Assembly: GCA_050949565.1 (NCBI GenBank)
Contig: JBMNFY010000020.1
Coordinates: forward strand, 1 to 64,000
Direction: 5' to 3'
DNA length: 64,000 bases
Source of the DNA: Kiritimatiellia bacterium
GTDB taxonomy: Bacteria; Verrucomicrobiota; Kiritimatiellia; RFP12; UBA1067
Shown: positions 1 through 64,000 of the stretch, in pieces
Numbering within the stretch: position 1 is the stretch's first letter
How the letters are laid out: every line of letters begins with the position of its first letter
The notes under the pieces: model-generated
Seen by the model: only the letters and a program-made list of their open reading frames with translations
Databases searched by the model: none
What the model was told of the DNA's origin: nothing
Translations under genes and position numbers: made by a program

Positions 1-1
1 C

Positions 2-391
2 TCGTATGGCGATTATATCGGGCATTGGTATCAACATTCCGAAACTGTTATTCCGTTACAGCCGAGTGAGCATCCTGAGAGCTTGCGTTCCAAATACTTT
101 GAGGTTGTCGAAGGGTTCGTCAGAGAGATACGTTCAAAAGATGCTCAAATATTTATTCTGCCTCCATGTCTTCAAGCGACGTCATACGACAATATGAGGT
201 TCTTGATTGTAATGGTCGAGAATGAGTATCGTAATCGCGGCTTGCCCCTTATCGCGTCGACGTCTCGGTATCGGATGGCTGATGAACTTTGTTCCGGCAC
301 TCCGTATCACCTGAACAAAAAAGGGGTTGACGAGCGGACTCGCATGTTGATTCGGGACTTGTCAAATGCTCCTTTCAAATCCGCGCTTTGA
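2..391 (+). CDS. Partial (5'-truncated) SGNH/DltD-like membrane-associated protein, C-terminal part
   Basis: Frame is open from base 2 (SYGDYIGHW...) to TGA at 391; C-terminal 'TPYHLNKKGVDERT' resembles the D/xxHLNxxG block V of SGNH-fold proteins found in polysaccharide acylation loci. Confidence 0.45.
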   Translation, partial: SYGDYIGHWYQHSETVIPLQPSEHPESLRSKYFEVVEGFVREIRSKDAQIFILPPCLQATSYDNMRFLIVMVENEYRNRGLPLIASTSRYRMADELCSGTPYHLNKKGVDERTRMLIRDLSNAPFKSAL

Positions 392-572
392 CTTTACCAT
401 CATATCCAAGTGCGCGGCGCGTGAAGCACTGCGTTCGCTTCCGAGGCTGGACATGGACGAGTATGTGGCTTTTCTTTCCGAATCCATGATCCATGCCGAT
501 CCGGCCAAGGCTGCAAAGCAGAAAGCGCTTGAGGAGCGCATTACCGCCCCGTTTCGACTCCGGCCTGAATAA
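366..572 (+). CDS. Small hypothetical protein or gene remnant (possible ATG at 453)
   Basis: ORF track only; no motif recognised. Confidence 0.2.
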   Translation: MLLSNPRFDFTIISKCAAREALRSLPRLDMDEYVAFLSESMIHADPAKAAKQKALEERITAPFRLRPE

Positions 573-588
573 GTGAGGCTCGAAGCAC

Positions 589-675
589 TACTTCTTACTT
601 ATTACATCTTACCTATTACCTGCCCAAAGACTCGCCACTATCTTTTCTCACACGAAGGCACAAAGGCCACGGAGG
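589..675 (+). repeat. Intergenic micro-repeats: degenerate TACTTCT/TACCTAT heptamers, then a CACGAAGGCACAAAGG-type motif
   Basis: tacttct-tacttat-tacatct-tacctat-tacctgc at 589-623; tcacacgaaggcacaaaggccacggag at 648-674, similar to motifs at 36637 and 59587. Confidence 0.6.
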
Positions 676-715
676 TTTTTGGAACTGTCGCACGAAAGAG
701 AAACAGGCTTTATTT

Positions 716-2137
716 ATGCAAGGCATCGGTCAAAAATTGATAGCATCTTTGTTGACGCAAGACGGACCTTCCGGGGGCGTTGAAGATGTTTTAGCATGGA
801 TTCGTCGGCGGAATGAAGAGGTTTCGGTCAAAGTTACGCCGGTGCCTTTCCGCGACTTAAAAGAGTGGTCGTTCCATCCGCTGACAGGTAATTTGTGTCA
901 CAAAACGGGTAAATTCTTCTCAATCGAGGGGATACGGGTTGTTGTCGATGATGGGGCGCGGCGTGAGTGGGAGCAGCCGATCATCAATCAGCCGGAAGTC
1001 GGTTTTTTGGGGATACTGACAAAAATTATAGACGGTACGCTCTGCTTTTTGATACAGGCGAAAATTGAGCCGGGAAATTTAAATTATGTGCAACTATCGC
1101 CGACATTGCAGGCAACGCGTAGTAATTACACACAAGTTCATCAAGGTCGCAAACCGCTCTATCTTGAGTTTTTTCACAACGCACAATCTTCGACGATCCT
1201 GTTAGATCAGTTGCAGTCTGAGCAGGGCAGTCGTTTTTTGCGTAAACGTAACCGTAATATAGTGCTCCTTACTGATGAAGATGTGGCGGTCAATGAAGAT
1301 TATAGGTGGCTGACACTGGGGCAGATCAAAGCACTCATGAATTACGATAATGTCGTCAATATGGATACGCGAACGGTGATTTCCGGTCTCTCTTTCCGTC
1401 AATTTCTGGTTGCCTTGTCAGACACGGCTTATGATCGTTTTATGGATCTCCATGGAGTTGGGGCAGGGGGACTGGCGATGTTTGATTCAGAACTTACGCG
1501 TGTCGGCGTCAACACGATAGACGAAATCCTCCATTGGTTGTCCTCGTTGAAATCACGTTACGAACTGCTGGTTGACCGTATCCCGCTTCATGCAGTGGAC
1601 GAATGGCAGGTCACGCAAGACGAAATCGTGCGTCCGGATCGGCAGTATTTTCGGGTGTTGGGTGCGGAAGTCTTCATCGAAAACCGCGAGGTTCGCTCGT
1701 GGGGTCAACCGCTCGTGGAGCCGATGCAAGAGGGGATTTGTGCGTTTATTATCAAGAAGATGTCGGGGGTCTTTCACTTTCTCGTGCAGGCCAAGATTGA
1801 ATGCGGGAATTTCGACGTCGTTGAAATGGCCCCAACGGTTCAATGTTTGACCGGTCGTTATCAGGGAGCCGGTTCCGTTCAACCGCCATTTTTGAACTAC
1901 GTTTTGAATGCATCGGGCGACCAGATTCTCTTCGACACAAAACAGTCGGAAGAGGGCGGCCGGTTTTACCGTGAACAGAACCGGAATCTTGTGGTCGAGG
2001 CGGGGGATGACTTTCCAGATCAGGTGCCTGAGAACTTCTGTTGGTTGACGTTAGGACAGCTTAAGGAGTTTCTCCGCTTTAACAACTATTTAAACATTCA
2101 GGCGCGAAGTCTGATTGCCGCGCTAAAGTTCGACTAA
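716..2137 (+). CDS. NDP-hexose 2,3-dehydratase (EvaA/SpnO/OleV family)
   Basis: Two duplicated halves with 'QPIINQPEVGFLG', 'QAKIEPGN', 'LSPTLQATRSNY', 'QSEQGSRFLRKRNRN' and 'QSEEGGRFYREQNR'. Confidence 0.93.
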   Translation: MQGIGQKLIASLLTQDGPSGGVEDVLAWIRRRNEEVSVKVTPVPFRDLKEWSFHPLTGNLCHKTGKFFSIEGIRVVVDDGARREWEQPIINQPEVGFLGILTKIIDGTLCFLIQAKIEPGNLNYVQLSPTLQATRSNYTQVHQGRKPLYLEFFHNAQSSTILLDQLQSEQGSRFLRKRNRNIVLLTDEDVAVNEDYRWLTLGQIKALMNYDNVVNMDTRTVISGLSFRQFLVALSDTAYDRFMDLHGVGAGGLAMFDSELTRVGVNTIDEILHWLSSLKSRYELLVDRIPLHAVDEWQVTQDEIVRPDRQYFRVLGAEVFIENREVRSWGQPLVEPMQEGICAFIIKKMSGVFHFLVQAKIECGNFDVVEMAPTVQCLTGRYQGAGSVQPPFLNYVLNASGDQILFDTKQSEEGGRFYREQNRNLVVEAGDDFPDQVPENFCWLTLGQLKEFLRFNNYLNIQARSLIAALKFD

Positions 2138-2172
2138 AACGCCATCCCCGCATGGACACTTAACGTAGAAAA

Positions 2173-3198
2173 ATGGATATGGACAAGCATATTACCGGCA
2201 TGTTGCGGGTGGGTGTTATGGGATGTGCAAAATTTGCAATTCGTTCCTTGATCCCCGAATTACACCGGCATCCAGCTTTTCAATTGGTCGCTTTGGCCAG
2301 TCGCGATAGAAAAAAAGCCGAAGCGGTAGCCAAAGATTACGGATGCCTGGCTTGCACGTACGATGAACTGCTTGACCGAAATGGAATTGATGTGGTCTAT
2401 GTGCCGTTGCCTACAGGGTTGCATGCGGAATGGGTTCAAAAATGCCTTCACGCGGATAAACATGTCTTGTGCGAAAAGTCGTTGGGGGTTTGTCTGTCGG
2501 ATGTCCAACACATGGTGCAAACGGCACGTAAGCGGTCCCTGTTGCTGATGGAAAATTTTCAGTTCCGCTTCCATTCTCAGCATGTAACCGCGAAGGCGCT
2601 TTTGGCTGATGGAGTGCTTGGGGAAATCCGCTGTTTCCGGTCTTCTTTTGGTTTCCCGCCTTTTGCTGACGGGGCGGCCAATATTCGATATAAGCCGGAA
2701 CTTGGCGGTGGGGCTTTGTTGGATGCTGGGGCCTACACGTTGAAGGCGACGACGTTCATGTTGGGCAAAGGATTCGAGGTCAGAGCCGCGTCTTTACAAG
2801 ATTCGGCCGCATACGGGGTCGATGTGGGTGGCGCAATCTTTTTGGAGAATGCGTCTGGGCTCGTTTCGGAGACCGCATTCGGATTCGATCATTTTTATCA
2901 GTGCAACTACGAGGTCTGGGGAAGCAAGGGTAAGTTGACTGTCAAACGCGCTTTTACGGCGCCGCCGGGTTTTCAACCTGAAATGGTCGTTGAGACACCC
3001 GGTAGGAGTGAGAGCCGTATCCTGCCGGCCGACAATCATTTTGCGAACATGCTCTCACATTTTGCTATGGCGACTAGGGATGTGAAGATGCGCGAGGCGG
3101 AATATGGGGAATGCTTGGAACAGGCGCGATTGATTGAAAACGTCCGGATCTGTGCGCGGAGAGAGAACAAACACTTATTGGAGGATACTAGACAGTGA
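2173..3198 (+). CDS. Gfo/Idh/MocA oxidoreductase, probable NDP-hexose 3-ketoreductase (SpnN/KijD10-like)
   Basis: GVMGCAKFA Rossmann motif, 'VYVPLPTGLHAEW', 'KHVLCEKSL', 'LGGGALLDAGAY'; adjacent to the 2,3-dehydratase. Confidence 0.88.
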   Translation: MDMDKHITGMLRVGVMGCAKFAIRSLIPELHRHPAFQLVALASRDRKKAEAVAKDYGCLACTYDELLDRNGIDVVYVPLPTGLHAEWVQKCLHADKHVLCEKSLGVCLSDVQHMVQTARKRSLLLMENFQFRFHSQHVTAKALLADGVLGEIRCFRSSFGFPPFADGAANIRYKPELGGGALLDAGAYTLKATTFMLGKGFEVRAASLQDSAAYGVDVGGAIFLENASGLVSETAFGFDHFYQCNYEVWGSKGKLTVKRAFTAPPGFQPEMVVETPGRSESRILPADNHFANMLSHFAMATRDVKMREAEYGECLEQARLIENVRICARRENKHLLEDTRQ

Positions 3199-4286
3199 AA
3201 CAACCGATCTATGTGACTCGTCCCACTTTGGCACCGCTGTCGGACGTGACGGCATTGTTGGAGCAAGTGTGGGAGTCAGGAGTGATGACGCACAATGGCC
3301 CCCTCGTTCAGCGTTTTGAACGGGAGTGTATTGAACACTTGGGCTTGAACCGCATGGTGGCTGTCACAAACGGGACGATCGCGATCCAAATGGCGATTCG
3401 TGCTCTCGAACTGGAGGGCGAGATCATTACGTCGCCCTTTACCTTCGTGGCGACGATCAATGCGATTCTTTGGGAGCGCTGCACACCTGTGTTTGTAGAC
3501 ATTGATCCCGAGACTTTAAATATCGATCCCCAAAAAATCCCGGCTGCGATTACGTCCAAAACGGTAGCGATTATGCCGATTCATGTCTTTGGGAACCCAT
3601 GCGAAGTAGACAAGATACAGGCGATTGCGGACGCGCACGGGCTGAAGGTGATCTATGACGCGGCTCACGCAGTTGGTGTCGATTACGGCGGGCAGCCCTT
3701 ACTGAATTATGGCGACATATCGGCAACCAGTTTCCACGCCACAAAGATGCTCAACACGGCGGAGGGAGGTGGTTGTGTTGCTAAGACCGAAGAACTCCAC
3801 GAACGCCTGAAGGAGATCCGTTTCTTTGGATACAACGACCGTAAAGAGATCGTGCGGAACGGCTTCAACGGGAAGATGACAGAGGTCCATGCGGCAGTTG
3901 GCATTGCCAATTTAAAATATCTGCCGCAGGCATTGGCGGACCGCAAGAAAAAGTACATGCTCTATCGGTTAGCGCTTGAATCATGTCCTGGCGTTGCTTT
4001 CCAAAAAATCAACAAATCGTGTAACTACAGTTATTTCCCGGTTATTCTGCCCTCTGAAGCCATGCTGTTAAAGGTTGAACACGCTCTTCGGAATCAGAAT
4101 ATTTTTTCGCGGCGATATTTCTACCCATCGGTCAATCGTTACACTGAACTTGTGCCGTACAATCCGATACCGGTTTCTGAGGATATCGCTATGCGTATTT
4201 TGTGCCTTCCCCTTTATTATGCGCTACCGGAAGGGGATATTGAACGAATCTGTTGTTTTGTGCGCGAGTGTGTTCAGCATGGGTGA
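3195..4286 (+). CDS. DegT/DnrJ/EryC1/StrS PLP aminotransferase, VioA-like sugar 4-aminotransferase
   Basis: 'IYDAAHA', 'SFHATK' PLP lysine, 'GFNGKMTE', 'RRYFYP', N-terminal 'IYVTRP' typical of VioA. Confidence 0.9.
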   Translation: MKQPIYVTRPTLAPLSDVTALLEQVWESGVMTHNGPLVQRFERECIEHLGLNRMVAVTNGTIAIQMAIRALELEGEIITSPFTFVATINAILWERCTPVFVDIDPETLNIDPQKIPAAITSKTVAIMPIHVFGNPCEVDKIQAIADAHGLKVIYDAAHAVGVDYGGQPLLNYGDISATSFHATKMLNTAEGGGCVAKTEELHERLKEIRFFGYNDRKEIVRNGFNGKMTEVHAAVGIANLKYLPQALADRKKKYMLYRLALESCPGVAFQKINKSCNYSYFPVILPSEAMLLKVEHALRNQNIFSRRYFYPSVNRYTELVPYNPIPVSEDIAMRILCLPLYYALPEGDIERICCFVRECVQHG

Positions 4287-4955
4287 TTGTCAGTGAAGCT
4301 CAATTCTGCCATGGTTGCGCGCGATGTGATAATCTTCGGTGCAGGTGGACATGCGTTGGTTGTGGCAGATGCTGTCCGGGCCTGTGGTGGCACTGTAGTG
4401 GGGCATGTCGATACGGTTTCACCTGAACGAAAAGGTCAATTGTTAAATGGCGTGCCGATTATTGGCGATCTTGACGAGTTGCTCGCAGAGGTTGCAGGGT
4501 CAGGTGCCGGTGTCGCTTTCGGGTTCGGTGACTGCGCGGCGCGGTATGCGCTGATGCGCCAGTTGTCCGAATACAACATCGAACTTCTGACGATCATTCA
4601 TCCCGCAGCAATTGTATCGCGGTTTGCTGAGATAGGACGGGGAGGATATGTCGGCCCGCAGGCAGTCGTGGAGGCGCAGGTACGGATTGGTGAGGGTGCA
4701 ATCATCAATTGTGGTGCGTGCATCTGCCACGAGTGCCGTGTCGGGAATGCGGTTACGGTCTGCCCGGGGGTAATGATCGGCGGGAAGACACGAATCGGCG
4801 ACAGGACATGGCTTGGAATCGGCGCAACACTCATCGATAAGGTGTCCGTCGGCACTGGGTGTGTTGTCGGTGCTGGCGCTGTTGTTGTTTCAGATTTGCC
4901 TGACCGTGTCTTGGCGGTCGGCGTGCCTGCTCGCATCATACGCAAACTTGACTGA
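4287..4955 (+). CDS. Sugar acetyltransferase, NeuD/PglD family (left-handed beta-helix)
   Basis: 'IIFGAGGHA' N-terminal motif, hexapeptide repeats, 'VGVPAR' end; start uncertain (TTG 4287, GTG 4293 or ATG 4311). Confidence 0.88.
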   Translation: MSVKLNSAMVARDVIIFGAGGHALVVADAVRACGGTVVGHVDTVSPERKGQLLNGVPIIGDLDELLAEVAGSGAGVAFGFGDCAARYALMRQLSEYNIELLTIIHPAAIVSRFAEIGRGGYVGPQAVVEAQVRIGEGAIINCGACICHECRVGNAVTVCPGVMIGGKTRIGDRTWLGIGATLIDKVSVGTGCVVGAGAVVVSDLPDRVLAVGVPARIIRKLD

Positions 4956-5011
4956 GATCGGACGTGTTGGCGACTGGCTGTGCGTTTCTATGGAAGAAAT
5001 GGGAGTCCAGA

Positions 5012-5983
5012 GTGAATAACATAGACTACTCCATTGTTATCCCCGTTTATTTTAACGAGGGCAGTTTGCGTGGACTCGTAGCATCAATCCGGGACGAGGC
5101 ACTTGGAAAGTTGTCTGACCGTCGCGGTGAAATCATTTTTGTGGACGACGGTTCTGGTGATGCTTCATATGCCGTTCTGCAGGCATTGCAGCATGAGCAC
5201 TCTGAGTTTGTTAGGGTCGTCAAACTGAGCCGTAACTTCGGTCAAGTCAATGCGATTTGGTGCGGGTTGTCGCTTGCCCCGAAAGTCGCTGTGGTCATGG
5301 CGGCGGATGGTCAGGACGATCCGCGCTATGCGCTGACCATGCTGCAGGCCCACTTTGCAGGCGAGGCCGAGATCATAATCGGGACGCGTAGTGAGCGTGA
5401 GGACTCACTTTACCGCAGACTCACGTCGAAACTTTTTTATCGTCTAATGCGTGTGTTGAGCTTTCCTGAAATGCCATTGGGCGGATTCGATTTTTTTCTG
5501 CTTGGAGATCGGGCGCGACGCGCTCTGCTAGCCTGCTATCAGCACCATGGTTTTCTTCAAGGACAGATTCTGCAACTCGGTTTTCAAAAAACATTTTTAC
5601 CCTACCATCGACAAACCCGAACACATGGTCGTTCACGCTGGTCGTTTGCGCGTAAATTGACCTATCTGGTTGATGGCGTCCTTGGTTATTCTTATTTGCC
5701 GATCAGGATCATGTCGGGGACTGGTGCCCTCTGTGCCGTTTTTGGCTTTATCTACGCTTGCATCGTGTTGTTCGCTCGATTAGTCTTCGGCAACCCGATT
5801 AAGGGATGGGCACCGCTCATGATCACGGTTCTGGTCATCGGTGGATTACAAATGCTAATGCTTGGCGTGATAGGCGAGTACCTGTGGCGTGTCTTTGCGC
5901 AGGTTCGCGGCGTCCAGCCCTACATTGTGGAAAACATCCTCGAAGGCTTCGGAACGAGGGAGCATGACTCTGCTGAACCTTAA
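5012..5983 (+). CDS. GT2 polyprenyl-phosphate glycosyltransferase (GtrB/ArnC-like)
   Basis: 'SIVIPVYFNE', 'FVDDGSGD', 'LSRNFG', 'ADGQD', two C-terminal TM helices with 'GVIGEYL'; GTG start at 5012 preferred. Confidence 0.9.
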   Translation: MNNIDYSIVIPVYFNEGSLRGLVASIRDEALGKLSDRRGEIIFVDDGSGDASYAVLQALQHEHSEFVRVVKLSRNFGQVNAIWCGLSLAPKVAVVMAADGQDDPRYALTMLQAHFAGEAEIIIGTRSEREDSLYRRLTSKLFYRLMRVLSFPEMPLGGFDFFLLGDRARRALLACYQHHGFLQGQILQLGFQKTFLPYHRQTRTHGRSRWSFARKLTYLVDGVLGYSYLPIRIMSGTGALCAVFGFIYACIVLFARLVFGNPIKGWAPLMITVLVIGGLQMLMLGVIGEYLWRVFAQVRGVQPYIVENILEGFGTREHDSAEP

Positions 5984-7745
5984 TGTGAGAATGATTGCCG
6001 GCGCGCTATTGAGCCACGATGCCATCCGATTCTTGGGTGTCGGCGTTTGGAACGTGCTCTTTTCGACGGTCTGTTTTGCGGTGTTGCTGAAGTTCGTGTT
6101 TCACGGAACCCACTACATGTTGGTTCTGGTGGTGTCGACCATCCTGAGTGTGACCAATTCGTTTATTTGTCATCGTTGGTTTACTTTTCGCTCCGATGCT
6201 CCCATACTTAAGGCTTACCTGAAGTTTTACTTGGTCTATGGCGTTCAGATCGGTTTAACGTTCATACTTATGCCTGTCTGCGTGGAACTGCTGAAATGGC
6301 GACCGATTATGGCGCAGATCTCCGTGACGTTTTTCACGACGGTGATCACCTATTTTGGACACAAATACTTCTCTTTCCAATCTGATAGCTTTATGATGAG
6401 TCGCACCATGGTTAAAACTTCCGTGCTTCGTCGATGGCCGATGCTCTCGTTAGGGGCGATTCTTATTACAAGTTTCGCACTCGGATATTTGTTTTGCTTT
6501 GTCCGGCCGGTCTTTCTGAATCCGGCTCAGGAGATGGCGTTCCCGCGTTACATTTCGGCGATCAACCCGATCGGTGTCGATCTGCGCTTGGCATATGATT
6601 TTTCAAAATCTTGGATCATGGGAACGACACCCGAAATCCCGTCGCTTGTCTATCCCCCACTTGAACGCGTCCTGCGACTTCCCTTGCTGGTTTTTCCGTT
6701 TCGCGGTGCTTTTGTGATTCAGACCCTGATTACCTTAATCGCGTTTATGTCTGTCGTTCTGCTGTTGCCCAAGCGGTTTTCGAAATCGCCAGATTGGACG
6801 GCCCTGTCGGGTCTTTTTCTGGCTGGCCTTTTTTCGTACGGCATGCAGTTTGAGATTGAGCGCGGCCAATCCAATGTCATCGCCATGGCCTTGGTCGCGT
6901 GGGCGCTGGTATTGTTTCACTATGGTCGGGGGGCCTCCGCACGCCTGGCTGCCTACCTGCTCTTCTCCTGTGCCATTCAGTTGAAGTTGTACCCGGCAGT
7001 GTTTGTGCTGGGGTTCACGACAGACGCGCGAGACTGGCGCCGAAACATAGTGCGCTGGGGGGGGATAGGTGTCGCGAATGCGGCTGGTCTGTTTGCGCTC
7101 GGTTGGGATGCGTTCTGTGTTTTTTTGTCAACGCTGACGAAGCATTCCGGCGGCTATGTAAGCTTCGGTAACCATTCATTGCTGAGTTTCGCAAGTGTCG
7201 TACAGAAACTGGCCGACGGGTATAAGCCTCGATATTATCATCTTGAAGAGGTTGCTGCGGCGGGCGACTGCATTCGATCTGTTCTTCCGGAGGCATGGCT
7301 TCAGATTCTTGGCCCGACGGTTGGTTTAAGCTTCGCGCTGATTCTGCTGGGGTGTCTGACTGCGGTTCTGGCGATGGCGTATCGCCGCAATGATCGCACG
7401 GCGTTTAAGTACGTAATGGTTATGTGCTCGTTCGTAGCGTTGCTGATCCCCGGCGTGAGCATGGACTACAAGCTGACGGTGTTAATCGTGGTGTTTGCCT
7501 TTTTCGTCAGCGAAAGCGAACCGATAGTACTAACTGGAAAACGAGGCATGTTGCGTGCCGGCCTTTTTTTCGCTGGGTGCCTGCTCGTGACGTTGACGCT
7601 GTTTCCACCGGAGTTCCGACCTTTCGTGCTCCGTTCTTCCACACCACTCCTGCTCTCAATAGCAGTGCTATTCACGGTTCTCATGGCACTGGAAAGGCGA
7701 AGTGCTTCAGGGAAAGAGGATTCTCCCGCAGATCTGCATGAATAA
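5964..7745 (+). CDS. Fusion of a GtrA-like flippase domain and a GT87/DUF2029 (GT-C) membrane glycosyltransferase
   Basis: N-terminal 4-TM 'IRFLGVGVWN...SFICHRWFTF...YFGHKYFSF' (GtrA); downstream 'GVDL', 'VYPP', 'ERGQSN', 'QLKLYP', 'GNHSL' (GT87). Confidence 0.8.
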   Translation: MTLLNLNVRMIAGALLSHDAIRFLGVGVWNVLFSTVCFAVLLKFVFHGTHYMLVLVVSTILSVTNSFICHRWFTFRSDAPILKAYLKFYLVYGVQIGLTFILMPVCVELLKWRPIMAQISVTFFTTVITYFGHKYFSFQSDSFMMSRTMVKTSVLRRWPMLSLGAILITSFALGYLFCFVRPVFLNPAQEMAFPRYISAINPIGVDLRLAYDFSKSWIMGTTPEIPSLVYPPLERVLRLPLLVFPFRGAFVIQTLITLIAFMSVVLLLPKRFSKSPDWTALSGLFLAGLFSYGMQFEIERGQSNVIAMALVAWALVLFHYGRGASARLAAYLLFSCAIQLKLYPAVFVLGFTTDARDWRRNIVRWGGIGVANAAGLFALGWDAFCVFLSTLTKHSGGYVSFGNHSLLSFASVVQKLADGYKPRYYHLEEVAAAGDCIRSVLPEAWLQILGPTVGLSFALILLGCLTAVLAMAYRRNDRTAFKYVMVMCSFVALLIPGVSMDYKLTVLIVVFAFFVSESEPIVLTGKRGMLRAGLFFAGCLLVTLTLFPPEFRPFVLRSSTPLLLSIAVLFTVLMALERRSASGKEDSPADLHE

Positions 7746-7792
7746 GAACGGCCCCGCTCTGTTAGCGGGAAGAATTTTCAAACGCGTTCCAA

Positions 7793-9160
7793 ATGCCATT
7801 GATTGCTTATCTTGAAAAAAATCCGTTGTTCCGTGACCATGTTCTGCCATTGATCGCGTCTCCGACGCGTCGTCGTTTGGCGAGCGGGGCGTTCTGGGGC
7901 GGAGTGGGGGGAGTTGTTTCACGTGGCACTGTGTTGGTTACATCATTTTTTCTGGCGCGGATCTTGGGACAAGCCCAGTTCGGTGAATACGGGATTGTGA
8001 ACAGCACGTCAGCGATGCTGAGTGCGGTTGCCGGGCTGGGGGTGGGGACCACGGCAACTAGATATGTGGCGCAACTGCGCAATACAGACAAGGAGCGGAC
8101 TGGGCGGATTATCAGCCTGTCGAGTATGATCACTTGGATCAGTGGCAGTCTTTACGGATTAGCTTTTGTGGTTTTAGCCCCTTGGTTGGCTGAAAAGACG
8201 TTGGCCGCTCCGCATCTGGCGCAGGTGCTCCGGATCAGTTCGATCAGTGTCGCGCTAGGGGTCATCAATGGCGCGCAACAGTGTTCGTTGGCTGGGTTTG
8301 AAGCGTTCCGGATATCAGCGCTGGTCAATATCGGGGGGAGTCTCTTTCAATCGGTCGCGGTCTGCTTAGGGGCTTGGCATGGCGGAGTAAAGGGAGCCGT
8401 TACGGGTATGGCTGCTAGCACATTGGTCATCGTGGTTATGACGCGCTGTGCCCTCCATGTGGAGATGCGGCGGTTCGGCGTTCGAAACTGGTGGCGTGAG
8501 GCGTGGGTTGAATGGCCCATATTAATCAGTTTCAGCCTGCCTGCCTTTTTGACAACGATCATTTCAGGACCTGTTTTTTGGGCCTGTAACGCTTTCTTGG
8601 CGAATCAGTCGAATGGCTACAATGAACTTGGGATTTTGAACGCGGCGAACCAATGGGGTGTGGCAGTAGCCTTTTTTCCAGGAGTGCTCATGACCGCCGT
8701 GCTACCTGTCCTGTCCGAGCAGGCCGGTGTCAGGGATGTTGATGGAAACGTTAGGATCGTAAAGAGGATGATGCGGGTGACAGCTTTGATCCTCATTCCG
8801 CTGGCTTTGGTTTTGTGCATGCTAAGCCCGTTGATCATGCGGGGATATGGAAAAACTTTTGCGCCAGGGTATACGACGCTCATCTTGAGCGTGGCAGCAG
8901 TTGTGCCTCAAGCCATCACGACTCCGTGTTGGTATGCTATGATGGCAAATGGTCGGATGTGGGCTTGCTTTATACTAAACTGTGGCTGGAGTGTCCTGCT
9001 GTTGACCGGCACTTTTCTGCTGGCACGTTATGGGGCAGTTGGTGTTGCGGGAGCAAGGCTGATCGCCTTCGTGATTCATGGATGTTGGATATATGCCTAT
9101 GTGAGGATTAGGTCGGGTGATATGAGGGTGGTTGACGCATGTGATGGTTATACGGAGTGA
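7793..9160 (+). CDS. wzx: Oligosaccharide flippase (Wzx)
   Basis: About 12 hydrophobic segments, 'LARILGQAQFGEYG', 'ISFSLP', 'LPVLS'. Confidence 0.85.
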   Translation: MPLIAYLEKNPLFRDHVLPLIASPTRRRLASGAFWGGVGGVVSRGTVLVTSFFLARILGQAQFGEYGIVNSTSAMLSAVAGLGVGTTATRYVAQLRNTDKERTGRIISLSSMITWISGSLYGLAFVVLAPWLAEKTLAAPHLAQVLRISSISVALGVINGAQQCSLAGFEAFRISALVNIGGSLFQSVAVCLGAWHGGVKGAVTGMAASTLVIVVMTRCALHVEMRRFGVRNWWREAWVEWPILISFSLPAFLTTIISGPVFWACNAFLANQSNGYNELGILNAANQWGVAVAFFPGVLMTAVLPVLSEQAGVRDVDGNVRIVKRMMRVTALILIPLALVLCMLSPLIMRGYGKTFAPGYTTLILSVAAVVPQAITTPCWYAMMANGRMWACFILNCGWSVLLLTGTFLLARYGAVGVAGARLIAFVIHGCWIYAYVRIRSGDMRVVDACDGYTE

Positions 9161-9894
9161 TAATGAAACAACTGATAAAAAAAGCCTTGAATGAGTTCTT
9201 CATGCGGACACTATCGTATCGGCTGATCCATGATCAGTTTGTTGCCAATTCGGACATGGACGTATGGGAAAGTCTGAAAGCGCGTGGTTTCTCGCCGCGG
9301 ATGTTGCTGGATGTAGGTGCGGCGATAGGAGGCTGGACATCGCAAATGGTCGAAATCTTCCCTGAATCTAAGTATCTTATGATAGATCCTCTTGAAGAAA
9401 ACGAAACGGCGTTGAAAACTGTCGTCCAAAGGCATTCCAATGTCCAGTACTGGCTCGGGGCTGTTGGTAACCAGACGGGAGAGTTGACGTTTCACGTACA
9501 TGGTGACCAGTCCAGCATGTTCAACAGTAACTGGGGGCGTGAAGGAACATTGAGGCGTGTGCCGATGCGGACACTGGACGATCTGGTCTCCGAAATACAC
9601 TGTGAGGGTGTGGATGGAATGAAGTTGGATGTTCAAGGGGCCGAAATAGAGGTTCTCAAGGGAGCAACCGAGGCATTGCGTCAATGTCGGGTTGCTCAGG
9701 TCGAGGTTTCTTTCCGAAAAGTTTACGAACAAGCACCGCTTGCTCACGAAATCATAGCGTTCTTTTCCAGTCAGAACTTTCGAATTTTTGATATTGCGTC
9801 GTTATATAAGCGGAAAGACCGTGCTCTTCTCCAAGCCGATCTGTTTTTTGTCAGAGACGACCGCTTGTTTGAGCCAGAAAAGTGGGCTTTGTGA
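9157..9894 (+). CDS. FkbM family methyltransferase
   Basis: 'LDVGAAIG', 'MRTLDD', 'MKLDVQGAEIEVLKG'. Confidence 0.9.
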   Translation: MIMKQLIKKALNEFFMRTLSYRLIHDQFVANSDMDVWESLKARGFSPRMLLDVGAAIGGWTSQMVEIFPESKYLMIDPLEENETALKTVVQRHSNVQYWLGAVGNQTGELTFHVHGDQSSMFNSNWGREGTLRRVPMRTLDDLVSEIHCEGVDGMKLDVQGAEIEVLKGATEALRQCRVAQVEVSFRKVYEQAPLAHEIIAFFSSQNFRIFDIASLYKRKDRALLQADLFFVRDDRLFEPEKWAL

Positions 9895-9921
9895 TTTGAA
9901 CACACATGGTAATTTGATCTC

Positions 9922-11220
9922 ATGAGAAGCTGGAAAAGTATTTTATTGTTACTTGCCGGAACATTTTCCATGACGCAAATCCGCATCGTCGGGTTTATCG
10001 GCATTACGGAGGTCGTGTTGTTTTTCTTGGCACCGTTTGTCTTCATTAAGAATCAAAAGCTTTTGAGGCGGCATGGTTTCATGCGGGTGCTTGTCCTGGC
10101 CGTACTCTGGGTGTGTTCTGCGCTGATCACGGACTGGTATCGGCAAAACACATTCGAGAATCTGCTGAAGGGGGTCGCGGTTCCCTATGCGGTTTTTGCA
10201 GGCATCGTTTGCATGCATGCCTTGCTATGGGACGATTTGAAACGTTTTAAGTGGGCGGTGGTCGGAATGGCTCTGTCTACAGTCCTTTCGATCTATGTGT
10301 TTCCGACGGGCACAAGTGTTGGCATGGGTGAAAAATTAGGCCTGACGGCGGAAGAGGCGTTCAAAGAATACAAACTGTTCGGTGTCATCATCGCGGGTAC
10401 GTTCCTGACATTACCAATCAAAGTCTTTTATCTCAAGATTTCAAAGTATGTCAGTGCCGGTTTGCTGATACTCTTGGCCGTTTATAGTTTATATGCGGGG
10501 GGAAGATCAATCTTTCTCATCAGACTGTTGTCTGCTTGGATCATTTTCTTAGGGGGGCGGAATGTCCAATCCATGAAAACAACCCACAGGAGTTTTGTCC
10601 CTGTCGCACTCTCTTTGGCCATTATTGTAATTCTGGCCACACAACTATATAGGGGATTGGCACAAAAAGGGGCCCTGGGTGAAGATGAATTATTAAAATA
10701 CGAACAACAATCATCAAGCAGGATTGGTCTTCTTTCGGGGCGTTCTGAATTTATCTCAGCATTGTGGGCAATCAAGGATTCTCCCCTAATTGGACATGGC
10801 GCGTGGGCGATTGATTACCGCGGATATCTGTTGCGCACGGTTGAGTTAATCGGAACGCCGGAGGACGTCGAGACTGTTATGAATCGTTACGCTTCGGGGC
10901 ATTACACTTTGATACCAGGTCACTCATATGTCTGGCAAAGTTGGGTGTACAGCGGTGCGGCTGGCGGCATATTTTGGATCTACATTTTCTTCTTTGTTTT
11001 TGTAAAAACATTTAGGTCGTACATGGGGGTGGTCCCCTATCTGTTTGGTTATTTCGCGATTTCTTTGCCGGTTGAATTTTGGAATGTCTGGTTTTCACCT
11101 CTAGGTCAAAGGCTGGAAGTCTCCATGTTGATTGTTTTATGCCTCTTGGTTATGAAGCTTGGCCAAACGAGAAAGAACCCATTGGATCTTCAGAAACATG
11201 GGGGATTGCCTGCGCAATAA
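9922..11220 (+). CDS. wzy: O-antigen polymerase/ligase family membrane protein (Wzy-like)
   Basis: Multi-TM protein with 'GGRS', periplasmic 'SPLIGHG' and 'PGHSYVW' Wzy_C-like motifs. Confidence 0.72.
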
Positions 11221-11264
11221 AGGGAATGAAGGATTATGAGGTGATTGTCACCGAAAGGAGAAGG

Positions 11265-12326
11265 ATGAAAAAAGTTGTTATCACGGGGTCAAGTGGCTTG
11301 ATCGGGTCAGAGGCTGTGACGTATTTCGACGAGCGCGGTTGGTCGGTTTTCGGTATCGACAACAACATGCGGGCTGATTTCTTCGGCCCTAAGGGGGACA
11401 CGCTTTGGAACCTCAAGCGTTTGTCCGAAACAACGAAGCATTTCCGTTCGGTATCACTGGACATCCGGGACCGTGAGGAATTGGCTAAAATGATTGCGGA
11501 GGTGGCTCCTGATTTGATTGTTCACGCCGCTGCGCAGCCGAGCCATGATTTGGCGGCAAGCCGCCCCTACGATGATTTCGACGTGAATGCCGTCGGCACG
11601 TTAAATGTCATGGAGGCCGCTCGTCGGGCGCGTGATGCTGGGTTGTGCGATCCTGTCGTCATATTTATGAGTACGAACAAGGTGTATGGCGATGTGCCGA
11701 ATGAGTTACCGCTGATCGAAAAGGAGATGAGATGGGAGTATGCCGATCCCAAGGATTTCAATGGTATTGACGAGACGATGCGGATTGACAGATCCCTGCA
11801 CTCCTTGTTTGGTGCCAGCAAGGTCGCGGCCGATGTGGTGAGCCAAGAGTATGGCAAGTATTTTGGCCTGAAGACGGGGATATTTCGTGGAGGCTGTTTG
11901 ACCGGACCGAACCATAGCGGGGTAGAAATGCATGGTTTTCTCAATTATCTGTTCAAAGCGGTACAGGAAGAGTTGCCGTACACGATCTTTGGGTATAAAG
12001 GGAAGCAAGTTCGCGACAACATCCATAGTTTCGATGTGATTTCCGCGTTCGAGGCTTTCTACAATGATCCCCGCCCTGGCGAAGTGTATAACATGGGGGG
12101 GGAACGCGCGAACAGTTGTAGCATGCTGGAAGCGATTGATGCTGCCGAAACCCTCTTGGGTAAGAAAATGGATGTGACGTATGTCGATCAAAACCGCAAG
12201 GGCGATCACATCTGTTACATCAGTGATCTTACCAAGTTCAGATCACACTTCCCGTCTTGGCAGCCTCTAAAAAGCCTCCAAGACATCTATCATGAAATAG
12301 CGCGTGCGGTGTCGGGGAGACAGTGA
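11265..12326 (+). CDS. NAD-dependent epimerase/dehydratase, CDP-paratose 2-epimerase-like
   Basis: 'ITGSSGLIG', 'HAAAQPSHD', 'STNKVYG', 'FGASK', 'GKQVRD'; SD AAGGAG before ATG 11265. Confidence 0.88.
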
Positions 12327-12329
12327 GTT

Positions 12330-13379
12330 ATGAGGTACGGATTCCTGACATTCGGGGCATTAAGCAATGCCGGATATATTCGAGCGCGTGAGTTAGGGAA
12401 GGCTTTGTTGGACACCGGTATCGAAGTTGCATACATCGTTTCTGACCTGCCTGAGAATCACGGGATGCTGGACTCAAGATCTGATGTGCGTTTTGTTCAA
12501 CACGGGTATTCACTGCGTAAGTTTGCAGAACGAAGACGAGCCATTCGTGAACTGAAGCTGGATTATTTGGAGGTGTTCAATGACCAGAATGGCCTAAGTT
12601 GGTTGACCGTTCGAGGGTTAAGAGGACCCAAACTGGTTGGTATGTGGGATGAAGCATCTGTTTTCAAATCTACACTCCCTTTGGTTAAACGATTGCTGAT
12701 ATTGTTCTGGGATCGATGGTTTCGGAAACACGTTGTAGCGCGATTCACCTCAACTCGTGAACATCAGAGAATCTGGATGAAGAAATATCCGGAGCCAATA
12801 GTCTACATGCCCCATGCTTGTTATTTGGCGAATCATCTCGACAGGCCCTCGCCGTTCAACCGACCAACCGTTGTTTATATGGGACAGTTTCACGCATGTT
12901 GGGATCAAGATTTGTTTTTCGAGGCTTTTCGGCTTTTAAAACAACAAAATATTATGCCGCCCCTTTACTTGATGGGGACTGGACCTGATGAGGATAAGTG
13001 GAAACGGTTTGTTAGCAAACATGGCTTGCAGAACATAACGTTTGCAGGATATCAGACAGGCGAGAGTCTTTATCAGCATTTACGACATGCTCATGTGTTG
13101 CTTTTCCCAATGCGTCCGACAGTACTTAATAAAACGCGGTGTCCGAGTAAGACACTTGCGTATGCACAGGCGAGACGCCCCATCATCACTAATAGAGTGG
13201 GTGAAATAGCGGAAATGCTCGGTGACAATGCTATCTATGTCGAACCCAGTCCGGAAGGGTTTGCTAGGGGAATCCAAGAAGCGATTCAGAAGTCCCATTT
13301 GCCGGATGTTAATTATGAGATTGGACTTCATACTTGGTCTAAACGTGCGGAACAATTGATTCGGGAGTTGTGCGCATGA
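12330..13379 (+). CDS. Glycosyltransferase family 4
   Basis: 'VVYMG', 'LMGTGP', 'CPSKTLAYAQARRPIITNRVG'. Confidence 0.8.
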   Translation: MRYGFLTFGALSNAGYIRARELGKALLDTGIEVAYIVSDLPENHGMLDSRSDVRFVQHGYSLRKFAERRRAIRELKLDYLEVFNDQNGLSWLTVRGLRGPKLVGMWDEASVFKSTLPLVKRLLILFWDRWFRKHVVARFTSTREHQRIWMKKYPEPIVYMPHACYLANHLDRPSPFNRPTVVYMGQFHACWDQDLFFEAFRLLKQQNIMPPLYLMGTGPDEDKWKRFVSKHGLQNITFAGYQTGESLYQHLRHAHVLLFPMRPTVLNKTRCPSKTLAYAQARRPIITNRVGEIAEMLGDNAIYVEPSPEGFARGIQEAIQKSHLPDVNYEIGLHTWSKRAEQLIRELCA

Positions 13380-14473
13380 TGAAAAAACTATGCTATATCA
13401 GTATGCTGGCATCTCCTCATCAAGTTAAATTTTGTTATGCTCTTCAAAAGTATTATGACACAGAATTTTGGTTCTATGAACGAATAGGGCTCCGGCAAGC
13501 TTGGTGGAAAATTCCATTAGGGGATAAATGTAAAATTATTGAAGGTGTGTTTTTCAAAGCCAGGGGAAAATATATGACGTTTTCTTTGTTGAAAATGTTA
13601 AACAAGTTTAAACCTGACATTGTGATGTTGGGCGGAGTAACAATCCCCGCTAATTTTCTTGCCTATCTATGGGCGAGAAGAATGAAATGTAAAACAGTGT
13701 TGTTTTCGGAAAGATCGCGAGACCGAGCAGGCAATTTGCGCAAGTACAGTTTGGGTTGGCGATGTCTGAATTTTCTTTATAGGAAGGTGGATTTGATTTT
13801 GGTGTCTTCCGAAGATGTTGTTCCACAGTTTCGTGATACTTTTCGTTTCGGAGAGAAAGTGGTTCCCGCGCGTTATGCTGCCGATATTGATGTTTATTTT
13901 AACCACCCTTTTAGAGAAGCAAAGTCTGCCTATACGTATCTGTTCCCCAATCGTCTGACTCCCGTCTACGATCCGCTTAAGGCCATAGCAATTTTCCAAG
14001 TGATTCTTGAAGAGTTCCCAGAATCTAAACTGAAAATGAATGCTTCGGGTGAGCTTTTTGAAAGGTGTAAGAAAAAAGTGGCAGAAAGAAATCTGGCAGA
14101 TTCTGTAGAATTCTTGACAAATATTAAATCGTGGGATGAACTTCACAAAGTGTATCGCGATTCTGACATCATGATATTTCCTGCATCTTTTAGTAACGGG
14201 AATTTTACGATTATGGAGGCTATGGCTTCAGGAATGGGTCTCGTGATTAGTAATAAAGTTTTAGGGACATCATCTTATTTTAAGGACGGAATAAATGGTT
14301 TTTGTTGTGATCCAGAAATTGATGTTTTTGTTGAACGAATAAAACGATATATATCGATGCCATGTTTGTTCAAACAACATGCGATTGTGAATCGAGAGAC
14401 GGTTCGACCTTTTTCACTTGAAGGAACGGCGGAATTTACTGCTAGAATATTCCGAGAAAAACAAATTGGGTGA
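13370..14473 (+). CDS. Glycosyltransferase family 4 (AT-rich)
   Basis: 'DIMIFPAS', 'IMEAMASG', 'DGINGF'. Confidence 0.85.
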   Translation: MRMMKKLCYISMLASPHQVKFCYALQKYYDTEFWFYERIGLRQAWWKIPLGDKCKIIEGVFFKARGKYMTFSLLKMLNKFKPDIVMLGGVTIPANFLAYLWARRMKCKTVLFSERSRDRAGNLRKYSLGWRCLNFLYRKVDLILVSSEDVVPQFRDTFRFGEKVVPARYAADIDVYFNHPFREAKSAYTYLFPNRLTPVYDPLKAIAIFQVILEEFPESKLKMNASGELFERCKKKVAERNLADSVEFLTNIKSWDELHKVYRDSDIMIFPASFSNGNFTIMEAMASGMGLVISNKVLGTSSYFKDGINGFCCDPEIDVFVERIKRYISMPCLFKQHAIVNRETVRPFSLEGTAEFTARIFREKQIG

Positions 14474-15762
14474 TGGGGAATAAGAATGGTAGACTGATGA
14501 AAATTGCTTTTGCTATCTCTGGGCTTTCAATGGCATCCGGTCCCACTACTTTTTGCGTTAAAGTCATTGAAGGATTAGCGAGGGCAGATTGTGATGTTGA
14601 CCTCTACGTCGCGAAGCTTGCCGGAGTGGTGCTGCGGCCGCAGGACGAACGCGTGAAAGTTGTCGTGTCCGGCAAATCGTTTCGACCTGAAGGATTTCCT
14701 GAGTTGCTACATGTCCATGCGCTGTGGAACATGTTTTCGCATCATGTTGCAGTGTACGCAAAAAAACACAAAATCCCGTATATTGTTTCGTCGCACGGCA
14801 TGTTGGCACCATGGGCATTGCGACACAAGAGGCTCAAGAAACGGATCGCCTGGGGGCTGTACCAGAAAAAAGATCTTACTGGGGCTACGATGTTCCACGC
14901 CACAGCGGAGTGCGAGATCACTTGGCTGAGAGAACTGGGGTTTAAGCAGCCCTGTGTCCTTGCGCCGCTGGGGTCTGATCTTCCAGATTTGAATCACGCA
15001 GCGACGCAGAGGCGCAGAGAGGTTAAAAAGGTTCTGTTTGTTGGTAGGATTTACCCAGTCAAAGGACTGATGAACTTGGTAAGGGCGTGGGCGGCGGTAA
15101 AAAAAAGTTCATTCGTTCATGATTGTGATCGTGCATTAATGGACTTACGAACGGATGAACTTTCTCACTGGCAACTTGTCATAGCCGGCCCGGACCAAGC
15201 CGGACACAAAGCGGAGTTGGTGGCTGAAGCCAAACGCCTCGATCTAACAATCGCTGACGTAACCACTGACGAACTGATGCATAATCGTACGCACACACTT
15301 TCCCCGGATATTGTTTTTACAGGCCCTGTTTACGGTGCAGACAAAGATGCGCTATACCGCATGGCGGATCTCTTCGTGTTGCCCTCGTTCACTGAAAACT
15401 TCGGGGTGGTGGTCACGGATGCTCTGTCGTATGGTGTGCCGGTGATCACGACCAAAGGGACACCGTGGTCTGAGTTGCTGGGTTATTGCGACCACTCAGT
15501 GGTCGCATCAGTGGTCGCAATGGAGAGTGTAAAACCAGGCACGGGACGTGCGGGCTGGTGGATCGATATCGGTGTAGAGCCGCTGGCGGCGGCGTTGCGC
15601 GAGGCGATAAACTTGAGCGATGATGAACGGCACGCGATGGGCGAGAATGGGCGACGATTAGTAGAGGCGAAGTACACCTGGCCGGCGATCGCGGAGCAAA
15701 TGAAGGTGGCGTATGAGTGGATATTGTGTGGCGGAGAGAAACCGGATTGTGTGGTGTTGTGA
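14470..15762 (+). CDS. Glycosyltransferase family 4 carrying several short in-frame repeat-derived insertions
   Basis: 'HVHALW', 'SSHGML', 'FVGRIYPVKG', 'FVLPSFTENFGVVVTDAL'; extra segments near 14995, 15104-15163, 15260-15300 and 15483-15534. Confidence 0.9.
   Translation: MMGNKNGRLMKIAFAISGLSMASGPTTFCVKVIEGLARADCDVDLYVAKLAGVVLRPQDERVKVVVSGKSFRPEGFPELLHVHALWNMFSHHVAVYAKKHKIPYIVSSHGMLAPWALRHKRLKKRIAWGLYQKKDLTGATMFHATAECEITWLRELGFKQPCVLAPLGSDLPDLNHAATQRRREVKKVLFVGRIYPVKGLMNLVRAWAAVKKSSFVHDCDRALMDLRTDELSHWQLVIAGPDQAGHKAELVAEAKRLDLTIADVTTDELMHNRTHTLSPDIVFTGPVYGADKDALYRMADLFVLPSFTENFGVVVTDALSYGVPVITTKGTPWSELLGYCDHSVVASVVAMESVKPGTGRAGWWIDIGVEPLAAALREAINLSDDERHAMGENGRRLVEAKYTWPAIAEQMKVAYEWILCGGEKPDCVVL
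15483..15534 (+). repeat. REP-like element A, in frame within GT4
   Basis: ttattgcgaccactcagtggtcgca(tcagtggtcgca)atggagagtgtaaaa. Confidence 0.85.
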
Positions 15763-16904
15763 TGAAAATAGGCATCATGACAATTTTCAAGGCTAATAAC
15801 TATGGCGCAGAGTTGCAGGCTTTCGCCCTCCAGAAGAAACTATCGCTGATGGGACACGAAAGTGAGCTGATCGATTACCCGTTTTACAAGTACCCGAGTC
15901 ATGTCGCAAGCCGACAATCTAAGCCGATATTCAATATAGGTCTTAAAAACAGGGTGAAAGAGCGAGTTTATCCGTATTTGGTAGCATTGCAACGTGTTCC
16001 AATCAGGAAAGATATAAAACGTAAGCAAGAAAGGATGGACGCGTTCTATCGGAAACACTTCCGCTTGTCCGATGTCTGCTACAATAGCATAGAAGCCTTG
16101 TACGCCGCCGATTGGTCGTACGATCTGTTTATTACGGGCAGCGACCAGGTCTGGAATCCGCGGATGAACAGCTCGCTTGATCCGTACTTTCTGACGTTTG
16201 CTCCTTCTGACAAGCCGCGCGTCTCCTACGCCTCAAGTTTCGGGGTTTCTGCTCTGCCGGATCATACGAAAAGCGTTTACAGAGAACGTTTGTCAGCTTT
16301 TGAAAGATTGTCTGTGCGTGAAGAGCAGGGAGTGAAAATCATTCAGGATTTGCTCGGGTGTTCCCCGGAACACGTTTTGGATCCTACGTTGCTCTTGACT
16401 GACGTTGATTGGGCGGACGTGGCGGTGCCCGTTGATCAGCCGACACCCTATGTGTTGATCTATGAACTGATGCCCTGTGACGAACTCGCCGCTGTCGCAC
16501 GGTGCGTGGCATCTCAGATTGAGGGGGCGTGTGTGGTTCGCATTCGGGGCGGAGTTGGAATCAGCTCGCGAACGGACGTTGTCGACGTTGATGATGCCGG
16601 GCCTTCTGAATTTCTCGGGTTGCTTCAAGGAGCATCTGCTGTTGTCACGAACTCTTTCCATGGCACAGCCTTTGCGATCAATTTCAGAAAACCAGTTTAT
16701 CCGGTGATCCCTTGCCGCATGCGCAACGCTGGGCGAATTGAAAACCTGCTGGAGAGCCTCGGTTTGTCTGGGCGTATGATCTACGAGAAATCGAACGAAG
16801 ATGTCGCGCGGCTGGCTGAGATTGATTATGACACTGTCATGGGACGGCTTGAGCAGGAGCGTGGTAGGTCGATCAGTTATCTTGAGCAGGTCTGTAGCCA
16901 ATGA
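15762..16904 (+). CDS. Polysaccharide pyruvyl transferase family protein
   Basis: 'NYGAELQAFAL', 'GSDQVWN', 'SYASSFG', 'SVRE', 'LDPTLLL', 'TNSFHG'. Confidence 0.92.
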   Translation: MKIGIMTIFKANNYGAELQAFALQKKLSLMGHESELIDYPFYKYPSHVASRQSKPIFNIGLKNRVKERVYPYLVALQRVPIRKDIKRKQERMDAFYRKHFRLSDVCYNSIEALYAADWSYDLFITGSDQVWNPRMNSSLDPYFLTFAPSDKPRVSYASSFGVSALPDHTKSVYRERLSAFERLSVREEQGVKIIQDLLGCSPEHVLDPTLLLTDVDWADVAVPVDQPTPYVLIYELMPCDELAAVARCVASQIEGACVVRIRGGVGISSRTDVVDVDDAGPSEFLGLLQGASAVVTNSFHGTAFAINFRKPVYPVIPCRMRNAGRIENLLESLGLSGRMIYEKSNEDVARLAEIDYDTVMGRLEQERGRSISYLEQVCSQ

Positions 16905-18070
16905 GAATTGATACAACAGACAAAAACAGGTGTTGTGGTTGCGGGTCTTGTGCCGTGGCATGTCCGCAGGCTTGCATCCGTCTCGTGCCGGACGAGGAGG
17001 GATTCGATTATCCCGTTATCGACGAGGCGAACTGTACGGATTGTGGGCGATGTCTGCAAGTCTGCGGTATGCAGAATGAACCCCGTCTATACGAAGTACA
17101 ACAAACGTATGCGGCATGGCATGCAGATGCAGGTATCCGTGCCGCAAGCACGTCGGGGGGTGTGTTTAGCGCATTAGTGGACGTCACGTTTGCAGAAAAA
17201 GGTTTGGTGGCTGGGGCGGCATTTACCGATGATTTCAAAGGTGCTGAGCACCGGCTCGCCAATTCCTGGCAGGAGGCCAAAGCCTTTCGCGGCTCAAAAT
17301 ACGTGCAGAGCCGGACGCAGACTTGCTTTGCAGAGGTCATAAAGGCATTGGATCAAGGTCAAAACGTCTTGTTCACGGGCACGCCGTGTCAAGTGGCATC
17401 ACTGCGTCGGCTGACGGGTGATCCTGATACTCTGAAGACATGTGATATTGTGTGCCATGGTGTACCGTCTCCAGAAGTGTTTAGGTCGTATTTGGAGGAG
17501 GCCGAACAAAAAAACAACAGCAAAGTGGTGTCGTACGAATTTAGAGAAAAACACCATGGATGGAATTTTCCCCAAGTCGTCGTTTCCTTTGAAAATGGCG
17601 TTGTTCGGCGTTTTATACCATGGGCAGATTCTTTTTTTCATGGATTCTCATTGAATGTGTTTTTAAGGCCAAGTTGTTACCGCTGCCCTTTTGCCGCCGG
17701 CGATCGCGTTGGCGACCTAACTTTGGGTGATTGCTGGCGGGTTGCGGCAAGTCATCCGCAATATGACGATAATCGAGGCACATCGCTTCTGTTGGTTAAT
17801 ACGGAAAAAGGCCGTGAGATGGTTAGCCAAGTTGCTGACCGGCTGGTTTCACATGAGTATGACTTTGAGCTGGCGCGGAAACGCAATCATACATTATATG
17901 CGCCGTCAACTGAATGCAGCCGACGTGGGGCTTTCTTTTCAAACTTCCGGCAACATAAAAAATTTGGACTTGCTGCCAATGAATACTTAAATTTGTTGTT
18001 TGTTATGCGGAAAAAATCGGAATGGGCGTTAAAAAAACTTCTTTGGCCGCTGTTGCGACGTTTCCAATAA
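16901..18070 (+). CDS. 4Fe-4S / F420 hydrogenase beta-subunit (FrhB) family protein of polysaccharide loci
   Basis: Two CxxCxxCxxxC ferredoxin motifs, 'STSGG', 'GSKYVQS', 'GTPCQV', 'CHGVPS', 'RPSCYRC', 'DLTLGD'. Confidence 0.9.
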   Translation: MRIDTTDKNRCCGCGSCAVACPQACIRLVPDEEGFDYPVIDEANCTDCGRCLQVCGMQNEPRLYEVQQTYAAWHADAGIRAASTSGGVFSALVDVTFAEKGLVAGAAFTDDFKGAEHRLANSWQEAKAFRGSKYVQSRTQTCFAEVIKALDQGQNVLFTGTPCQVASLRRLTGDPDTLKTCDIVCHGVPSPEVFRSYLEEAEQKNNSKVVSYEFREKHHGWNFPQVVVSFENGVVRRFIPWADSFFHGFSLNVFLRPSCYRCPFAAGDRVGDLTLGDCWRVAASHPQYDDNRGTSLLLVNTEKGREMVSQVADRLVSHEYDFELARKRNHTLYAPSTECSRRGAFFSNFRQHKKFGLAANEYLNLLFVMRKKSEWALKKLLWPLLRRFQ

Positions 18071-18080
18071 TGGATTTACT

Positions 18081-18653
18081 ATGCGCGATAAAATAAAAGT
18101 GCGACCTTATACTAATCGATTGCCTATCAAAGAACGGTTGCATAGGCTTCTCTGGAATGTTGTTTGGCTTTGCTTCTTTCGGTTAACCCCGAGTTGGGGC
18201 TTTCGTGGTTGGCGGCTTTTCATATTGAAATGCTTCGGGGCCAAGGCAGGAAAAGGATGCGTGATTTATCCCAGTTGTAAGATTTGGGCACCTTGGAATC
18301 TGGAGATGGGTGACTATGCCTGTCTGGCGTCCGATGTGGATTGTTACACGGTGGCTCCTATAAAATTGGGGAACAAAGTCTCTGTGAGTCAACGTTCCTT
18401 TCTGTGTACGGCATCGCACGACATCTCCGATGGCAATCGGCCGTTAACATTTGCACCGATTGTTATTCAGGATTTTTCTTGGATAGCTGCGCAAGCCTTT
18501 ATCGGTCCTGGGGTGACGGTTGGCGAAGGTGCCGTAGTAGGGGCTTGTGCTGTAGTAACGAAAGATGTCGAGCCGTGGACGGTAGTGGCTGGAAATCCGG
18601 CGCGTTTCATCCGGCGGCGTGAAATTATGGACGGCGAGCAGGAGCGGGTTTGA
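18081..18653 (+). CDS. wcaF: WcaF-like acetyltransferase
   Basis: 'IWAPWNL', 'LCTASHD', hexapeptide repeats, 'AGNPAR'. Confidence 0.85.
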   Translation: MRDKIKVRPYTNRLPIKERLHRLLWNVVWLCFFRLTPSWGFRGWRLFILKCFGAKAGKGCVIYPSCKIWAPWNLEMGDYACLASDVDCYTVAPIKLGNKVSVSQRSFLCTASHDISDGNRPLTFAPIVIQDFSWIAAQAFIGPGVTVGEGAVVGACAVVTKDVEPWTVVAGNPARFIRRREIMDGEQERV

Positions 18654-19477
18654 ATAACGTGAGTGTGCCGATTTCCATCGTCATACCGGTCAAAAACGAA
18701 GCGGCGAATTTGGCGCTTTGTTTGGAGTCGGTTCAGGCTTTTAATGATGTGGTTGTCGTGGATTCAGGAAGTACGGACGGGACGTGTGACATCGCGCGTC
18801 GTTACGGTCGGACTGTCGTGCAGTTTGCGTGGGATGGACGATTCCCCAAAAAACGGAATTGGATCTTGCAGAATCATTGCTTTCAGAATCCGTGGGTACT
18901 CTTTCTTGACGCGGATGAGCGCATGACGCCCGAGGTCCGTGATGAATTGACGTGCGTTCTCCCAAGCACTACGCATCATGCCTTTTGGATCGGTTATCGG
19001 AACTGGTTTCTGGGCCAGCTTTTGCGGCACGGCGATCCCATGCGGAAAATGGCCGTGTTGCGGGTCGGTCATGGCGCATACGAGAAGATCCTTGAAGACG
19101 CATGGAGCGGTCTCGATATGGAGATCCATGAGCACATGGTCGTGGACGGGAGCGTGGGTGCCATCGAAGCCAAGTTGGAGCATCATGACAAACGGGATCT
19201 GCACGCCTATTATTCCCGCCACAACGACTATTCGACGTGGGAGGCAAAACGGTATCTCGCGCTGGGTGACCGTTCACAGTTGACCCGGCGGCAGCGCATG
19301 AAATACCGGTTCCTGACATGGGCGTGTTTCCCGGTTCTTTATTTTTTCGCGAGTTACGTGCTGAAAGGCGGGTTTCTCGACGGCCGTGCCGGCTTTTATT
19401 TTGCAGTCGGAAAGATGTTCTATTTTTATCAGATACAGGCGAAAATCCATGAGTTGAAAGGGGGCCGGGGGATTTAA
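18650..19477 (+). CDS. Glycosyltransferase family 2
   Basis: 'IVIPVKNE', 'VDSGSTD', 'LFLDADE', 'IHEH', 'GGFLDGRAG'. Confidence 0.9.
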   Translation: MNNVSVPISIVIPVKNEAANLALCLESVQAFNDVVVVDSGSTDGTCDIARRYGRTVVQFAWDGRFPKKRNWILQNHCFQNPWVLFLDADERMTPEVRDELTCVLPSTTHHAFWIGYRNWFLGQLLRHGDPMRKMAVLRVGHGAYEKILEDAWSGLDMEIHEHMVVDGSVGAIEAKLEHHDKRDLHAYYSRHNDYSTWEAKRYLALGDRSQLTRRQRMKYRFLTWACFPVLYFFASYVLKGGFLDGRAGFYFAVGKMFYFYQIQAKIHELKGGRGI

Positions 19478-19640
19478 ACGCAGAGACGCGGGGGGGGATG
19501 GGAGTTTTAACGCAGAGGCGCAGAGGCGCGGAGGCGCGGGGGGGGATGGGAGTTTTAACGCAGAGGCGCAGAGGCGCGGAGACGCGGGGGGGGATGGGAG
19601 TTTTAACGCAGAGGCGCAGAGACGCGGAGACGCGGGGGGG
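19473..19640 (+). repeat. Tandem repeat of about 48-49 bp built on AACGCAGAGGCGCAGAG with a poly-G tract
   Basis: gggggggatgggagttttaacgcagaggcgcagag(g/a)cgcggag three times plus a partial copy. Confidence 0.85.
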
Positions 19641-20014
19641 CAGACAGTGGGCAATCGGCAGGGGGGCTGGAGGGGCAGGCGGCGGAGAAACGGGCGAAGA
19701 AAATGAGGTATGCGCGCATGCCGCTCTTCTGGCGCGCGTTTGCCTATTTCTGCTATCGCTATTTTTTGCGGGGCGGGTTTCTGGAGGGCCGGGAGGGCTT
19801 CCTGTGGCACTTCCTGCAGGGCTGGTGGTACCGCACGCTGGTGGATGCCAAGGTCTTCGAGATCAAGCGCGAGAGCGGCGGCGATCCGCAGAAGATGCTG
19901 GCGTTGCTGCGTGGGAAAGTATGGGATGAAGATCTGAGCTTATTGCGACCACTTGGTGGTCACAAAAAGGGTCTAATGGCGAGTAACAAACAAGCGCGGA
20001 GCACCGAGCGGTGA
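19640..20014 (+). pseudogene. Orphan C-terminal fragment of a second GT2 glycosyltransferase
   Basis: 'GQAAEKRAKKMRYARMPLFWRAFAYFCYRYFLRGGFLEGREGFLWHFLQGWWYR' is homologous to the tail of 18650-19477; catalytic N-terminus absent; frame closed upstream by TAA at 19604. Confidence 0.8.
19940..19968 (+). repeat. REP-like element A (short hybrid copy)
   Basis: ttattgcgaccacttggtggtcacaaaaa. Confidence 0.75.
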
Positions 20015-20019
20015 TCCTG

Positions 20020-20051
20020 AAAAGCCGTCACCGAAAGGGACGGCTTTTTTT
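20020..20051 (+). terminator. Probable intrinsic terminator (possibly bidirectional)
   Basis: aaaagccgtc-a-cc-GAAA-gg-gacggc-ttttttt: GC stem, GNRA loop, U tract. Confidence 0.75.
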
Positions 20052-20053
20052 GA

Positions 20054-20520
20054 GTGACTAGTGACTAGGATAAGTGATTAGTGGCTAGTGATTAGTGGCT
20101 AGGATAAGTGATTAGTGGCTAGTGACTAGTGGCTAGGATAAGTGATTAGTGGCTAGGATAAGTGATTAGTGGCTAGTGACTAGTGGCTAGGATAAGTGAT
20201 TAGTGGCTAGGATAAGTGATTAGTGGCTAGTGACTAGTGGCTAGGATAAGTGATTAGTGGCTAGGATAAGTGATTAGTGGCTAGTGACTAGTGGCTAGGA
20301 TAAGTGATTAGTGGCTAGGATAAGTGATTAGTGGCTAGTGACTAGTGGCTAGGATAAGTGATTAGTGGCTAGGATAAGTGATTAGTGGCTAGTGACTAGT
20401 GGCTAGGATAAGTGATTAGTGGCTAGTGGCTAGAAACAAACTAACCACTCGCCACTAACCACTCGCCACTCGCCACTAACCACTCGCCACTCGCCACTCG
20501 CCACTACTTCCTACCACTAA
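20054..20520 (+). repeat. Heptamer array GTGGCTA/GTGATTA/GTGACTA (54-bp higher-order period) followed by a complementary TAACCAC/TCGCCAC array
   Basis: GTGACTA recurs at 20122, 20176, 20230, 20284, 20338, 20392; spacer GAAACAAAC at 20433-20441; complementary arm 20442-20520. Confidence 0.95.
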
Positions 20521-20527
20521 CAAGGAG

Positions 20528-20905
20528 ATGCGTGTGAAGGTGAAAAGCTATAAGGATCTGGTTGTCTGGCAAAAGGCGATGGATTTGGTCGAGATGATTT
20601 ATCATGTTACGAAGGACTTCCCGACGGACGAGCGGTACGGGCTGACCAATCAGCTCCGTCGTGCCGCAGTTTCCATTCCGTCCAACATTGCTGAAGGACA
20701 GGCTCGTCATTCGACTGCCGAATTCAAGAACTTCCTTTCCATTGCCCGTGGATCACTCGCAGAGGTCGAAACGCAACTGCTCATTGCCAGACGCTTGAAT
20801 TATATCGAGCCACAAAAGTTGGCTGAGCTTGTGGATGTCCAAGCCGAAGTAAATAAAATGACGAGTGCGTTGATGAGCAAACTCGCCGCTAGGGTGGCCA
20901 AGTAG
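20528..20905 (+). CDS. Four helix bundle protein (23S rRNA IVS protein/Avd-like family)
   Basis: 'SYKDLVVWQKAMDL', 'FPTDERYGLTNQLRRAAVSIPSNIAEG', 'ARGSLAEVETQL'; SD AAGGAG immediately upstream. Confidence 0.93.
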   Translation: MRVKVKSYKDLVVWQKAMDLVEMIYHVTKDFPTDERYGLTNQLRRAAVSIPSNIAEGQARHSTAEFKNFLSIARGSLAEVETQLLIARRLNYIEPQKLAELVDVQAEVNKMTSALMSKLAARVAK

Positions 20906-21013
20906 TGGCTAGTGGCTAGTGATTGGTGGCTAGAAACAAACTAACCACTCGTCACTCGCCACTAACCACTTATAAACAACCATTCGCCACTCGTCACTCG
21001 CCACTAACCACTT
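20903..21013 (+). repeat. Second heptamer hairpin array of the same family as 20054-20520
   Basis: tagtggctagtggctagtgattggtggcta-GAAACAAAC-taaccactcgtcactcgccactaaccac. Confidence 0.9.
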
Positions 21014-21019
21014 CCTATC

Positions 21020-21889
21020 ATGCCGCCTCTCTTTTCCATCGTGATGCCGGTGCTGAATGCCGGTGAGTTTGTCGAGCGCGCGCTGCGGTCGGTGCTGGCT
21101 CAGGCCGGCGATGATACCGAGGTGATCGTGGTGGATGGTGGCTCGACGGACGGGAGCGTGGAGGTGATAGAGAAGCTATTGCGGTCACGGAGTGAGCGCA
21201 ATAGCTGGTCTTCTGAGCCGGATGGCGGGCAGAGCGCGGCACTAAATAAGGGTTTTGCGCGGGCGCGTGGCCGGTATCTGCTCTGGATCAATGCGGATGA
21301 CCTGCTGCTGCCCGGCACGCTGGATCGGGCGCGCGAGCACCTGCGGAAGCATCCCGAATGCTCATGGCTGGCCGGTAACATGGTGTATATCGACGCGCAG
21401 GACCGGGTGCTGCGCGTTGCACGTGACGGCCGCTGGCATGATTGGCTCTACCGTCATGCGCCGGTCAGGGTGTACGGTCCGACGTCGATCTTCAGCCGCG
21501 AACTGTTCGAGCGGGTCGGCGGCTTTGACGAGTCGTTGCACTATGCGATGGATACCGATCTCTGGCTACGTTTCAAAGCCGCCGGGGCACGCTTCGATCG
21601 GCTGTCGCACCTATGCTGGGCGTTCCGCGTGCACGACGGCTCAAAGACCGCCGCGGATCTGCGCGGCGCGGCTGATCCGCGCATGCTGGAAGAGCGCGCG
21701 CGGGTGTACGCCAAGAATGGCCTGCGCGTGACGCGCTTCGGCCTGTGGCAGCAGCGCATCTGGCGCCTGCTGAACGGGTGCTATCTGCGGGCGTGGTGGC
21801 AGACTTATTGCGACCACCCAGTGGTCGCAATGACGAGTGTAAAAATAGGCGAGCGGACGGACGCTGAATGCGCACAGGACATGCAATAG
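21020..21889 (+). CDS. Glycosyltransferase family 2; C-terminus supplied by element A
   Basis: 'SIVMPVLN', 'VDGGSTDGS', 'GQSAALNKG', 'WINADD', 'MDTDLW'; ends ...YCDHPVVAMTSVK... Confidence 0.9.
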   Translation: MPPLFSIVMPVLNAGEFVERALRSVLAQAGDDTEVIVVDGGSTDGSVEVIEKLLRSRSERNSWSSEPDGGQSAALNKGFARARGRYLLWINADDLLLPGTLDRAREHLRKHPECSWLAGNMVYIDAQDRVLRVARDGRWHDWLYRHAPVRVYGPTSIFSRELFERVGGFDESLHYAMDTDLWLRFKAAGARFDRLSHLCWAFRVHDGSKTAADLRGAADPRMLEERARVYAKNGLRVTRFGLWQQRIWRLLNGCYLRAWWQTYCDHPVVAMTSVKIGERTDAECAQDMQ

Positions 21890-21980
21890 GGGCTCGCGCG
21901 GGCTGTGCCCGGTGGCGTAAGGTTTTAATCTCGTCTTTGTGACCACTGGGTGGTCACAAAAAGTGGTCACAAAAAGGAGC
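21805..21980 (+). repeat. Full-length REPIN-like element A, left flank of the RAYT
   Basis: Hairpin ttgcgaccac-cca-gtggtcgcaa, spacer, inverted hairpin tttgtgaccac-tgg-gtggtcacaaa, then ggtcacaaaaaggagc. Confidence 0.9.
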
Positions 21981-21985
21981 GTGAC

Positions 21986-22891
21986 ATGGGCAACAGACCG
22001 CAGAAGGGGTATGACTACCGTCGTGCGGGCGTGGCGATGGTGACGCTCAAGACGCGGCCGGGCGTGCGCCTCTGTACCATCATGCAGCAGACCTTTGAGC
22101 TGACGGATACGGGGCGGATCGTACAGCACGAGCTTCTGGGCATACCGACGTTTCACGATCAGGTGAAGATCGGGCAGTACCAGATCATGCCTGACCATCT
22201 GCATGCGCTGGTGCATGTGGTGCGCGACCTGCCGGAAGGCGTGACGCTTCAGAGCGTGGTGCGCGGGTTCAAACTGGGCGTGAACCGGCGATGCCGTGAA
22301 CATTTCGGCGAGACAAACTTCCAGACGTTTGAGAAGGGGATGTTTGATCGGTTGGTGCTTGACCGGGAACACCTGAAGCGTGAGGTGGCGTACATCCGTG
22401 ATAACGTCCGGCGGTATCGTTTGCTCAAGGCGCATCCAGAACTTTTCCGCGCACCACGGAAGGTGATGACCCTACCGGATGGTACGGATCTGTGGGGCAT
22501 TGGCAATGCCTTTCTCCTGAACCATCCGCGCCGGGTGCAGGTGCAGTTTTCGCGTCGCGCGACGGAGGCCGACTGGAAGCGGACGCAAGGGGAACTGGAG
22601 GGTTACCTTGAACAGGGGTATGTCCTGGTTTCGCCATTCATCTCGCCGCACGAGCAGCGTGCATTGCGCACTGCGATGGCTACCGGGGGGCGGGCTGTTC
22701 GCCTCACGCACCGCTTCTTCGGCGAGCGGTATAAGCCCATGGGTGAGCTCTTTGATCTCTGCTGCAGCGGGCGGCTGCTAGAGATATCTGTTGCGAGGGC
22801 GTTCGAGCGCTATGCGCGGCTGGACCGGGCGGCGTGCCTGAGGCTTAATGAGGTGGCGGGGATTATTGCGACCACTCAGTGGTCGCAATGA
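21986..22891 (+). mobile_element. REP-associated tyrosine transposase (RAYT, IS200/Y1 HUH family) with an extra C-terminal domain
   Basis: 'KGYDY..AG.AMVTL', HUH motif 'IMPDHLHALV', 'VRGFK', 'FEKGMFDRLV', catalytic-Tyr helix 'AYIRDN'; flanked by palindromic repeats. Confidence 0.85.
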
Positions 22892-23039
22892 CGAGTGTAA
22901 AAACGAGCGAGCGGACGGGCACTCGATGCGCACAGGACATGCAATAGGGGCTCGCACGGGATGTGCCCGGTAGCGTAAGGTTTTAACCTCATCTCTGTGA
23001 CCACCGAGTGGTCACAAAAAATGGTCACAAAAAAGGAGC
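22863..23039 (+). repeat. Full-length REPIN-like element A, right flank of the RAYT (direct repeat of 21805-21980)
   Basis: Same layout; supplies the RAYT stop (TGA 22889-22891) and the AAGGAG before ATG 23040. Confidence 0.9.
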
Positions 23040-24833
23040 ATGAAGATCCTGCATATCTTGGCGGGGGTGCCACCGGGGAGCGGTATGGCGGAATCCGTGC
23101 CGACGCTCTGTCGGTATCTGCGTCAGCGTGGCCACGAGGTGACGCTCGCTACGCTGGACGGGCCGCTGAGCGAGGCGGCGCAGGCAGCCGAGGCGGCAGG
23201 GGTGCGGCTGGTGCGCTTCGCGCCGTCGTTTCCGCGTGTGCTCTACTTCTCTTGGCAGATGCTGCGCGGTCTGTCGGCCTTGGCGCGCACGTCCGATGTG
23301 GTGCATGTAAACGGCGCATGGACCTTCCCGGTCTGGTGGGGCTGCCGCTGTGCATTGCGGGCGCGCAAGCCGCTGGTGATGTCGCCGCGCGGTGCACTGA
23401 ATCCGGTCTATCTCAAGCACTCGGCCTGGAAGAAGCGGCTGGCGGGATGGCTGGATCGCGCCTGTCTGCGGCGGGCGGCGGTGGTGCATGTTACGAGCGA
23501 GGCGGAGCGGGAGTGGGTGATGGATTATTGCGACCACCCAGTGGTCGCAATGACGAGTGTAAAAACGGGCGAGCGGACGAGGGCGGAGACGCGCGCGGGA
23601 CATGCAATGGAGATCTCGCGCGGGGAGTGCCCGGAGATGAGCCCAGTAGACCACTCAGTGGCCGCAATGGGGAGTGTAAAAAAGTCGAAGGGCGGGCGAG
23701 GCGACTCTCAAGAGGTGCGCTGCAGTGAGAGAGAGGCGAGGATCGTTGTGATCCCGAACGGCGTGGAGTTGCGGGAATTGGAGAACGCCGAACGCCGAAC
23801 GCCGAACGCAGAACGCAGAAGAGGGGAAACGGGAGGGGCAAGCGTCCGCTTGCCCGAGAACGCCGAACGCCGAACGCCGAACTCAGAACGCAGAAGAGGG
23901 GAAACGGGAGGGGCAAGCGTCCGCTTGCCCGAGAACGCAGAACGCCGAACGCCGAACTCAGAACGCAGAAGAGGGGAAACGGGAGGGGCAAGCGTCCGCT
24001 TGCCCGAGAACGCAGAACGCCGAACGCCGAACTCAGAACGCAGAAGAGGGGAAACGGGAGGGGCAAGCGTCCGCTTGCCCGAGAACGCAGAACGCCGAAC
24101 GCAGAACGCCGAACGCAGAAGTGGGGAGAGGAAAACGGTGCTTTATCTGGGACGGCTGCATCCGCTGAAAGGGCTGGATCTGCTGGTGGAAGCGTGGAGA
24201 AGTGTGAGAAGTTCATTAGTGCATTATTGCGATAGTGCATTAGTTGCAGATGACCAACAGACAGTAGGCAGTGGGCAATCGGCAGTAGGCAGTGATTCAA
24301 CTCATGCACGAATGAACTCGTGCACGAATGAACTTCTCCTAGTGATCGCGGGGCCGGATGAGCAGGGGACGCTGAAGGCGCTGAAGGAGCAGGTGGCGCG
24401 CTTGGGGCTGGAAGCGAGCGTAAAGTTTGCCGGACCGGTTTACGGCGAAGAAAAATGGCGGATGCTGCGGTCGGCGGATGTATTCGTTTTGCCGTCGCGC
24501 AGCGAGAATTTCGGCATCGTGGTGGCCGAGGCGCTGGCGTGCAGCGTGCCGGTGATCTGCACGAAGGGAGCGCCGTGGTCCGAGTTGCAGGGGTATTGCG
24601 ACCACGCAGTGGTCGCAATGACGAGTGTAAAAACGCGCACGGGACGTGCGGGCTGGTGGGTGGACGTGGGTGTGGAGCCGCTGGCGGAGGCGTTGCGCGA
24701 GGCGCTGAGCCTGACGGATGAGGAACGCCGGATCATGGGTGAGAACGGACGGCGGCTGGTCGAGTTGAAGTATCGGTGGGAGAGCGTGGCGGAACGGATG
24801 GCCGCTGTATACAGCGGTTGTCTTCGCGGCTGA
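23040..24833 (+). CDS. Glycosyltransferase family 4 with four in-frame repeat insertions
   Basis: 'MKILH', 'VHVNGAW', 'SPRGAL', 'YLGRLHPLKG', 'LPSRSENFGIVVAEAL'; inserts at 23525-23730, 23781-24130, 24206-24338 and 24594-24633. Confidence 0.9.
   Translation: MKILHILAGVPPGSGMAESVPTLCRYLRQRGHEVTLATLDGPLSEAAQAAEAAGVRLVRFAPSFPRVLYFSWQMLRGLSALARTSDVVHVNGAWTFPVWWGCRCALRARKPLVMSPRGALNPVYLKHSAWKKRLAGWLDRACLRRAAVVHVTSEAEREWVMDYCDHPVVAMTSVKTGERTRAETRAGHAMEISRGECPEMSPVDHSVAAMGSVKKSKGGRGDSQEVRCSEREARIVVIPNGVELRELENAERRTPNAERRRGETGGASVRLPENAERRTPNSERRRGETGGASVRLPENAERRTPNSERRRGETGGASVRLPENAERRTPNSERRRGETGGASVRLPENAERRTQNAERRSGERKTVLYLGRLHPLKGLDLLVEAWRSVRSSLVHYCDSALVADDQQTVGSGQSAVGSDSTHARMNSCTNELLLVIAGPDEQGTLKALKEQVARLGLEASVKFAGPVYGEEKWRMLRSADVFVLPSRSENFGIVVAEALACSVPVICTKGAPWSELQGYCDHAVVAMTSVKTRTGRAGWWVDVGVEPLAEALREALSLTDEERRIMGENGRRLVELKYRWESVAERMAAVYSGCLRG
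23525..23683 (+). repeat. Element A doublet, in frame within GT4
   Basis: ttattgcgaccacccagtggtcgcaatgacgagtgtaaaaa ... gaccactcagtggccgcaatggggagtgtaaaaaa. Confidence 0.85.
23781..24130 (+). repeat. 75-bp coding tandem repeat (GAACGCH heptamers plus hairpin B), about 4.6 units
   Basis: gggcaagc-gtcc-gcttgccc at 23836, 23911, 23986, 24061; peptide ENAERRTPNSERRRGETGGASVRLP. Confidence 0.95.
24594..24633 (+). repeat. Element A, in frame within GT4
   Basis: tattgcgaccacgcagtggtcgcaatgacgagtgtaaaaa. Confidence 0.85.
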
Positions 24834-24911
24834 CGCCGCTGGCTCAAGGGTTCAAAGGTTCAAACGCGGCTGACGCCGCTGGTTCAAACGCGGCTGACGC
24901 CGCTGGCTCAA
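24826..24911 (+). repeat. Family C left array (GGTTCAA / CGCGGCTGACGCCGCT)
   Basis: cgcggctgacgccgctgg three times with ggttcaaa octamers; contains the GT4 stop codon. Confidence 0.9.
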
Positions 24912-24924
24912 GAGAGGGTGGGCG

Positions 24925-25305
24925 ATGCGGAAGTTTGAAGAGATTGAGGCTTGGCAGCTTTCCCGCGAACTGGTTCGAGAGGTCTACCGAGTGAGTCGTG
25001 AGGGTGCGCTTGCCAAAGATTTCGGACTGCAAGATCAGATCCGGCGTGCCGCGGTTTCAATCATGAGCAACATTGCTGAAGGCTTTGAACGCGGGGGAAA
25101 CAAGGAATTTGTCAATTTTTTGAGTATTGCCAAGGGTTCTTGCGGTGAAGTTCGTTCGCAACTCTATGTGGCCTTCGACCAGGGTTATGTCGACCAAGTC
25201 CAGTTTGAGAAAATGAGGCATCTGTGCATCCGTGTATCCGTTATGCTTCAGGCGTTCATCACATCCCTTCGCAACTCTGATTTCAAAGGCCCGCGCTACA
25301 AATGA
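24925..25305 (+). CDS. Four helix bundle protein (23S rRNA IVS protein/Avd-like family)
   Basis: 'KFEEIEAWQLSREL', 'KDFGLQDQIRRAAVSIMSNIAEGFER', 'FLSIAKGSCGEVRSQLY'. Confidence 0.93.
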   Translation: MRKFEEIEAWQLSRELVREVYRVSREGALAKDFGLQDQIRRAAVSIMSNIAEGFERGGNKEFVNFLSIAKGSCGEVRSQLYVAFDQGYVDQVQFEKMRHLCIRVSVMLQAFITSLRNSDFKGPRYK

Positions 25306-25312
25306 CATCACT

Positions 25313-25493
25313 TTTGAACCAGCGCCGCAGGTGCGCTTGAACCCTTGAACCTTTGAACCAGCGCCGCAGGTGCGCTTGAACCCTTGAACCTTTGAACCAG
25401 CGCCGTAGGCGCGTTTGAACCCTTGAACCAGCGGCGTCAGCCGCGTTTGAACCCTTGAACCAGCGGCGTCAGCCGCGCTTGAACCCTTGAACC
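25313..25493 (+). repeat. Family C right array (TTGAACC / AGCGGCGTCAGCCGCG), reverse complement of the left array
   Basis: ttgaaccagcggcgtcagccgcgtttgaacc is the reverse complement of ggttcaaacgcggctgacgccgctggttcaa. Confidence 0.9.
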
Positions 25494-25524
25494 GCGCCGT
25501 GCGCGGTTGGGCAGCTACACGGAA

Positions 25525-25554
25525 TGGACGGGGTTCCTGTTTTTCTGCTACAAT
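25525..25554 (+). promoter_or_regulatory. Putative sigma70 promoter with extended -10
   Basis: TGGACG-18 bp-TACAAT with TGn extension, 6 nt before ATG 25561. Confidence 0.45.
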
Positions 25555-25560
25555 ATGACC

Positions 25561-25842
25561 ATGCGCGACGAGGCTACAAAGGACTTCATCAGGCGGCACG
25601 GTGAGCTGTTCTGGTATTCACCCGGGGACAAGGGTGAGACCGTGAGCGACGATCTGCTGGTGGAGCATATCCTGAACTATGGAACGATGGATGACGTGAG
25701 GGAGCTGTTCCAGGTGATGGGGCTGCAAAGGACGGCGGAGGTGTTTTTCAGGTCGATCAATATGAGCGAGCGGCGCAGGAACAATTACAACCCCGTCACA
25801 TTGAATTACTTCACCCTTTTGTTTAACCGTTATGCACACTGA
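25561..25842 (+). CDS. Small DUF6922-like protein, probable antitoxin partner of the nucleotidyltransferase
   Basis: 'LFWY...LLVEHILNYGTMDDVRELF..MG'; overlaps the next gene. Confidence 0.7.
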   Translation: MRDEATKDFIRRHGELFWYSPGDKGETVSDDLLVEHILNYGTMDDVRELFQVMGLQRTAEVFFRSINMSERRRNNYNPVTLNYFTLLFNRYAH

Positions 25843-26509
25843 GATATTAACGCGGGAACAGGAACAGCTCTTGGATTTTCTCCGGTCGTTCAAACGCGGT
25901 TTCTATTTAGTCGGCGGGACGGCCATCGCCTTGCAGATGGGGCATCGTCGATCGATTGATTTCGATCTGTTCACGATGGACAAGATCAAGCGTTTGACGC
26001 TGCGGCGAAAGGCTGAACAGTCGGGGCTGCCCTGCAAATTACTAGGGGAGGATTCCGACCAGATCCATTTTGTTTTGAACAACGTGAAGGTGACTTTCTT
26101 CAGCTATCCCTATGCGGTCGAACATCCGGTGTTGCTGGGCGATATTATCTCCATGCCGACGCTCCTTTCTCTGGCGGCGATGAAGGCGTTTGCGTTGGGG
26201 CGTCGAGCAAAGTGGAAAGACTATGTGGATCTGTGTTTCCTGATACGTGACCATTTTTCAGTTCCGGAAATTATCCGCGAAGCGCAACGCCTGTTCGGCG
26301 ACAGTTTTTCCGATCGCCTTTTCCGCGGCCAGCTCACTTACCATGCGGACATCGACTATGCGGAAGCGGTTGAGTTTATGCCGGGTTTCGAGATCGATGC
26401 CGAGACGGTGAAGGCGTTTCTGATCGACAAGGCGCTGGAGGGCGTGGTCGAAACGTCGGGGGACGGGGGGCGTGGAACGGATGGGGTTCAAACGGCCTGT
26501 CGGGCCTAG
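25832..26509 (+). CDS. Nucleotidyltransferase AbiEii/AbiGii toxin family protein
   Basis: 'FYLVGGTAIALQMGHRRSIDFDLF', 'AAMKAFALGRRAKWKDYVDL'. Confidence 0.88.
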   Translation: MHTEILTREQEQLLDFLRSFKRGFYLVGGTAIALQMGHRRSIDFDLFTMDKIKRLTLRRKAEQSGLPCKLLGEDSDQIHFVLNNVKVTFFSYPYAVEHPVLLGDIISMPTLLSLAAMKAFALGRRAKWKDYVDLCFLIRDHFSVPEIIREAQRLFGDSFSDRLFRGQLTYHADIDYAEAVEFMPGFEIDAETVKAFLIDKALEGVVETSGDGGRGTDGVQTACRA

Positions 26510-26806
26510 GTTCAGATCGCGGTCTGTCGCCGCTGGTTCAAGAGAGGTTCAAACGGCCTGTCGGCCTGGTTCGATCGCGTCTGTCGCCGCTGGTTCAAAA
26601 GAGGGTTCAAACGCGGCTACGCCGCTGATTCAGAAGGGTGAGCGGTGCGGAAGTTTGAAGAGGTTGAGGCTTGGTAGCTTTCCCGCGAACTGGTTCGAGA
26701 GGTCTACCGAGTGAGTCGTGAGGGTGCGTCTGCCAATTGAGAAAATGATGCATCTGTTGAACCTTTGAACCAGCGCCGTAGGCGCGTTTGAACCCTTGAA
26801 CCTTTA
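26486..26806 (+). mobile_element. Defective copy of the family-C four-helix-bundle cassette (left array, internally deleted ORF remnant 26645-26757, right array)
   Basis: 26645-26736 nearly identical to 24925-25016 (ATG>GTG, CAG>TAG), joined to ttgagaaaatga(t/g)gcatctgt matching 25205-25225; GGTTCA arrays on the left, TTGAACC arrays on the right. Confidence 0.85.
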
Positions 26807-26815
26807 ACTCTTGTC

Positions 26816-27724
26816 ATGCGAATCACTCTCATAACCGCTTGTTACAACAGTGCCGCTGTGATTGGGACGGCGCTGGAGTCGGTGTTGCGGCAGACTTGGC
26901 CGGATGTGGAGTACTGGGTGATTGACGGTGGCTCGACGGACGGCACGCTGGAGATCATCCGCGAGTATGAGCCGAAGTTCGGTGGGCGCATGCACTGGGT
27001 ATCGGAGCCGGATCGCGGCATGTATGACGCGATCAATAAGGGCATCCGCTGGGCGACCGGTGAGGTGGTCGGCATCCTGAATGCGGATGACGTGCTGGTG
27101 GATGACCGGGTGCTTGAGCGGGTCGCGAGCGCGTTTGGAGTTTCAACAACCGCGAATTGTGCTAATCGGGCGAATGGGGACGCCAAGGCGCAACGTGCAA
27201 TTGAGCCTTTGAACCCGGCCGCAGGCCATTTGAACCTTGGAACCCTTGAACCCGACCGTAGACCAACGGATGTGGTCTACGGCGACATCCGCTTTGTGGC
27301 GGATCGGCGTGGCGTCGGGCTGGAGGAGTTGCGAGCGGAGCCGACGGTGCGTTACTATTCGTCGCGGCACTGGCGGCCGTGGATGGCGCGGTTCGGCTAT
27401 GTGCCTGCACATCCCAGTTTTTATTGCCGTCGTGAGCTGTTTGAAAAGTTCGGCGGGTATCAGACGGATTACAAAATTGCGGCTGACCACGAGTTGCTGG
27501 TCCGGTTTCTGGTGAAAGAGCGTGTGCGGAGTGCATGCTTACCGGAGGTGATGGTGGTGATGCGCTTGGGCGGGGTGAGTACCCGGTCGGTCGAGAGCAC
27601 GTTGATTCTGAATCGTGAGAATATTCGCGCTTGCAGAGCCAACGGCATCTATACCAATCGCTTGATGCAGCTCGGAAAATATGTGGTCAAAATCCCAGGA
27701 CTCATTTTCAAAGCGGGCTATTGA
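26816..27724 (+). CDS. Glycosyltransferase family 2 (WcaE-like) with an in-frame repeat insertion
   Basis: 'ITLITACYN', 'IDGGSTDGT', 'GMYDAINKG', 'ILNADD', 'PAHP', 'IAADHE'; insert about 27140-27265. Confidence 0.9.
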   Translation: MRITLITACYNSAAVIGTALESVLRQTWPDVEYWVIDGGSTDGTLEIIREYEPKFGGRMHWVSEPDRGMYDAINKGIRWATGEVVGILNADDVLVDDRVLERVASAFGVSTTANCANRANGDAKAQRAIEPLNPAAGHLNLGTLEPDRRPTDVVYGDIRFVADRRGVGLEELRAEPTVRYYSSRHWRPWMARFGYVPAHPSFYCRRELFEKFGGYQTDYKIAADHELLVRFLVKERVRSACLPEVMVVMRLGGVSTRSVESTLILNRENIRACRANGIYTNRLMQLGKYVVKIPGLIFKAGY

Positions 27725-27727
27725 AGC

Positions 27728-30498
27728 GTGAGAATCCTTTGGCTTCATCAGTATTTCGCGACGCCGCGTGGTTGGGGCGCGGTGCGGACGTATGAGTTTG
27801 CGCGGCGGTTTGTGCGCGCGGGACATGCCGTGGATGTGGTGTGTTGCGCAGGCTATGACGATTCGTTGCGGCCGACGGGACGTAGGCCGCTGATGGTTGA
27901 CGGCGTACGGGTCTTTGTGAGCGGCACGACTTACCGTCCGCAGATGGGGTTCACGCGGCGTGTGGTGTCGTTCTTGCGTTTCATGACCGCTGCTCTGTGG
28001 TTTGTGTTACGGCATGGACGGGACTACGACAGGGTGATCGCGTCGAGCGGGCCGCTGACGCTGGCCGTGCCGGCGCTGGTCGGTCGATGGTTGTGGCGCG
28101 TGCCGTATGTCTTTGAGGTGATCGATGTCTGGCCTGATTCGGCGATCGCCGCAGGTGTGCTGAAGAACCCTGTGTTAAAGTGGTTGAGTTTTCGGCTGGA
28201 GGCGCTGGCCTATCGGCATGCCGCCGCGATTGTTACCTGCTCAACCGGCATGACAGCGCGGGTGGAAGGAAAGCTGGGTGGGAACGCAGAACGCAGAACG
28301 CAGAACGCAGAACGTAGAAGTGGGGAAGGGGAGAACGCAGAACGCAGAACGCAGAACGCAGAACGTAGAAGTGGGGAAGGGGAGAACGCAGAACGCAGAA
28401 CGCAGAACGCAGAAAAGAAGATTGTTACGATTTCGAACTGCTGTGATTTGGAGACGTGTGCGCCGGATGAGGCGGTGCGGCGGGCGGTGCGGTCGAAGTA
28501 TGGCGTGCGCGAGGATCAGATGGTGGTGCTCTACAGCGGCGCGATGGGGCGAAGCAATGCGATGGAGGATGTGGCCGCCGCCGTGGCGGCGACGGCGGAG
28601 GATGAGCGGATTGTCTGGTGGTTTGCGGGAGACGGGGCTTATTGCGGCTGCGTAACGCAGAACGCAGAACGCCGAACGCAGGACGCAGAAGTGGGGAATG
28701 GGGAAACGCTCAACGCTCAAGCGGGGGAACGGGAGGGACAAGCGTCTGCTTGTCCGAGAACGCAGAACGCAGAACGCCGAACGCAGGACGCAGAAGTGGG
28801 GAATGGGGAAACGCTCAACGCTCAAGCGGGGGAACGGGAGGGACAAGCGTCTGCTTGTCCGAGAACGCAGAACGCAGAACGCCGAACGCAGGACGCAGAA
28901 GTGGGGAATGGGGAAACGCTCAACGCTCAAGTGTGGGAACGGGAGGGGCAAGCGTCTGCTTGCCCGAGAACGCCGAACGTCGAACGTCGAACGCTGAACT
29001 CAGAAGTGGAGAATGGGGAAACGCTCAACGCTCAAGAGAGGGAACGGGAGGGGCAAGCGTCTGCTTGCCCGAGAACGCAGGACGCAGAACGCCGAACGCA
29101 GGACGCAGAAGTGGGGAATGGGGAAACGCTCAACGCTCAAGCGGGGGAACGGGAGGGACAAGCGTCTGCTTGTCCGAGAACGCAGAACGCAGAACGCCGA
29201 ACGCAGGACGCAGAAGTGGGGAATGGGGAAACGCTCAACGCTCAAGTGTGGGAACGGGAGGGGCAAGCGTCTGCTTGCCCGAGAACGCCGAACGCGAACG
29301 TCGAACGCTGAACTCAGAAGTGGAGAATGGGGAAACGCTCAACGCTCAAGAGAGGGAACGGGAGGGGCAAGCGTCTGCTTGCCCGAGAACGCAGGACGCA
29401 GAACGCCGAACGCAGGACGCAGAAGTGGGGAATGGGGAAACGCTCAACGCTCAAGAGAGGGAACGGGAGGGGCAAGCGTCTGCTTGCCCGAGAACGACGA
29501 ACGCTGAACTCAGAACGCTGAACTCAGAAGTGGAGAATGGGGAAACGCTCAACGCTCAAGAGAGGGAACGGGAGGGGCAAGCGTCTGCTTGCCCGAGAAC
29601 GCAGAACGCAGAACGCCGAACGCAGGACGCAGAAGTGGGGAATGGGGAAACGCTCAACGCTCAAGAGAGGGAACGGGAGGGGCAAGCGTCTGCTTGCCCG
29701 AGAACGCAGAACGCAGAACGCCGAACGCTGAACTCAGAAGTGGAGAATGGGGAAACGCTCAACGCTCAAGAGAGGGAACGGGAGGGGCAAGCGTCTGCTT
29801 GCCCGAGAACGCAGAACGCAGAACGCCGAACGCAGGACGCAGAAGTGGGGAATGGGGAAACGCTCAACGCTCAAGAGAGGGAACGGGAGGGGCAAGCGTC
29901 TGCTTGTCCGAGAACGCCGAACGCTGAACTCAGAACGCTGAACTCAGAAGTGGAGAATGGGGAAACGCTCAACGCTCAAGAGAGGGAACGGGAGGGGCAA
30001 GCGTCTGCTTGTCCGAGAACGCAGAACGCAGAACGCCGAACGCTGAACTCAGAAGTGGAGAATGGGGGACGGGTGCGGAACTTTGGACGGATGGCGAAGG
30101 AGGAGGTGGTGGTGCTGGTGCGTGCGGCGGATGTGAATCTGGTGACATTCCGGCATGAACCGCTCTTCTTTGAGAATTCGCCCAATAAGTTTTTCGACGG
30201 GATCGCGGCGGGTGTGCCGGCGCTCTTTAACCGCAGCACATGGCTGGAGCCGTGGCTGGAAGCGTATGACTGCGGTATCGTCTGCAAGGGTGAACGCCCC
30301 GGCGAGGAGATGGCGGCGGCGTTGCGCGGGCTGGCTGATGATCCGGAACGCCGTCGGCGTATGGGGCTCGGTGCGCGGCGGCTGGCGGAAGAGGTGTTTG
30401 ACCGGGACAAGCTGGCGGCGGAGTATCTGGCGTTATTATTGCGACCACTCAGTGGTCGTAATGACGAGTGTAAAACCGGACGAGGGGACGGACGCTGA
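27728..30498 (+). CDS. Glycosyltransferase family 4 (WbuB-like) with about 1.5 kb of coding repeats; one-base frameshift near 29295 as assembled
   Basis: N-part 'MRILWLHQYF', 'FEVIDVWP', 'LYSGAMG', 'FAGDG' in 27728-29311; C-part 'SPNKFFDGIAAGVP', 'FDRDKLA' in the 28618-30498 frame. Confidence 0.85.
28282..28413 (+). repeat. GAACGCA heptamer array, in frame
   Basis: (gaacgca)n blocks separated by gaacgtagaagtggggaagggga; peptide NAERRTQNAERRSGEGE. Confidence 0.9.
28654..30068 (+). repeat. 105-bp coding tandem repeat, 13 hairpin-B units
   Basis: gg(g/a)caagcgtctgcttg(c/t)cc at 28736, 28841, 28946, 29051, 29156, 29261, 29365, 29470, 29575, 29680, 29785, 29890, 29995. Confidence 0.97.
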
Positions 30499-30566
30499 AT
30501 GCGCACAGGACATGCGATGGGGTCTTGCGCGGGATGCGCCCGGTGACGTAAGGTTTTAACCTCGTT
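30436..30566 (+). repeat. Element A supplying the GT4 C-terminus
   Basis: ttattgcgaccactcagtggtcgtaatgacgagtgtaaaa...cgtaaggttttaacctc. Confidence 0.88.
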
Positions 30567-30612
30567 TAAGGGGGGTTAGGTAGGGGGATTTGGGCAATAA
30601 ACTGTAAAATCG

Positions 30613-30642
30613 TTGACAACGAGTGCCGAAAAGCTGTAATTT
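30613..30642 (+). promoter_or_regulatory. Putative sigma70 promoter
   Basis: Perfect TTGACA, 18 bp spacer, TAATTT; ATG 30650 follows after 7 nt with no SD. Confidence 0.5.
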
Positions 30643-30649
30643 AATACAC

Positions 30650-31909
30650 ATGAAGAGTGAAAAGACAGTTGATCGGGTTTTGCGCCAGCGCCTTTCTCCT
30701 TCGGAGAGGCGCAGGCTTGTCATTGTCACCGGAGCGCGGCAGACGGGGAAGACCACGTTGCTGAAGCGGACTTATCCCGATTTGCGATACGTCAACCTTG
30801 ATGCCTTTGAGAACAGGGAATGGACGAGGGAGGTCTCTTCCTTCGACTGGGCTGGCCGTGTGGGGCAGGCGGTGATCGATGAGGCGCAAAAAGAGCCATC
30901 GGTTTTTGAGAAGGTGAAGTTCGCTTTCGACGCAGGAACCTTGTCCTTCTCGGTGCTTTCCGGTTCCGCGCAGATTCTTCTGCTTTCGCGTGTCCGCGAG
31001 ACGTTGGCGGGGCGCGCGTTCGTCTATGAACTGTGGCCGTTGCTATTCTGCGAATTGGCCGCCGCTGTGCGGGGGGTGCCGCTGGCGCCGCCGTTTTGCG
31101 CGAGAATCGCAACGTGCGAAAACCTCGGGGCGCTCTTCTCCTCGTTGCCGTCGTCTCTGCCGCCCGAGGAGGCACATGCGCTGGATCAGGTTCAGGAGCA
31201 CTTGCTGACATGGGGCGGGATGCCGGAACTGCTTCGGCTGGATGACGAAGACCGTCGGCAGTGGCTGCGCTCATACGAGATAACGTACCTTGAGCGTGAT
31301 TTGGGCGACCTCGCGCGTCTTTCTGATCTCGCGCCCTTCAAAAAGTTTCAGCGGATCGCTGCGCTGAGGTCTGGTGGGATGCTTTCGTATTCCGAACTTT
31401 CGAAAGACGCGGGTGTCAGTTCCGAGACCGCTCGGCGTTATCTGGAATATCTTCGGATTTCTTACCAGATGTTTATGTTGTCGCCCTACCACGTCAATCT
31501 CACCAGTCAGGTTGTCAAAACGCCCAAGATCTACTGGAGCGACGTAGGTTTGTTGCGGCAGGTCAGCGGACAGTTCCGAACGACCACCGGAGCACTATTC
31601 GAGACGTTTGTTGTCAGCGAACTGAAAAAATGGGCGAGTACCAGCGGATCGGAGTTGCGCCTGTTCTATTACCGGACGCGTTCGGGGCTTGAGGCTGACC
31701 TGCTGATCGAGACGGAAAAAGGGCTGATCGGCATTGAAATCAAGTCGCACGAGCGTGTGGATCGATCGGACGCATCGGGCTTGCGCCGTATCGCGGAGGC
31801 CGCCGGCACGAAATGGCAGGGGGGAATGGTTGTTTATCCGGGCTCGCGGCTGTTTCCTTTGTGTGAACCGGAAATCTGGGCCGTGCCGGCATCGCGGTTG
31901 CTGGCGTAG
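30650..31909 (+). CDS. ATP-binding protein (AAA_14 + DUF4143)
   Basis: Walker A 'GARQTGKT', Walker B 'VIDEAQ', 'LSGS', 'ETLAGR', 'KTPKIYWSDVGL', 'YYRTRSGLEADL', 'IEIK'. Confidence 0.92.
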   Translation: MKSEKTVDRVLRQRLSPSERRRLVIVTGARQTGKTTLLKRTYPDLRYVNLDAFENREWTREVSSFDWAGRVGQAVIDEAQKEPSVFEKVKFAFDAGTLSFSVLSGSAQILLLSRVRETLAGRAFVYELWPLLFCELAAAVRGVPLAPPFCARIATCENLGALFSSLPSSLPPEEAHALDQVQEHLLTWGGMPELLRLDDEDRRQWLRSYEITYLERDLGDLARLSDLAPFKKFQRIAALRSGGMLSYSELSKDAGVSSETARRYLEYLRISYQMFMLSPYHVNLTSQVVKTPKIYWSDVGLLRQVSGQFRTTTGALFETFVVSELKKWASTSGSELRLFYYRTRSGLEADLLIETEKGLIGIEIKSHERVDRSDASGLRRIAEAAGTKWQGGMVVYPGSRLFPLCEPEIWAVPASRLLA

Positions 31910-31918
31910 GGAGCAAGT

Positions 31919-32539
31919 ATGAAACGGGTGCTGGATGTGGCGGCGGTGGTACTGACGGCGGTGGTATGGGTGCCGCTGTTGCTACTGGCTATGGCGGTGG
32001 TACGGGCGGCGTTGGGTCGCCCGGTTTTTTTTGTGCAGGAGCGGGCGGGACGTGACGGACGCCCGTTCCGGCTGGTGAAGCTGCGCACCATGCGCGAAGG
32101 CGACGAACCGGATGCCGAACGGCTGACACGCGTGGGACGGTGGTTGCGTGCTACAAGCCTTGATGAGTTGCCGGAATTGTGGCATGTCTTGCGTGGCGAG
32201 ATGTCGCTGGTCGGGCCGCGTCCACTGCCGGTGCGGTATCTGCCGCGCTATTCGCCGCAGCAGGCGCGGCGGCATGAGGTGCGGCCGGGGATCACGGGCT
32301 GGGCACAGGTGAACGGCAGGAATTCGCTGACATGGGAGCAGAAATTCGCGTATGATGTCTGGTATGTGGATCACATGGGTTTCTGGCTGGATGTGAAGAT
32401 CCTGTGGCGGACGGTGTGGCAGGTGTTGGCACGGCGCGGGATCTCGGCCGAGGGTGAAGCGACGATGGGGGAGTTTTTATTGCGACCACCCAGTGGTCGC
32501 AATGACGAGTGTAAAAACGGGCGGGCAGGCGGGCGCTGA
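31919..32539 (+). CDS. pglC: Bacterial sugar transferase, initiating phosphoglycosyltransferase (PglC-like)
   Basis: 'MKRVLD', 'KLRTM', 'LRATSLDELPEL', 'MSLVGPRP', 'RPGITGWAQVNGR'; tail derived from element A. Confidence 0.88.
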   Translation: MKRVLDVAAVVLTAVVWVPLLLLAMAVVRAALGRPVFFVQERAGRDGRPFRLVKLRTMREGDEPDAERLTRVGRWLRATSLDELPELWHVLRGEMSLVGPRPLPVRYLPRYSPQQARRHEVRPGITGWAQVNGRNSLTWEQKFAYDVWYVDHMGFWLDVKILWRTVWQVLARRGISAEGEATMGEFLLRPPSGRNDECKNGRAGGR

Positions 32540-32635
32540 ATGCGCACGGGACATGCAATGGCGTCTCGCGCGAAATGTGCCCGGTGGCGTAAGTTTTTAA
32601 CCTCACCTTTGTGGCCACTGGGTGGTCACGAAAAA
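32477..32635 (+). repeat. Full-length element A
   Basis: Both hairpins present (ttgcgaccacccagtggtcgcaa ... tttgtggccactgggtggtcacgaa). Confidence 0.88.
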
Positions 32636-32671
32636 TAAAAACGGGCGGGCGGAGAGAGGAGCGTTAGGGCA

Positions 32672-33298
32672 GTGAAACAGATCGTGATTGTGGGAGCGGG
32701 GGGCTTCGGGCGCGAGGCGGCGTGGGTGGTCGAGCGGATCAATGCTGCTGCGCCGCAGTTTAAGCTACTGGGCTTTTGTGATGACGCGGCGGATAAGCGT
32801 ACAGGGCAGTACGGCGGCTATCCGCTGTTGGGACCGCTCTCCGGCGTGAAAGCGCGTCGCGACGCGGTGGGCTTTTTTTGCGCGATCGGTAACAACCGCG
32901 TGCGGCGGGATGTATTCGCCGAGGGCAGGGCGCTGGGACTTGAGCCGGTGTCGCTGATTGACCCGAGCGCGGTTATCGCGCCGGATGTGGAGATCGGTCG
33001 AGGGAGCTTTGTTGGCGTTAACAGCGTGGTGTCCGTGGGGGCGTCGCTGGGTGAGGGGGTGCTGGTGAACCATCAGGTGTGCGTGGGACATGATGCGCAG
33101 ATCGGGGACTTCGCGCAGCTTTGTCCGGGTGTGTGCGTCTCGGGCGGGTGTGAGGTTGGCGAGGGGGCGCTGCTGGGCACGCTCGCAGGCACCATTCCGC
33201 TGAAGCATGTGGGCGCGTGGGCGACGCTGGGCGCGGGCAGCGTGGCGCTCAGGGATGTGGCGGAGGGGGCGGCGGTTGTGCGGCTTGCTGCGCGGTGA
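32672..33298 (+). CDS. NeuD/PglD family sugar acetyltransferase
   Basis: 'IVGAGGFGRE', 'AIGNN..R', hexapeptide repeats, 'VGHD'. Confidence 0.88.
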   Translation: MKQIVIVGAGGFGREAAWVVERINAAAPQFKLLGFCDDAADKRTGQYGGYPLLGPLSGVKARRDAVGFFCAIGNNRVRRDVFAEGRALGLEPVSLIDPSAVIAPDVEIGRGSFVGVNSVVSVGASLGEGVLVNHQVCVGHDAQIGDFAQLCPGVCVSGGCEVGEGALLGTLAGTIPLKHVGAWATLGAGSVALRDVAEGAAVVRLAAR

Positions 33299-33408
33299 TT
33301 ATTGCGACCACGCAGTGGTCGCAATGACGAGTGTAAAAACGAGCGAGAAGGGTGGGCACTGAATGCGCGCAGAACATGAGAGGGTGGTATGCGCAGGAAT
33401 CGCCCGAG
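33299..33408 (+). repeat. Element A directly after the stop codon
   Basis: TGA-ttattgcgaccacgcagtggtcgcaatgacgagtgtaaaaac. Confidence 0.85.
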
Positions 33409-33435
33409 AAAGAGACTGGCACGAGATTGGTTAAG

Positions 33436-35142
33436 ATGAGGGTTTGGGCGAGTGAAAGAGGACGGGTGCTGGGTGTCAGCGCGTTGGTCGGGCTGGCGGC
33501 GCTGGTGGTGTATGCAACGACCGCGCAACGTGGGATCAGTTGGCAGGACAGCGGCGAGTATCAGTATAAGTTTTTAGCCGAGGCATACGACTGGGAGGTC
33601 GGGGCGGGCATTGCGCGTCTGCATCCGACATACATCCTGTTGACGCGGCTGTTGGTGTCGTGTCTGCCGGGGGGGGGTGTGCCGTATGTCTATACGCTGT
33701 CGAGCGGGGTGGGCATGGCGCTGGCGCTGGCGGTCTTGGTGCTGACGGTGTACGGCATGACGCGGTCATTGCGCGCGGGGTGTCTAGCGGCTGTATTGCT
33801 GGGCGGTGCGCACATGGCCTGGTGGCTGAGTACGATGGCGGAGGTCTACACATGGTCGCTGGCCTTGCTGATGCTGGAACTAGCGTGCCTGATGAAGACG
33901 CTGCGGGAACGATCATTCGCATGGTTTGCGGGCGCGATCTTTTTCAACGGTTTTCATTTCGGAGTGCATCACTTTGCATTGCTGAACCTGCCGGTGTATG
34001 CGGTGCTGTTCTGGTTGCTGTTCCGGCGCAAGGCGTGGCACTGGGGCGCATGCGCGGGGCTCTGGCTATTCGGCGCGTTGCCGATTGTGATCCCGATCGT
34101 GCGTTATTGGGTGGCGAGTGGCAGTCTGGAAGCGGTGATCCGGAGTGCGTTGTTCGGCGAGGTGTTCCAGCAGAAGATCTTGGCGTTGGATGTACGCAAT
34201 GGGCCGCTCTGGAGGGCGAACATGGCGCTGGCGAGTGTTAGTTTCATGAATCCGTGCTGGCTGTATGCGGTGGTGGTGCCGCTGGTGGCGTGGCGAGCGT
34301 GGCGGATGAGGGGGAGAACGTCGGACGTCGAACGCCGAACGCCGAACGCAGAACGTCGAACGTCGAACGTCGAACGCAGAACGCAGAACGCAGAAGTGGA
34401 GAATGGGGAAAACGTTCAACTTTCAACATTCAACGCTCAACGCTCAAGTACGGGAACGGGAGGGGCAAGCGTCCGCTTGCCCGAGAACGCCGAACGTCGA
34501 ACGCAGAACGCAGAACGCAGAAGTGGAGCGACATTGTTGGCGTTGACGGCGCTACATGCGTTTTTCTGGGTGCGGTATCTGGTGCCGGATCAGGCGACCT
34601 TCCTGCTGCCGACGCTGGGGCTGCTGGCGGTGTGGGCGGGCGTGGGCGCGGCGCGTGTGTTACTGCGTGAACGGCGCGGGTGGTTTGCGCCGAGTTTGGC
34701 GGTGTCGCTGGCGTGCAGCGTGTTGGTACCGCATGCGGTTTGCAGGACGGCTGAGCGGTTGTTGCCGCCACGGTCGCGTGTGTTACCGTTCCGCGACGAG
34801 TTTGCGTATTGGGCATATCCGTGGAAGCACAACGAGGATTCGGCGGAGCGATTTGTCGAGGCGGTGGCGCGTGAGCGTTATCCCGAGGACATGGTGGTGT
34901 GGGCGGATACGACGGCGGTCGCACCGCTGATGGCGGCTCAGGCGATGGGACGGTTACCGGCGTCGTGGCGCTGGCTCTCCTATTGGCAAAATGAAGAGGA
35001 CGAGGTGATCATACAGCGGTTGCAGGCGTCGCCGGATGGCGGTTATGTGGTGTCGCCACTCCGATGCTATGTGCCGGAGGCGATTCTTGAGCAGGCGCAA
35101 TCGTTCGAGCGTCGCGGTGTACTGCATCGTATCGTGTGGTAA
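33436..35142 (+). CDS. DUF2723/TMEM260-like multi-TM GT-C glycosyltransferase with an in-frame repeat insertion
   Basis: 'WQDSGEYQ', 'HPTY', 'STMAEVYT', many TM helices; insert 34315-34527; start uncertain (33352-33467). Confidence 0.75.
   Translation: MRVWASERGRVLGVSALVGLAALVVYATTAQRGISWQDSGEYQYKFLAEAYDWEVGAGIARLHPTYILLTRLLVSCLPGGGVPYVYTLSSGVGMALALAVLVLTVYGMTRSLRAGCLAAVLLGGAHMAWWLSTMAEVYTWSLALLMLELACLMKTLRERSFAWFAGAIFFNGFHFGVHHFALLNLPVYAVLFWLLFRRKAWHWGACAGLWLFGALPIVIPIVRYWVASGSLEAVIRSALFGEVFQQKILALDVRNGPLWRANMALASVSFMNPCWLYAVVVPLVAWRAWRMRGRTSDVERRTPNAERRTSNVERRTQNAEVENGENVQLSTFNAQRSSTGTGGASVRLPENAERRTQNAERRSGATLLALTALHAFFWVRYLVPDQATFLLPTLGLLAVWAGVGAARVLLRERRGWFAPSLAVSLACSVLVPHAVCRTAERLLPPRSRVLPFRDEFAYWAYPWKHNEDSAERFVEAVARERYPEDMVVWADTTAVAPLMAAQAMGRLPASWRWLSYWQNEEDEVIIQRLQASPDGGYVVSPLRCYVPEAILEQAQSFERRGVLHRIVW
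34315..34527 (+). repeat. Heptamer plus hairpin-B insertion, in frame
   Basis: gaacgtc/gaacgcc/gaacgca arrays, tcaacgc motifs and gggcaagcgtccgcttgccc. Confidence 0.9.
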
Positions 35143-35151
35143 GGGAATGTC

Positions 35152-36679
35152 ATGAGCAAGCGGATTTTTTTGTCGCCGCCGTGGCTGGGCGGCAGCGAGC
35201 GGGCCAGGGTGGAAGAGGCTTTCGCGTCCGGCTACATCGCGCCGTGCGGGCCGATGGTGGATCGGTTTGAGCGCGCGTTCGCCGAGCGGACGGGCATTGC
35301 GCATGCCTGTGCGTTGTCGAGCGGGAGCGCCGCGCTCGACCTGCTGTTTCACGAGTTGGGGATCGGTCCTGGGGATCGTGTATTCTGTTCTGACCTAACC
35401 TTTATCTCTTCCATCGCGTCGGCGGTGCAACGCGGTGCCGAGCCGGTGTTCATCGATTGCGACGAGACAAGCTGGACGATGGATCCGGATTTGCTGGAAG
35501 AGGCGTTGGCGCAGGCCGCAGCCGAAGGGCGGTTGCCCAAAGCGGTGGTGGCGGTGGATCTCTATGGTCAGTGCTGCGACTACGGGCGTATCGAATCGCT
35601 GTGCGAGCAGTACGGGGTGCCGCTGATTATTGATGCGGCGGAGGCGCTGGGCGCTTGTTATTGCGACCACGGAGTGGTCGCGGGAACGTCAGAACTCAGA
35701 ACGCAGAACTCAGAATGCAGAAGCGGGAACGTTCAACGCTCAACGCTCAACGCTCAACGCTCAAGTTAGGGAACGGGAGGGGCAAGCGTCTGCTTGCCCG
35801 AGAACTCAGAACGCAGAACGTAGAACGCGGAACGCAGAAGTGGAAACGTTCAACGCTCAAGGAAGGAGCGCCGGAGATGCTGGATGGGCGGCGGTGTTTT
35901 CTTTTAACGGCAACAAGATCATCACGACATCGGGTGGCGGGATGTTGGCGTCGCGTGATGCGGGGGTAGTGGAGCGGGCGCGGAAGCGGGCGCAGCAGGC
36001 GCGTGAGCCGGTGGTGTGGTATGAACACCGGGAACTGGGATACAACTTCCGCATGAGTAATATCGTGGCGGCGATTGGCGTGGGACAGCTTGAGGCACTG
36101 GAGATCATTCTCGCGAAAAAGCGGCAGATTTTCGAATGGTATTGCGAGCGGCTGGAAGACGTGCCGGGGGTGAGGCTGATGCCGGAGGCGGGGTATGGAC
36201 GGTGCTCGCGGTGGCTTACGGTGGTGGAGTTATTGCGACCACGAAGTGGTCGCAATGACGAGTGTAAAAACGGGCGAGGAACAGGCACTAGATGCGCACG
36301 GGGCATGCAATGGGGAGATGCGCGGGGAGAGCCTAATGATGAGCCCGGCAGACCACGAAGTGGTCGCAATGACGAGTGTAAAAACGAGCCGAGCGCGCAA
36401 GTGATGCGGGTGATTGAGGCGCTTGAGCGGGAGAATATCGAGTCGCGTCCGGTGTGGAAGCCGATGCACCTGCAACCGGTCTTTCAAGGGGCGCGGGTGG
36501 TCGGCGGGGCGGTTTGCGAGCGTCTGTTCGCCAACGGGTTGTGTCTGCCGTCCGGTGCCGGGCTCGAACGGGATGATGTGGAACGGATTTGCGACGTGGT
36601 AGTTGCGGCGCTTGCAAAAGATGTGTCAATTAAATCTCACACAAAGGCACAAAGGACACGAAGGGTATCCACAGATTAA
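35152..36679 (+). CDS. DegT-family aminotransferase (PglE/EpsN-like), frameshifted within a repeat insertion as assembled
   Basis: N-part 'IFLSPP', 'VDLYGQ', 'DAAEALG' (35152-35769); C-part 'SFNGNKIITTSGGG', 'GYNFRMSN', 'ESRPVWKPMHLQP', 'GLCLPSG' in the +1 frame. Confidence 0.85.
35658..35860 (+). repeat. Composite insertion: element A hairpin, heptamers, (TCAACGC)4 and hairpin B
   Basis: ttattgcgaccacggagtggtcgc, agaactc/agaacgc, tcaacgc x4 at 35733-35760, gggcaagcgtctgcttgccc. Confidence 0.9.
36230..36384 (+). repeat. Element A doublet, in frame within the aminotransferase
   Basis: gaccacgaagtggtcgcaatgacgagtgtaaaaacg twice; peptide RPRSGRNDECKN twice. Confidence 0.9.
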
Positions 36680-36962
36680 CACAGATTACGCATTTTTTGG
36701 GGGGGTAGGGCTCGGGTTTGTTTAACCACGGAATACACTGAACACACGGAAAGGCACTGCTCGGTTTTTTTATCACACAAAGGCACAAAGGACACGAAGG
36801 GTATCCACAGATTAACACAGATTACGCATTTTTTGGGGGGTAGGGCTCGGGTTTGTTTAACCACGGAATACACTGAACACACGGAAAGGCACTGCTCGGT
36901 TTTTTTATCACACAAAGGCACAAAGGACACGAAGGGTTTTTGGGGGCACTGCTCGGTTTTTT
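36637..36962 (+). repeat. About 135-bp tandem repeat (about 2.3 units) made of nonamer-type motifs
   Basis: tcacacaaaggcacaaaggacacgaaggg at 36637, 36773, 36908. Confidence 0.92.
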
Positions 36963-37063
36963 TGAAAGATGAGCATGGTTTTTCATGAAGTTTCATGTGT
37001 TTCATGGTTCGGTTTTTTATCCACAGATTGCTCCTAAATCACAAATCACAAATTCAAAAAAGG

Positions 37064-40000
37064 ATGATCATTATGCGGTACTCGTGTTTAATTGCCCTGT
37101 TTGTTTTATGTGTCTCGCGCGTTTCTGCCGATTGGCATGACGCGCTCTGGCTGGGCCGGGGTGATGTCTGGCGTGCCCGCTTTCCGGTCACGGTGACGAA
37201 TCCCGGTGACGGTGAACTCGACGGTCAGGCGGTCGCGTTGACGGTGGGCGGAGAGCCCGGCCAGGCACCGCTCGTTGGTGCGCGGGCCGAGGCGTTGCGC
37301 GTGGCCGACAGCCAAGGTCGCCAACTGCTCTACGCGCTCTGGACGCCGGATATGGATCGTCAGATCACCACCGGTGCGGTTCCGGCTGGCGCGGTCTTGA
37401 GCCTGCCTGCTGTCTGCGGTCCCGCCACCTCTACCACCTATCACGTCTATTTCGACAATGCGTGTGCGTGGGGCTTGGCCGATTTCTTCGACAAGCGGCC
37501 CCTCACCGACACTAACGGAGATTTTGAACGCGGCAGCGGCGATACGCCGGCAGGATGGCGGCGGCAGATGAGTGGTGCCACACACCGTCTTACTTGGTCG
37601 ACCGAAACGCCGTTTTCAGGCACGCGCTGTCTTAAGGCCGAGGCTTCGTCGGGTGCTGCCTCCGTGTGGTTCGGGTTTTCGCGCTCTGACTTTACCGTCG
37701 TTCCCGGAGCGCGCTGTACCATCCGGGTTCGTGTGCGTGGCGAAAACGTCACCGGCACTGCTGGCTGGTATGTGCATGTCGGCGACGAAAAGAATTTACA
37801 GCGGATCAATCGTGTCGAGAAGGCTGGCGACGGCACGTTCGGTTGGAAAGAGATGCAGATCACCTTCACCGTTCCGGAGGGCGCGACGCGCATGGCCACC
37901 GGCTCCGTGCTCTACGGCACCGGCACAGCTTGGTATGACGCCTTCAGCTTTGAGAGTGACCGTCCGGTACCGATGCCCAGTGCGCGTGCCGGTGCGGTTG
38001 AGCGCCTTGAACTGATCGAACAGGGCGCGGATGCGCCATGGCCCGCCGAGCTACGCGGACGCCGATCGAATTGGCTGAGGCGCGCTGTCGCGTCGATCCT
38101 GCCTCGTTATCGCGTCGCCGAATGTCCTTGGCGTTACCGCCTGCCGATTCGCGTCGTGAATCTGCGCGACACGCCAGCCACCAATCTGCTCGCCGTGGCC
38201 GATCTCGCAAGCGCCGCGCGCGGGATCGTCGCGCCCGAGTTCCGCATGACCTTTAATGGCGAGACCGTTGAGACTTGCCGATTGGGCGACCGTTTGCTCT
38301 TCTCATGCTCGCCTAGTGCGCGTAGTCTGTCAACCTACTACCTGTATGTGGCTGATACCGGCAAGCGCCCTGAACCGAGCGCCGCGGCTGCTTCCACGCT
38401 AGGTAGCGATATTCCTTCGGATCAGATTCTGACGACCGGTTCCGACGCTACCGATGCGGTTGCCTTTGCCAAGTTGCTCGTCAGTCCGGTGAATCAGGTC
38501 AAAAACCCTAGCTTTGAAGAGGGGACGGAGCAATCCGATGGTTGGTCGCACAGTAGCGAAGGCAAGGGCGTCCGGTTTGCGATCGAGAGCCCCGGTGGTT
38601 TTGGTCAACGCCATGCCCGTATGGCCGTTGATAAATCCGTTACCCTCGCTTGGCGCGGCTGGTATCAGTCGGTACCGATCAAGGCCGGGCACACCTACCT
38701 GTATGGTGCATGGCTTGCCTGCGAGGACCTAGAGGGTTCCGCCATGTTGCACGCGCACCTGCGTAATGCACAGGGGCAGGTGACTGCGGGCGGTTTTCTC
38801 GGCGCGGGCGCTGGTATCAGCGGCACCGCGATGTGGACCCCGATGTTCGGCACTGTCACCGTGCCAGCGGATGCGAGCGTGTTCCAACTCCATCTTACCA
38901 TGAATGCGCACGGCACGCTCAAACATGACGGTGCCTTTCTGGCCGAGTGTCTGAACGCCACAGCCGGAGACCCGGAAACCCCGCCCATGGATCCGGATGA
39001 GCTGACGGTGTGGCCGGTCGATCCGGTCATCAAGGTTTTCCATGAGACCCTCCCCCCGGCGCAACCGGAAGCGAGCGCGATTGCTCTGGCACGCAACGAA
39101 GAGGAGGCGCTGCAACTCGCTTTGCGCGCCGGTCGGGACATTGCCGATCTCGAGATTGCGGTCGACCCGCCGAAGCGGCGCGATGGTCAGACGCTTGATA
39201 CCTTCACGATCGGTTGGGTCGGTTATGTGCCGATCGACCATCCGACCTCTTACTACAGTCTGACCACGCCGACGTGGCAATTGAAGCATCCTACGCGGGC
39301 TGGCTCGTCGGACGGCTGGTCTGGTTGGTGGCCTGACCCGATCCGCCCGGCCGCGCGCGGTGCGCTACGTGCCAACCAGACGCAGGCGGTGTGGGTTTCG
39401 TTTAAGGCCACGGCGACCACGAAACCGGGCACCTACGCCGGGAACGTGCGCATTCTTGATGCGGATAAGCGTCTTGTGCAGCGCGTACCCTTCACCGTCA
39501 CGGTCTGGGATTTTGAGCTGCCCACAGAAAGCACTTGCGCCGCGATCTATGACATCCGTCTCAGTCCGCAATGGACAGCCGACGGCTCGACGGCAGCGCA
39601 ACAGCGCGAACGGTTGATGCGTGTCATGGCCGACAAACGTGTGTCGCCCGACGATGTCGGCGCAAGCCCGGTCTTCACGCGTGACGAGCAAGGGCGCATC
39701 ACCGCTGATTTCACAGCGTACGACCGCGCCGCACAGCTCTATTTCGACGAGTTGAAATTCCGCTTCTCATACACGCCGGGCTTCTTCTATCTGTTCGGTT
39801 GGGAGCACCCGCCCAAGAAGGTGATGGGCGAGGCACCTTACGAGGGTGAGCATCCGTATGCCGATGCAGACCGCACACGTCTGCGCGCCGCCTACAAGGA
39901 GACCTACCAGACCTGTCTGCGCCTCTATTGGGATCATGTCAAAGCCAAGGGTTGGGCCGACCGGCTGGTGCTCTATATTTCTGACGAACCCTTCCTCACC

Positions 40001-40696
40001 AAGAAGCCGATCATTGATCAGATGAAGGCACTCTGCGACATGATCCATGAGGTCGATCCCAAAATTCCGATCTACTGCAGCACATGGCGTCACTGCCCGG
40101 ATTGGAACGGGTATCTCGACGTTTGGGGCGTCGGGCATTACGGATGTTTCCCGCTCGACGAGATGCGTGCGCGCCGCGCCGCCGGCGACCGCATCTGGTT
40201 CACCACCGACGGCCAGATGTGTACCGACACGCCCTTCTGTGCGGTCGAACGTCTGCTGCCCCATTACTGCTTCCATTTCGACGCTGAGGCGTACGAGTTC
40301 TGGGGCGTGAGTTGGTTGACCTATGATCCTTGGCAGTTCGGCTGGCACCGTTACATTCATCAAAGCAGCACGCCCGGCGAATTTTACTACGTGCGCTATC
40401 CGAATGGTGACGGCTATCTGCTTTATCCCGGTGCACCGGTCGGCTCTCCCGATCCCGTGACCACCGTGCGCCTGGAAGCCGCGCGTGACGGCGTCGAGGA
40501 TTACGAGTATCTCAAGCTCCTGCAGCGGCATGCGGGCAATCCACAGGCCGACGCCCTGCTCAAGGAGTTCGCCGCGCTGGTCGAGATCCCCAACGCCGGG
40601 GGACGCTTCTCGACCCGCATCCTGCCAGATCCGTCGCGCCTCGCTGCATTGCGTCTGCGCGCCGGAGCGCTCCTAGAGCAACTCACCGCACGGTGA
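37064..40696 (+). CDS. Large secreted protein with two CBM4/9-like domains and a C-terminal GH123/DUF4091-like catalytic domain
   Basis: Signal peptide, 'NGDFE' and 'NPSFE' CBM starts, 'LARNEEEALQL', 'WPDP', 'VTVWDFELP', 'ISDEP', 'NGDGYLLYPG', 'RLEAARDGVEDYEYL'. Confidence 0.8.
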   Translation: MIIMRYSCLIALFVLCVSRVSADWHDALWLGRGDVWRARFPVTVTNPGDGELDGQAVALTVGGEPGQAPLVGARAEALRVADSQGRQLLYALWTPDMDRQITTGAVPAGAVLSLPAVCGPATSTTYHVYFDNACAWGLADFFDKRPLTDTNGDFERGSGDTPAGWRRQMSGATHRLTWSTETPFSGTRCLKAEASSGAASVWFGFSRSDFTVVPGARCTIRVRVRGENVTGTAGWYVHVGDEKNLQRINRVEKAGDGTFGWKEMQITFTVPEGATRMATGSVLYGTGTAWYDAFSFESDRPVPMPSARAGAVERLELIEQGADAPWPAELRGRRSNWLRRAVASILPRYRVAECPWRYRLPIRVVNLRDTPATNLLAVADLASAARGIVAPEFRMTFNGETVETCRLGDRLLFSCSPSARSLSTYYLYVADTGKRPEPSAAAASTLGSDIPSDQILTTGSDATDAVAFAKLLVSPVNQVKNPSFEEGTEQSDGWSHSSEGKGVRFAIESPGGFGQRHARMAVDKSVTLAWRGWYQSVPIKAGHTYLYGAWLACEDLEGSAMLHAHLRNAQGQVTAGGFLGAGAGISGTAMWTPMFGTVTVPADASVFQLHLTMNAHGTLKHDGAFLAECLNATAGDPETPPMDPDELTVWPVDPVIKVFHETLPPAQPEASAIALARNEEEALQLALRAGRDIADLEIAVDPPKRRDGQTLDTFTIGWVGYVPIDHPTSYYSLTTPTWQLKHPTRAGSSDGWSGWWPDPIRPAARGALRANQTQAVWVSFKATATTKPGTYAGNVRILDADKRLVQRVPFTVTVWDFELPTESTCAAIYDIRLSPQWTADGSTAAQQRERLMRVMADKRVSPDDVGASPVFTRDEQGRITADFTAYDRAAQLYFDELKFRFSYTPGFFYLFGWEHPPKKVMGEAPYEGEHPYADADRTRLRAAYKETYQTCLRLYWDHVKAKGWADRLVLYISDEPFLTKKPIIDQMKALCDMIHEVDPKIPIYCSTWRHCPDWNGYLDVWGVGHYGCFPLDEMRARRAAGDRIWFTTDGQMCTDTPFCAVERLLPHYCFHFDAEAYEFWGVSWLTYDPWQFGWHRYIHQSSTPGEFYYVRYPNGDGYLLYPGAPVGSPDPVTTVRLEAARDGVEDYEYLKLLQRHAGNPQADALLKEFAALVEIPNAGGRFSTRILPDPSRLAALRLRAGALLEQLTAR

Positions 40697-43091
40697 TGAG
40701 AATCCCGGGGATGGGCTTCACCGGCGTCACGCTCACGTCGTCGATCGCCAGAGCTTGCGCATCCGCTACAGCGTCACCCTCCGCGACGGCAATCTGCCAC
40801 GCGAGGTAGAACGTCCCGCCCGGCACGACTGGCGTGCTGCACACGACCCGGCGCGCCGCGCTGCTGGTCGCACCCGGTTCGGTGTCCGTTCCGAAGACGA
40901 CCGGAGCGCCGACCTGCGCTCCATGTGACGCCATCCGTGCTGTACAGCAGTCGCACCGCGCTGGCAGCGGTGCCTTGCCTGTACTTCTCAACGTCAAAAG
41001 TCACGTCCCACTTGCGCACGTCCAGGCTCGTGCCGTTGGTGAAGCGAGCCATGATCGAGACGCTCTGCGCCTGCGTGTTATCCGTGAGCCCGCCGACCGC
41101 TTGGTCGCGGCGGCCGTCTGACGCGAAGTTGTAGCTGCCGGCGGCCGTGAAGCCGGGTGCCGCGTTGTCGTGCGTGACGGTCGTTTCAGCGTCCGCGTAT
41201 GCGCCGGTCGTGCGTACGCTGTCGCTTGTCTTCGTGCGCCAACTCCACGGCAGGACGTCCGCCGCATGCTCACCCATCTCGTCGAAGGTCTCGGTGATGC
41301 CGTTCGTCGGCACGAGGATACCTGCGGGCATGTCTCCCGCCGTCCAGGCGACATTCACATGATCGATGCCGAACGCATGGTCGTTTCCGGTGTCATCCAC
41401 ATCAACCCAGCGCAGCAGCAGTGTTCCGCCCGGCGGAATCGGTCGCAACAGGCGCACACAGCCGTCGGCTGGCACTGAGATGTCGGCGGTCACTGGGCCG
41501 CCTTTCTGGAAAAGCTCGTTCGTCACGAGCGGAGAGTCAAAGCAGAGCGCGGTCAAGCGGTGCCAAACCCCTTCTTCGTGCAAGGGGAACACGCAGTTCG
41601 TGATGCAGTACTCGGCCAAGAGCGTGTTCGTCTGCGAGTTGGCGCCGACGCGCCACTGCCGCGAGCGGCTCTGGATCACGCATTCGGTGACGGCGTTGTC
41701 GCTGGCGTTGGTCAGTGCCATGCCGTATACGTAGTCGCGTTTGCCCCCGGCCAAGGAACCCAGCGAATAGGTATTGCTGCCTTCGAAGCTGAAGGCGTAC
41801 AGTGCCCCCGCCGTCCCCGAGCCTGTGCCGTAGATGAACGACGTGACGGGCGCGTTCTTGACGTAGGCGTACCAGGCGTGAAGCGGTTCGGCTGCGTTGT
41901 CCCACACGGTGGATCCACCATAGCTTCCCAGCGCCTCGAATGTCTGGGAGTAGGTGCCGGATACGCCCGTCATGACCACCGCCGGCACACAGGCGGGCAG
42001 CACCGTGATCACCAGATCACGCGGCTCGCTCCAGCCGTCCTTGTCCTGCGCGGTGAAGGTAAAGGTCTGTACGCCTTTGTCTGCGGCGGTCGGCGTGTAG
42101 GTGAAGACCCCCGCATGCAGCGACCATGCACCGGAGATGCCTGCGGAAGCGGTCACGTTGGTCGCCGTCACCGGATCGTCGTTCGTCTCCTGAATCACGA
42201 CATCGCATGCGAAGGTTTCGCCCACGCGCACGGTTTGCGACGTGAAGGGGACGATCCGCGGCGGCTCGGCGGCTGTGTTCACCTTGATCACGTTGGAATC
42301 GGCGGTGACCTCCGAGCCATCCGTCGCCCGCACCACGTACCAGTAGACGCCTTCGACGAGGTTGGTGACCTGATACGAGGTGACGGCTCCCACCGCCTCG
42401 TTTGTCAGCGCGTACACGCGCGTGCCGTCGCCGTACTGCACGGTCACGTCGTCAATGGCTGCGAATTTCCATCTGTGTCTTTGGTATAGACCAGCCTCGA
42501 AGCGCGTGTAGGCGCTCAGCAGCCGAAAGGGGATAGCTTTGCGTCACGCGGCCGTGTTCGTTGGTCATCGGAACGTTATCGAGTTCCGTCCACCCGGTCT
42601 CATTGCTCGCCGACACTCTGGATCGACGAAGAGCCTGTCACGATTACCCCTGTACCAGAAAGAGAGATTCGTCACTGCGGCGGGATACTCTGCCGTCGTT
42701 ATCGAGTGGTCGGTCGCCTGAGAGTTTGATGGACCGGTATCGCCGACACCCGAGTGTCTGAACCCTTGTACGTCGAGTCGCTTGCCATGACCTTGATTCC
42801 CATCCTTCAGGTGTGTAATCGTCGGATAGTCGTTAAAGCCCTCGCTCACCGTTGATGGGCGGCACGCCGTCGCACCGGTAGACGTCCAGCATGTATCCGG
42901 TTGCGCCGGTCCACCGCCGACCAGTTGGCGGTGAAGCCGGTTGATGTGATCGAGGTTGCCGCCTGTGCGGTTGGCGGCGTCAGTTGCGCGTGCGCCCGCT
43001 GTGTGCCCGCCGTCAAAATGCCTAATCCGCAAACGCACATTGCGGTCAATCTTTGAAGCTCACGCCGCGACATTGTGTGATTGTTTGCCAT
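40683..43091 (-). pseudogene. Multiply frameshifted secreted protein with fibronectin type III / Ig-like domains
   Basis: Pieces 42846-43091, 42565-43038, 40774-42447 and 40683-40997 read as one protein: signal-like start, 'ATSITSTGFTANWSAV', 'TSYQVTNL..GVYWYVVRA', 'IDDVSV', ending 'PIPGILITVR'. Confidence 0.72.
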
Positions 43092-43176
43092 GTGTTCTGA
43101 TCCTTTTCGTGTTTATCAGCATCCCATAGGCGAATTCGGAAACGCACCGCGCCGATTTTCATGATCGGCACCACGC

Positions 43177-43206
43177 ATTATCGCACGGAGGAGTGAAAAC
43201 AGGCAA
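43177..43206 (-). promoter_or_regulatory. Putative promoter for the minus-strand gene
   Basis: Minus strand TTGCCT-18 bp-GATAAT with TGn extension. Confidence 0.35.
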
Positions 43207-43539
43207 GCCTGAATCCCCTGTAACTCTCTCTGCTGGTGGCAAAGTTAGCCTATCCTTGTTAGACCAATGCGTTACTTCCGTCAGGAAACGGTTAATTTTC
43301 ACCCGACGCCTTTTCCGGTAGCGGGTCAATCCAAGTGGGCACGACAATTGCGTCGTTCTTGGGGTTGGGTGTCGAGCGTATCGTCGTGCTCGGTTTTGTT
43401 GCGTCTGGGGCATGGTGAAATCGGCGGATAGAAGTGGAGAAGTGCAGGACGATGATCATTACTCTGTGAACCTCTGACTGTGCCTTTAGGGGAAAGAATA
43501 TATCCGGGCGCTTGTGGAAGTCAAGGTTGCATGTCCAGC

Positions 43540-43568
43540 TTGTTTCTCGTAGGGGGCTTGGGTATAGT
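43540..43568 (+). promoter_or_regulatory. Putative queA promoter (second copy 48159-48187)
   Basis: TTGTTT-17 bp-TATAGT. Confidence 0.4.
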
Positions 43569-43599
43569 TTGCACACATTGCACGGGGTGATGGAGTGTT

Positions 43600-44670
43600 A
43601 TGCTGACAAGTGATTTTGATTATGAATTGCCGCAGGAGTTGATCGCGCAGGAGCCGCCTGCTGAACGTGGAGCTTCACGCATGATGGTGCTGCACCGCGC
43701 GGAGGGGCGCCTGGAGCATCGCCACGTGGCCGACCTGCCGGAGTATCTCTCGGTGAATGACTTGCTGGTCCTGAACGACACGCGCGTGTTTCCGGCGCGC
43801 ATCCGGGGGCAGTGGGTGGATACCGGCGGGGCGTTCGAGTTGCTGCTGGTCGAGCCGGTCTCGGGTGATGCCGAAGCGGCGTCCGGCGAAAACGTGTGGC
43901 GGTGCATCACCGGCTCGGGACGGCCGGTTCGATCCGGACAGCGCGCAATCTTTGCCGAGGGGAACTTGACCGCCGAGCCGCTTGCTAAAAATGACAACGG
44001 CACATGGGATGTGCGCCTGTGCTCGGCGGAACCGCTGATGGTGGTGCTGGAGCAGTACGGGCTTACACCGGTGCCACCCTATATCCACCGCAGTGGCGAT
44101 GAACGCCAGGCGCGACTGGACCGTGAGCGGTACCAGACCGTCTATGCGCGCGAGACCGGCGCGGTGGCGGCACCGACGGCCGGGTTGCATTTTACGGAGT
44201 CCCTGTTCGACGCGCTTGCGGCTAAGGGCGTGCGGCGCGCGACGGTTACGCTGCATGTGGGGCCGGGCACCTTCAAGCCGGTCAAGACCGATACCGTGGA
44301 GGCGCACCGCATGGATGCCGAGCGCTATGCGGTGCCGCAGGCCACGGTTGACGCGATTCGCGACTGTCGGGCGCGCGGCGGACGCGTCGTGGCGGTCGGT
44401 AGCACTAGTGTGCGCACGTTGGAGAGCGTGGCGGCGGCGCACGGCGGTGAGGTGGTCGCAACTGCCGGTTCCAGCACCATCTTTATTTATCCGCCCTACC
44501 GCTTTCAGGCGACCGACATGATGCTCACGAATTTCCATTTGCCGCGTTCGACGCTGATCATGATGGTTGCGGCGCTGGCCGGACGCGAACTCATTCTGGC
44601 GGCCTACCGCGAGGCAGTCCGTCAACGTTACCGTTTCTTCAGCTACGGGGATTGTATGCTGATCGTGTAA
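43600..44670 (+). CDS. queA: S-adenosylmethionine:tRNA ribosyltransferase-isomerase
   Basis: 'SDFDYELPQELIAQEP', 'NDTRVFPAR', 'PPYI', 'YQTVYA', 'AVAAPTAGLHF', 'LHVGPGTF', 'TNFHLPRSTL', 'YRFFSYGD'. Confidence 0.97.
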   Translation: MLTSDFDYELPQELIAQEPPAERGASRMMVLHRAEGRLEHRHVADLPEYLSVNDLLVLNDTRVFPARIRGQWVDTGGAFELLLVEPVSGDAEAASGENVWRCITGSGRPVRSGQRAIFAEGNLTAEPLAKNDNGTWDVRLCSAEPLMVVLEQYGLTPVPPYIHRSGDERQARLDRERYQTVYARETGAVAAPTAGLHFTESLFDALAAKGVRRATVTLHVGPGTFKPVKTDTVEAHRMDAERYAVPQATVDAIRDCRARGGRVVAVGSTSVRTLESVAAAHGGEVVATAGSSTIFIYPPYRFQATDMMLTNFHLPRSTLIMMVAALAGRELILAAYREAVRQRYRFFSYGDCMLIV

Positions 44671-44781
44671 GACTTCAATGTTGTTTCTGACAGGGTAATT
44701 CGGTAGACTGATGCGCGATTTTTGGGTGACGTGCGTCCGGACGCATTGTCCTGATCTGATTGTGTGAAGAGAGGCTTTTTT

Positions 44782-45120
44782 ATGACGATGAGTAAGGTCG
44801 CGGAGGTGCTGCAGGCAGAGGTTCTTGTCAAAGGGGACGGTATGTCGCGCCGCGTCGGACACGTGATGGCGTCGGATTTGATGAGCGACGTATTACTGGT
44901 CGATGAGGAGGATATGCTGCTGTTGACTTCTCTGGCCAGTGATCAGGTCTTGCGTACCGCCCAGATTGTTGGCGCGGTGGGGGTGGTTGTCGTGAATGGC
45001 AAGCCGCTGCCCTCTTCGATGGTGAATGTGGCGAATGATCTCGGCATGACCTTGGCCACCAGCCGTCTGTCCAAGTATGATGCTTGTGTGGCGGTGCATA
45101 CCGCCCGCCATCCGTTATGA
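44782..45120 (+). CDS. DRTGG-domain protein
   Basis: 'ASDLMSDVL', 'LLLTSL...QVLRTA', 'VVVNGK'. Confidence 0.8.
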   Translation: MTMSKVAEVLQAEVLVKGDGMSRRVGHVMASDLMSDVLLVDEEDMLLLTSLASDQVLRTAQIVGAVGVVVVNGKPLPSSMVNVANDLGMTLATSRLSKYDACVAVHTARHPL

Positions 45121-46085
45121 GCACGTCCGACAGCCAGCCTCCCATTGCGCCGGAGGAGCGCACTACGTTGGGAGAGACGGACAACGATCCGATCGTGCTG
45201 CTTGAACTCATCCAGCGCCTGAAGGTGCGTGATGTGATGACCTCGAATCTGGTGACGGTGCCGCGCGACGCAACGATGCAGCAGGCGCAGGAGTTGATGC
45301 GCCAAAAAAAGATCAGCAGCGTGCCGGTCGAGGAGAAGGGGCGTCTCTTCGGTTTGGTCAGTATCGATGACATCATTCGGGCGCTGGTCGCGGGCACGAT
45401 CCATGAGTCGTGCGGACGTCACATGACAACCAAGCTGGTGGTGCTAGAGGACGACATGCCGCTCTCCTTCGCGCTGCGTTATTTCGACCGTTACCACTAT
45501 GGGCGCTTCCCGGTTATCAATCGCGACCGCCAACTCGTGGGCATCATCTGCCATCGTGACATCAACCGCGCGTTGCTGGTTGAACTAACGCAGGAGTTGC
45601 ACCGTCTTGAGGGAGCCTCGCTCCAGAAAGATGGTGACGATGGGTCGGGGAGCCTTTATCTCTTGCGCGAATTCCCGATTTGTAAGTATGATTTTGAGAA
45701 CGCTGGGAAGGCCGCGAATCAAATCAAGCAGGTGTTGCAGGAAAAGAAACTCCCACCGAAGATCATCCGGCGGATCGCAGTGGCGGCGTATGAACTGGAG
45801 ATCAACCTGTGTGTACACTCCGATGGCGGGGTGCTCTCGTGGCAGATCTCGAACGGACGCTCAGAGATAGTCGCACGCGATGCAGGCCCCGGCATTGAGG
45901 ATGTCGAGTGGGCTTGCCGTGACGGTGCCTCTACCGCCAACGAGTGGATCCGGTCGTTGGGGTTTGGCGCGGGCATGGGCTTGGTGAATGTGCGGCGGGT
46001 TTCGGATGAGTTTGACATCAAGTCGAAAAAGGGTTCGGGAACAACAGTGAAGTCGATCATCTACATCGAGGACAAGGCATCATGA
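45117..46085 (+). CDS. CBS-pair domains fused to an anti-sigma/RsbT-like HATPase_c kinase domain
   Basis: 'KVRDVMT', 'SSVPV', 'GRFPV' CBS; 'AAYELEIN', 'DAGPGIED', 'GFGAGMGL' N, G1 and G2 boxes. Confidence 0.85.
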   Translation: MSTSDSQPPIAPEERTTLGETDNDPIVLLELIQRLKVRDVMTSNLVTVPRDATMQQAQELMRQKKISSVPVEEKGRLFGLVSIDDIIRALVAGTIHESCGRHMTTKLVVLEDDMPLSFALRYFDRYHYGRFPVINRDRQLVGIICHRDINRALLVELTQELHRLEGASLQKDGDDGSGSLYLLREFPICKYDFENAGKAANQIKQVLQEKKLPPKIIRRIAVAAYELEINLCVHSDGGVLSWQISNGRSEIVARDAGPGIEDVEWACRDGASTANEWIRSLGFGAGMGLVNVRRVSDEFDIKSKKGSGTTVKSIIYIEDKAS

Positions 46086-46426
46086 CACTGAACGCGTTGA
46101 TTGTTGCTTGTGGTTGGGAACCGGCGCTGGTGCCGGACCCCGAGGTTGAGGTGTCGGGCGCGTATGTGTCGGACCTGCTGAGCGATGTGATGGCTCACTG
46201 CCCGGACGGTGCCGTGTTGATCACGGTGCAGAACCACACCAACTCGGTGGCGGTCTGTACGCTGGTGGGCGCGCCAGCCATTGTGCTCGTACACAACCGG
46301 GAGATTCCGGAAGAGATGCAAGCCGCGGCCTCGCGTGAAGGTGTCGCGTTGTTGCGGACGACGGACGACCAGTTCCATGCAGCCTTGAGGGTTGGGAAGG
46401 CACTTGGAATCGGAGTGGGTGAATAA
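46082..46426 (+). CDS. DRTGG-domain protein
   Basis: 'GAYVSDLLSDVMA', 'LITVQNHTNSVAV'. Confidence 0.8.
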   Translation: MTLNALIVACGWEPALVPDPEVEVSGAYVSDLLSDVMAHCPDGAVLITVQNHTNSVAVCTLVGAPAIVLVHNREIPEEMQAAASREGVALLRTTDDQFHAALRVGKALGIGVGE

Positions 46427-46439
46427 GGATTGTAAAGGC

Positions 46440-46530
46440 TCTTGCAAAACCCTTCGTGACATGGGCGTCCCGCCCATGAAACACGGGCAAGATGCCCGTG
46501 CCATGCCTATGAACAAGGGTTTTTGGAAGA
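46440..46530. repeat. REP doublet of a third hairpin family nested in an outer inverted repeat (second copy 51059-51149)
   Basis: catgggc-gtccc-gcccatg and cacgggca-aga-tgcccgtg, flanked by tcttgcaaaaccctt / aagggtttttggaaga. Confidence 0.75.
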
Positions 46531-46555
46531 GACGCGATAGACAGTTGGAGGAAGT

Positions 46556-47845
46556 ATGAACGTGAAGCTGATGGCGTTGGGGTTGTTGGTGCCGGTATTC
46601 GCTTGGGCGCAAACGGTCGAGGTGCGCGCGGATCGCGATTCGCATGTGTATCGGTGCGGGGAACCGACCACGTTCACGGTGCGTGTGGTGGACAAAGATA
46701 ACCAGCCACTGACGGCGGGACAGCTTAGCGTCGTACTGTCGAACTTTGGGACGCAGCAGGTCGCGTATGCTGCCTTTGATCTTGCGAAAGCGAATCCCGT
46801 GACATGCACCGGCACGTTGCACGAGCCGGGTTTTCTTAAGTGCACTGCCGTTGTCAAACTCGACAAGGCGCAGGTCAGGGGAGTTTCCGGCGCGGCCTAC
46901 GAGCCGGAAAAGATTGTGGCCGGTTCGCCCCGACCGGCCGATTTTGACGCCTATTGGGATGCGGCGATTGCGCGGCTTGAGGCCGAAGTGCCGCTTGATC
47001 CGCGTGTCGAACGCTTCGATCGTTACTGCTCAGACAAGCACGAGGCGTTTAAGGTGAGTTTCGCGACGTTTGACGGCCTGCGCGTGTATGGGTTCCTCAG
47101 CGTCCCTAAGGGGCCGGGGCCTTTCCCGGTGGAAGTCAATGTGCCGGGCGCGGGGCCGGGCACGACGGGCCCCAACGTTGGCATGGCGGATCGCGGATTT
47201 ATCCATTTGGTGATGAACGTTCATCCTTTCGAGCCGGCGGCGGATGCCGAAGGCCAGAAAAAGCTATATGCCGAACAGGATCGCCAAGTGCAGGAGCGTT
47301 ACGGCGTGAAGCGCTATTGCCTCGCGGGTGCGGCACAGCGCGAGACCTATTTCTACTACCGGATCATGTTGGGCATTAACCGTGCGGTCAACTGGGTGGC
47401 GGCCCGCCCGGATGTCGACAAGACGCACTTTGCTTACACGGGTAGCAGCCAGGGCGGGGGATTCGGTTTCTATCTCTTGGGGCTCAACCGTCACTTTACA
47501 AAGGGCGTGATTCATGTGCCTGCGATCACGGACTTGCTGGGCTTTCAAAAGGGACGCGACTCCGGGTGGCCGAAGCTGATTGAAAATATGCGGGAGTCCG
47601 ACAAGGCCGCCGCCATAAAGGCTGCGCCTTATTTCGACGGTGCGCATTTTGCGCCCCGGATTACTTGCCCCGTGCGTGTGTCGGTCGGTTTCATTGATGA
47701 AACCTGCCCGCCTGCCGCTGTGTATGCGGGCTATAATGCCCTGCGCGTTGCCGACAAAGAGATCGGACACGGCATCGGCATGCCGCACAGGGTCTTCCCC
47801 GAGTTCTACAATCGGTTCGATCAGCAATGGCTGAGACAGAGATGA
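46556..47845 (+). CDS. Secreted acetylxylan esterase / cephalosporin-C deacetylase (CE7)
   Basis: Signal peptide, 'RPADFDAYW', 'GSSQGG' nucleophile, 'VGFIDETCPP'. Confidence 0.88.
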   Translation: MNVKLMALGLLVPVFAWAQTVEVRADRDSHVYRCGEPTTFTVRVVDKDNQPLTAGQLSVVLSNFGTQQVAYAAFDLAKANPVTCTGTLHEPGFLKCTAVVKLDKAQVRGVSGAAYEPEKIVAGSPRPADFDAYWDAAIARLEAEVPLDPRVERFDRYCSDKHEAFKVSFATFDGLRVYGFLSVPKGPGPFPVEVNVPGAGPGTTGPNVGMADRGFIHLVMNVHPFEPAADAEGQKKLYAEQDRQVQERYGVKRYCLAGAAQRETYFYYRIMLGINRAVNWVAARPDVDKTHFAYTGSSQGGGFGFYLLGLNRHFTKGVIHVPAITDLLGFQKGRDSGWPKLIENMRESDKAAAIKAAPYFDGAHFAPRITCPVRVSVGFIDETCPPAAVYAGYNALRVADKEIGHGIGMPHRVFPEFYNRFDQQWLRQR

Positions 47846-48218
47846 GTCCGCGCCTTCCGCGCTGCGCGCGGATTTAGGATTTGAGATTTAGGATTTAGGA
47901 ATTGTCAGGAAACGGTTAATTTTCACCCGACGCCTTTTCCGGTAGCGGGTCAATCCAAGTGGGCACGACAATTGCGTCGTTCTTGGGGTTGGGTGTCGAG
48001 CGTATCGTCGTGCTCGGTTTTGTTGCGTCTGGGGCATGGTGAAATCGGCGGATAGAAGTGGAGAAGTGCAGGACGATGATCATTGCTCTGTGAATCTCTG
48101 ACTGTACCTTCAAAGAATATATCCGGGCGCTTGTGGAAGTCAAGGTTGCATGTCCAGCTTGTTTCTCGTAGGGGGCTTGGGTATAGTTTGCACACATTGC
48201 ACGGGGTGATGGAGTGTT

Positions 48219-49289
48219 ATGCTGACAAGTGATTTTGATTATGAATTGCCGCAGGAGTTGATCGCGCAGGAGCCGCCTGCTGAACGTGGAGCTTCACGCA
48301 TGATGGTGCTGCACCGCGCGGAGGGGCGCCTGGAGCATCGCCACGTGGCCGACCTGCCGGAGTATCTCTCGGTGAATGACTTGCTGGTCCTGAACGACAC
48401 GCGTGTGTTTCCGGCGCGCATCCGGGGGCAGTGGGTGGATACCGGCGGGGCGTTCGAGTTGCTGCTGGTCGAGCCGGTCTCGGGTGATGCCGAAGCGGCG
48501 TCCGGCGAAAACGTGTGGCGGTGCATCACCGGCTCGGGACGACCGGTTCGAGCCGGACAGCGCGCAATCTTTGCCGAGGGGAACTTGACCGCCGAGCCGC
48601 TTGCTAAAAATGACAACGGCACATGGGATGTGCGCCTGTGCTCGGCGGAACCGCTGATGGCGGTGCTGGAGCAGTACGGGCTTACACCGGTGCCACCCTA
48701 TATCCACCGCAGTGGCGATGAACGCCAGGCGCGACTGGACCGTGAGCGGTACCAGACCGTCTATGCGCGCGAGACCGGCGCGGTGGCGGCACCGACGGCC
48801 GGGTTGCATTTTACGGAGTCCCTGTTCGACGCGCTTGCGGCTAAGGGCGTGCGGCGCGCGACGGTCACGTTGCATGTGGGGCCGGGCACCTTCAAGCCGG
48901 TCAAGACCGATACCGTGGAGGCGCACCGCATGGATGCCGAGCGCTATGCGGTGCCGCAGGCCACGGTTGACGCGATTCGCGACTGTCGGGCGCGCGGCGG
49001 ACGCGTCGTGGCGGTCGGCAGTACCAGTGTGCGCACGTTGGAGAGCGTGGCGGCGGCGCACGGCGGCGAAGTGGTCGCGACCGCCGGTTCCAGCACCATC
49101 TTTATCTATCCGCCTTACCGCTTCCAGGCGACCGATATGATGCTCACGAATTTCCATTTGCCGCGTTCGACGCTGATCATGATGGTCGCGGCGCTGGCCG
49201 GGCGCGAGCGCATTCTGGCGGCCTACCGCGAGGCAGTCCGTCAACGTTACCGTTTCTTCAGCTACGGGGATTGTATGCTGATCGTGTAA
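48219..49289 (+). CDS. queA: S-adenosylmethionine:tRNA ribosyltransferase-isomerase (copy 2)
   Basis: Same motifs; three amino-acid differences seen relative to copy 1. Confidence 0.97.
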   Translation: MLTSDFDYELPQELIAQEPPAERGASRMMVLHRAEGRLEHRHVADLPEYLSVNDLLVLNDTRVFPARIRGQWVDTGGAFELLLVEPVSGDAEAASGENVWRCITGSGRPVRAGQRAIFAEGNLTAEPLAKNDNGTWDVRLCSAEPLMAVLEQYGLTPVPPYIHRSGDERQARLDRERYQTVYARETGAVAAPTAGLHFTESLFDALAAKGVRRATVTLHVGPGTFKPVKTDTVEAHRMDAERYAVPQATVDAIRDCRARGGRVVAVGSTSVRTLESVAAAHGGEVVATAGSSTIFIYPPYRFQATDMMLTNFHLPRSTLIMMVAALAGRERILAAYREAVRQRYRFFSYGDCMLIV

Positions 49290-49400
49290 GACTTCAATGT
49301 TGTTTCTGACAGGGTAATTCGGTAGACTGATGCGCGATTTTTGGGTGACGTGCGTCCGGACGCATTGTCCTGATCTGATTGTGTGAAGAGAGGCTTTTTT

Positions 49401-49739
49401 ATGACGATGAGTAAGGTCGCGGAGGTGCTGCAGGCAGAGGTTCTTGTCAAAGGGGACGGTATGTCGCGCCGCGTCGGACACGTGATGGCGTCGGATTTGA
49501 TGAGCGACGTATTACTGGTCGATGAGGAGGATATGCTGCTGTTGACTTCTCTGGCCAGTGATCAGGTCTTGCGTACCGCCCAGATTGTTGGCGCGGTGGG
49601 GGTGGTTGTCGTGAATGGCAAGCCGCTGCCCTCTTCGATGGTGAATGTGGCGAATGATCTCGGCATGACCTTGGCCACCAGCCGTCTGTCCAAGTATGAT
49701 GCTTGTGTGGCGGTGCATACCGCCCGCCATCCGTTATGA
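49401..49739 (+). CDS. DRTGG-domain protein (copy 2)
   Basis: Translation identical to 44782-45120. Confidence 0.8.
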   Translation: MTMSKVAEVLQAEVLVKGDGMSRRVGHVMASDLMSDVLLVDEEDMLLLTSLASDQVLRTAQIVGAVGVVVVNGKPLPSSMVNVANDLGMTLATSRLSKYDACVAVHTARHPL

Positions 49740-50704
49740 GCACGTCCGACAGCCAGCCTCCCATTGCGCCGGAGGAGCGCACTACGTTGGGAGAGACGGA
49801 CAACGATCCGATCGTGCTGCTTGAACTCATCCAGCGCCTGAAGGTGCGTGATGTGATGACCTCGAATCTGGTGACGGTGCCGCGCGACGCAACGATGCAG
49901 CAGGCGCAGGAGTTGATGCGCCAAAAAAAGATCAGCAGCGTGCCGGTCGAGGAGAAGGGGCGTCTCTTCGGTTTGGTCAGTATCGATGACATCATTCGGG
50001 CGCTGGTCGCGGGCACGATCCATGAGTCGTGCGGACGTCACATGACAACCAAGCTGGTGGTGCTAGAGGACGACATGCCGCTCTCCTTCGCGCTGCGTTA
50101 TTTCGACCGTTACCACTATGGGCGCTTCCCGGTTATCAATCGCGACCGCCAACTCGTGGGCATCATCTGCCATCGTGACATCAACCGCGCGTTGCTGGTT
50201 GAACTAACGCAGGAGTTGCACCGTCTTGAGGGAGCCTCGCTCCAGAAAGATGGTGACGATGGGTCGGGGAGCCTTTATCTCTTGCGCGAATTCCCGATTT
50301 GTAAGTATGATTTTGAGAACGCTGGGAAGGCCGCGAATCAAATCAAGCAGGTGTTGCAGGAAAAGAAACTCCCACCGAAGATCATCCGGCGGATCGCAGT
50401 GGCGGCGTATGAACTGGAGATCAACCTGTGTGTACACTCCGATGGCGGGGTGCTCTCGTGGCAGATCTCGAACGGACGCTCAGAGATAGTCGCACGCGAT
50501 GCAGGCCCCGGCATTGAGGATGTCGAGTGGGCTTGCCGTGACGGTGCCTCTACCGCCAACGAGTGGATCCGGTCGTTGGGGTTTGGCGCGGGCATGGGCT
50601 TGGTGAATGTGCGGCGGGTTTCGGATGAGTTTGACATCAAGTCGAAAAAGGGTTCGGGAACAACAGTGAAGTCGATCATCTACATCGAGGACAAGGCATC
50701 ATGA
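49736..50704 (+). CDS. CBS-pair plus HATPase_c protein (copy 2)
   Basis: Translation identical to 45117-46085. Confidence 0.85.
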   Translation: MSTSDSQPPIAPEERTTLGETDNDPIVLLELIQRLKVRDVMTSNLVTVPRDATMQQAQELMRQKKISSVPVEEKGRLFGLVSIDDIIRALVAGTIHESCGRHMTTKLVVLEDDMPLSFALRYFDRYHYGRFPVINRDRQLVGIICHRDINRALLVELTQELHRLEGASLQKDGDDGSGSLYLLREFPICKYDFENAGKAANQIKQVLQEKKLPPKIIRRIAVAAYELEINLCVHSDGGVLSWQISNGRSEIVARDAGPGIEDVEWACRDGASTANEWIRSLGFGAGMGLVNVRRVSDEFDIKSKKGSGTTVKSIIYIEDKAS

Positions 50705-51045
50705 CACTGAACGCGTTGATTGTTGCTTGTGGTTGGGAACCGGCGCTGGTGCCGGACCCCGAGGTTGAGGTGTCGGGCGCGTATGTGTCGGACCTGCTGA
50801 GCGATGTGATGGCTCACTGCCCGGACGGTGCCGTGTTGATCACGGTGCAGAACCACACCAACTCGGTGGCGGTCTGTACGCTGGTGGGCGCGCCAGCCAT
50901 TGTGCTCGTACACAACCGGGAGATTCCGGAAGAGATGCAAGCCGCGGCCTCGCGTGAAGGTGTCGCGTTGTTGCGGACGACGGACGACCAGTTCCATGCA
51001 GCCTTGAGGGTTGGGAAGGCACTTGGAATCGGAGTGGGTGAATAA
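50701..51045 (+). CDS. DRTGG-domain protein (copy 2)
   Basis: Translation identical to 46082-46426. Confidence 0.8.
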   Translation: MTLNALIVACGWEPALVPDPEVEVSGAYVSDLLSDVMAHCPDGAVLITVQNHTNSVAVCTLVGAPAIVLVHNREIPEEMQAAASREGVALLRTTDDQFHAALRVGKALGIGVGE

Positions 51046-51174
51046 GGATTGTAAAGGCTCTTGCAAAACCCTTCGTGACATGGGCGTCCCGCCCATGAAA
51101 CACGGGCAAGATGCCCGTGCCATGCCTATGAACAAGGGTTTTTGGAAGAGACGCGATAGACAGTTGGAGGAAGT

Positions 51175-52464
51175 ATGAACGTGAAGCTGATGGCGTTGGG
51201 GTTGTTGGTGCCGGTATTCGCTTGGGCGCAAACGGTCGAGGTGCGCGCGGATCGCGATTCGCATGTGTATCGGTGCGGGGAACCGACCACGTTCACGGTG
51301 CGTGTGGTGGACAAAGATAACCAGCCACTGACGGCGGGACAGCTTAGCGTCGTACTGTCGAACTTTGGGACGCAGCAGGTCGCGTATGCTGCCTTTGATC
51401 TTGCGAAAGCGAATCCCGTGACATGCACCGGCACGTTGCACGAGCCGGGTTTTCTTAAGTGCACTGCCGTTGTCAAACTCGACAAGGCGCAGGTCAGGGG
51501 AGTTTCCGGCGCGGCCTACGAGCCGGAAAAGATTGTGGCCGGTTCGCCCCGACCGGCCGATTTTGACGCCTATTGGGATGCGGCGATTGCGCGGCTTGAG
51601 GCCGAAGTGCCGCTTGATCCGCGTGTCGAACGCTTCGATCGTTACTGCTCAGACAAGCACGAGGCGTTTAAGGTGAGTTTCGCGACGTTTGACGGCCTGC
51701 GCGTGTATGGGTTCCTCAGCGTCCCTAAGGGGCCGGGGCCTTTCCCGGTGGAAGTCAATGTGCCGGGCGCGGGGCCGGGCACGACGGGCCCCAACGTTGG
51801 CATGGCGGATCGCGGATTTATCCATTTGGTGATGAACGTTCATCCTTTCGAGCCGGCGGCGGATGCCGAAGGCCAGAAAAAGCTATATGCCGAACAGGAT
51901 CGCCAAGTGCAGGAGCGTTACGGCGTGAAGCGCTATTGCCTCGCGGGTGCGGCACAGCGCGAGACCTATTTCTACTACCGGATCATGTTGGGCATTAACC
52001 GTGCGGTCAACTGGGTGGCGGCCCGCCCGGATGTCGACAAGACGCACTTTGCTTACACGGGTAGCAGCCAGGGCGGGGGATTCGGTTTCTATCTCTTGGG
52101 GCTCAACCGTCACTTTACAAAGGGCGTGATTCATGTGCCTGCGATCACGGACTTGCTGGGCTTTCAAAAGGGACGCGACTCCGGGTGGCCGAAGCTGATT
52201 GAAAATATGCGGGAGTCCGACAAGGCCGCCGCCATAAAGGCTGCGCCTTATTTCGACGGTGCGCATTTTGCGCCCCGGATTACTTGCCCCGTGCGTGTGT
52301 CGGTCGGTTTCATTGATGAAACCTGCCCGCCTGCCGCTGTGTATGCGGGCTATAATGCCCTGCGCGTTGCCGACAAAGAGATCGGACACGGCATCGGCAT
52401 GCCGCACAGGGTCTTCCCCGAGTTCTACAATCGGTTCGATCAGCAATGGCTGAGACAGAGATGA
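51175..52464 (+). CDS. Acetylxylan esterase CE7 (copy 2)
   Basis: Translation identical to 46556-47845. Confidence 0.88.
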   Translation: MNVKLMALGLLVPVFAWAQTVEVRADRDSHVYRCGEPTTFTVRVVDKDNQPLTAGQLSVVLSNFGTQQVAYAAFDLAKANPVTCTGTLHEPGFLKCTAVVKLDKAQVRGVSGAAYEPEKIVAGSPRPADFDAYWDAAIARLEAEVPLDPRVERFDRYCSDKHEAFKVSFATFDGLRVYGFLSVPKGPGPFPVEVNVPGAGPGTTGPNVGMADRGFIHLVMNVHPFEPAADAEGQKKLYAEQDRQVQERYGVKRYCLAGAAQRETYFYYRIMLGINRAVNWVAARPDVDKTHFAYTGSSQGGGFGFYLLGLNRHFTKGVIHVPAITDLLGFQKGRDSGWPKLIENMRESDKAAAIKAAPYFDGAHFAPRITCPVRVSVGFIDETCPPAAVYAGYNALRVADKEIGHGIGMPHRVFPEFYNRFDQQWLRQR

Positions 52465-52567
52465 GTCCGCGCCTTCCGCGCTGCGCGCGGATTTAGGATT
52501 TGAGATTTAGGATTTAGGAATTGGCGCTGCTCGGCTTTTTTATCCACAGATTTTTTTGGTGCGGGGT

Positions 52568-52651
52568 TGGCCGCAAGTCGCAAGCCGTAAGTCGCGGGTC
52601 AACCTCTCTTGTTGCGACCACGTGGTGGTTCGCAACCGTGAGAGTAAAAGC
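52568..52651 (+). repeat. GCAAGTC heptamers plus degenerate element A
   Basis: tggccgcaagtcgcaag...gtcaacctctcttgttgcgaccacgtggtggttcgcaa. Confidence 0.75.
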
Positions 52652-52728
52652 CGGACCATGTCTTTCCGTGTTCTGCGTTCCGTGGTTAAACAATCGATCC
52701 CGATAGCGATCCCGATCCCGATTTGGAT

Positions 52729-53155
52729 GAAACCCCGAAACCCTGAAACCCCGAAACCCGAAACCCCGAAACCCCGAAACCCGAAACCCTGAAACCCCGA
52801 AACCCCGAAACCCCGAAACCCGAAACCCTGAAACCCTGAAACCCCGAAACCCCGAAACCCGAAACCCTGAAACCCCGAAACCCGAAACCCTGAAACCCCG
52901 AAACCCCGAAACCCGAAACCCCGAAACCCGAAACCCCGAAACCCCGAAACCCGAAACCCTGAAACCCCGAAACCCGAAACCCTGAAACCCCGAAACCCCG
53001 AAACCCCGAAACCCTGAAACCCGAAACCCCGAAACCCCGAAACCCGAAACCCTGAAACCCCGAACCCCGAAACCCCGAAACCCCGAAACCCGAACCCCCG
53101 AAACCCCGAAACCCTGAAACCCGAAACCCTGAAACCCTGAAACCCCGAAACCTGA
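52729..53155 (+). repeat. About 425-bp microsatellite of GAAACCC/GAAACCCC/GAAACCCT units
   Basis: Continuous 7/8-mer array; minus strand reads (GGGGTTTC/AGGGTTTC/GGGTTTC)n. Confidence 0.97.
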
Positions 53156-53235
53156 ATTCCGGCTTGCCTCAAAGCATCGATCTGGTTACGCTCTACCTCG
53201 GTCGCGTATGTGTCATGTGGCAGGAGGGTGCGTCT

Positions 53236-56200
53236 ATGAAACGGATACGAGTCGCAGTTTGGGTATCAGCCGTCCTCGGGACGGCGGCTATCGCGCAAGA
53301 GATCGGGTATGTGGAGCGCTTCAGTCTGGCGCAGGACCGCGAGGCCGCGCTGCAGGAACTGGTGCCCGGCACGGACGATGATTATTTCTATCGTGCGCTG
53401 CACGCCCAGAATAGCGGGGAACGCGACCGCTTCAAGGAGATCATGGCGCGCTGGCAGCGCGACCGCGATGGGGAACTGGTCAGGCCGGCGCGCGAACTTC
53501 GCGACCGTCAGGCGTTGCTCGATTACGAGCGGGAGCCGCAGGCCACGCTCGACTACTTAAGGAGGGAACTCGGTCTGAACTTCGCGCACGCGCGCCGTAC
53601 CGAGAAGCGGGTGAGCCGCGCGCCGTCGCACTTCGACAACGCCGCGCTCGCGCCGGATGCGCTGCGCGAACACGCTTTGCGCGACCCCCGTTCGCTGGAG
53701 GATCTCAGCGATGAAGGCCTCGCGTTTGTCGCCGCCGCGAAGCTCACCGACGACCAACGGCGCAGCCTGCTCGCGCGTCTGCGGCGTCCCGACCTGCCGA
53801 ATCTGGTCGATCTGGTCGCGGCTGATCTCGCCGCACGTGGCAGCCGGGGCTTCGGTCACCACCCCGTGCATGCGCAAATGACGCTGTCACAGTTGGACGA
53901 CCTGTTGCGCCGCATGCCGAGGCTGCGCAACGAGCAGGCTTTTGCGCTGGCTTATCTGGCTGCGCTCGTGCCGGCGGACGAGGTGGATCTCGACACCGAT
54001 GCGGCTGCGCGTCAAGCCTACTTCGAACGGCTCTGGGCCTATGCGAGTACGCTGGAGCCTGCGCACAACTCGCTCAAGGTGAATGTGCTCTACAACCGTC
54101 TGCGCCATGACCTGACGCAAGGTGTTTTTGACCGTGCTCGCTTTCTGGAATACCTCAAGTTGCCGCGCCAGGTGTCAACCTTGCGCCCCGAGTTTCTTGA
54201 GCGCGTTCCGCACGCCAACCAGATCGCCCGGCTCGATCAAGATTTCAAGCTGATCGCTCTGCCGCCGGTGCCGCAGGAGGAGCCGCTGGTACGCCGCTTC
54301 CTGCTGGAGTTTTTTAAGCAGGACAAGGACTACCGCGCCTTTGAAACTTACCTGCGCGATGATGTCCTGAAGCCGCTCTTCGCGGAGGCGAAGATTGTCA
54401 ACGGCATCGGCGAGCCGCAGCAGTGGGTGCCGTTGCTGACGCCTGCCGCCTACGCGCGCCTCAAGGAGCGGGTGGACATCGATTTCGCCGAGACCAATCC
54501 GCTCGAGTTCAGCACCGATGCCCCCGTGCGCTTGACCGCCGCGCTCAAAAACGTGCCGACCCTGCTGGTGAAGATTTACGAGATCAACACGTTCAACTAC
54601 TACCGTGAGACCGGACGACCGCTCAATCTGGCCATCAACCTTGACGGACTTGTGGCCTCGGTGTCACGCCGCATCGAGTATGCCGAACCCGCCGAGCGGC
54701 GTCACACGCAGACCTTCGAGTTCCCCGAGATCCAAAAGCGCGGCGTCTATGTGGTGGAACTGATCGGCAACGGCAAGAGCAGCCGTGCGCTGGTGCAGAA
54801 GGGACGGCTCGACGTGCTGCAGGAGGTGACCGCGGCCGGACACGCCTTTACGGTGTTCGACGAGATCGGGAAGCGCGTGACTGATGCTTCGGGCTGGTTG
54901 GGCGGACGCGCCTTCGCGGCCGCCAAAGACGGCCGCATCATCGTGCCGTTCTCGACGGCACCGGGCACGGAACACCTGATCGTCCGGCACGGCGATTTTG
55001 CCACGCGCGTCGCGTTCGACCATCTGGCCGAGCGGTACGAGCTTTCGGCGGGCATCTACGTGGAGCGCGAAGCGCTGATCCGCCGCGAACGGGCGCAGAT
55101 CGCCGTTCGTCCGAACCTGCGTCTCAACGGCCAGCCGGTCAGCGTGAAACTTTTGAAAGAGGTGCGACTGACGGTACAGGCGATCGATCTGCAGGGGCTC
55201 GTGACCACCAAAGAGTTTCCCGCCCTGACTCTGCGCGAGGATGCTGAAACCGTGCAGGAGATTCTGGTGCCGGAGCAAACGGTCGCGCTCGACGTGACCC
55301 TGCACGCCGAGATTCAAAATATCAGCGTGAACCAGAAACAGAAGCTGAGCCATACGGCGCATTTTGCTCTTAACGAGATGGAACGGACACCGCTGACACG
55401 CGCGCTCTATTTCGGGCGCGACGTCGATGGCCACTACGCCGACTTGCGCGGCAAGAATGGCGAACCGCTGGCTGGCGAGCCGATCCATCTGCAGCTCCGG
55501 CACCGCTACTTCCAGTCCGACACCATCAGTGCCCATCTGAAGACCGATAAGAACGGTCGCGTGCGGCTGGGCGCACTTGATGGCGTACGTTCGCTTTCCA
55601 TCACTTCCAGCGATGGGGTGTCCGGCTCTTGGCAACCGTTGCACGATGTTTGCACCCTGCCGGAGGCGCTACACGGCAGGGCGGGCGACACGCTGCGCGT
55701 GGCATTGCCGCCGGGTGCCGATCCGGCGGCCACGTTGCTGGAAACCCGGCGCGGTCGATTCGTGAAGGAGTGGAACGCCGCATTGGCGGTGAAGGATGGC
55801 TTTTTGGAACTGCGCGGGTTGCCGGCCGGTGACTATTCGCTCTGGCTCGCCGAACCCGCGCGGGAGATCGCGGTGCGTATGACGCAGGGCGAGTCGCGTG
55901 ACGGCTTTGTGGTGGGATCGCGCCGTGCGTTGGAACTGCCGCGCCTCAAACCGCTTGCGGTGACTGCCGTCACGCCCGGCAAGCAGACGATTGAAATCCG
56001 GCTGGCGAATGTCACGCCGTTCGTCCGCGTGCATGTGGTGGCGACGCGCTATCAACCAGCCTACGACCTGTTTGCCCGGCTTGGTGCGACTGCAGCCGCG
56101 CGCCCGCTGTGCCAGCCTTGGCAGTCGGCGCGCGCGTTTTACGAATCAGGGCGCGACATCGGCGACGAGTACCGCTATATCCTCGACCGCCAGCAGGCGC

Positions 56201-59200
56201 GCACGTTCCCCGGCAACATGCTGGAACGCCCCGGCCTGTTGCTAAATCCCTGGGCGTTGCGCACGACCGACTCCGACAAAGAACGGCTCAAGGCAGGCGG
56301 CGCGTATGCGGGCCGCGCAGCGCGGGAGGCCAAAGCCGACGGGCGTGGCGCGGCGGTGCCTGCGGAACGGGGGGGGGCAGGGACGACCGAGGGCTTTGCC
56401 TCGCTTGACTTCCTGCGCCAGCCCGCCGTGACGCTGTTGAATCTGGTGCCGGACAAGTCGGGGACGCTCTCGATTCCGCGTGAGGCGCTCAAGGGGCTGC
56501 CCTGCTTGCGTGTGCTGGCGGTGGACCCGACAGCCACCGTGCTCGCGTGCGCCTATCTTGAAGACACGCCGGTCGAGACGCGCGATCTGCGGTTGGCCGA
56601 CGGACTGGAGCCGGCCAAGCCGTTTGCCGAGCAGAAGCTGATCACGCCGCTGCAAGCCGGCGAGACGGTGGCGGTGGCCGACTTGGCGGCCGCGCGGTTC
56701 AAAGTGTTCGGCACAGTCGCAGACCTCTATCGGCTCCTTGCTACGCTCAATCCCGATCCGACCTTCGCCGAGTTCGACTTCGTGGCGAAGTGGGACAAAC
56801 TGGATGAAGCGGAACAGCGTCGCCTCTACTCCAAGTATGCCTGTCATGAGTTGCACCTCTTCCTTTATCACAAAGACCCGCGCTTCTACGAGGCGGTGGT
56901 CGCGCCCGCGCTCGCCAATAAAAAAGACAAAACCTTTATCGACCACTGGTTGCTGGGCGACGATCTGAGCGGCTTTCTGGAGCCGTGGCGTTTCGGGCGT
57001 CTGAACGCGGCCGAGCGCGCGCTGCTGGGCAAGCGCTTGCGCGCCAAGGCACTTTCGCTGGCGCGGGACGCGCGCGAACGTGCCGACCTGACGCCGCCGG
57101 ACATGGAGGCGTTCAACCGGCGTTTCGACACTGCCATCCAGGCCGGTGCGTTGGAAGACGAGGCAACTGCCACTGAAATCTTGGCTCGGGAGAACGCACA
57201 GGATCCGTTCGATACCGCACCGTCGAAACCGAAATCGGCTGGGGCACCTCAAGCTCTCCGCGCGGCGAGACAGGAAGCCGCCCCCGCTCCGAGTGCCGCA
57301 TTTGATCAGGTCATGACCGTCAAAAGCCCAGTGATTTTGAAGAACATGTATGCATCGGCGAGAGACACGGGGACGCGTCAGGCCAAAAAGCGTGACGAGT
57401 CGGTCAGCGGGTTAGAGGACAAGGATGACATCCCGGTTTTCCTTGAAGAGTTGTCCGCTGAACGCGACCAAGGACGGCGCTTCTTCCAGAAGCTGGACAA
57501 GACGCAGGAGTGGGCGGAGAACAATTACTGGCACCAGCCGATTGAGCGGCAGATTGCTACGCTGGTCGCGGATAACGGCTTCTGGGCCGACTACGCGATG
57601 CACGACGGCCGGACGCCCTTCCTCTCGAAAGCGCTGCTGGAAACGACCTCGTCGTTTACTGAAATGATGTTGGCACTGGCGGTGCTGCAGGTGCCGTTCG
57701 AGGCTGGCGCGCACACGGAGCAGGTCGAGGGTGCGTCCTACACGTTGAAAGCGGCCTCGCCCTTGCTGCTTTTCCACCGCGAGATTCGCGAGAGTGCACG
57801 CGCCAAAGAGGCCGACTCGGTGCTGGTTGCGCAGCGCTTCTTCCGCGCGGACGACCGTGCCCGCTTTGAAAACGAGAAGAAGTTTGACAAGTGGGTGACC
57901 GATGAGTTTTTACCGCAGGTGGTCTACGGCACGCATGTGGTGCTGACGAATCCCACCGGCGAGCCCCAGGCGCTGAACGCCTTGCTGCAGATCCCGGTCG
58001 GTTCGATTCCCGTGAATGCCGGGTTCACGTCGAAAGGCGTTTATCTGGTGCTGGAGCCTTATGCCACCCAGACCTTGGAGTATTTCTTTACCTTCCCGGC
58101 GACCGGGCGTTTCGCGCACTATCCGGTGACCCTTGCGAAAGAAGGGCGCGTGATCGGCGCGGCCGAGCCATTCACATTCAACGTCGTGGAGCGGCTGAGC
58201 CGCGCCGACACCGAGTCGTGGGCGTGGCTCTCGCAGAACGGCACGGCGGAGCAGGTATACGCGTTTCTCGACAAGGCCAATATCCATCGGCTCGATCTGA
58301 ATGAGATCGCGTGGCGCATGAAAGACAAAGCCTTTTTCAAAACGGTGATCAGCCTGCTGGAGGCGCGCCACATCTATCACGACACGCTCTGGTCGTACGG
58401 TATTCTGCACAACGAGCCTACGGTGATCCGTCCGTTCCTGCAGCATTCGTCCTTTGCGACACGGTGCGGCCTGTGGCTGGAGTCGCCGCTGCTGTCGCTG
58501 AATCCGGTCGAGCGTTTCGTTTATCAGCACCTTGAATACGCGCCGCTCGTCAATCCACGCGCGCATCAGGTCGGCGCACAGCGTACCATCCTGAATCCGG
58601 CCTTCCTGCGCCAGTACCAGCATTTCATGACGGTGCTCCGCTACAAGCCCCGTCTGTCGGCCGCCGACACGTTGGCGGTGGCCTACTACATGGCGTTGCA
58701 AGACCGCGTGGCCGAAGCGTTGGAGACCTTCGGACGGGTGAAGCGCGACGAGATTACAGAGAAGCTACAGTACGACTATCTGGCGGCGTATCTGGCCTTT
58801 TACACCGGCGACCTTGAGCGGGCGCGCGCGTTGGCCAAGGCGCATGCGAACGAAGGCGTGGCGCGTTGGCGCGACCGCTTTGCGCAAGTGTTGGCGCAGC
58901 TCGATGAGATCGCCGGGAGCGGAAGCGGTGCCACGCCGGTCAATGCGGAGAGTCGCGACCAAGCGCAAGGCGCGCTGGCCGCGACCGAGCCGACACTGGA
59001 GTTACTGGTGGAGGCGGGACGCATCCAGCTCGACACACGCAATGTGGCGGAAGTCACGCTCAACTTCTATCCGATGGACATCGAGTTACTCTTCTCACGC
59101 AACCCCTTTCTGCAGGAGGGGGCCGCGCAATTCGCCTTCATCCGGCCGGTGGCGAGCCGGACGGTTGCGGTCGCCGCCGGGCAGAAACGTACCACGGCGG

Positions 59201-59562
59201 AGTTGCCGCCCGAGTTCGCCACCAAGAACGTGATGGTGGAAGCGCTGGCGGGCGGCGTGCGCAAGACGCAGGCCTATTACGCCAACACGCTCAGGGTGCA
59301 GATGATCGAGAGCTACGGACAACTGGTGGTCACGCAGGCCGAGACCGGCAAGCCGGTGCCGGGCGCGTATGTCAAAGTGTACGCCCGCGTAAGCGGCGGT
59401 GCGGTTAATTTCATTAAGGACGGCTACACCGATCTGCGCGGCCGCTTTGACTACGTATCGCTCAACACCGATGAGGCCAACCAAGCCGAGCGTCTGGCGG
59501 TGCTGGTCATGAGCGATGCCTTTGGTGCGGTCGTTCGCGAAACCCAACCGCCGAAACGGTGA
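53236..59562 (+). CDS. Very large (about 2100 aa) secreted hypothetical protein, possibly with macroglobulin-like beta domains
   Basis: SD AGGAGG, signal peptide 'MKRIRVAVWVSAVLGTAAIAQ', 'TDKNGRVRL', C-terminal 'YVKVY...KDGYTDLRGRFDY'; uninterrupted ORF. Confidence 0.8.
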   Translation: MKRIRVAVWVSAVLGTAAIAQEIGYVERFSLAQDREAALQELVPGTDDDYFYRALHAQNSGERDRFKEIMARWQRDRDGELVRPARELRDRQALLDYEREPQATLDYLRRELGLNFAHARRTEKRVSRAPSHFDNAALAPDALREHALRDPRSLEDLSDEGLAFVAAAKLTDDQRRSLLARLRRPDLPNLVDLVAADLAARGSRGFGHHPVHAQMTLSQLDDLLRRMPRLRNEQAFALAYLAALVPADEVDLDTDAAARQAYFERLWAYASTLEPAHNSLKVNVLYNRLRHDLTQGVFDRARFLEYLKLPRQVSTLRPEFLERVPHANQIARLDQDFKLIALPPVPQEEPLVRRFLLEFFKQDKDYRAFETYLRDDVLKPLFAEAKIVNGIGEPQQWVPLLTPAAYARLKERVDIDFAETNPLEFSTDAPVRLTAALKNVPTLLVKIYEINTFNYYRETGRPLNLAINLDGLVASVSRRIEYAEPAERRHTQTFEFPEIQKRGVYVVELIGNGKSSRALVQKGRLDVLQEVTAAGHAFTVFDEIGKRVTDASGWLGGRAFAAAKDGRIIVPFSTAPGTEHLIVRHGDFATRVAFDHLAERYELSAGIYVEREALIRRERAQIAVRPNLRLNGQPVSVKLLKEVRLTVQAIDLQGLVTTKEFPALTLREDAETVQEILVPEQTVALDVTLHAEIQNISVNQKQKLSHTAHFALNEMERTPLTRALYFGRDVDGHYADLRGKNGEPLAGEPIHLQLRHRYFQSDTISAHLKTDKNGRVRLGALDGVRSLSITSSDGVSGSWQPLHDVCTLPEALHGRAGDTLRVALPPGADPAATLLETRRGRFVKEWNAALAVKDGFLELRGLPAGDYSLWLAEPAREIAVRMTQGESRDGFVVGSRRALELPRLKPLAVTAVTPGKQTIEIRLANVTPFVRVHVVATRYQPAYDLFARLGATAAARPLCQPWQSARAFYESGRDIGDEYRYILDRQQARTFPGNMLERPGLLLNPWALRTTDSDKERLKAGGAYAGRAAREAKADGRGAAVPAERGGAGTTEGFASLDFLRQPAVTLLNLVPDKSGTLSIPREALKGLPCLRVLAVDPTATVLACAYLEDTPVETRDLRLADGLEPAKPFAEQKLITPLQAGETVAVADLAAARFKVFGTVADLYRLLATLNPDPTFAEFDFVAKWDKLDEAEQRRLYSKYACHELHLFLYHKDPRFYEAVVAPALANKKDKTFIDHWLLGDDLSGFLEPWRFGRLNAAERALLGKRLRAKALSLARDARERADLTPPDMEAFNRRFDTAIQAGALEDEATATEILARENAQDPFDTAPSKPKSAGAPQALRAARQEAAPAPSAAFDQVMTVKSPVILKNMYASARDTGTRQAKKRDESVSGLEDKDDIPVFLEELSAERDQGRRFFQKLDKTQEWAENNYWHQPIERQIATLVADNGFWADYAMHDGRTPFLSKALLETTSSFTEMMLALAVLQVPFEAGAHTEQVEGASYTLKAASPLLLFHREIRESARAKEADSVLVAQRFFRADDRARFENEKKFDKWVTDEFLPQVVYGTHVVLTNPTGEPQALNALLQIPVGSIPVNAGFTSKGVYLVLEPYATQTLEYFFTFPATGRFAHYPVTLAKEGRVIGAAEPFTFNVVERLSRADTESWAWLSQNGTAEQVYAFLDKANIHRLDLNEIAWRMKDKAFFKTVISLLEARHIYHDTLWSYGILHNEPTVIRPFLQHSSFATRCGLWLESPLLSLNPVERFVYQHLEYAPLVNPRAHQVGAQRTILNPAFLRQYQHFMTVLRYKPRLSAADTLAVAYYMALQDRVAEALETFGRVKRDEITEKLQYDYLAAYLAFYTGDLERARALAKAHANEGVARWRDRFAQVLAQLDEIAGSGSGATPVNAESRDQAQGALAATEPTLELLVEAGRIQLDTRNVAEVTLNFYPMDIELLFSRNPFLQEGAAQFAFIRPVASRTVAVAAGQKRTTAELPPEFATKNVMVEALAGGVRKTQAYYANTLRVQMIESYGQLVVTQAETGKPVPGAYVKVYARVSGGAVNFIKDGYTDLRGRFDYVSLNTDEANQAERLAVLVMSDAFGAVVRETQPPKR

Positions 59563-59585
59563 GCGAAAAGTGCATCGATTTGTCT

Positions 59586-59710
59586 CTCACAGAGGCACAG
59601 AGAGCACAGAGTTTTTTGGAGCAGTGCTGGCCGCAAGTCGCAAGTCGCTGGCCGCAAGTCAACCTCTCTTATTGCGACCACCCAGTGGTCGCAATGATGA
59701 GTGTAAAAGC
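59586..59710 (+). repeat. Nonamer motif, GCAAGTC heptamers and element A
   Basis: ctcacagaggcacagagagcacagag; tggccgcaagtcgcaagtcgc; ttattgcgaccacccagtggtcgcaatgatgagtgtaaaa at 59669. Confidence 0.85.
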
Positions 59711-59831
59711 GCTGCTCTGTTGTTTCACGCGAATATGCTAAGTTGTCCTCAGGACATCTGAATTGTTCGTTCTAGGTGAGATGGTGAATTGTTCTGAATG
59801 GAGGCCAACAGTGAAATCAAATAACTGGAAC

Positions 59832-60836
59832 ATGCAGAAAGCTGTTGTGCTGTGGAGTCTGTTGGTTTTGTTCTCACTCGGGTTGCAGGGCGAGGAACCC
59901 GAGCAAGCAAACGTGCGTTTTGTTCCGGGGAACAGGAAAGCATATATTGCTCAGTCGTATTTTAGATGCAGAGGTGAAATTCATAGCGGACGTCCTTTGT
60001 TCGCGGCGCAAAAAATTGAAGAACTAAAACGGGAGGGATTTAGCGAAAAAATCATCGGTCAACTGGAAGCTGAATATCTTAAAGAATATGATCCGGTTGC
60101 TTGGTTCCAGAAAAAACCTGAAGATGAGGCTGCTTTTTATAGGGCGTTCACGTATTCGCTTTTTGAGGATAGAGATTATCACACGGCAAGAGCGGTGATT
60201 TCCAAAATGCCGAAAAGTTATAAGGAACAATATCCGTTGGTCACAACAAACGTGCTGTTGGAAGGTGTGGATGCTAATGAAAGAAATACGCCGGGATTTG
60301 TGGTGATTTCCAATAGCTCGGTCAGGATTTTTCGACACTTCCCGAACATCGTTAACACACTGACGAACTGTACGGCAAGTCATTACGTCAAATGGGAAGA
60401 GTATGTAACGGCCACCTATGAGAACAGGCTCCATTTGTTTAATATGACATCCCGAAACCCCTTGGCTTCAATCGATCAACTTTTTGATGCCGACGTTCTT
60501 TGGTCGCCAACAGGGCGCTATCTTGCCGTGCGGGGGTACCGTCTAATCAATGATCCGCCATCTGATACGGTGTCTCCAGCAATGACAGAAAACAGCAGAC
60601 TCAAAAGTTACTTATGGGTCGTCGATACGCAGCAGCCTGAGAAGCTTTATGCCATAGATCAATTTTATGATTTTGCCGTGTCAATGGAAAATCAAGGCAT
60701 GAAAATGCGGTATGACCTACGCAAGTGGATTGATTGCGATAGTTTGAAGTGCGGTGTCGGGTGGAATGATGAGGGCAAAACGATAATAATTCGTTTTGAT
60801 GCAATGACTGGGAAGCCAACGGTTGTGCCCGAATAG
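59832..60836 (+). CDS. Hypothetical secreted protein (lower GC), possible beta-propeller segment
   Basis: Signal-like 'MQKAVVLWSLLVLFSLGLQG', 'LWSPTGRYLAV'; start uncertain. Confidence 0.6.
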   Translation: MQKAVVLWSLLVLFSLGLQGEEPEQANVRFVPGNRKAYIAQSYFRCRGEIHSGRPLFAAQKIEELKREGFSEKIIGQLEAEYLKEYDPVAWFQKKPEDEAAFYRAFTYSLFEDRDYHTARAVISKMPKSYKEQYPLVTTNVLLEGVDANERNTPGFVVISNSSVRIFRHFPNIVNTLTNCTASHYVKWEEYVTATYENRLHLFNMTSRNPLASIDQLFDADVLWSPTGRYLAVRGYRLINDPPSDTVSPAMTENSRLKSYLWVVDTQQPEKLYAIDQFYDFAVSMENQGMKMRYDLRKWIDCDSLKCGVGWNDEGKTIIIRFDAMTGKPTVVPE

Positions 60837-60921
60837 GGCTAACCGATTACGCGGTGCGTTCCTAAAACCAGTTGCTGGACCGTTTCCGCAGTAGTATTAT
60901 TTTTTCAGAGGTAGGAGGAGT

Positions 60922-62841
60922 ATGATGAAAACGAGAGACTTGGTCATTGGATTGTGCGTGTTTTGCGTTGTTGCGGGTGCGTTTGCCGAGCGGACGGGGC
61001 CGTGGCCAAAGGAGAAGGCGTGGGCGTGGTACAACGCCCAGCCATGGATGCGCGGTTGCAACTACATGCCCGCGAGTGCGGCGAACCGCGTGGACCAGTG
61101 GCAGGAGTTGGGCAGCGAAGAACGGTTCAAGGAGGTGGATCGCGAACTGGCGCTGGCGGCGTCGATCGGCTTCAACACGTTGCGCATCTTGGTCGAAGAG
61201 CAAGGCTTTGGCGTGTGGTATCACGATCATGACGGTTTCATGGCGCGGTTCGAGCGCATGCTCTCGATCATGGAGCGACATGGAATCCGCGCCATCGTCG
61301 TGCTCGGCAATGATTGCTCGCGTCCGAAGGAGTTGTGGAAACTGCCGGCTCCGGGGCCGCAGCCCTGCGACTGGGGTTACCACGGGGGACGGAAGCTCTC
61401 GCAGCACGGATCGTTTCCGGGGGCGATCGGTTACACGTCGCTTGATGATCCTGAGCTTAACCCGAAGTTCTTCCAGATGTGCGAGGAGTTGTTGACGAAG
61501 TATCGCGATGACGACCGCATCGCCTTTTGGAACCTCTGGAACGAGCCGGGCAACAACGGACGCGGAAAGATCACCGCGCCGCACCTGCGGAAGCTCTTTG
61601 AACTGGGGTGGCGGATTGATCCGAAGCAGCCGCTCGCGGCGGATCTTTGGGGTGGTGCCTACGGCGCTGCCGATGACAAGAACGAGGCGCAGAAAGTTGC
61701 GGGCGCGTGTTCGGACATCGTCAGCTACCACTCGTATCGTCCGTTCGCAAGCCAGATCGAACTCGTGAAACGGCTCAAGACGCTTTACGGGCGTCCGATG
61801 GTCAACACGGAGTGGCTGGCGCGCATCCTCGGTTGCGAGGTGTTTGACTGTTATCCGTTCTTTGCTCAGAACCGCATTGGCTGCATGTGCTGGGGGTTTG
61901 TGGCGGGGAAGTATCAGACCTATGAGCCGTGGGAGGGGATGTGGCGAGAGGTCGAGCGGGGCGGCGGTCAACACTATGACCTGTCGAAGTGGTTCCATGA
62001 TCTGTTCCGGCCTTCGTTGCGTCCGTATGATCCGAAGGAAATCGACGTGATCAAAAACGTCAATGCGCAGATGGATGCGGAGCGCGCGGGAGGATCCATC
62101 CGTGCCAAGATCGCGAAGACGCGCAAGATCGTTGCGGAGGATATGTGGCAGGGTTTCCGCCGGACAAAGTTTGACTTCAACGGCCGTACGGCCTGGGTGG
62201 TGGAACCTTCGCGCGCACCGCGGGCGGGGGTGCCTTGGACATGGACGATGCAGTGGGCCGAGGCGTTTGTGGACCGTACGGGCGTGCCTGATCTTCTGCG
62301 TCAGGGCTTCCATCATGTGACGCTCGAAGCCTTTGACCTACGTGCGAATGACGAGGGGGTCGCGCAGTTTGCCGAGTTTCAAAAATTCCTTGTGAATGAG
62401 CTTGGCTTCGCGCCGAAGGCAGATTTGGTAGGCATGAGCTGGGGCGGCTTTTTCTCCGTGCGTTACGCGGCGGCGCATCCGGCCAACGTGGCGAAAATCT
62501 ATCTGGATGCGCCGTTGCTGAACTTCGACGGATTTGGCAGCGATCCGAATCGCATCGGGCCTTGGGGCGCGGTCGCGCCTGCGGACGGCAACTGGGGTGC
62601 GGTGCCGGGCATGCCGGTGAATCAGGCGGAGGCGATCGCGAAGGCCGGTATCCCGGTGCTGCTCTTGTACGGCGGTCAGGATCAGACCGTTCTGCCGGCG
62701 AAAAACTGCGAGTTGTTCGCCGCCCGCTTCAAGGAGGCCGGCGGCAAGATCGAGGTGAATCAGCGCGGTCTGTTCGGGCACCACCCGCACGGCGTGGACC
62801 CGGACAAGACGGGGCTGATCACGAAATTTTTCATGCGGTGA
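60922..62841 (+). CDS. Clan GH-A (GH5-like) glycoside hydrolase fused to a C-terminal alpha/beta hydrolase
   Basis: Signal peptide, 'GCNYMPASA', 'GFNTLRI', 'WNLWNEP' acid/base, 'SYHSY', 'NTEWLAR' nucleophile; 'GMSWGG', 'GGQDQTV', 'GHHPHG'. Confidence 0.85.
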   Translation: MMKTRDLVIGLCVFCVVAGAFAERTGPWPKEKAWAWYNAQPWMRGCNYMPASAANRVDQWQELGSEERFKEVDRELALAASIGFNTLRILVEEQGFGVWYHDHDGFMARFERMLSIMERHGIRAIVVLGNDCSRPKELWKLPAPGPQPCDWGYHGGRKLSQHGSFPGAIGYTSLDDPELNPKFFQMCEELLTKYRDDDRIAFWNLWNEPGNNGRGKITAPHLRKLFELGWRIDPKQPLAADLWGGAYGAADDKNEAQKVAGACSDIVSYHSYRPFASQIELVKRLKTLYGRPMVNTEWLARILGCEVFDCYPFFAQNRIGCMCWGFVAGKYQTYEPWEGMWREVERGGGQHYDLSKWFHDLFRPSLRPYDPKEIDVIKNVNAQMDAERAGGSIRAKIAKTRKIVAEDMWQGFRRTKFDFNGRTAWVVEPSRAPRAGVPWTWTMQWAEAFVDRTGVPDLLRQGFHHVTLEAFDLRANDEGVAQFAEFQKFLVNELGFAPKADLVGMSWGGFFSVRYAAAHPANVAKIYLDAPLLNFDGFGSDPNRIGPWGAVAPADGNWGAVPGMPVNQAEAIAKAGIPVLLLYGGQDQTVLPAKNCELFAARFKEAGGKIEVNQRGLFGHHPHGVDPDKTGLITKFFMR

Positions 62842-62982
62842 TGCCGCAACGGTTTATGATGAAGGCAAAGCGATAACAATTCGTTTTGACGCAATGACTG
62901 GGAAGCCAATGGTTGTGTCCGAGTAGGGCGAAACTTCATTCGTTATTCACTCTCTCTTTCGGATCGTGTATGCTTTGTTCCA

Positions 62983-63650
62983 TGTTACGCGGTGGGGAGA
63001 GGCGAGATGCTACGACAAGCGGTTGCGGGCCGTTGTTCAGGCATGTAGGCTGGATAGGGCGGTTGGCCGTCGGCGCGTTGCTGCTGGTCGGGGTCGTTGG
63101 GTGCGGCGACGGACCGCGATTGCGTCCGGTGACACCGGAGTCGGTGGTGCTGGCCTTTGGCGACAGCTTGACCTCAGGAGAAGGCGCCGATGAGGAGCAG
63201 AGCTATCCAGCGGTGTTGGCGCATCTTTTGGGTTGCGAGGTCGTGAACGGCGGTGTGGCCGGCGAGATCACACAGCAGGGCGTCGCCCGTTTGCCGGAGA
63301 TGTTGCTGGACCATCGACCACAGATGGTTATCATCTGTTTCGGCGGTAACGATATGTTGCGTAAACTGGACGATGAGGTGATCACGCGGAACCTGCGCGA
63401 AATGATCCGTGCAGCGCATCAGGCGAAAGCCGACGTGATCCTGATCGGCGTTCCGCGCCCCGGATTGTTGCTGCGCGCGCCCTCCTTTTATCAGGAGGTT
63501 GCGGAGGAGTTCGGCTTGGTTTACGAGGACAAGATCGTGGCCAAGATCCTCTCGAGGCCGACGCTGAAAAGTGATTTGATCCATCCGAACGCCAAGGGTT
63601 ACCGGAGACTTGCTGAGCGTCTGGCCGATGTGATCCGAAAAAATTCTTGA
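62983..63650 (+). CDS. GDSL/SGNH arylesterase (TesA-like), probable lipoprotein
   Basis: 'AFGDSLT', 'NGGVAG', 'GGND', 'DLIHPNAKGY', lipobox-like 'VVGC'; start uncertain. Confidence 0.88.
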
Positions 63651-63678
63651 AGTAGAAAAAAACAGAGTGGAGGAGATT

Positions 63679-64000
63679 ATGATGAAAAAAACTGTGTTTC
63701 TTTGGGGCGTGTTGGGCCTGGTGTCGGCATCGGTTTGGGGGCAGACGTCATGGACTTTTGAGAAGCCGCATGTGTGGGCGCGCGATAAGGATGCGATCAC
63801 ACTGGAGAAACAGGGGGATCACTTTATCGTGCGCCATACTGGACAGCGCGATTGGTGCATGGGGGGCTTTCAGCGCATTGCTGTTGAACCCGGCGAGATC
63901 TTCGAATTGCGCTGTCGGGTCAAGGCGGTTTCCGAGGTGGGAGCGGTTGCGGTGTCGACCGGCGTGGTTCTGCGTGACGGCGCGGGCCAGGAAATCAAGT
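63679..64000 (+). CDS. Secreted protein, N-terminal part (runs off the window)
   Basis: SD GGAGGAG, 'MMKKTVFLWGVLGLVSASVWGQ' signal peptide, frame open to the window end. Confidence 0.7.
   Translation, partial: MMKKTVFLWGVLGLVSASVWGQTSWTFEKPHVWARDKDAITLEKQGDHFIVRHTGQRDWCMGGFQRIAVEPGEIFELRCRVKAVSEVGAVAVSTGVVLRDGAGQEIK

Follow-up and report, generated by a model that had tools for sequence, protein, structure and literature searches.

In-frame repeat insertions and a RAYT-like gene in a polysaccharide locus of a Kiritimatiellia bacterium

Short tandem repeats inside glycosyltransferase genes are known from contingency loci of the Neisseria/Haemophilus type, and REPINs were reportedly described in Pseudomonas by Bertels and Rainey in 2011. 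Repeats that lie within genes in other ways are also on record, namely the in-frame RPEs of Rickettsia genes (Ogata et al. 2000, as far as summarised in PMC10969869) and the intragenic REPs which, according to the relevant parts of PMC3733652 (Di Nocera et al. 2013), are most numerous in Opitutus terrae, a PVC bacterium. The same parts of that paper describe REP arrays around the EPS genes of Thauera and discuss a role of REPs downstream of genes as RNA elements.

Here we analyse a window of 64,000 nucleotides (the whole stretch of DNA examined) from an uncultured digester bacterium, in which positions 14470-36960 form a co-directional glycan operon where many enzyme genes carry repeat insertions. 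The explanation that we favour, and consider reasonably probable, is that a long-resident RAYT/REP family has been expanding locally within an island that is tolerant and horizontally shuffled, and has been filtered for reading frame, with the four-helix-bundle (4HB), AbiE and DUF4143 genes as separate guests.

The locus and its repeat families

An earlier note, made from the letters alone, had read 14470..36960 as a polysaccharide operon with interspersed non-glycan genes, and Pfam, NCBIfam and PADLOC bear out this gene content: the glycan genes encode GT4 and GT2 glycosyltransferases, a pyruvyl transferase, an FrhB-like protein, hexapeptide transferases, and Bac_transf, PglD-like and DegT proteins. 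All the non-glycan genes that it listed are present (two 4HB genes, a RAYT, a nucleotidyltransferase pair and an AAA/DUF4143 ATPase), but a third, decayed 4HB cassette at 26480-26815 was missing from its list. The ATPase (AAA_14/DUF4143 by Pfam; 30623..31909, + strand) matches the PADLOC candidate defence gene PDC-S01 with an E value of 2e-86, and is missing at the corresponding position in genome G007. The AbiE pair (25507..26509, +) consists of a small upstream ORF and an AbiEii-type nucleotidyltransferase at 25832-26509 (Pfam E 8e-12; a weak PADLOC match), and the loci of relatives hold defence-type AbiEii, PIN, SNF2 and ERCC4 genes. The locus is moreover a mosaic, where the junction between a low-GC block (about 11-19.5 kb) and the high-GC part is marked in the composition by a GT2 remnant (19703..20014, +), which is the C-terminus of a second GT2 (BLASTP 43% over 51 aa, E 9e-7) and bears a hybrid A hairpin at 19945-19963. 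The upstream half was not found in six same-genus genomes.

The repeat families that had been noticed as clustered in the region are confirmed by TRF and are enriched. In fact, 9 of the 40 genome copies of GCGACCACnnnGTGGTCGC fall within the region, which makes up 0.48% of the genome, GAACGYN doublets number 42 there against 1.1 expected, and repeated 18-mers of all kinds cover 15.5% of it versus 5.5% of the genome; with respect to these 18-mers, it ranks about 12th among the non-overlapping 20-kb bins, and is rich in repeats rather than unique. Among the tandem repeats are a 48-bp array of 3.4 copies with AACGCAGAG-type octamers immediately 3' of a GT2 stop codon (19479..19640), a 54-bp array of 6.3 copies of GTGGCTA/AGTGATT heptamers in the same sense as the 3' arm of the first 4HB cassette (20053..20426), and a 135-bp array of 2.2 copies with CACAAAGG and CACAGATTAA modules (36637..36937), at which the locus closes and beyond which a GH123 gene follows. 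The heptamers are imperfect (80-96% match by TRF), with sense frames free of stops; neither a period-of-three bias nor G-quadruplexes found support.

The orientation shared by the copies of element A and hairpin B holds throughout the region, where the + strand carries all 11 A 5'-modules, all 42 heptamer doublets and all 16 B hairpins, and the sole A match on the - strand stems from a full element, whose 3' end is inverted; genome-wide, the B hairpins split 77/55 between the strands. In the 105-bp array of the GT4 gene at 27728..30498, each reverse frame contains 10-13 stops, and because the reverse frames are filled with stops, purifying selection explains why the long B arrays keep the frame and all point the same way.

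In-frame islands in the enzyme genes

About 14 insertions had been counted inside enzymes, and comparison with insertion-free homologues, carried out for each of them, gives some 13-14 internal islands together with 3-4 C-terminal tails, with two frame breaks in the assembly; the ACGCAGAG run at 14996-15020, which had been taken for an insertion, is not one relative to the orthologues. All the host genes lie on the + strand. The GT4 gene at 14470..15762 (Pfam) has in-frame islands including an A hairpin at 15483-15545 (YCDHSVVA...), and the GT2 gene at 21020..21889 (Pfam) receives its last residues and its stop codon from an element A that begins at 21805. The GT4 gene at 23040..24833 (597 aa; Pfam, TRF and alignment) contains four in-frame islands, namely 23525-23700 (A), 23781-24127 (a 75-bp B array of 4.6 copies), 24200-24340 (SSLVHYCDS/TNEL modules) and 24594-24638 (A hairpin). 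In the GT2 gene at 26816..27724, an in-frame island at about 27145-27265 includes one arm unit of the second 4HB cassette type (27208-27253, by alignment to the arm units), and orthologues of 267-285 aa are without residues ~112-150. The most extended case is the GT4 gene at 27728..30498 (TRF, Pfam), where a 51-bp array of 2.6 copies (28282-28414) is followed by the 105-bp array of 13.5 copies (28654-30067), and where the C-terminal tail derives from A (30429-30563). Downstream, the Bac_transf initiating sugar transferase (31919..32640; Pfam) ends in a tail from a full-length element A (32470-32640), the PglD-like acetyltransferase (32672..33378; Pfam) is followed by an element A at 33299-33378, a polytopic membrane protein (33352..35142) carries an in-frame island of heptamers and B hairpins at 34316-34522, and the DegT-type aminotransferase (35152..36679; Pfam) has one island with an A hairpin and a B unit (35655-35850) and another with two A modules (36225-36400).

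In the orthologues of the GT4, GT2, membrane protein and DegT genes, the same loops are either empty or filled at other lengths, and the frame is always open. For example, the membrane protein site is empty in G006 and G023 and differently filled in G004, G005 and G018, while the DegT orthologues have open frames of 371-550 aa. The core of DegT is under purifying selection, with a dN/dS of 0.12-0.17 among five insertion-bearing orthologues, so that in-frame insertions reside here in a gene that is still constrained. The GT4 loop that is filled by an A hairpin here also has an A hairpin in G014 but in another reading frame, which suggests repeated targeting of one site, beyond survivorship alone. 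The islands lie in ordinary loops, neither at specificity-determining sites nor solely at the GT-B interdomain linker, and these loops are presumably neutral.

One may suppose that the locus is decaying or mis-assembled, with the insertions marking pseudogenes and the arrays and frame breaks arising as artefacts, in particular as short-read contigs break at every repeat, including the 1.4-kb array. Of the two frame breaks, the one in DegT is an extra base at 35688/9, at most 10 bases from where an imperfect tract of GAACNCA heptamers starts, and not a change of unit length; the other is a 104-bp unit near 29283-29313 inside the 105-bp array of GT4. However, the DegT break occurs in this sequence alone, as it is absent from all three other runs covering the site (X1, X4 and X15) and from the sister genome G004, independent DNA runs from 2021 and 2024 contain the unique parts of 30070-36640 with few differences, and sister genomes retain islands in open frames with low dN/dS. 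Moreover, at least 0.63 of the words sampled from 27000-36990 are present in 14 DNA runs from 12 studies, and contigs from RNA libraries span the islands and run through the A hairpins. We regard decay or mis-assembly as very improbable: on the sequence comparisons, the insertions are very probably translated and are not artefacts, since the orthologues have in-frame fillings, the dN/dS of DegT is low, and the DegT frame break is missing from the other data.

Besides the frame, the hairpins themselves show a tendency of conservation. In both DegT hairpins, the 16 stem bases are identical in G000, G004, G005 and G006 and the loops differ, with a pS of 0.38-0.40 at the DegT synonymous sites in the same comparison; when G005 and G006 are set against G000/G004, changes are found at 0 of 64 stem positions versus 5 of 12 loop positions. 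Judged from the nucleotides, this stem identity points to a nucleotide-level constraint or to repeated homogenisation, and it counts against a purely neutral passenger, which would be expected to decay. It is also what might be expected if the hairpins were structural elements of RNA or DNA, acting as stabilisers or as processing or pause sites in the polycistronic transcript or on the DNA and thus setting relative expression, for which the REPs discussed as RNA elements (in parts of PMC3733652) provide a model, and with which the co-orientation of A copies with transcription, both in the region and in G014, and the position of many copies exactly at gene ends agree. Yet the DegT hairpins are decayed in G007 and absent in G020 at the same sites, no Rfam match was obtained in 14000-37500, terminator-like sites occur at chance level, the RNA contigs reveal neither ends nor processing (contigs cannot show ends), and the same pattern is expected if the RAYT or gene conversion homogenised the copies. 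A structural role of this sort seems to us unlikely. Excision from RNA, for which the earlier note had suggested a check, was not seen in the RNA contigs.

The RAYT, element A and the four-helix-bundle cassettes

The RAYT-like HUH/Y1 gene (21986..22891, +; 301 aa) encodes a protein with a conserved C-terminal extension, and its last codons (IATTQWSQ*) are those of an A hairpin. The protein has MPDHLHA and AYIRDNV where the consensus of 9 homologues has MPDHLHG and YIxDNPRR, so that the HUH and the catalytic tyrosine (Y-x-x-x-N-P) motifs by which a RAYT is recognised can be assigned to it; a profile also puts them onto those of E. coli TnpA-REP (PDB 4ER8), though at an E value of 0.15 only. It scores below the curated thresholds, with 20.4 bits for Pfam Y1_Tnp (cut-off 23) and 32.4 bits for NCBIfam REP_Tyr_transpos (cut-off 80), and the C-terminal domain gives weak DprA-like matches (E ~1).

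The proposed tie between RAYT and element A is supported. Full-length A copies, REPIN-like in that hairpin 1 and its tail are followed by an inverted tail and hairpin 2, lie upstream of the gene (21805..21970, +) and over its 3' end (22863..23030, +), and an A-family hairpin overlaps the RAYT 3' end in 20 of 22 orthologous loci. Genome-wide, element A amounts to 61 hairpins by pattern or about 90 places by BLAST, with the 5' module repeated in inverted form at the 3' end; such short imperfect palindromes in many dispersed copies and inverted doublets are those of a REP/REPIN family. REPs are expected to be extragenic, but at least six A modules in the region are inside enzyme ORFs, while copies elsewhere in the genome are mostly intergenic. 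The AATGACGAG tail variant, which is that of the RAYT-adjacent copy, is found in 9 of 11 copies of the region versus about 5 of about 45 elsewhere, a bias that fits local spread of the element (in cis from the RAYT), and in G014, 9 of 32 hairpins are on the single contig carrying the RAYT.

The RAYT lineage adjoins glycan genes in 20 of 22 related PVC loci, compared with 3.3% expected from the background in G000, and these glycan genes differ from genome to genome. This linkage raises the question of a dedicated diversification layer, in which the RAYT, hairpins and co-oriented arrays would be kept because they remodel glycan genes and thereby let lineages alter their surface sugar, whether by excising and inserting single strands precisely, by gain and loss of units, or by recombination between repeats of different genes. 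Close strains do differ by whole in-frame units (as had been predicted, the arrays vary in length between them; G004 has one additional 105-bp unit in DegT and a shorter membrane-protein island), the recombination junction with its gene remnant falls in repeats, the upstream half of the locus varies among congeners, and genes for ERCC4-HhH nucleases and SNF2 helicases are present in 3 and 2, respectively, of 12 relatives' loci scanned. On the other side, the enzymes are cytoplasmic or membrane-bound with strongly conserved cores, the islands are not at specificity-determining sites, neither on/off changes in length nor glycosyltransferase chimaeras with a repeat at the joint were seen, and the synteny may represent a single ancestral placement inherited with the locus. 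Heptamer slippage, another part of the earlier proposal, was not observed either: the length differences amount to 93, ~105 and 3 nt, in addition to single bases that lie outside simple repeats, and no perfect short repeats whose copy number shifts the frame between strains were seen. We therefore retain from the idea of a repeat-based layer that it is mobile, concentrated in glycan genes and very probably translated in frame, but diversification or tuning of the glycan found no support, and we hold such a dedicated layer to be doubtful. Equally doubtful is the bolder version that a RAYT lineage with a DprA-like extra domain was recruited to PVC polysaccharide loci and now serves surface-glycan operons, with its translatable hairpins and the in-frame tandem units, as a device built in for remodelling or for setting expression; if it were true, the hairpins inside enzymes would be maintained and not merely tolerated.

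The 4HB cassettes each have a PF05635 gene between complementary arms, like the cassettes of 23S intervening sequences, but they are located between protein genes and not in an rRNA helix. The first (20427..21019, +) has a CCACTCG/CCACTAA arm, a gene at 20528-20905 and a GTGGCTA arm, with a duplex energy of -46.0 versus -14.6 +/- 3.8 for shuffles; the second (24826..25505, +) has a GGTTCAA arm, a gene at 24925-25305 and a TTGAACC arm of 39-bp units, with 83 arm-to-arm pairs in the MFE fold, a duplex of -153.9 versus -80.9 +/- 6.7, and an orthologous cassette in G014. The two intact genes match PF05635 with E values of 8e-42 and 1e-37, and the decayed cassette (26480..26815, +) retains both arms around a 30-codon gene stump with an internal stop (26645-26734; tblastn 87% over 30 aa, and fold). 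Contrary to the earlier idea, these cassettes have no specific link to glycan loci, since the other three in the genome are in BREX-like (PglZ/SNF2, DUF6079) and pilus operons, which is why we consider them independent guests. A diversity-generating retroelement was also considered and rejected, as no reverse-transcriptase domain occurs in the 26 ORFs scanned and bAvd and DGR-Avd match too weakly to reach the cut-off. The RAYT, the DUF4143 ATPase, a cassette of the second type and glycan genes are, as anticipated, together again in other PVC genomes; this recurrent grouping exceeds the expectation for a random junkyard, and might be due to common descent of the locus.

Under the favoured explanation of local spread and filtering, a surface-polysaccharide island, horizontally shuffled, would long have been host to a RAYT-type single-strand DNA transposase, whose cognate REP/REPIN hairpins (element A) would spread preferentially into neighbouring genes. 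Further modules, both the purine-rich units of GAACGCA heptamers plus hairpin and single arm units of 4HB cassettes, may then land on the same sites, nesting repeats in repeats, and amplify in tandem. Purifying selection on the enzymes would purge insertions that shift the frame, bring a stop codon or fall outside a tolerant surface loop, and those that survive would form loops that are translated, vary in length and are confined to a few fixed positions. As for the 4HB cassettes, the AbiE pair and the DUF4143 (PDC-S01) ATPase, they would be separate guests of a selfish or defence type, and not parts of one machine.

Comparison with described systems

Like Neisseria/Haemophilus contingency loci, the present locus has short tandem repeats within glycosyltransferase genes; unlike them, its heptamers are imperfect and stop-free in the sense frames, and strain length differences are multiples of three, so that no switch is evident. 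With the ORF-bearing 23S rRNA intervening sequences (Coxiella S23p, as presented in part of PMC4990558), it shares a PF05635 gene within complementary arms able to form a long stem; compared with what is presented there, the cassettes are outside rRNA, the arms consist of arrayed 7-8-nt units that include small hairpins, and one arm unit stands alone inside a GT2 coding sequence. The REP/REPIN-RAYT systems resemble it in an HUH/Y1-type gene between its own hairpins, copies dispersed in dozens, inverted doublets and a single orthologue in each genome, but the protein in the window is twice as long, has a conserved C-terminal domain and is below the curated family cut-offs, and its gene has a conserved position inside polysaccharide loci, with many of the repeats intragenic.

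The RPEs and intragenic REPs, as far as portrayed in the sources cited above, are small palindromes that functional genes carry in frame and that are read as additional loops on the protein surface, and the REP clusters are able to encode tens of residues, both as seen here. In contrast to them, the same loops hold nested modules of several unrelated families, amplification has brought one island to ~470 residues, no GTAG or CGTC tag was seen on element A, the cognate RAYT is within the same locus, and the insertions gather in a single glycan locus and are not scattered over unrelated genes. The kind of insertion is known from Rickettsia RPEs and intragenic REPs; what is new is the synteny of the RAYT with glycan genes across PVC relatives and the scale that the insertions reach.

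Gene content and repeat families of the polysaccharide locus

The gene content of the region (about 14470-36960 of the window) agrees with that named in the earlier note, as judged by Pfam, NCBIfam and PADLOC assignments. The glycan genes encode GT4 and GT2 transferases, a pyruvyl transferase, an FrhB-like protein, hexapeptide transferases, Bac_transf, a PglD-like protein and DegT, while the non-glycan genes encode two PF05635 four-helix-bundle (4HB) proteins, AbiEii, an AAA_14/DUF4143 ATPase matching the PADLOC candidate defence family PDC-S01 (E 2e-86), and a 301-aa HUH/Y1 protein, the RAYT. Nearly all long ORFs between about 0.7 kb and 36.7 kb are carried by the + strand. The genome (G000) is an assembly of 4.66 Mb in 21 contigs with a GC content of 60%, and the metagenome runs containing the locus come from digester, landfill and wastewater. 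At 11000-19500 there is a low-GC block (GC 0.45-0.51 against about 0.60) that holds five glycan genes; at its end come a repeat array and what remains of a GT2 C-terminus. Its GT4 has no counterpart in the six same-genus genomes searched, and the block resembles a cassette of the locus that has been replaced. Further downstream, 43600-52464 is duplicated in tandem (period about 4619 bp): the ORFs at 43600-44670, 45084-46085 and 46556-47845 reappear at 48219-49289, 49703-50704 and 51175-52464, and the offset is shared by small TRF hits. Rfam and promoter/terminator scans gave no signal above chance.

Element A, a hairpin element of about 165 bp flanking the RAYT gene, has a 5' module composed of TTGCGACCACnnnGTGGTCGCAA and the tail TGACGAGTGTAAAA, and since its 3' end is an inverted, slightly divergent copy of this module (GTGACCAC...GTGGTCAC), its build is REPIN-like. 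By BLAST it occupies about 90 places of G000 in both orientations; 13 of these are in the region, all on the + strand. The B unit is purine-rich and consists of five GAACGCA-type heptamers, a G-rich spacer, at times CAACGCT heptamers, and the hairpin GGCAAGCGTCYGCTTGCC; TRF finds it amplified in tandem as 75-, 51- and 105-bp units. The B hairpin is one module in a mosaic spread over the genome (135 hits in 114 clusters), mainly between genes and in both orientations.

The proposed clustering of repeats in this region holds, although the region is not unique. Enrichment is real, as 9 of the 40 perfect copies of hairpin 1 fall within 0.48% of the genome and repeated 18-mers of all kinds cover 15.5% of the region versus 5.5% of the genome, but about a dozen 20-kb bins match or exceed the region in repeated 18-mers. 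The single orientation is fully borne out, with all A 5' modules, 42/42 heptamer doublets and 16/16 B hairpins on the coding strand. For B it needs no special mechanism, since the sense frames of B arrays are nearly stop-free owing to the T-poor units, and 10-13 stops stand in each reverse frame of the long array; the short A module is open in two of the three frames in either orientation. Three other ideas on the repeats were rejected: the orientation of A tracks local GC skew only by a modest association (19/12 versus 8/19, the inverted 3' ends being included in the counts), a period-of-three bias is not special to the region (among arrays of period at least 20, the period is a multiple of 3 in 10/12 versus 110/175 in the rest of the genome), and the three canonical G-quadruplex motifs of the region all lie outside the arrays.

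Repeat islands within glycan enzymes

About 14 translated repeat insertions, or islands, are found in one operon, with several families nested in one another and up to about 470 residues added to one enzyme. Four lines of evidence, from comparisons with homologues of GT4, the membrane protein, DegT and GT2, show that the insertions do lie inside working genes with the frame kept. When the two GT4s of the window were aligned with eleven homologues from other genera, extra segments were placed at four loop positions, which are empty in some homologues and differently filled with repeats in two (G014 and G020); at one shared site the GT4 of G014 has an A hairpin read in the other frame (LLRPLSGRND instead of YCDHAVVAM). 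The island of the membrane protein is missing from G006 and G023, shorter in the sister genome G004 (flanks 95-97% identical) and different in G005; that of G018 derives independently from heptamers, and the frame is open in all five. DegT is free of insertions, at 371-386 aa, in four genomes (G021, G015, G034 and G012), and its closer orthologues, whose frames are open, reach 418-550 aa. In these, both island sites draw in varying combination on one set of modules (A hairpin, NAERRT heptamers, SSLVHYCDS hairpin, TNELMN repeats). The cores of these closer, insertion-bearing orthologues are conserved with a dN/dS of 0.12-0.17. In the GT2 at 26816, residues of about 112-150 are missing from orthologues of 267-285 aa, and the insert includes one unit of the 3' arm of the second 4HB cassette, which links solitary arm modules to intragenic insertions. 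Judged from the alignments, the islands would occupy permissive surface loops of the enzymes. Domain shuffling at the GT-B linker was rejected, because the islands spread over several loops and the linker is not the sole site.

Elsewhere in G000 only three clear in-frame cases were found, one being a further polysaccharide gene, a Polysacc_synt_2 gene that adjoins an exosortase gene. Translated, in-frame B-type heptamer units occur within the specificity domain of a Type ISP restriction enzyme (contig C17:1709384-1712842) and at the C-terminus of a Polysacc_synt_2 dehydratase beside an exosortase gene (contig C15:55211-57565). Such translated islands enlarge and split gene calls in metagenome-assembled genomes.

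Contigs from four runs, two of DNA and two of RNA libraries, were compared with 30070-36640. One base at 35688/9 in DegT is absent from all runs covering the site (X1, X4 and X15), and DegT of the sister genome is a single frame of 550 aa, thus the break is peculiar to this assembly or this strain. As assembled, the 105-bp array is broken by one unit of 104 bp, in a gene that would otherwise have 924 codons; short-read contigs stop at every repeat. Strain variation is present and in frame: in the sister genome, DegT is longer by a 105-bp unit and the island of the membrane protein is shorter. Moreover, a variant skipping 93 nt at 34395-34489 is carried by two runs. Heptamer slippage found no support, as the compared runs show no length differences of 7 nt or its multiples. 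RNA-library contigs cross the A hairpins at 30140-30515, 33303-33655 and 35406-35763, where DNA carry-over is possible, and the suggested excision or processing from RNA was not seen in these contigs, which cannot reveal rare forms or ends and which leave parts of the compared stretch uncovered.

The RAYT lineage and the four-helix-bundle cassettes

The protein of the RAYT-like gene (21986-22891, + strand) carries MPDHLHA as its HUH motif and AYIRDNV as its tyrosine motif, the latter being YIxDNPRR in its relatives, and its C-terminal half is conserved. It scores under the curated Pfam and NCBIfam cut-offs, and a phmmer search against PDB gave no match. In a PDB search with a profile built from nine homologues, E. 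coli TnpA-REP (4ER8) and ISDra2 TnpA come first, with the motifs aligned but at an E value of only 0.15; the HUH/Y1 fold is predicted from alignments. The C-terminal half (residues of about 178-261, window 22500-22891) has several weak DprA matches in the same search (E about 1); the DprA domain is a single-strand DNA-binding Rossmann domain. Three distant paralogues (23-35% identity) are present in G000, and about 230 bp downstream of the one with 35% identity (contig C9:28278-29153) stands a perfect hairpin of element A. Family A may be served by the RAYT or by this paralogue.

Orthologues of the RAYT were found at 22 loci in PVC-group MAGs, with identities of 50-81% (21/22 at least 64%) and GC of 0.44-0.67. 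In 20 of the 22 an A-family hairpin lies over the 3' end of the gene, encoding IATTxWSQ and the stop, and an inverted A copy is usually found upstream. Likewise in 20/22 loci the short flanks contain a homologue of the window's glycan genes, against a background in which 3.3% of G000 lies within 6 kb of such homologues. Among the 12 longest loci, to which the Pfam survey was restricted, 11 have polysaccharide genes, 8 Bac_transf, 5 a DUF4143 ATPase, 3 an ERCC4-HhH nuclease, 2 an SNF2 helicase, and single loci AbiEii or PIN, almost all co-oriented with the RAYT. The nuclease genes adjoin the RAYT orthologue in L063, L065 and L062, and the helicase genes in L065 and L069. The immediate neighbour varies by genome (GT4, GT2, Bac_transf, DegT or PglD), and since the genomes are related, the synteny may reflect one old placement inherited with an ever-rearranging locus. 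Our literature searches found no paper linking RAYTs with polysaccharide loci. The 12.9-kb MAG contig L065, where 31 A-type hairpins surround the RAYT orthologue and one 'epimerase' ORF is enlarged to 653 aa, is a denser instance of the same phenomenon than the window.

Each of the two 4HB cassettes is enclosed by arms, made of the GTGGCTA/CCACTCG family in the first and of the GGTTCAA/TTGAACC family in the second; in pairing, these arms greatly surpass shuffled controls. In a third cassette (26480-26815) the two arms remain, but the gene is reduced to a stump of 30 codons. The locus also connects orphan heptamer arrays with the arms of 4HB (rRNA-IVS-type) cassettes. GAACGCA arms occur in 0/5 4HB genes of G000, by which the B heptamers were rejected as arms of an existing one. 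At 52729-53152 there are about 55 copies of GAAACCCC, which also builds the long 3' arm of a 4HB cassette on another contig (C18:11279-11659). The association of 4HB genes with glycan loci did not survive, for the three further cassettes of G000 sit outside such loci (one between PglZ and an SNF2 helicase, one next to DUF6079 and one within a pilus operon); the 4HB cassettes have no tie to glycans. A gene of the type in the second cassette, with 78-88% identity, is found in four RAYT glycan loci (L062, L064, L080 and that of G014), and its GGTTCAA arms are also present in G014.

Local spread, stem conservation and comparison with known systems

Several observations bear on local spread. The AATGACGAG tail of the A copy at the RAYT 3' end is common to 9/11 copies of the region versus about 5 of about 45 elsewhere, and in G014 the 34-kb contig with the RAYT holds 9/32 A hairpins. 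The family is rare in G005 (7 hits) and G006 (4 hits), and each has three hits on its glycan contig, at least two of them within DegT. At both hairpin sites of DegT, the 16 stem bases are identical across G000, G004, G005 and G006 with different 3-nt loops, and synonymous sites of the gene differ at a pS of 0.38-0.40; in G007 one hairpin is degenerate and one half replaced, and in G020 both are gone. In this small sample of two hairpins and three lineages, stems unchanged despite synonymous divergence are within the genus either under selection or repeatedly homogenised.

The simplest account of the locus is that a resident RAYT/REP family would leak into neighbouring genes, further repeat modules would nest where its insertions lie, and selection would remove those that break the frame or fall outside permissive loops. 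The setting is a variable island, which also gathers defence-type genes and independent 4HB cassettes. The earlier note had favoured a repeat-based layer that diversifies or tunes surface-glycan genes, and such a functional reading of the islands, by remodelling or RNA structure, has modest odds; it is kept alive by the density and nesting, the 1.4-kb array within a gene, the synteny of RAYT and glycan genes, and the conserved stems.

Most of what is known of translated selfish repeats comes from Rickettsia. The in-frame insertion of palindromic repeats there is established (PMC10969869), and PMC3733652 gives the highest numbers of intragenic REPs for the PVC bacterium Opitutus terrae and reports EPS genes of Thauera flanked by REP arrays. 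From the Rickettsia palindromes and the Opitutus REPs, this kind of phenomenon is already familiar; the new features are how densely the repeats lie and nest, the 1.4-kb array within a gene, the conserved synteny of RAYT and glycan genes, and the conservation of the stems. Two points go beyond a further example, namely the conserved place of a RAYT lineage within the glycan loci of about twenty genomes and the nucleotide-level conservation of hairpin stems within coding sequence, and by these the question of whether REP/RAYT systems are parasites or serve the host becomes testable. Compared with the translated repeats of Rickettsia, the present case is extreme, with its islands crowded into a single operon and its families nested, and the hosts are free-living PVC bacteria.
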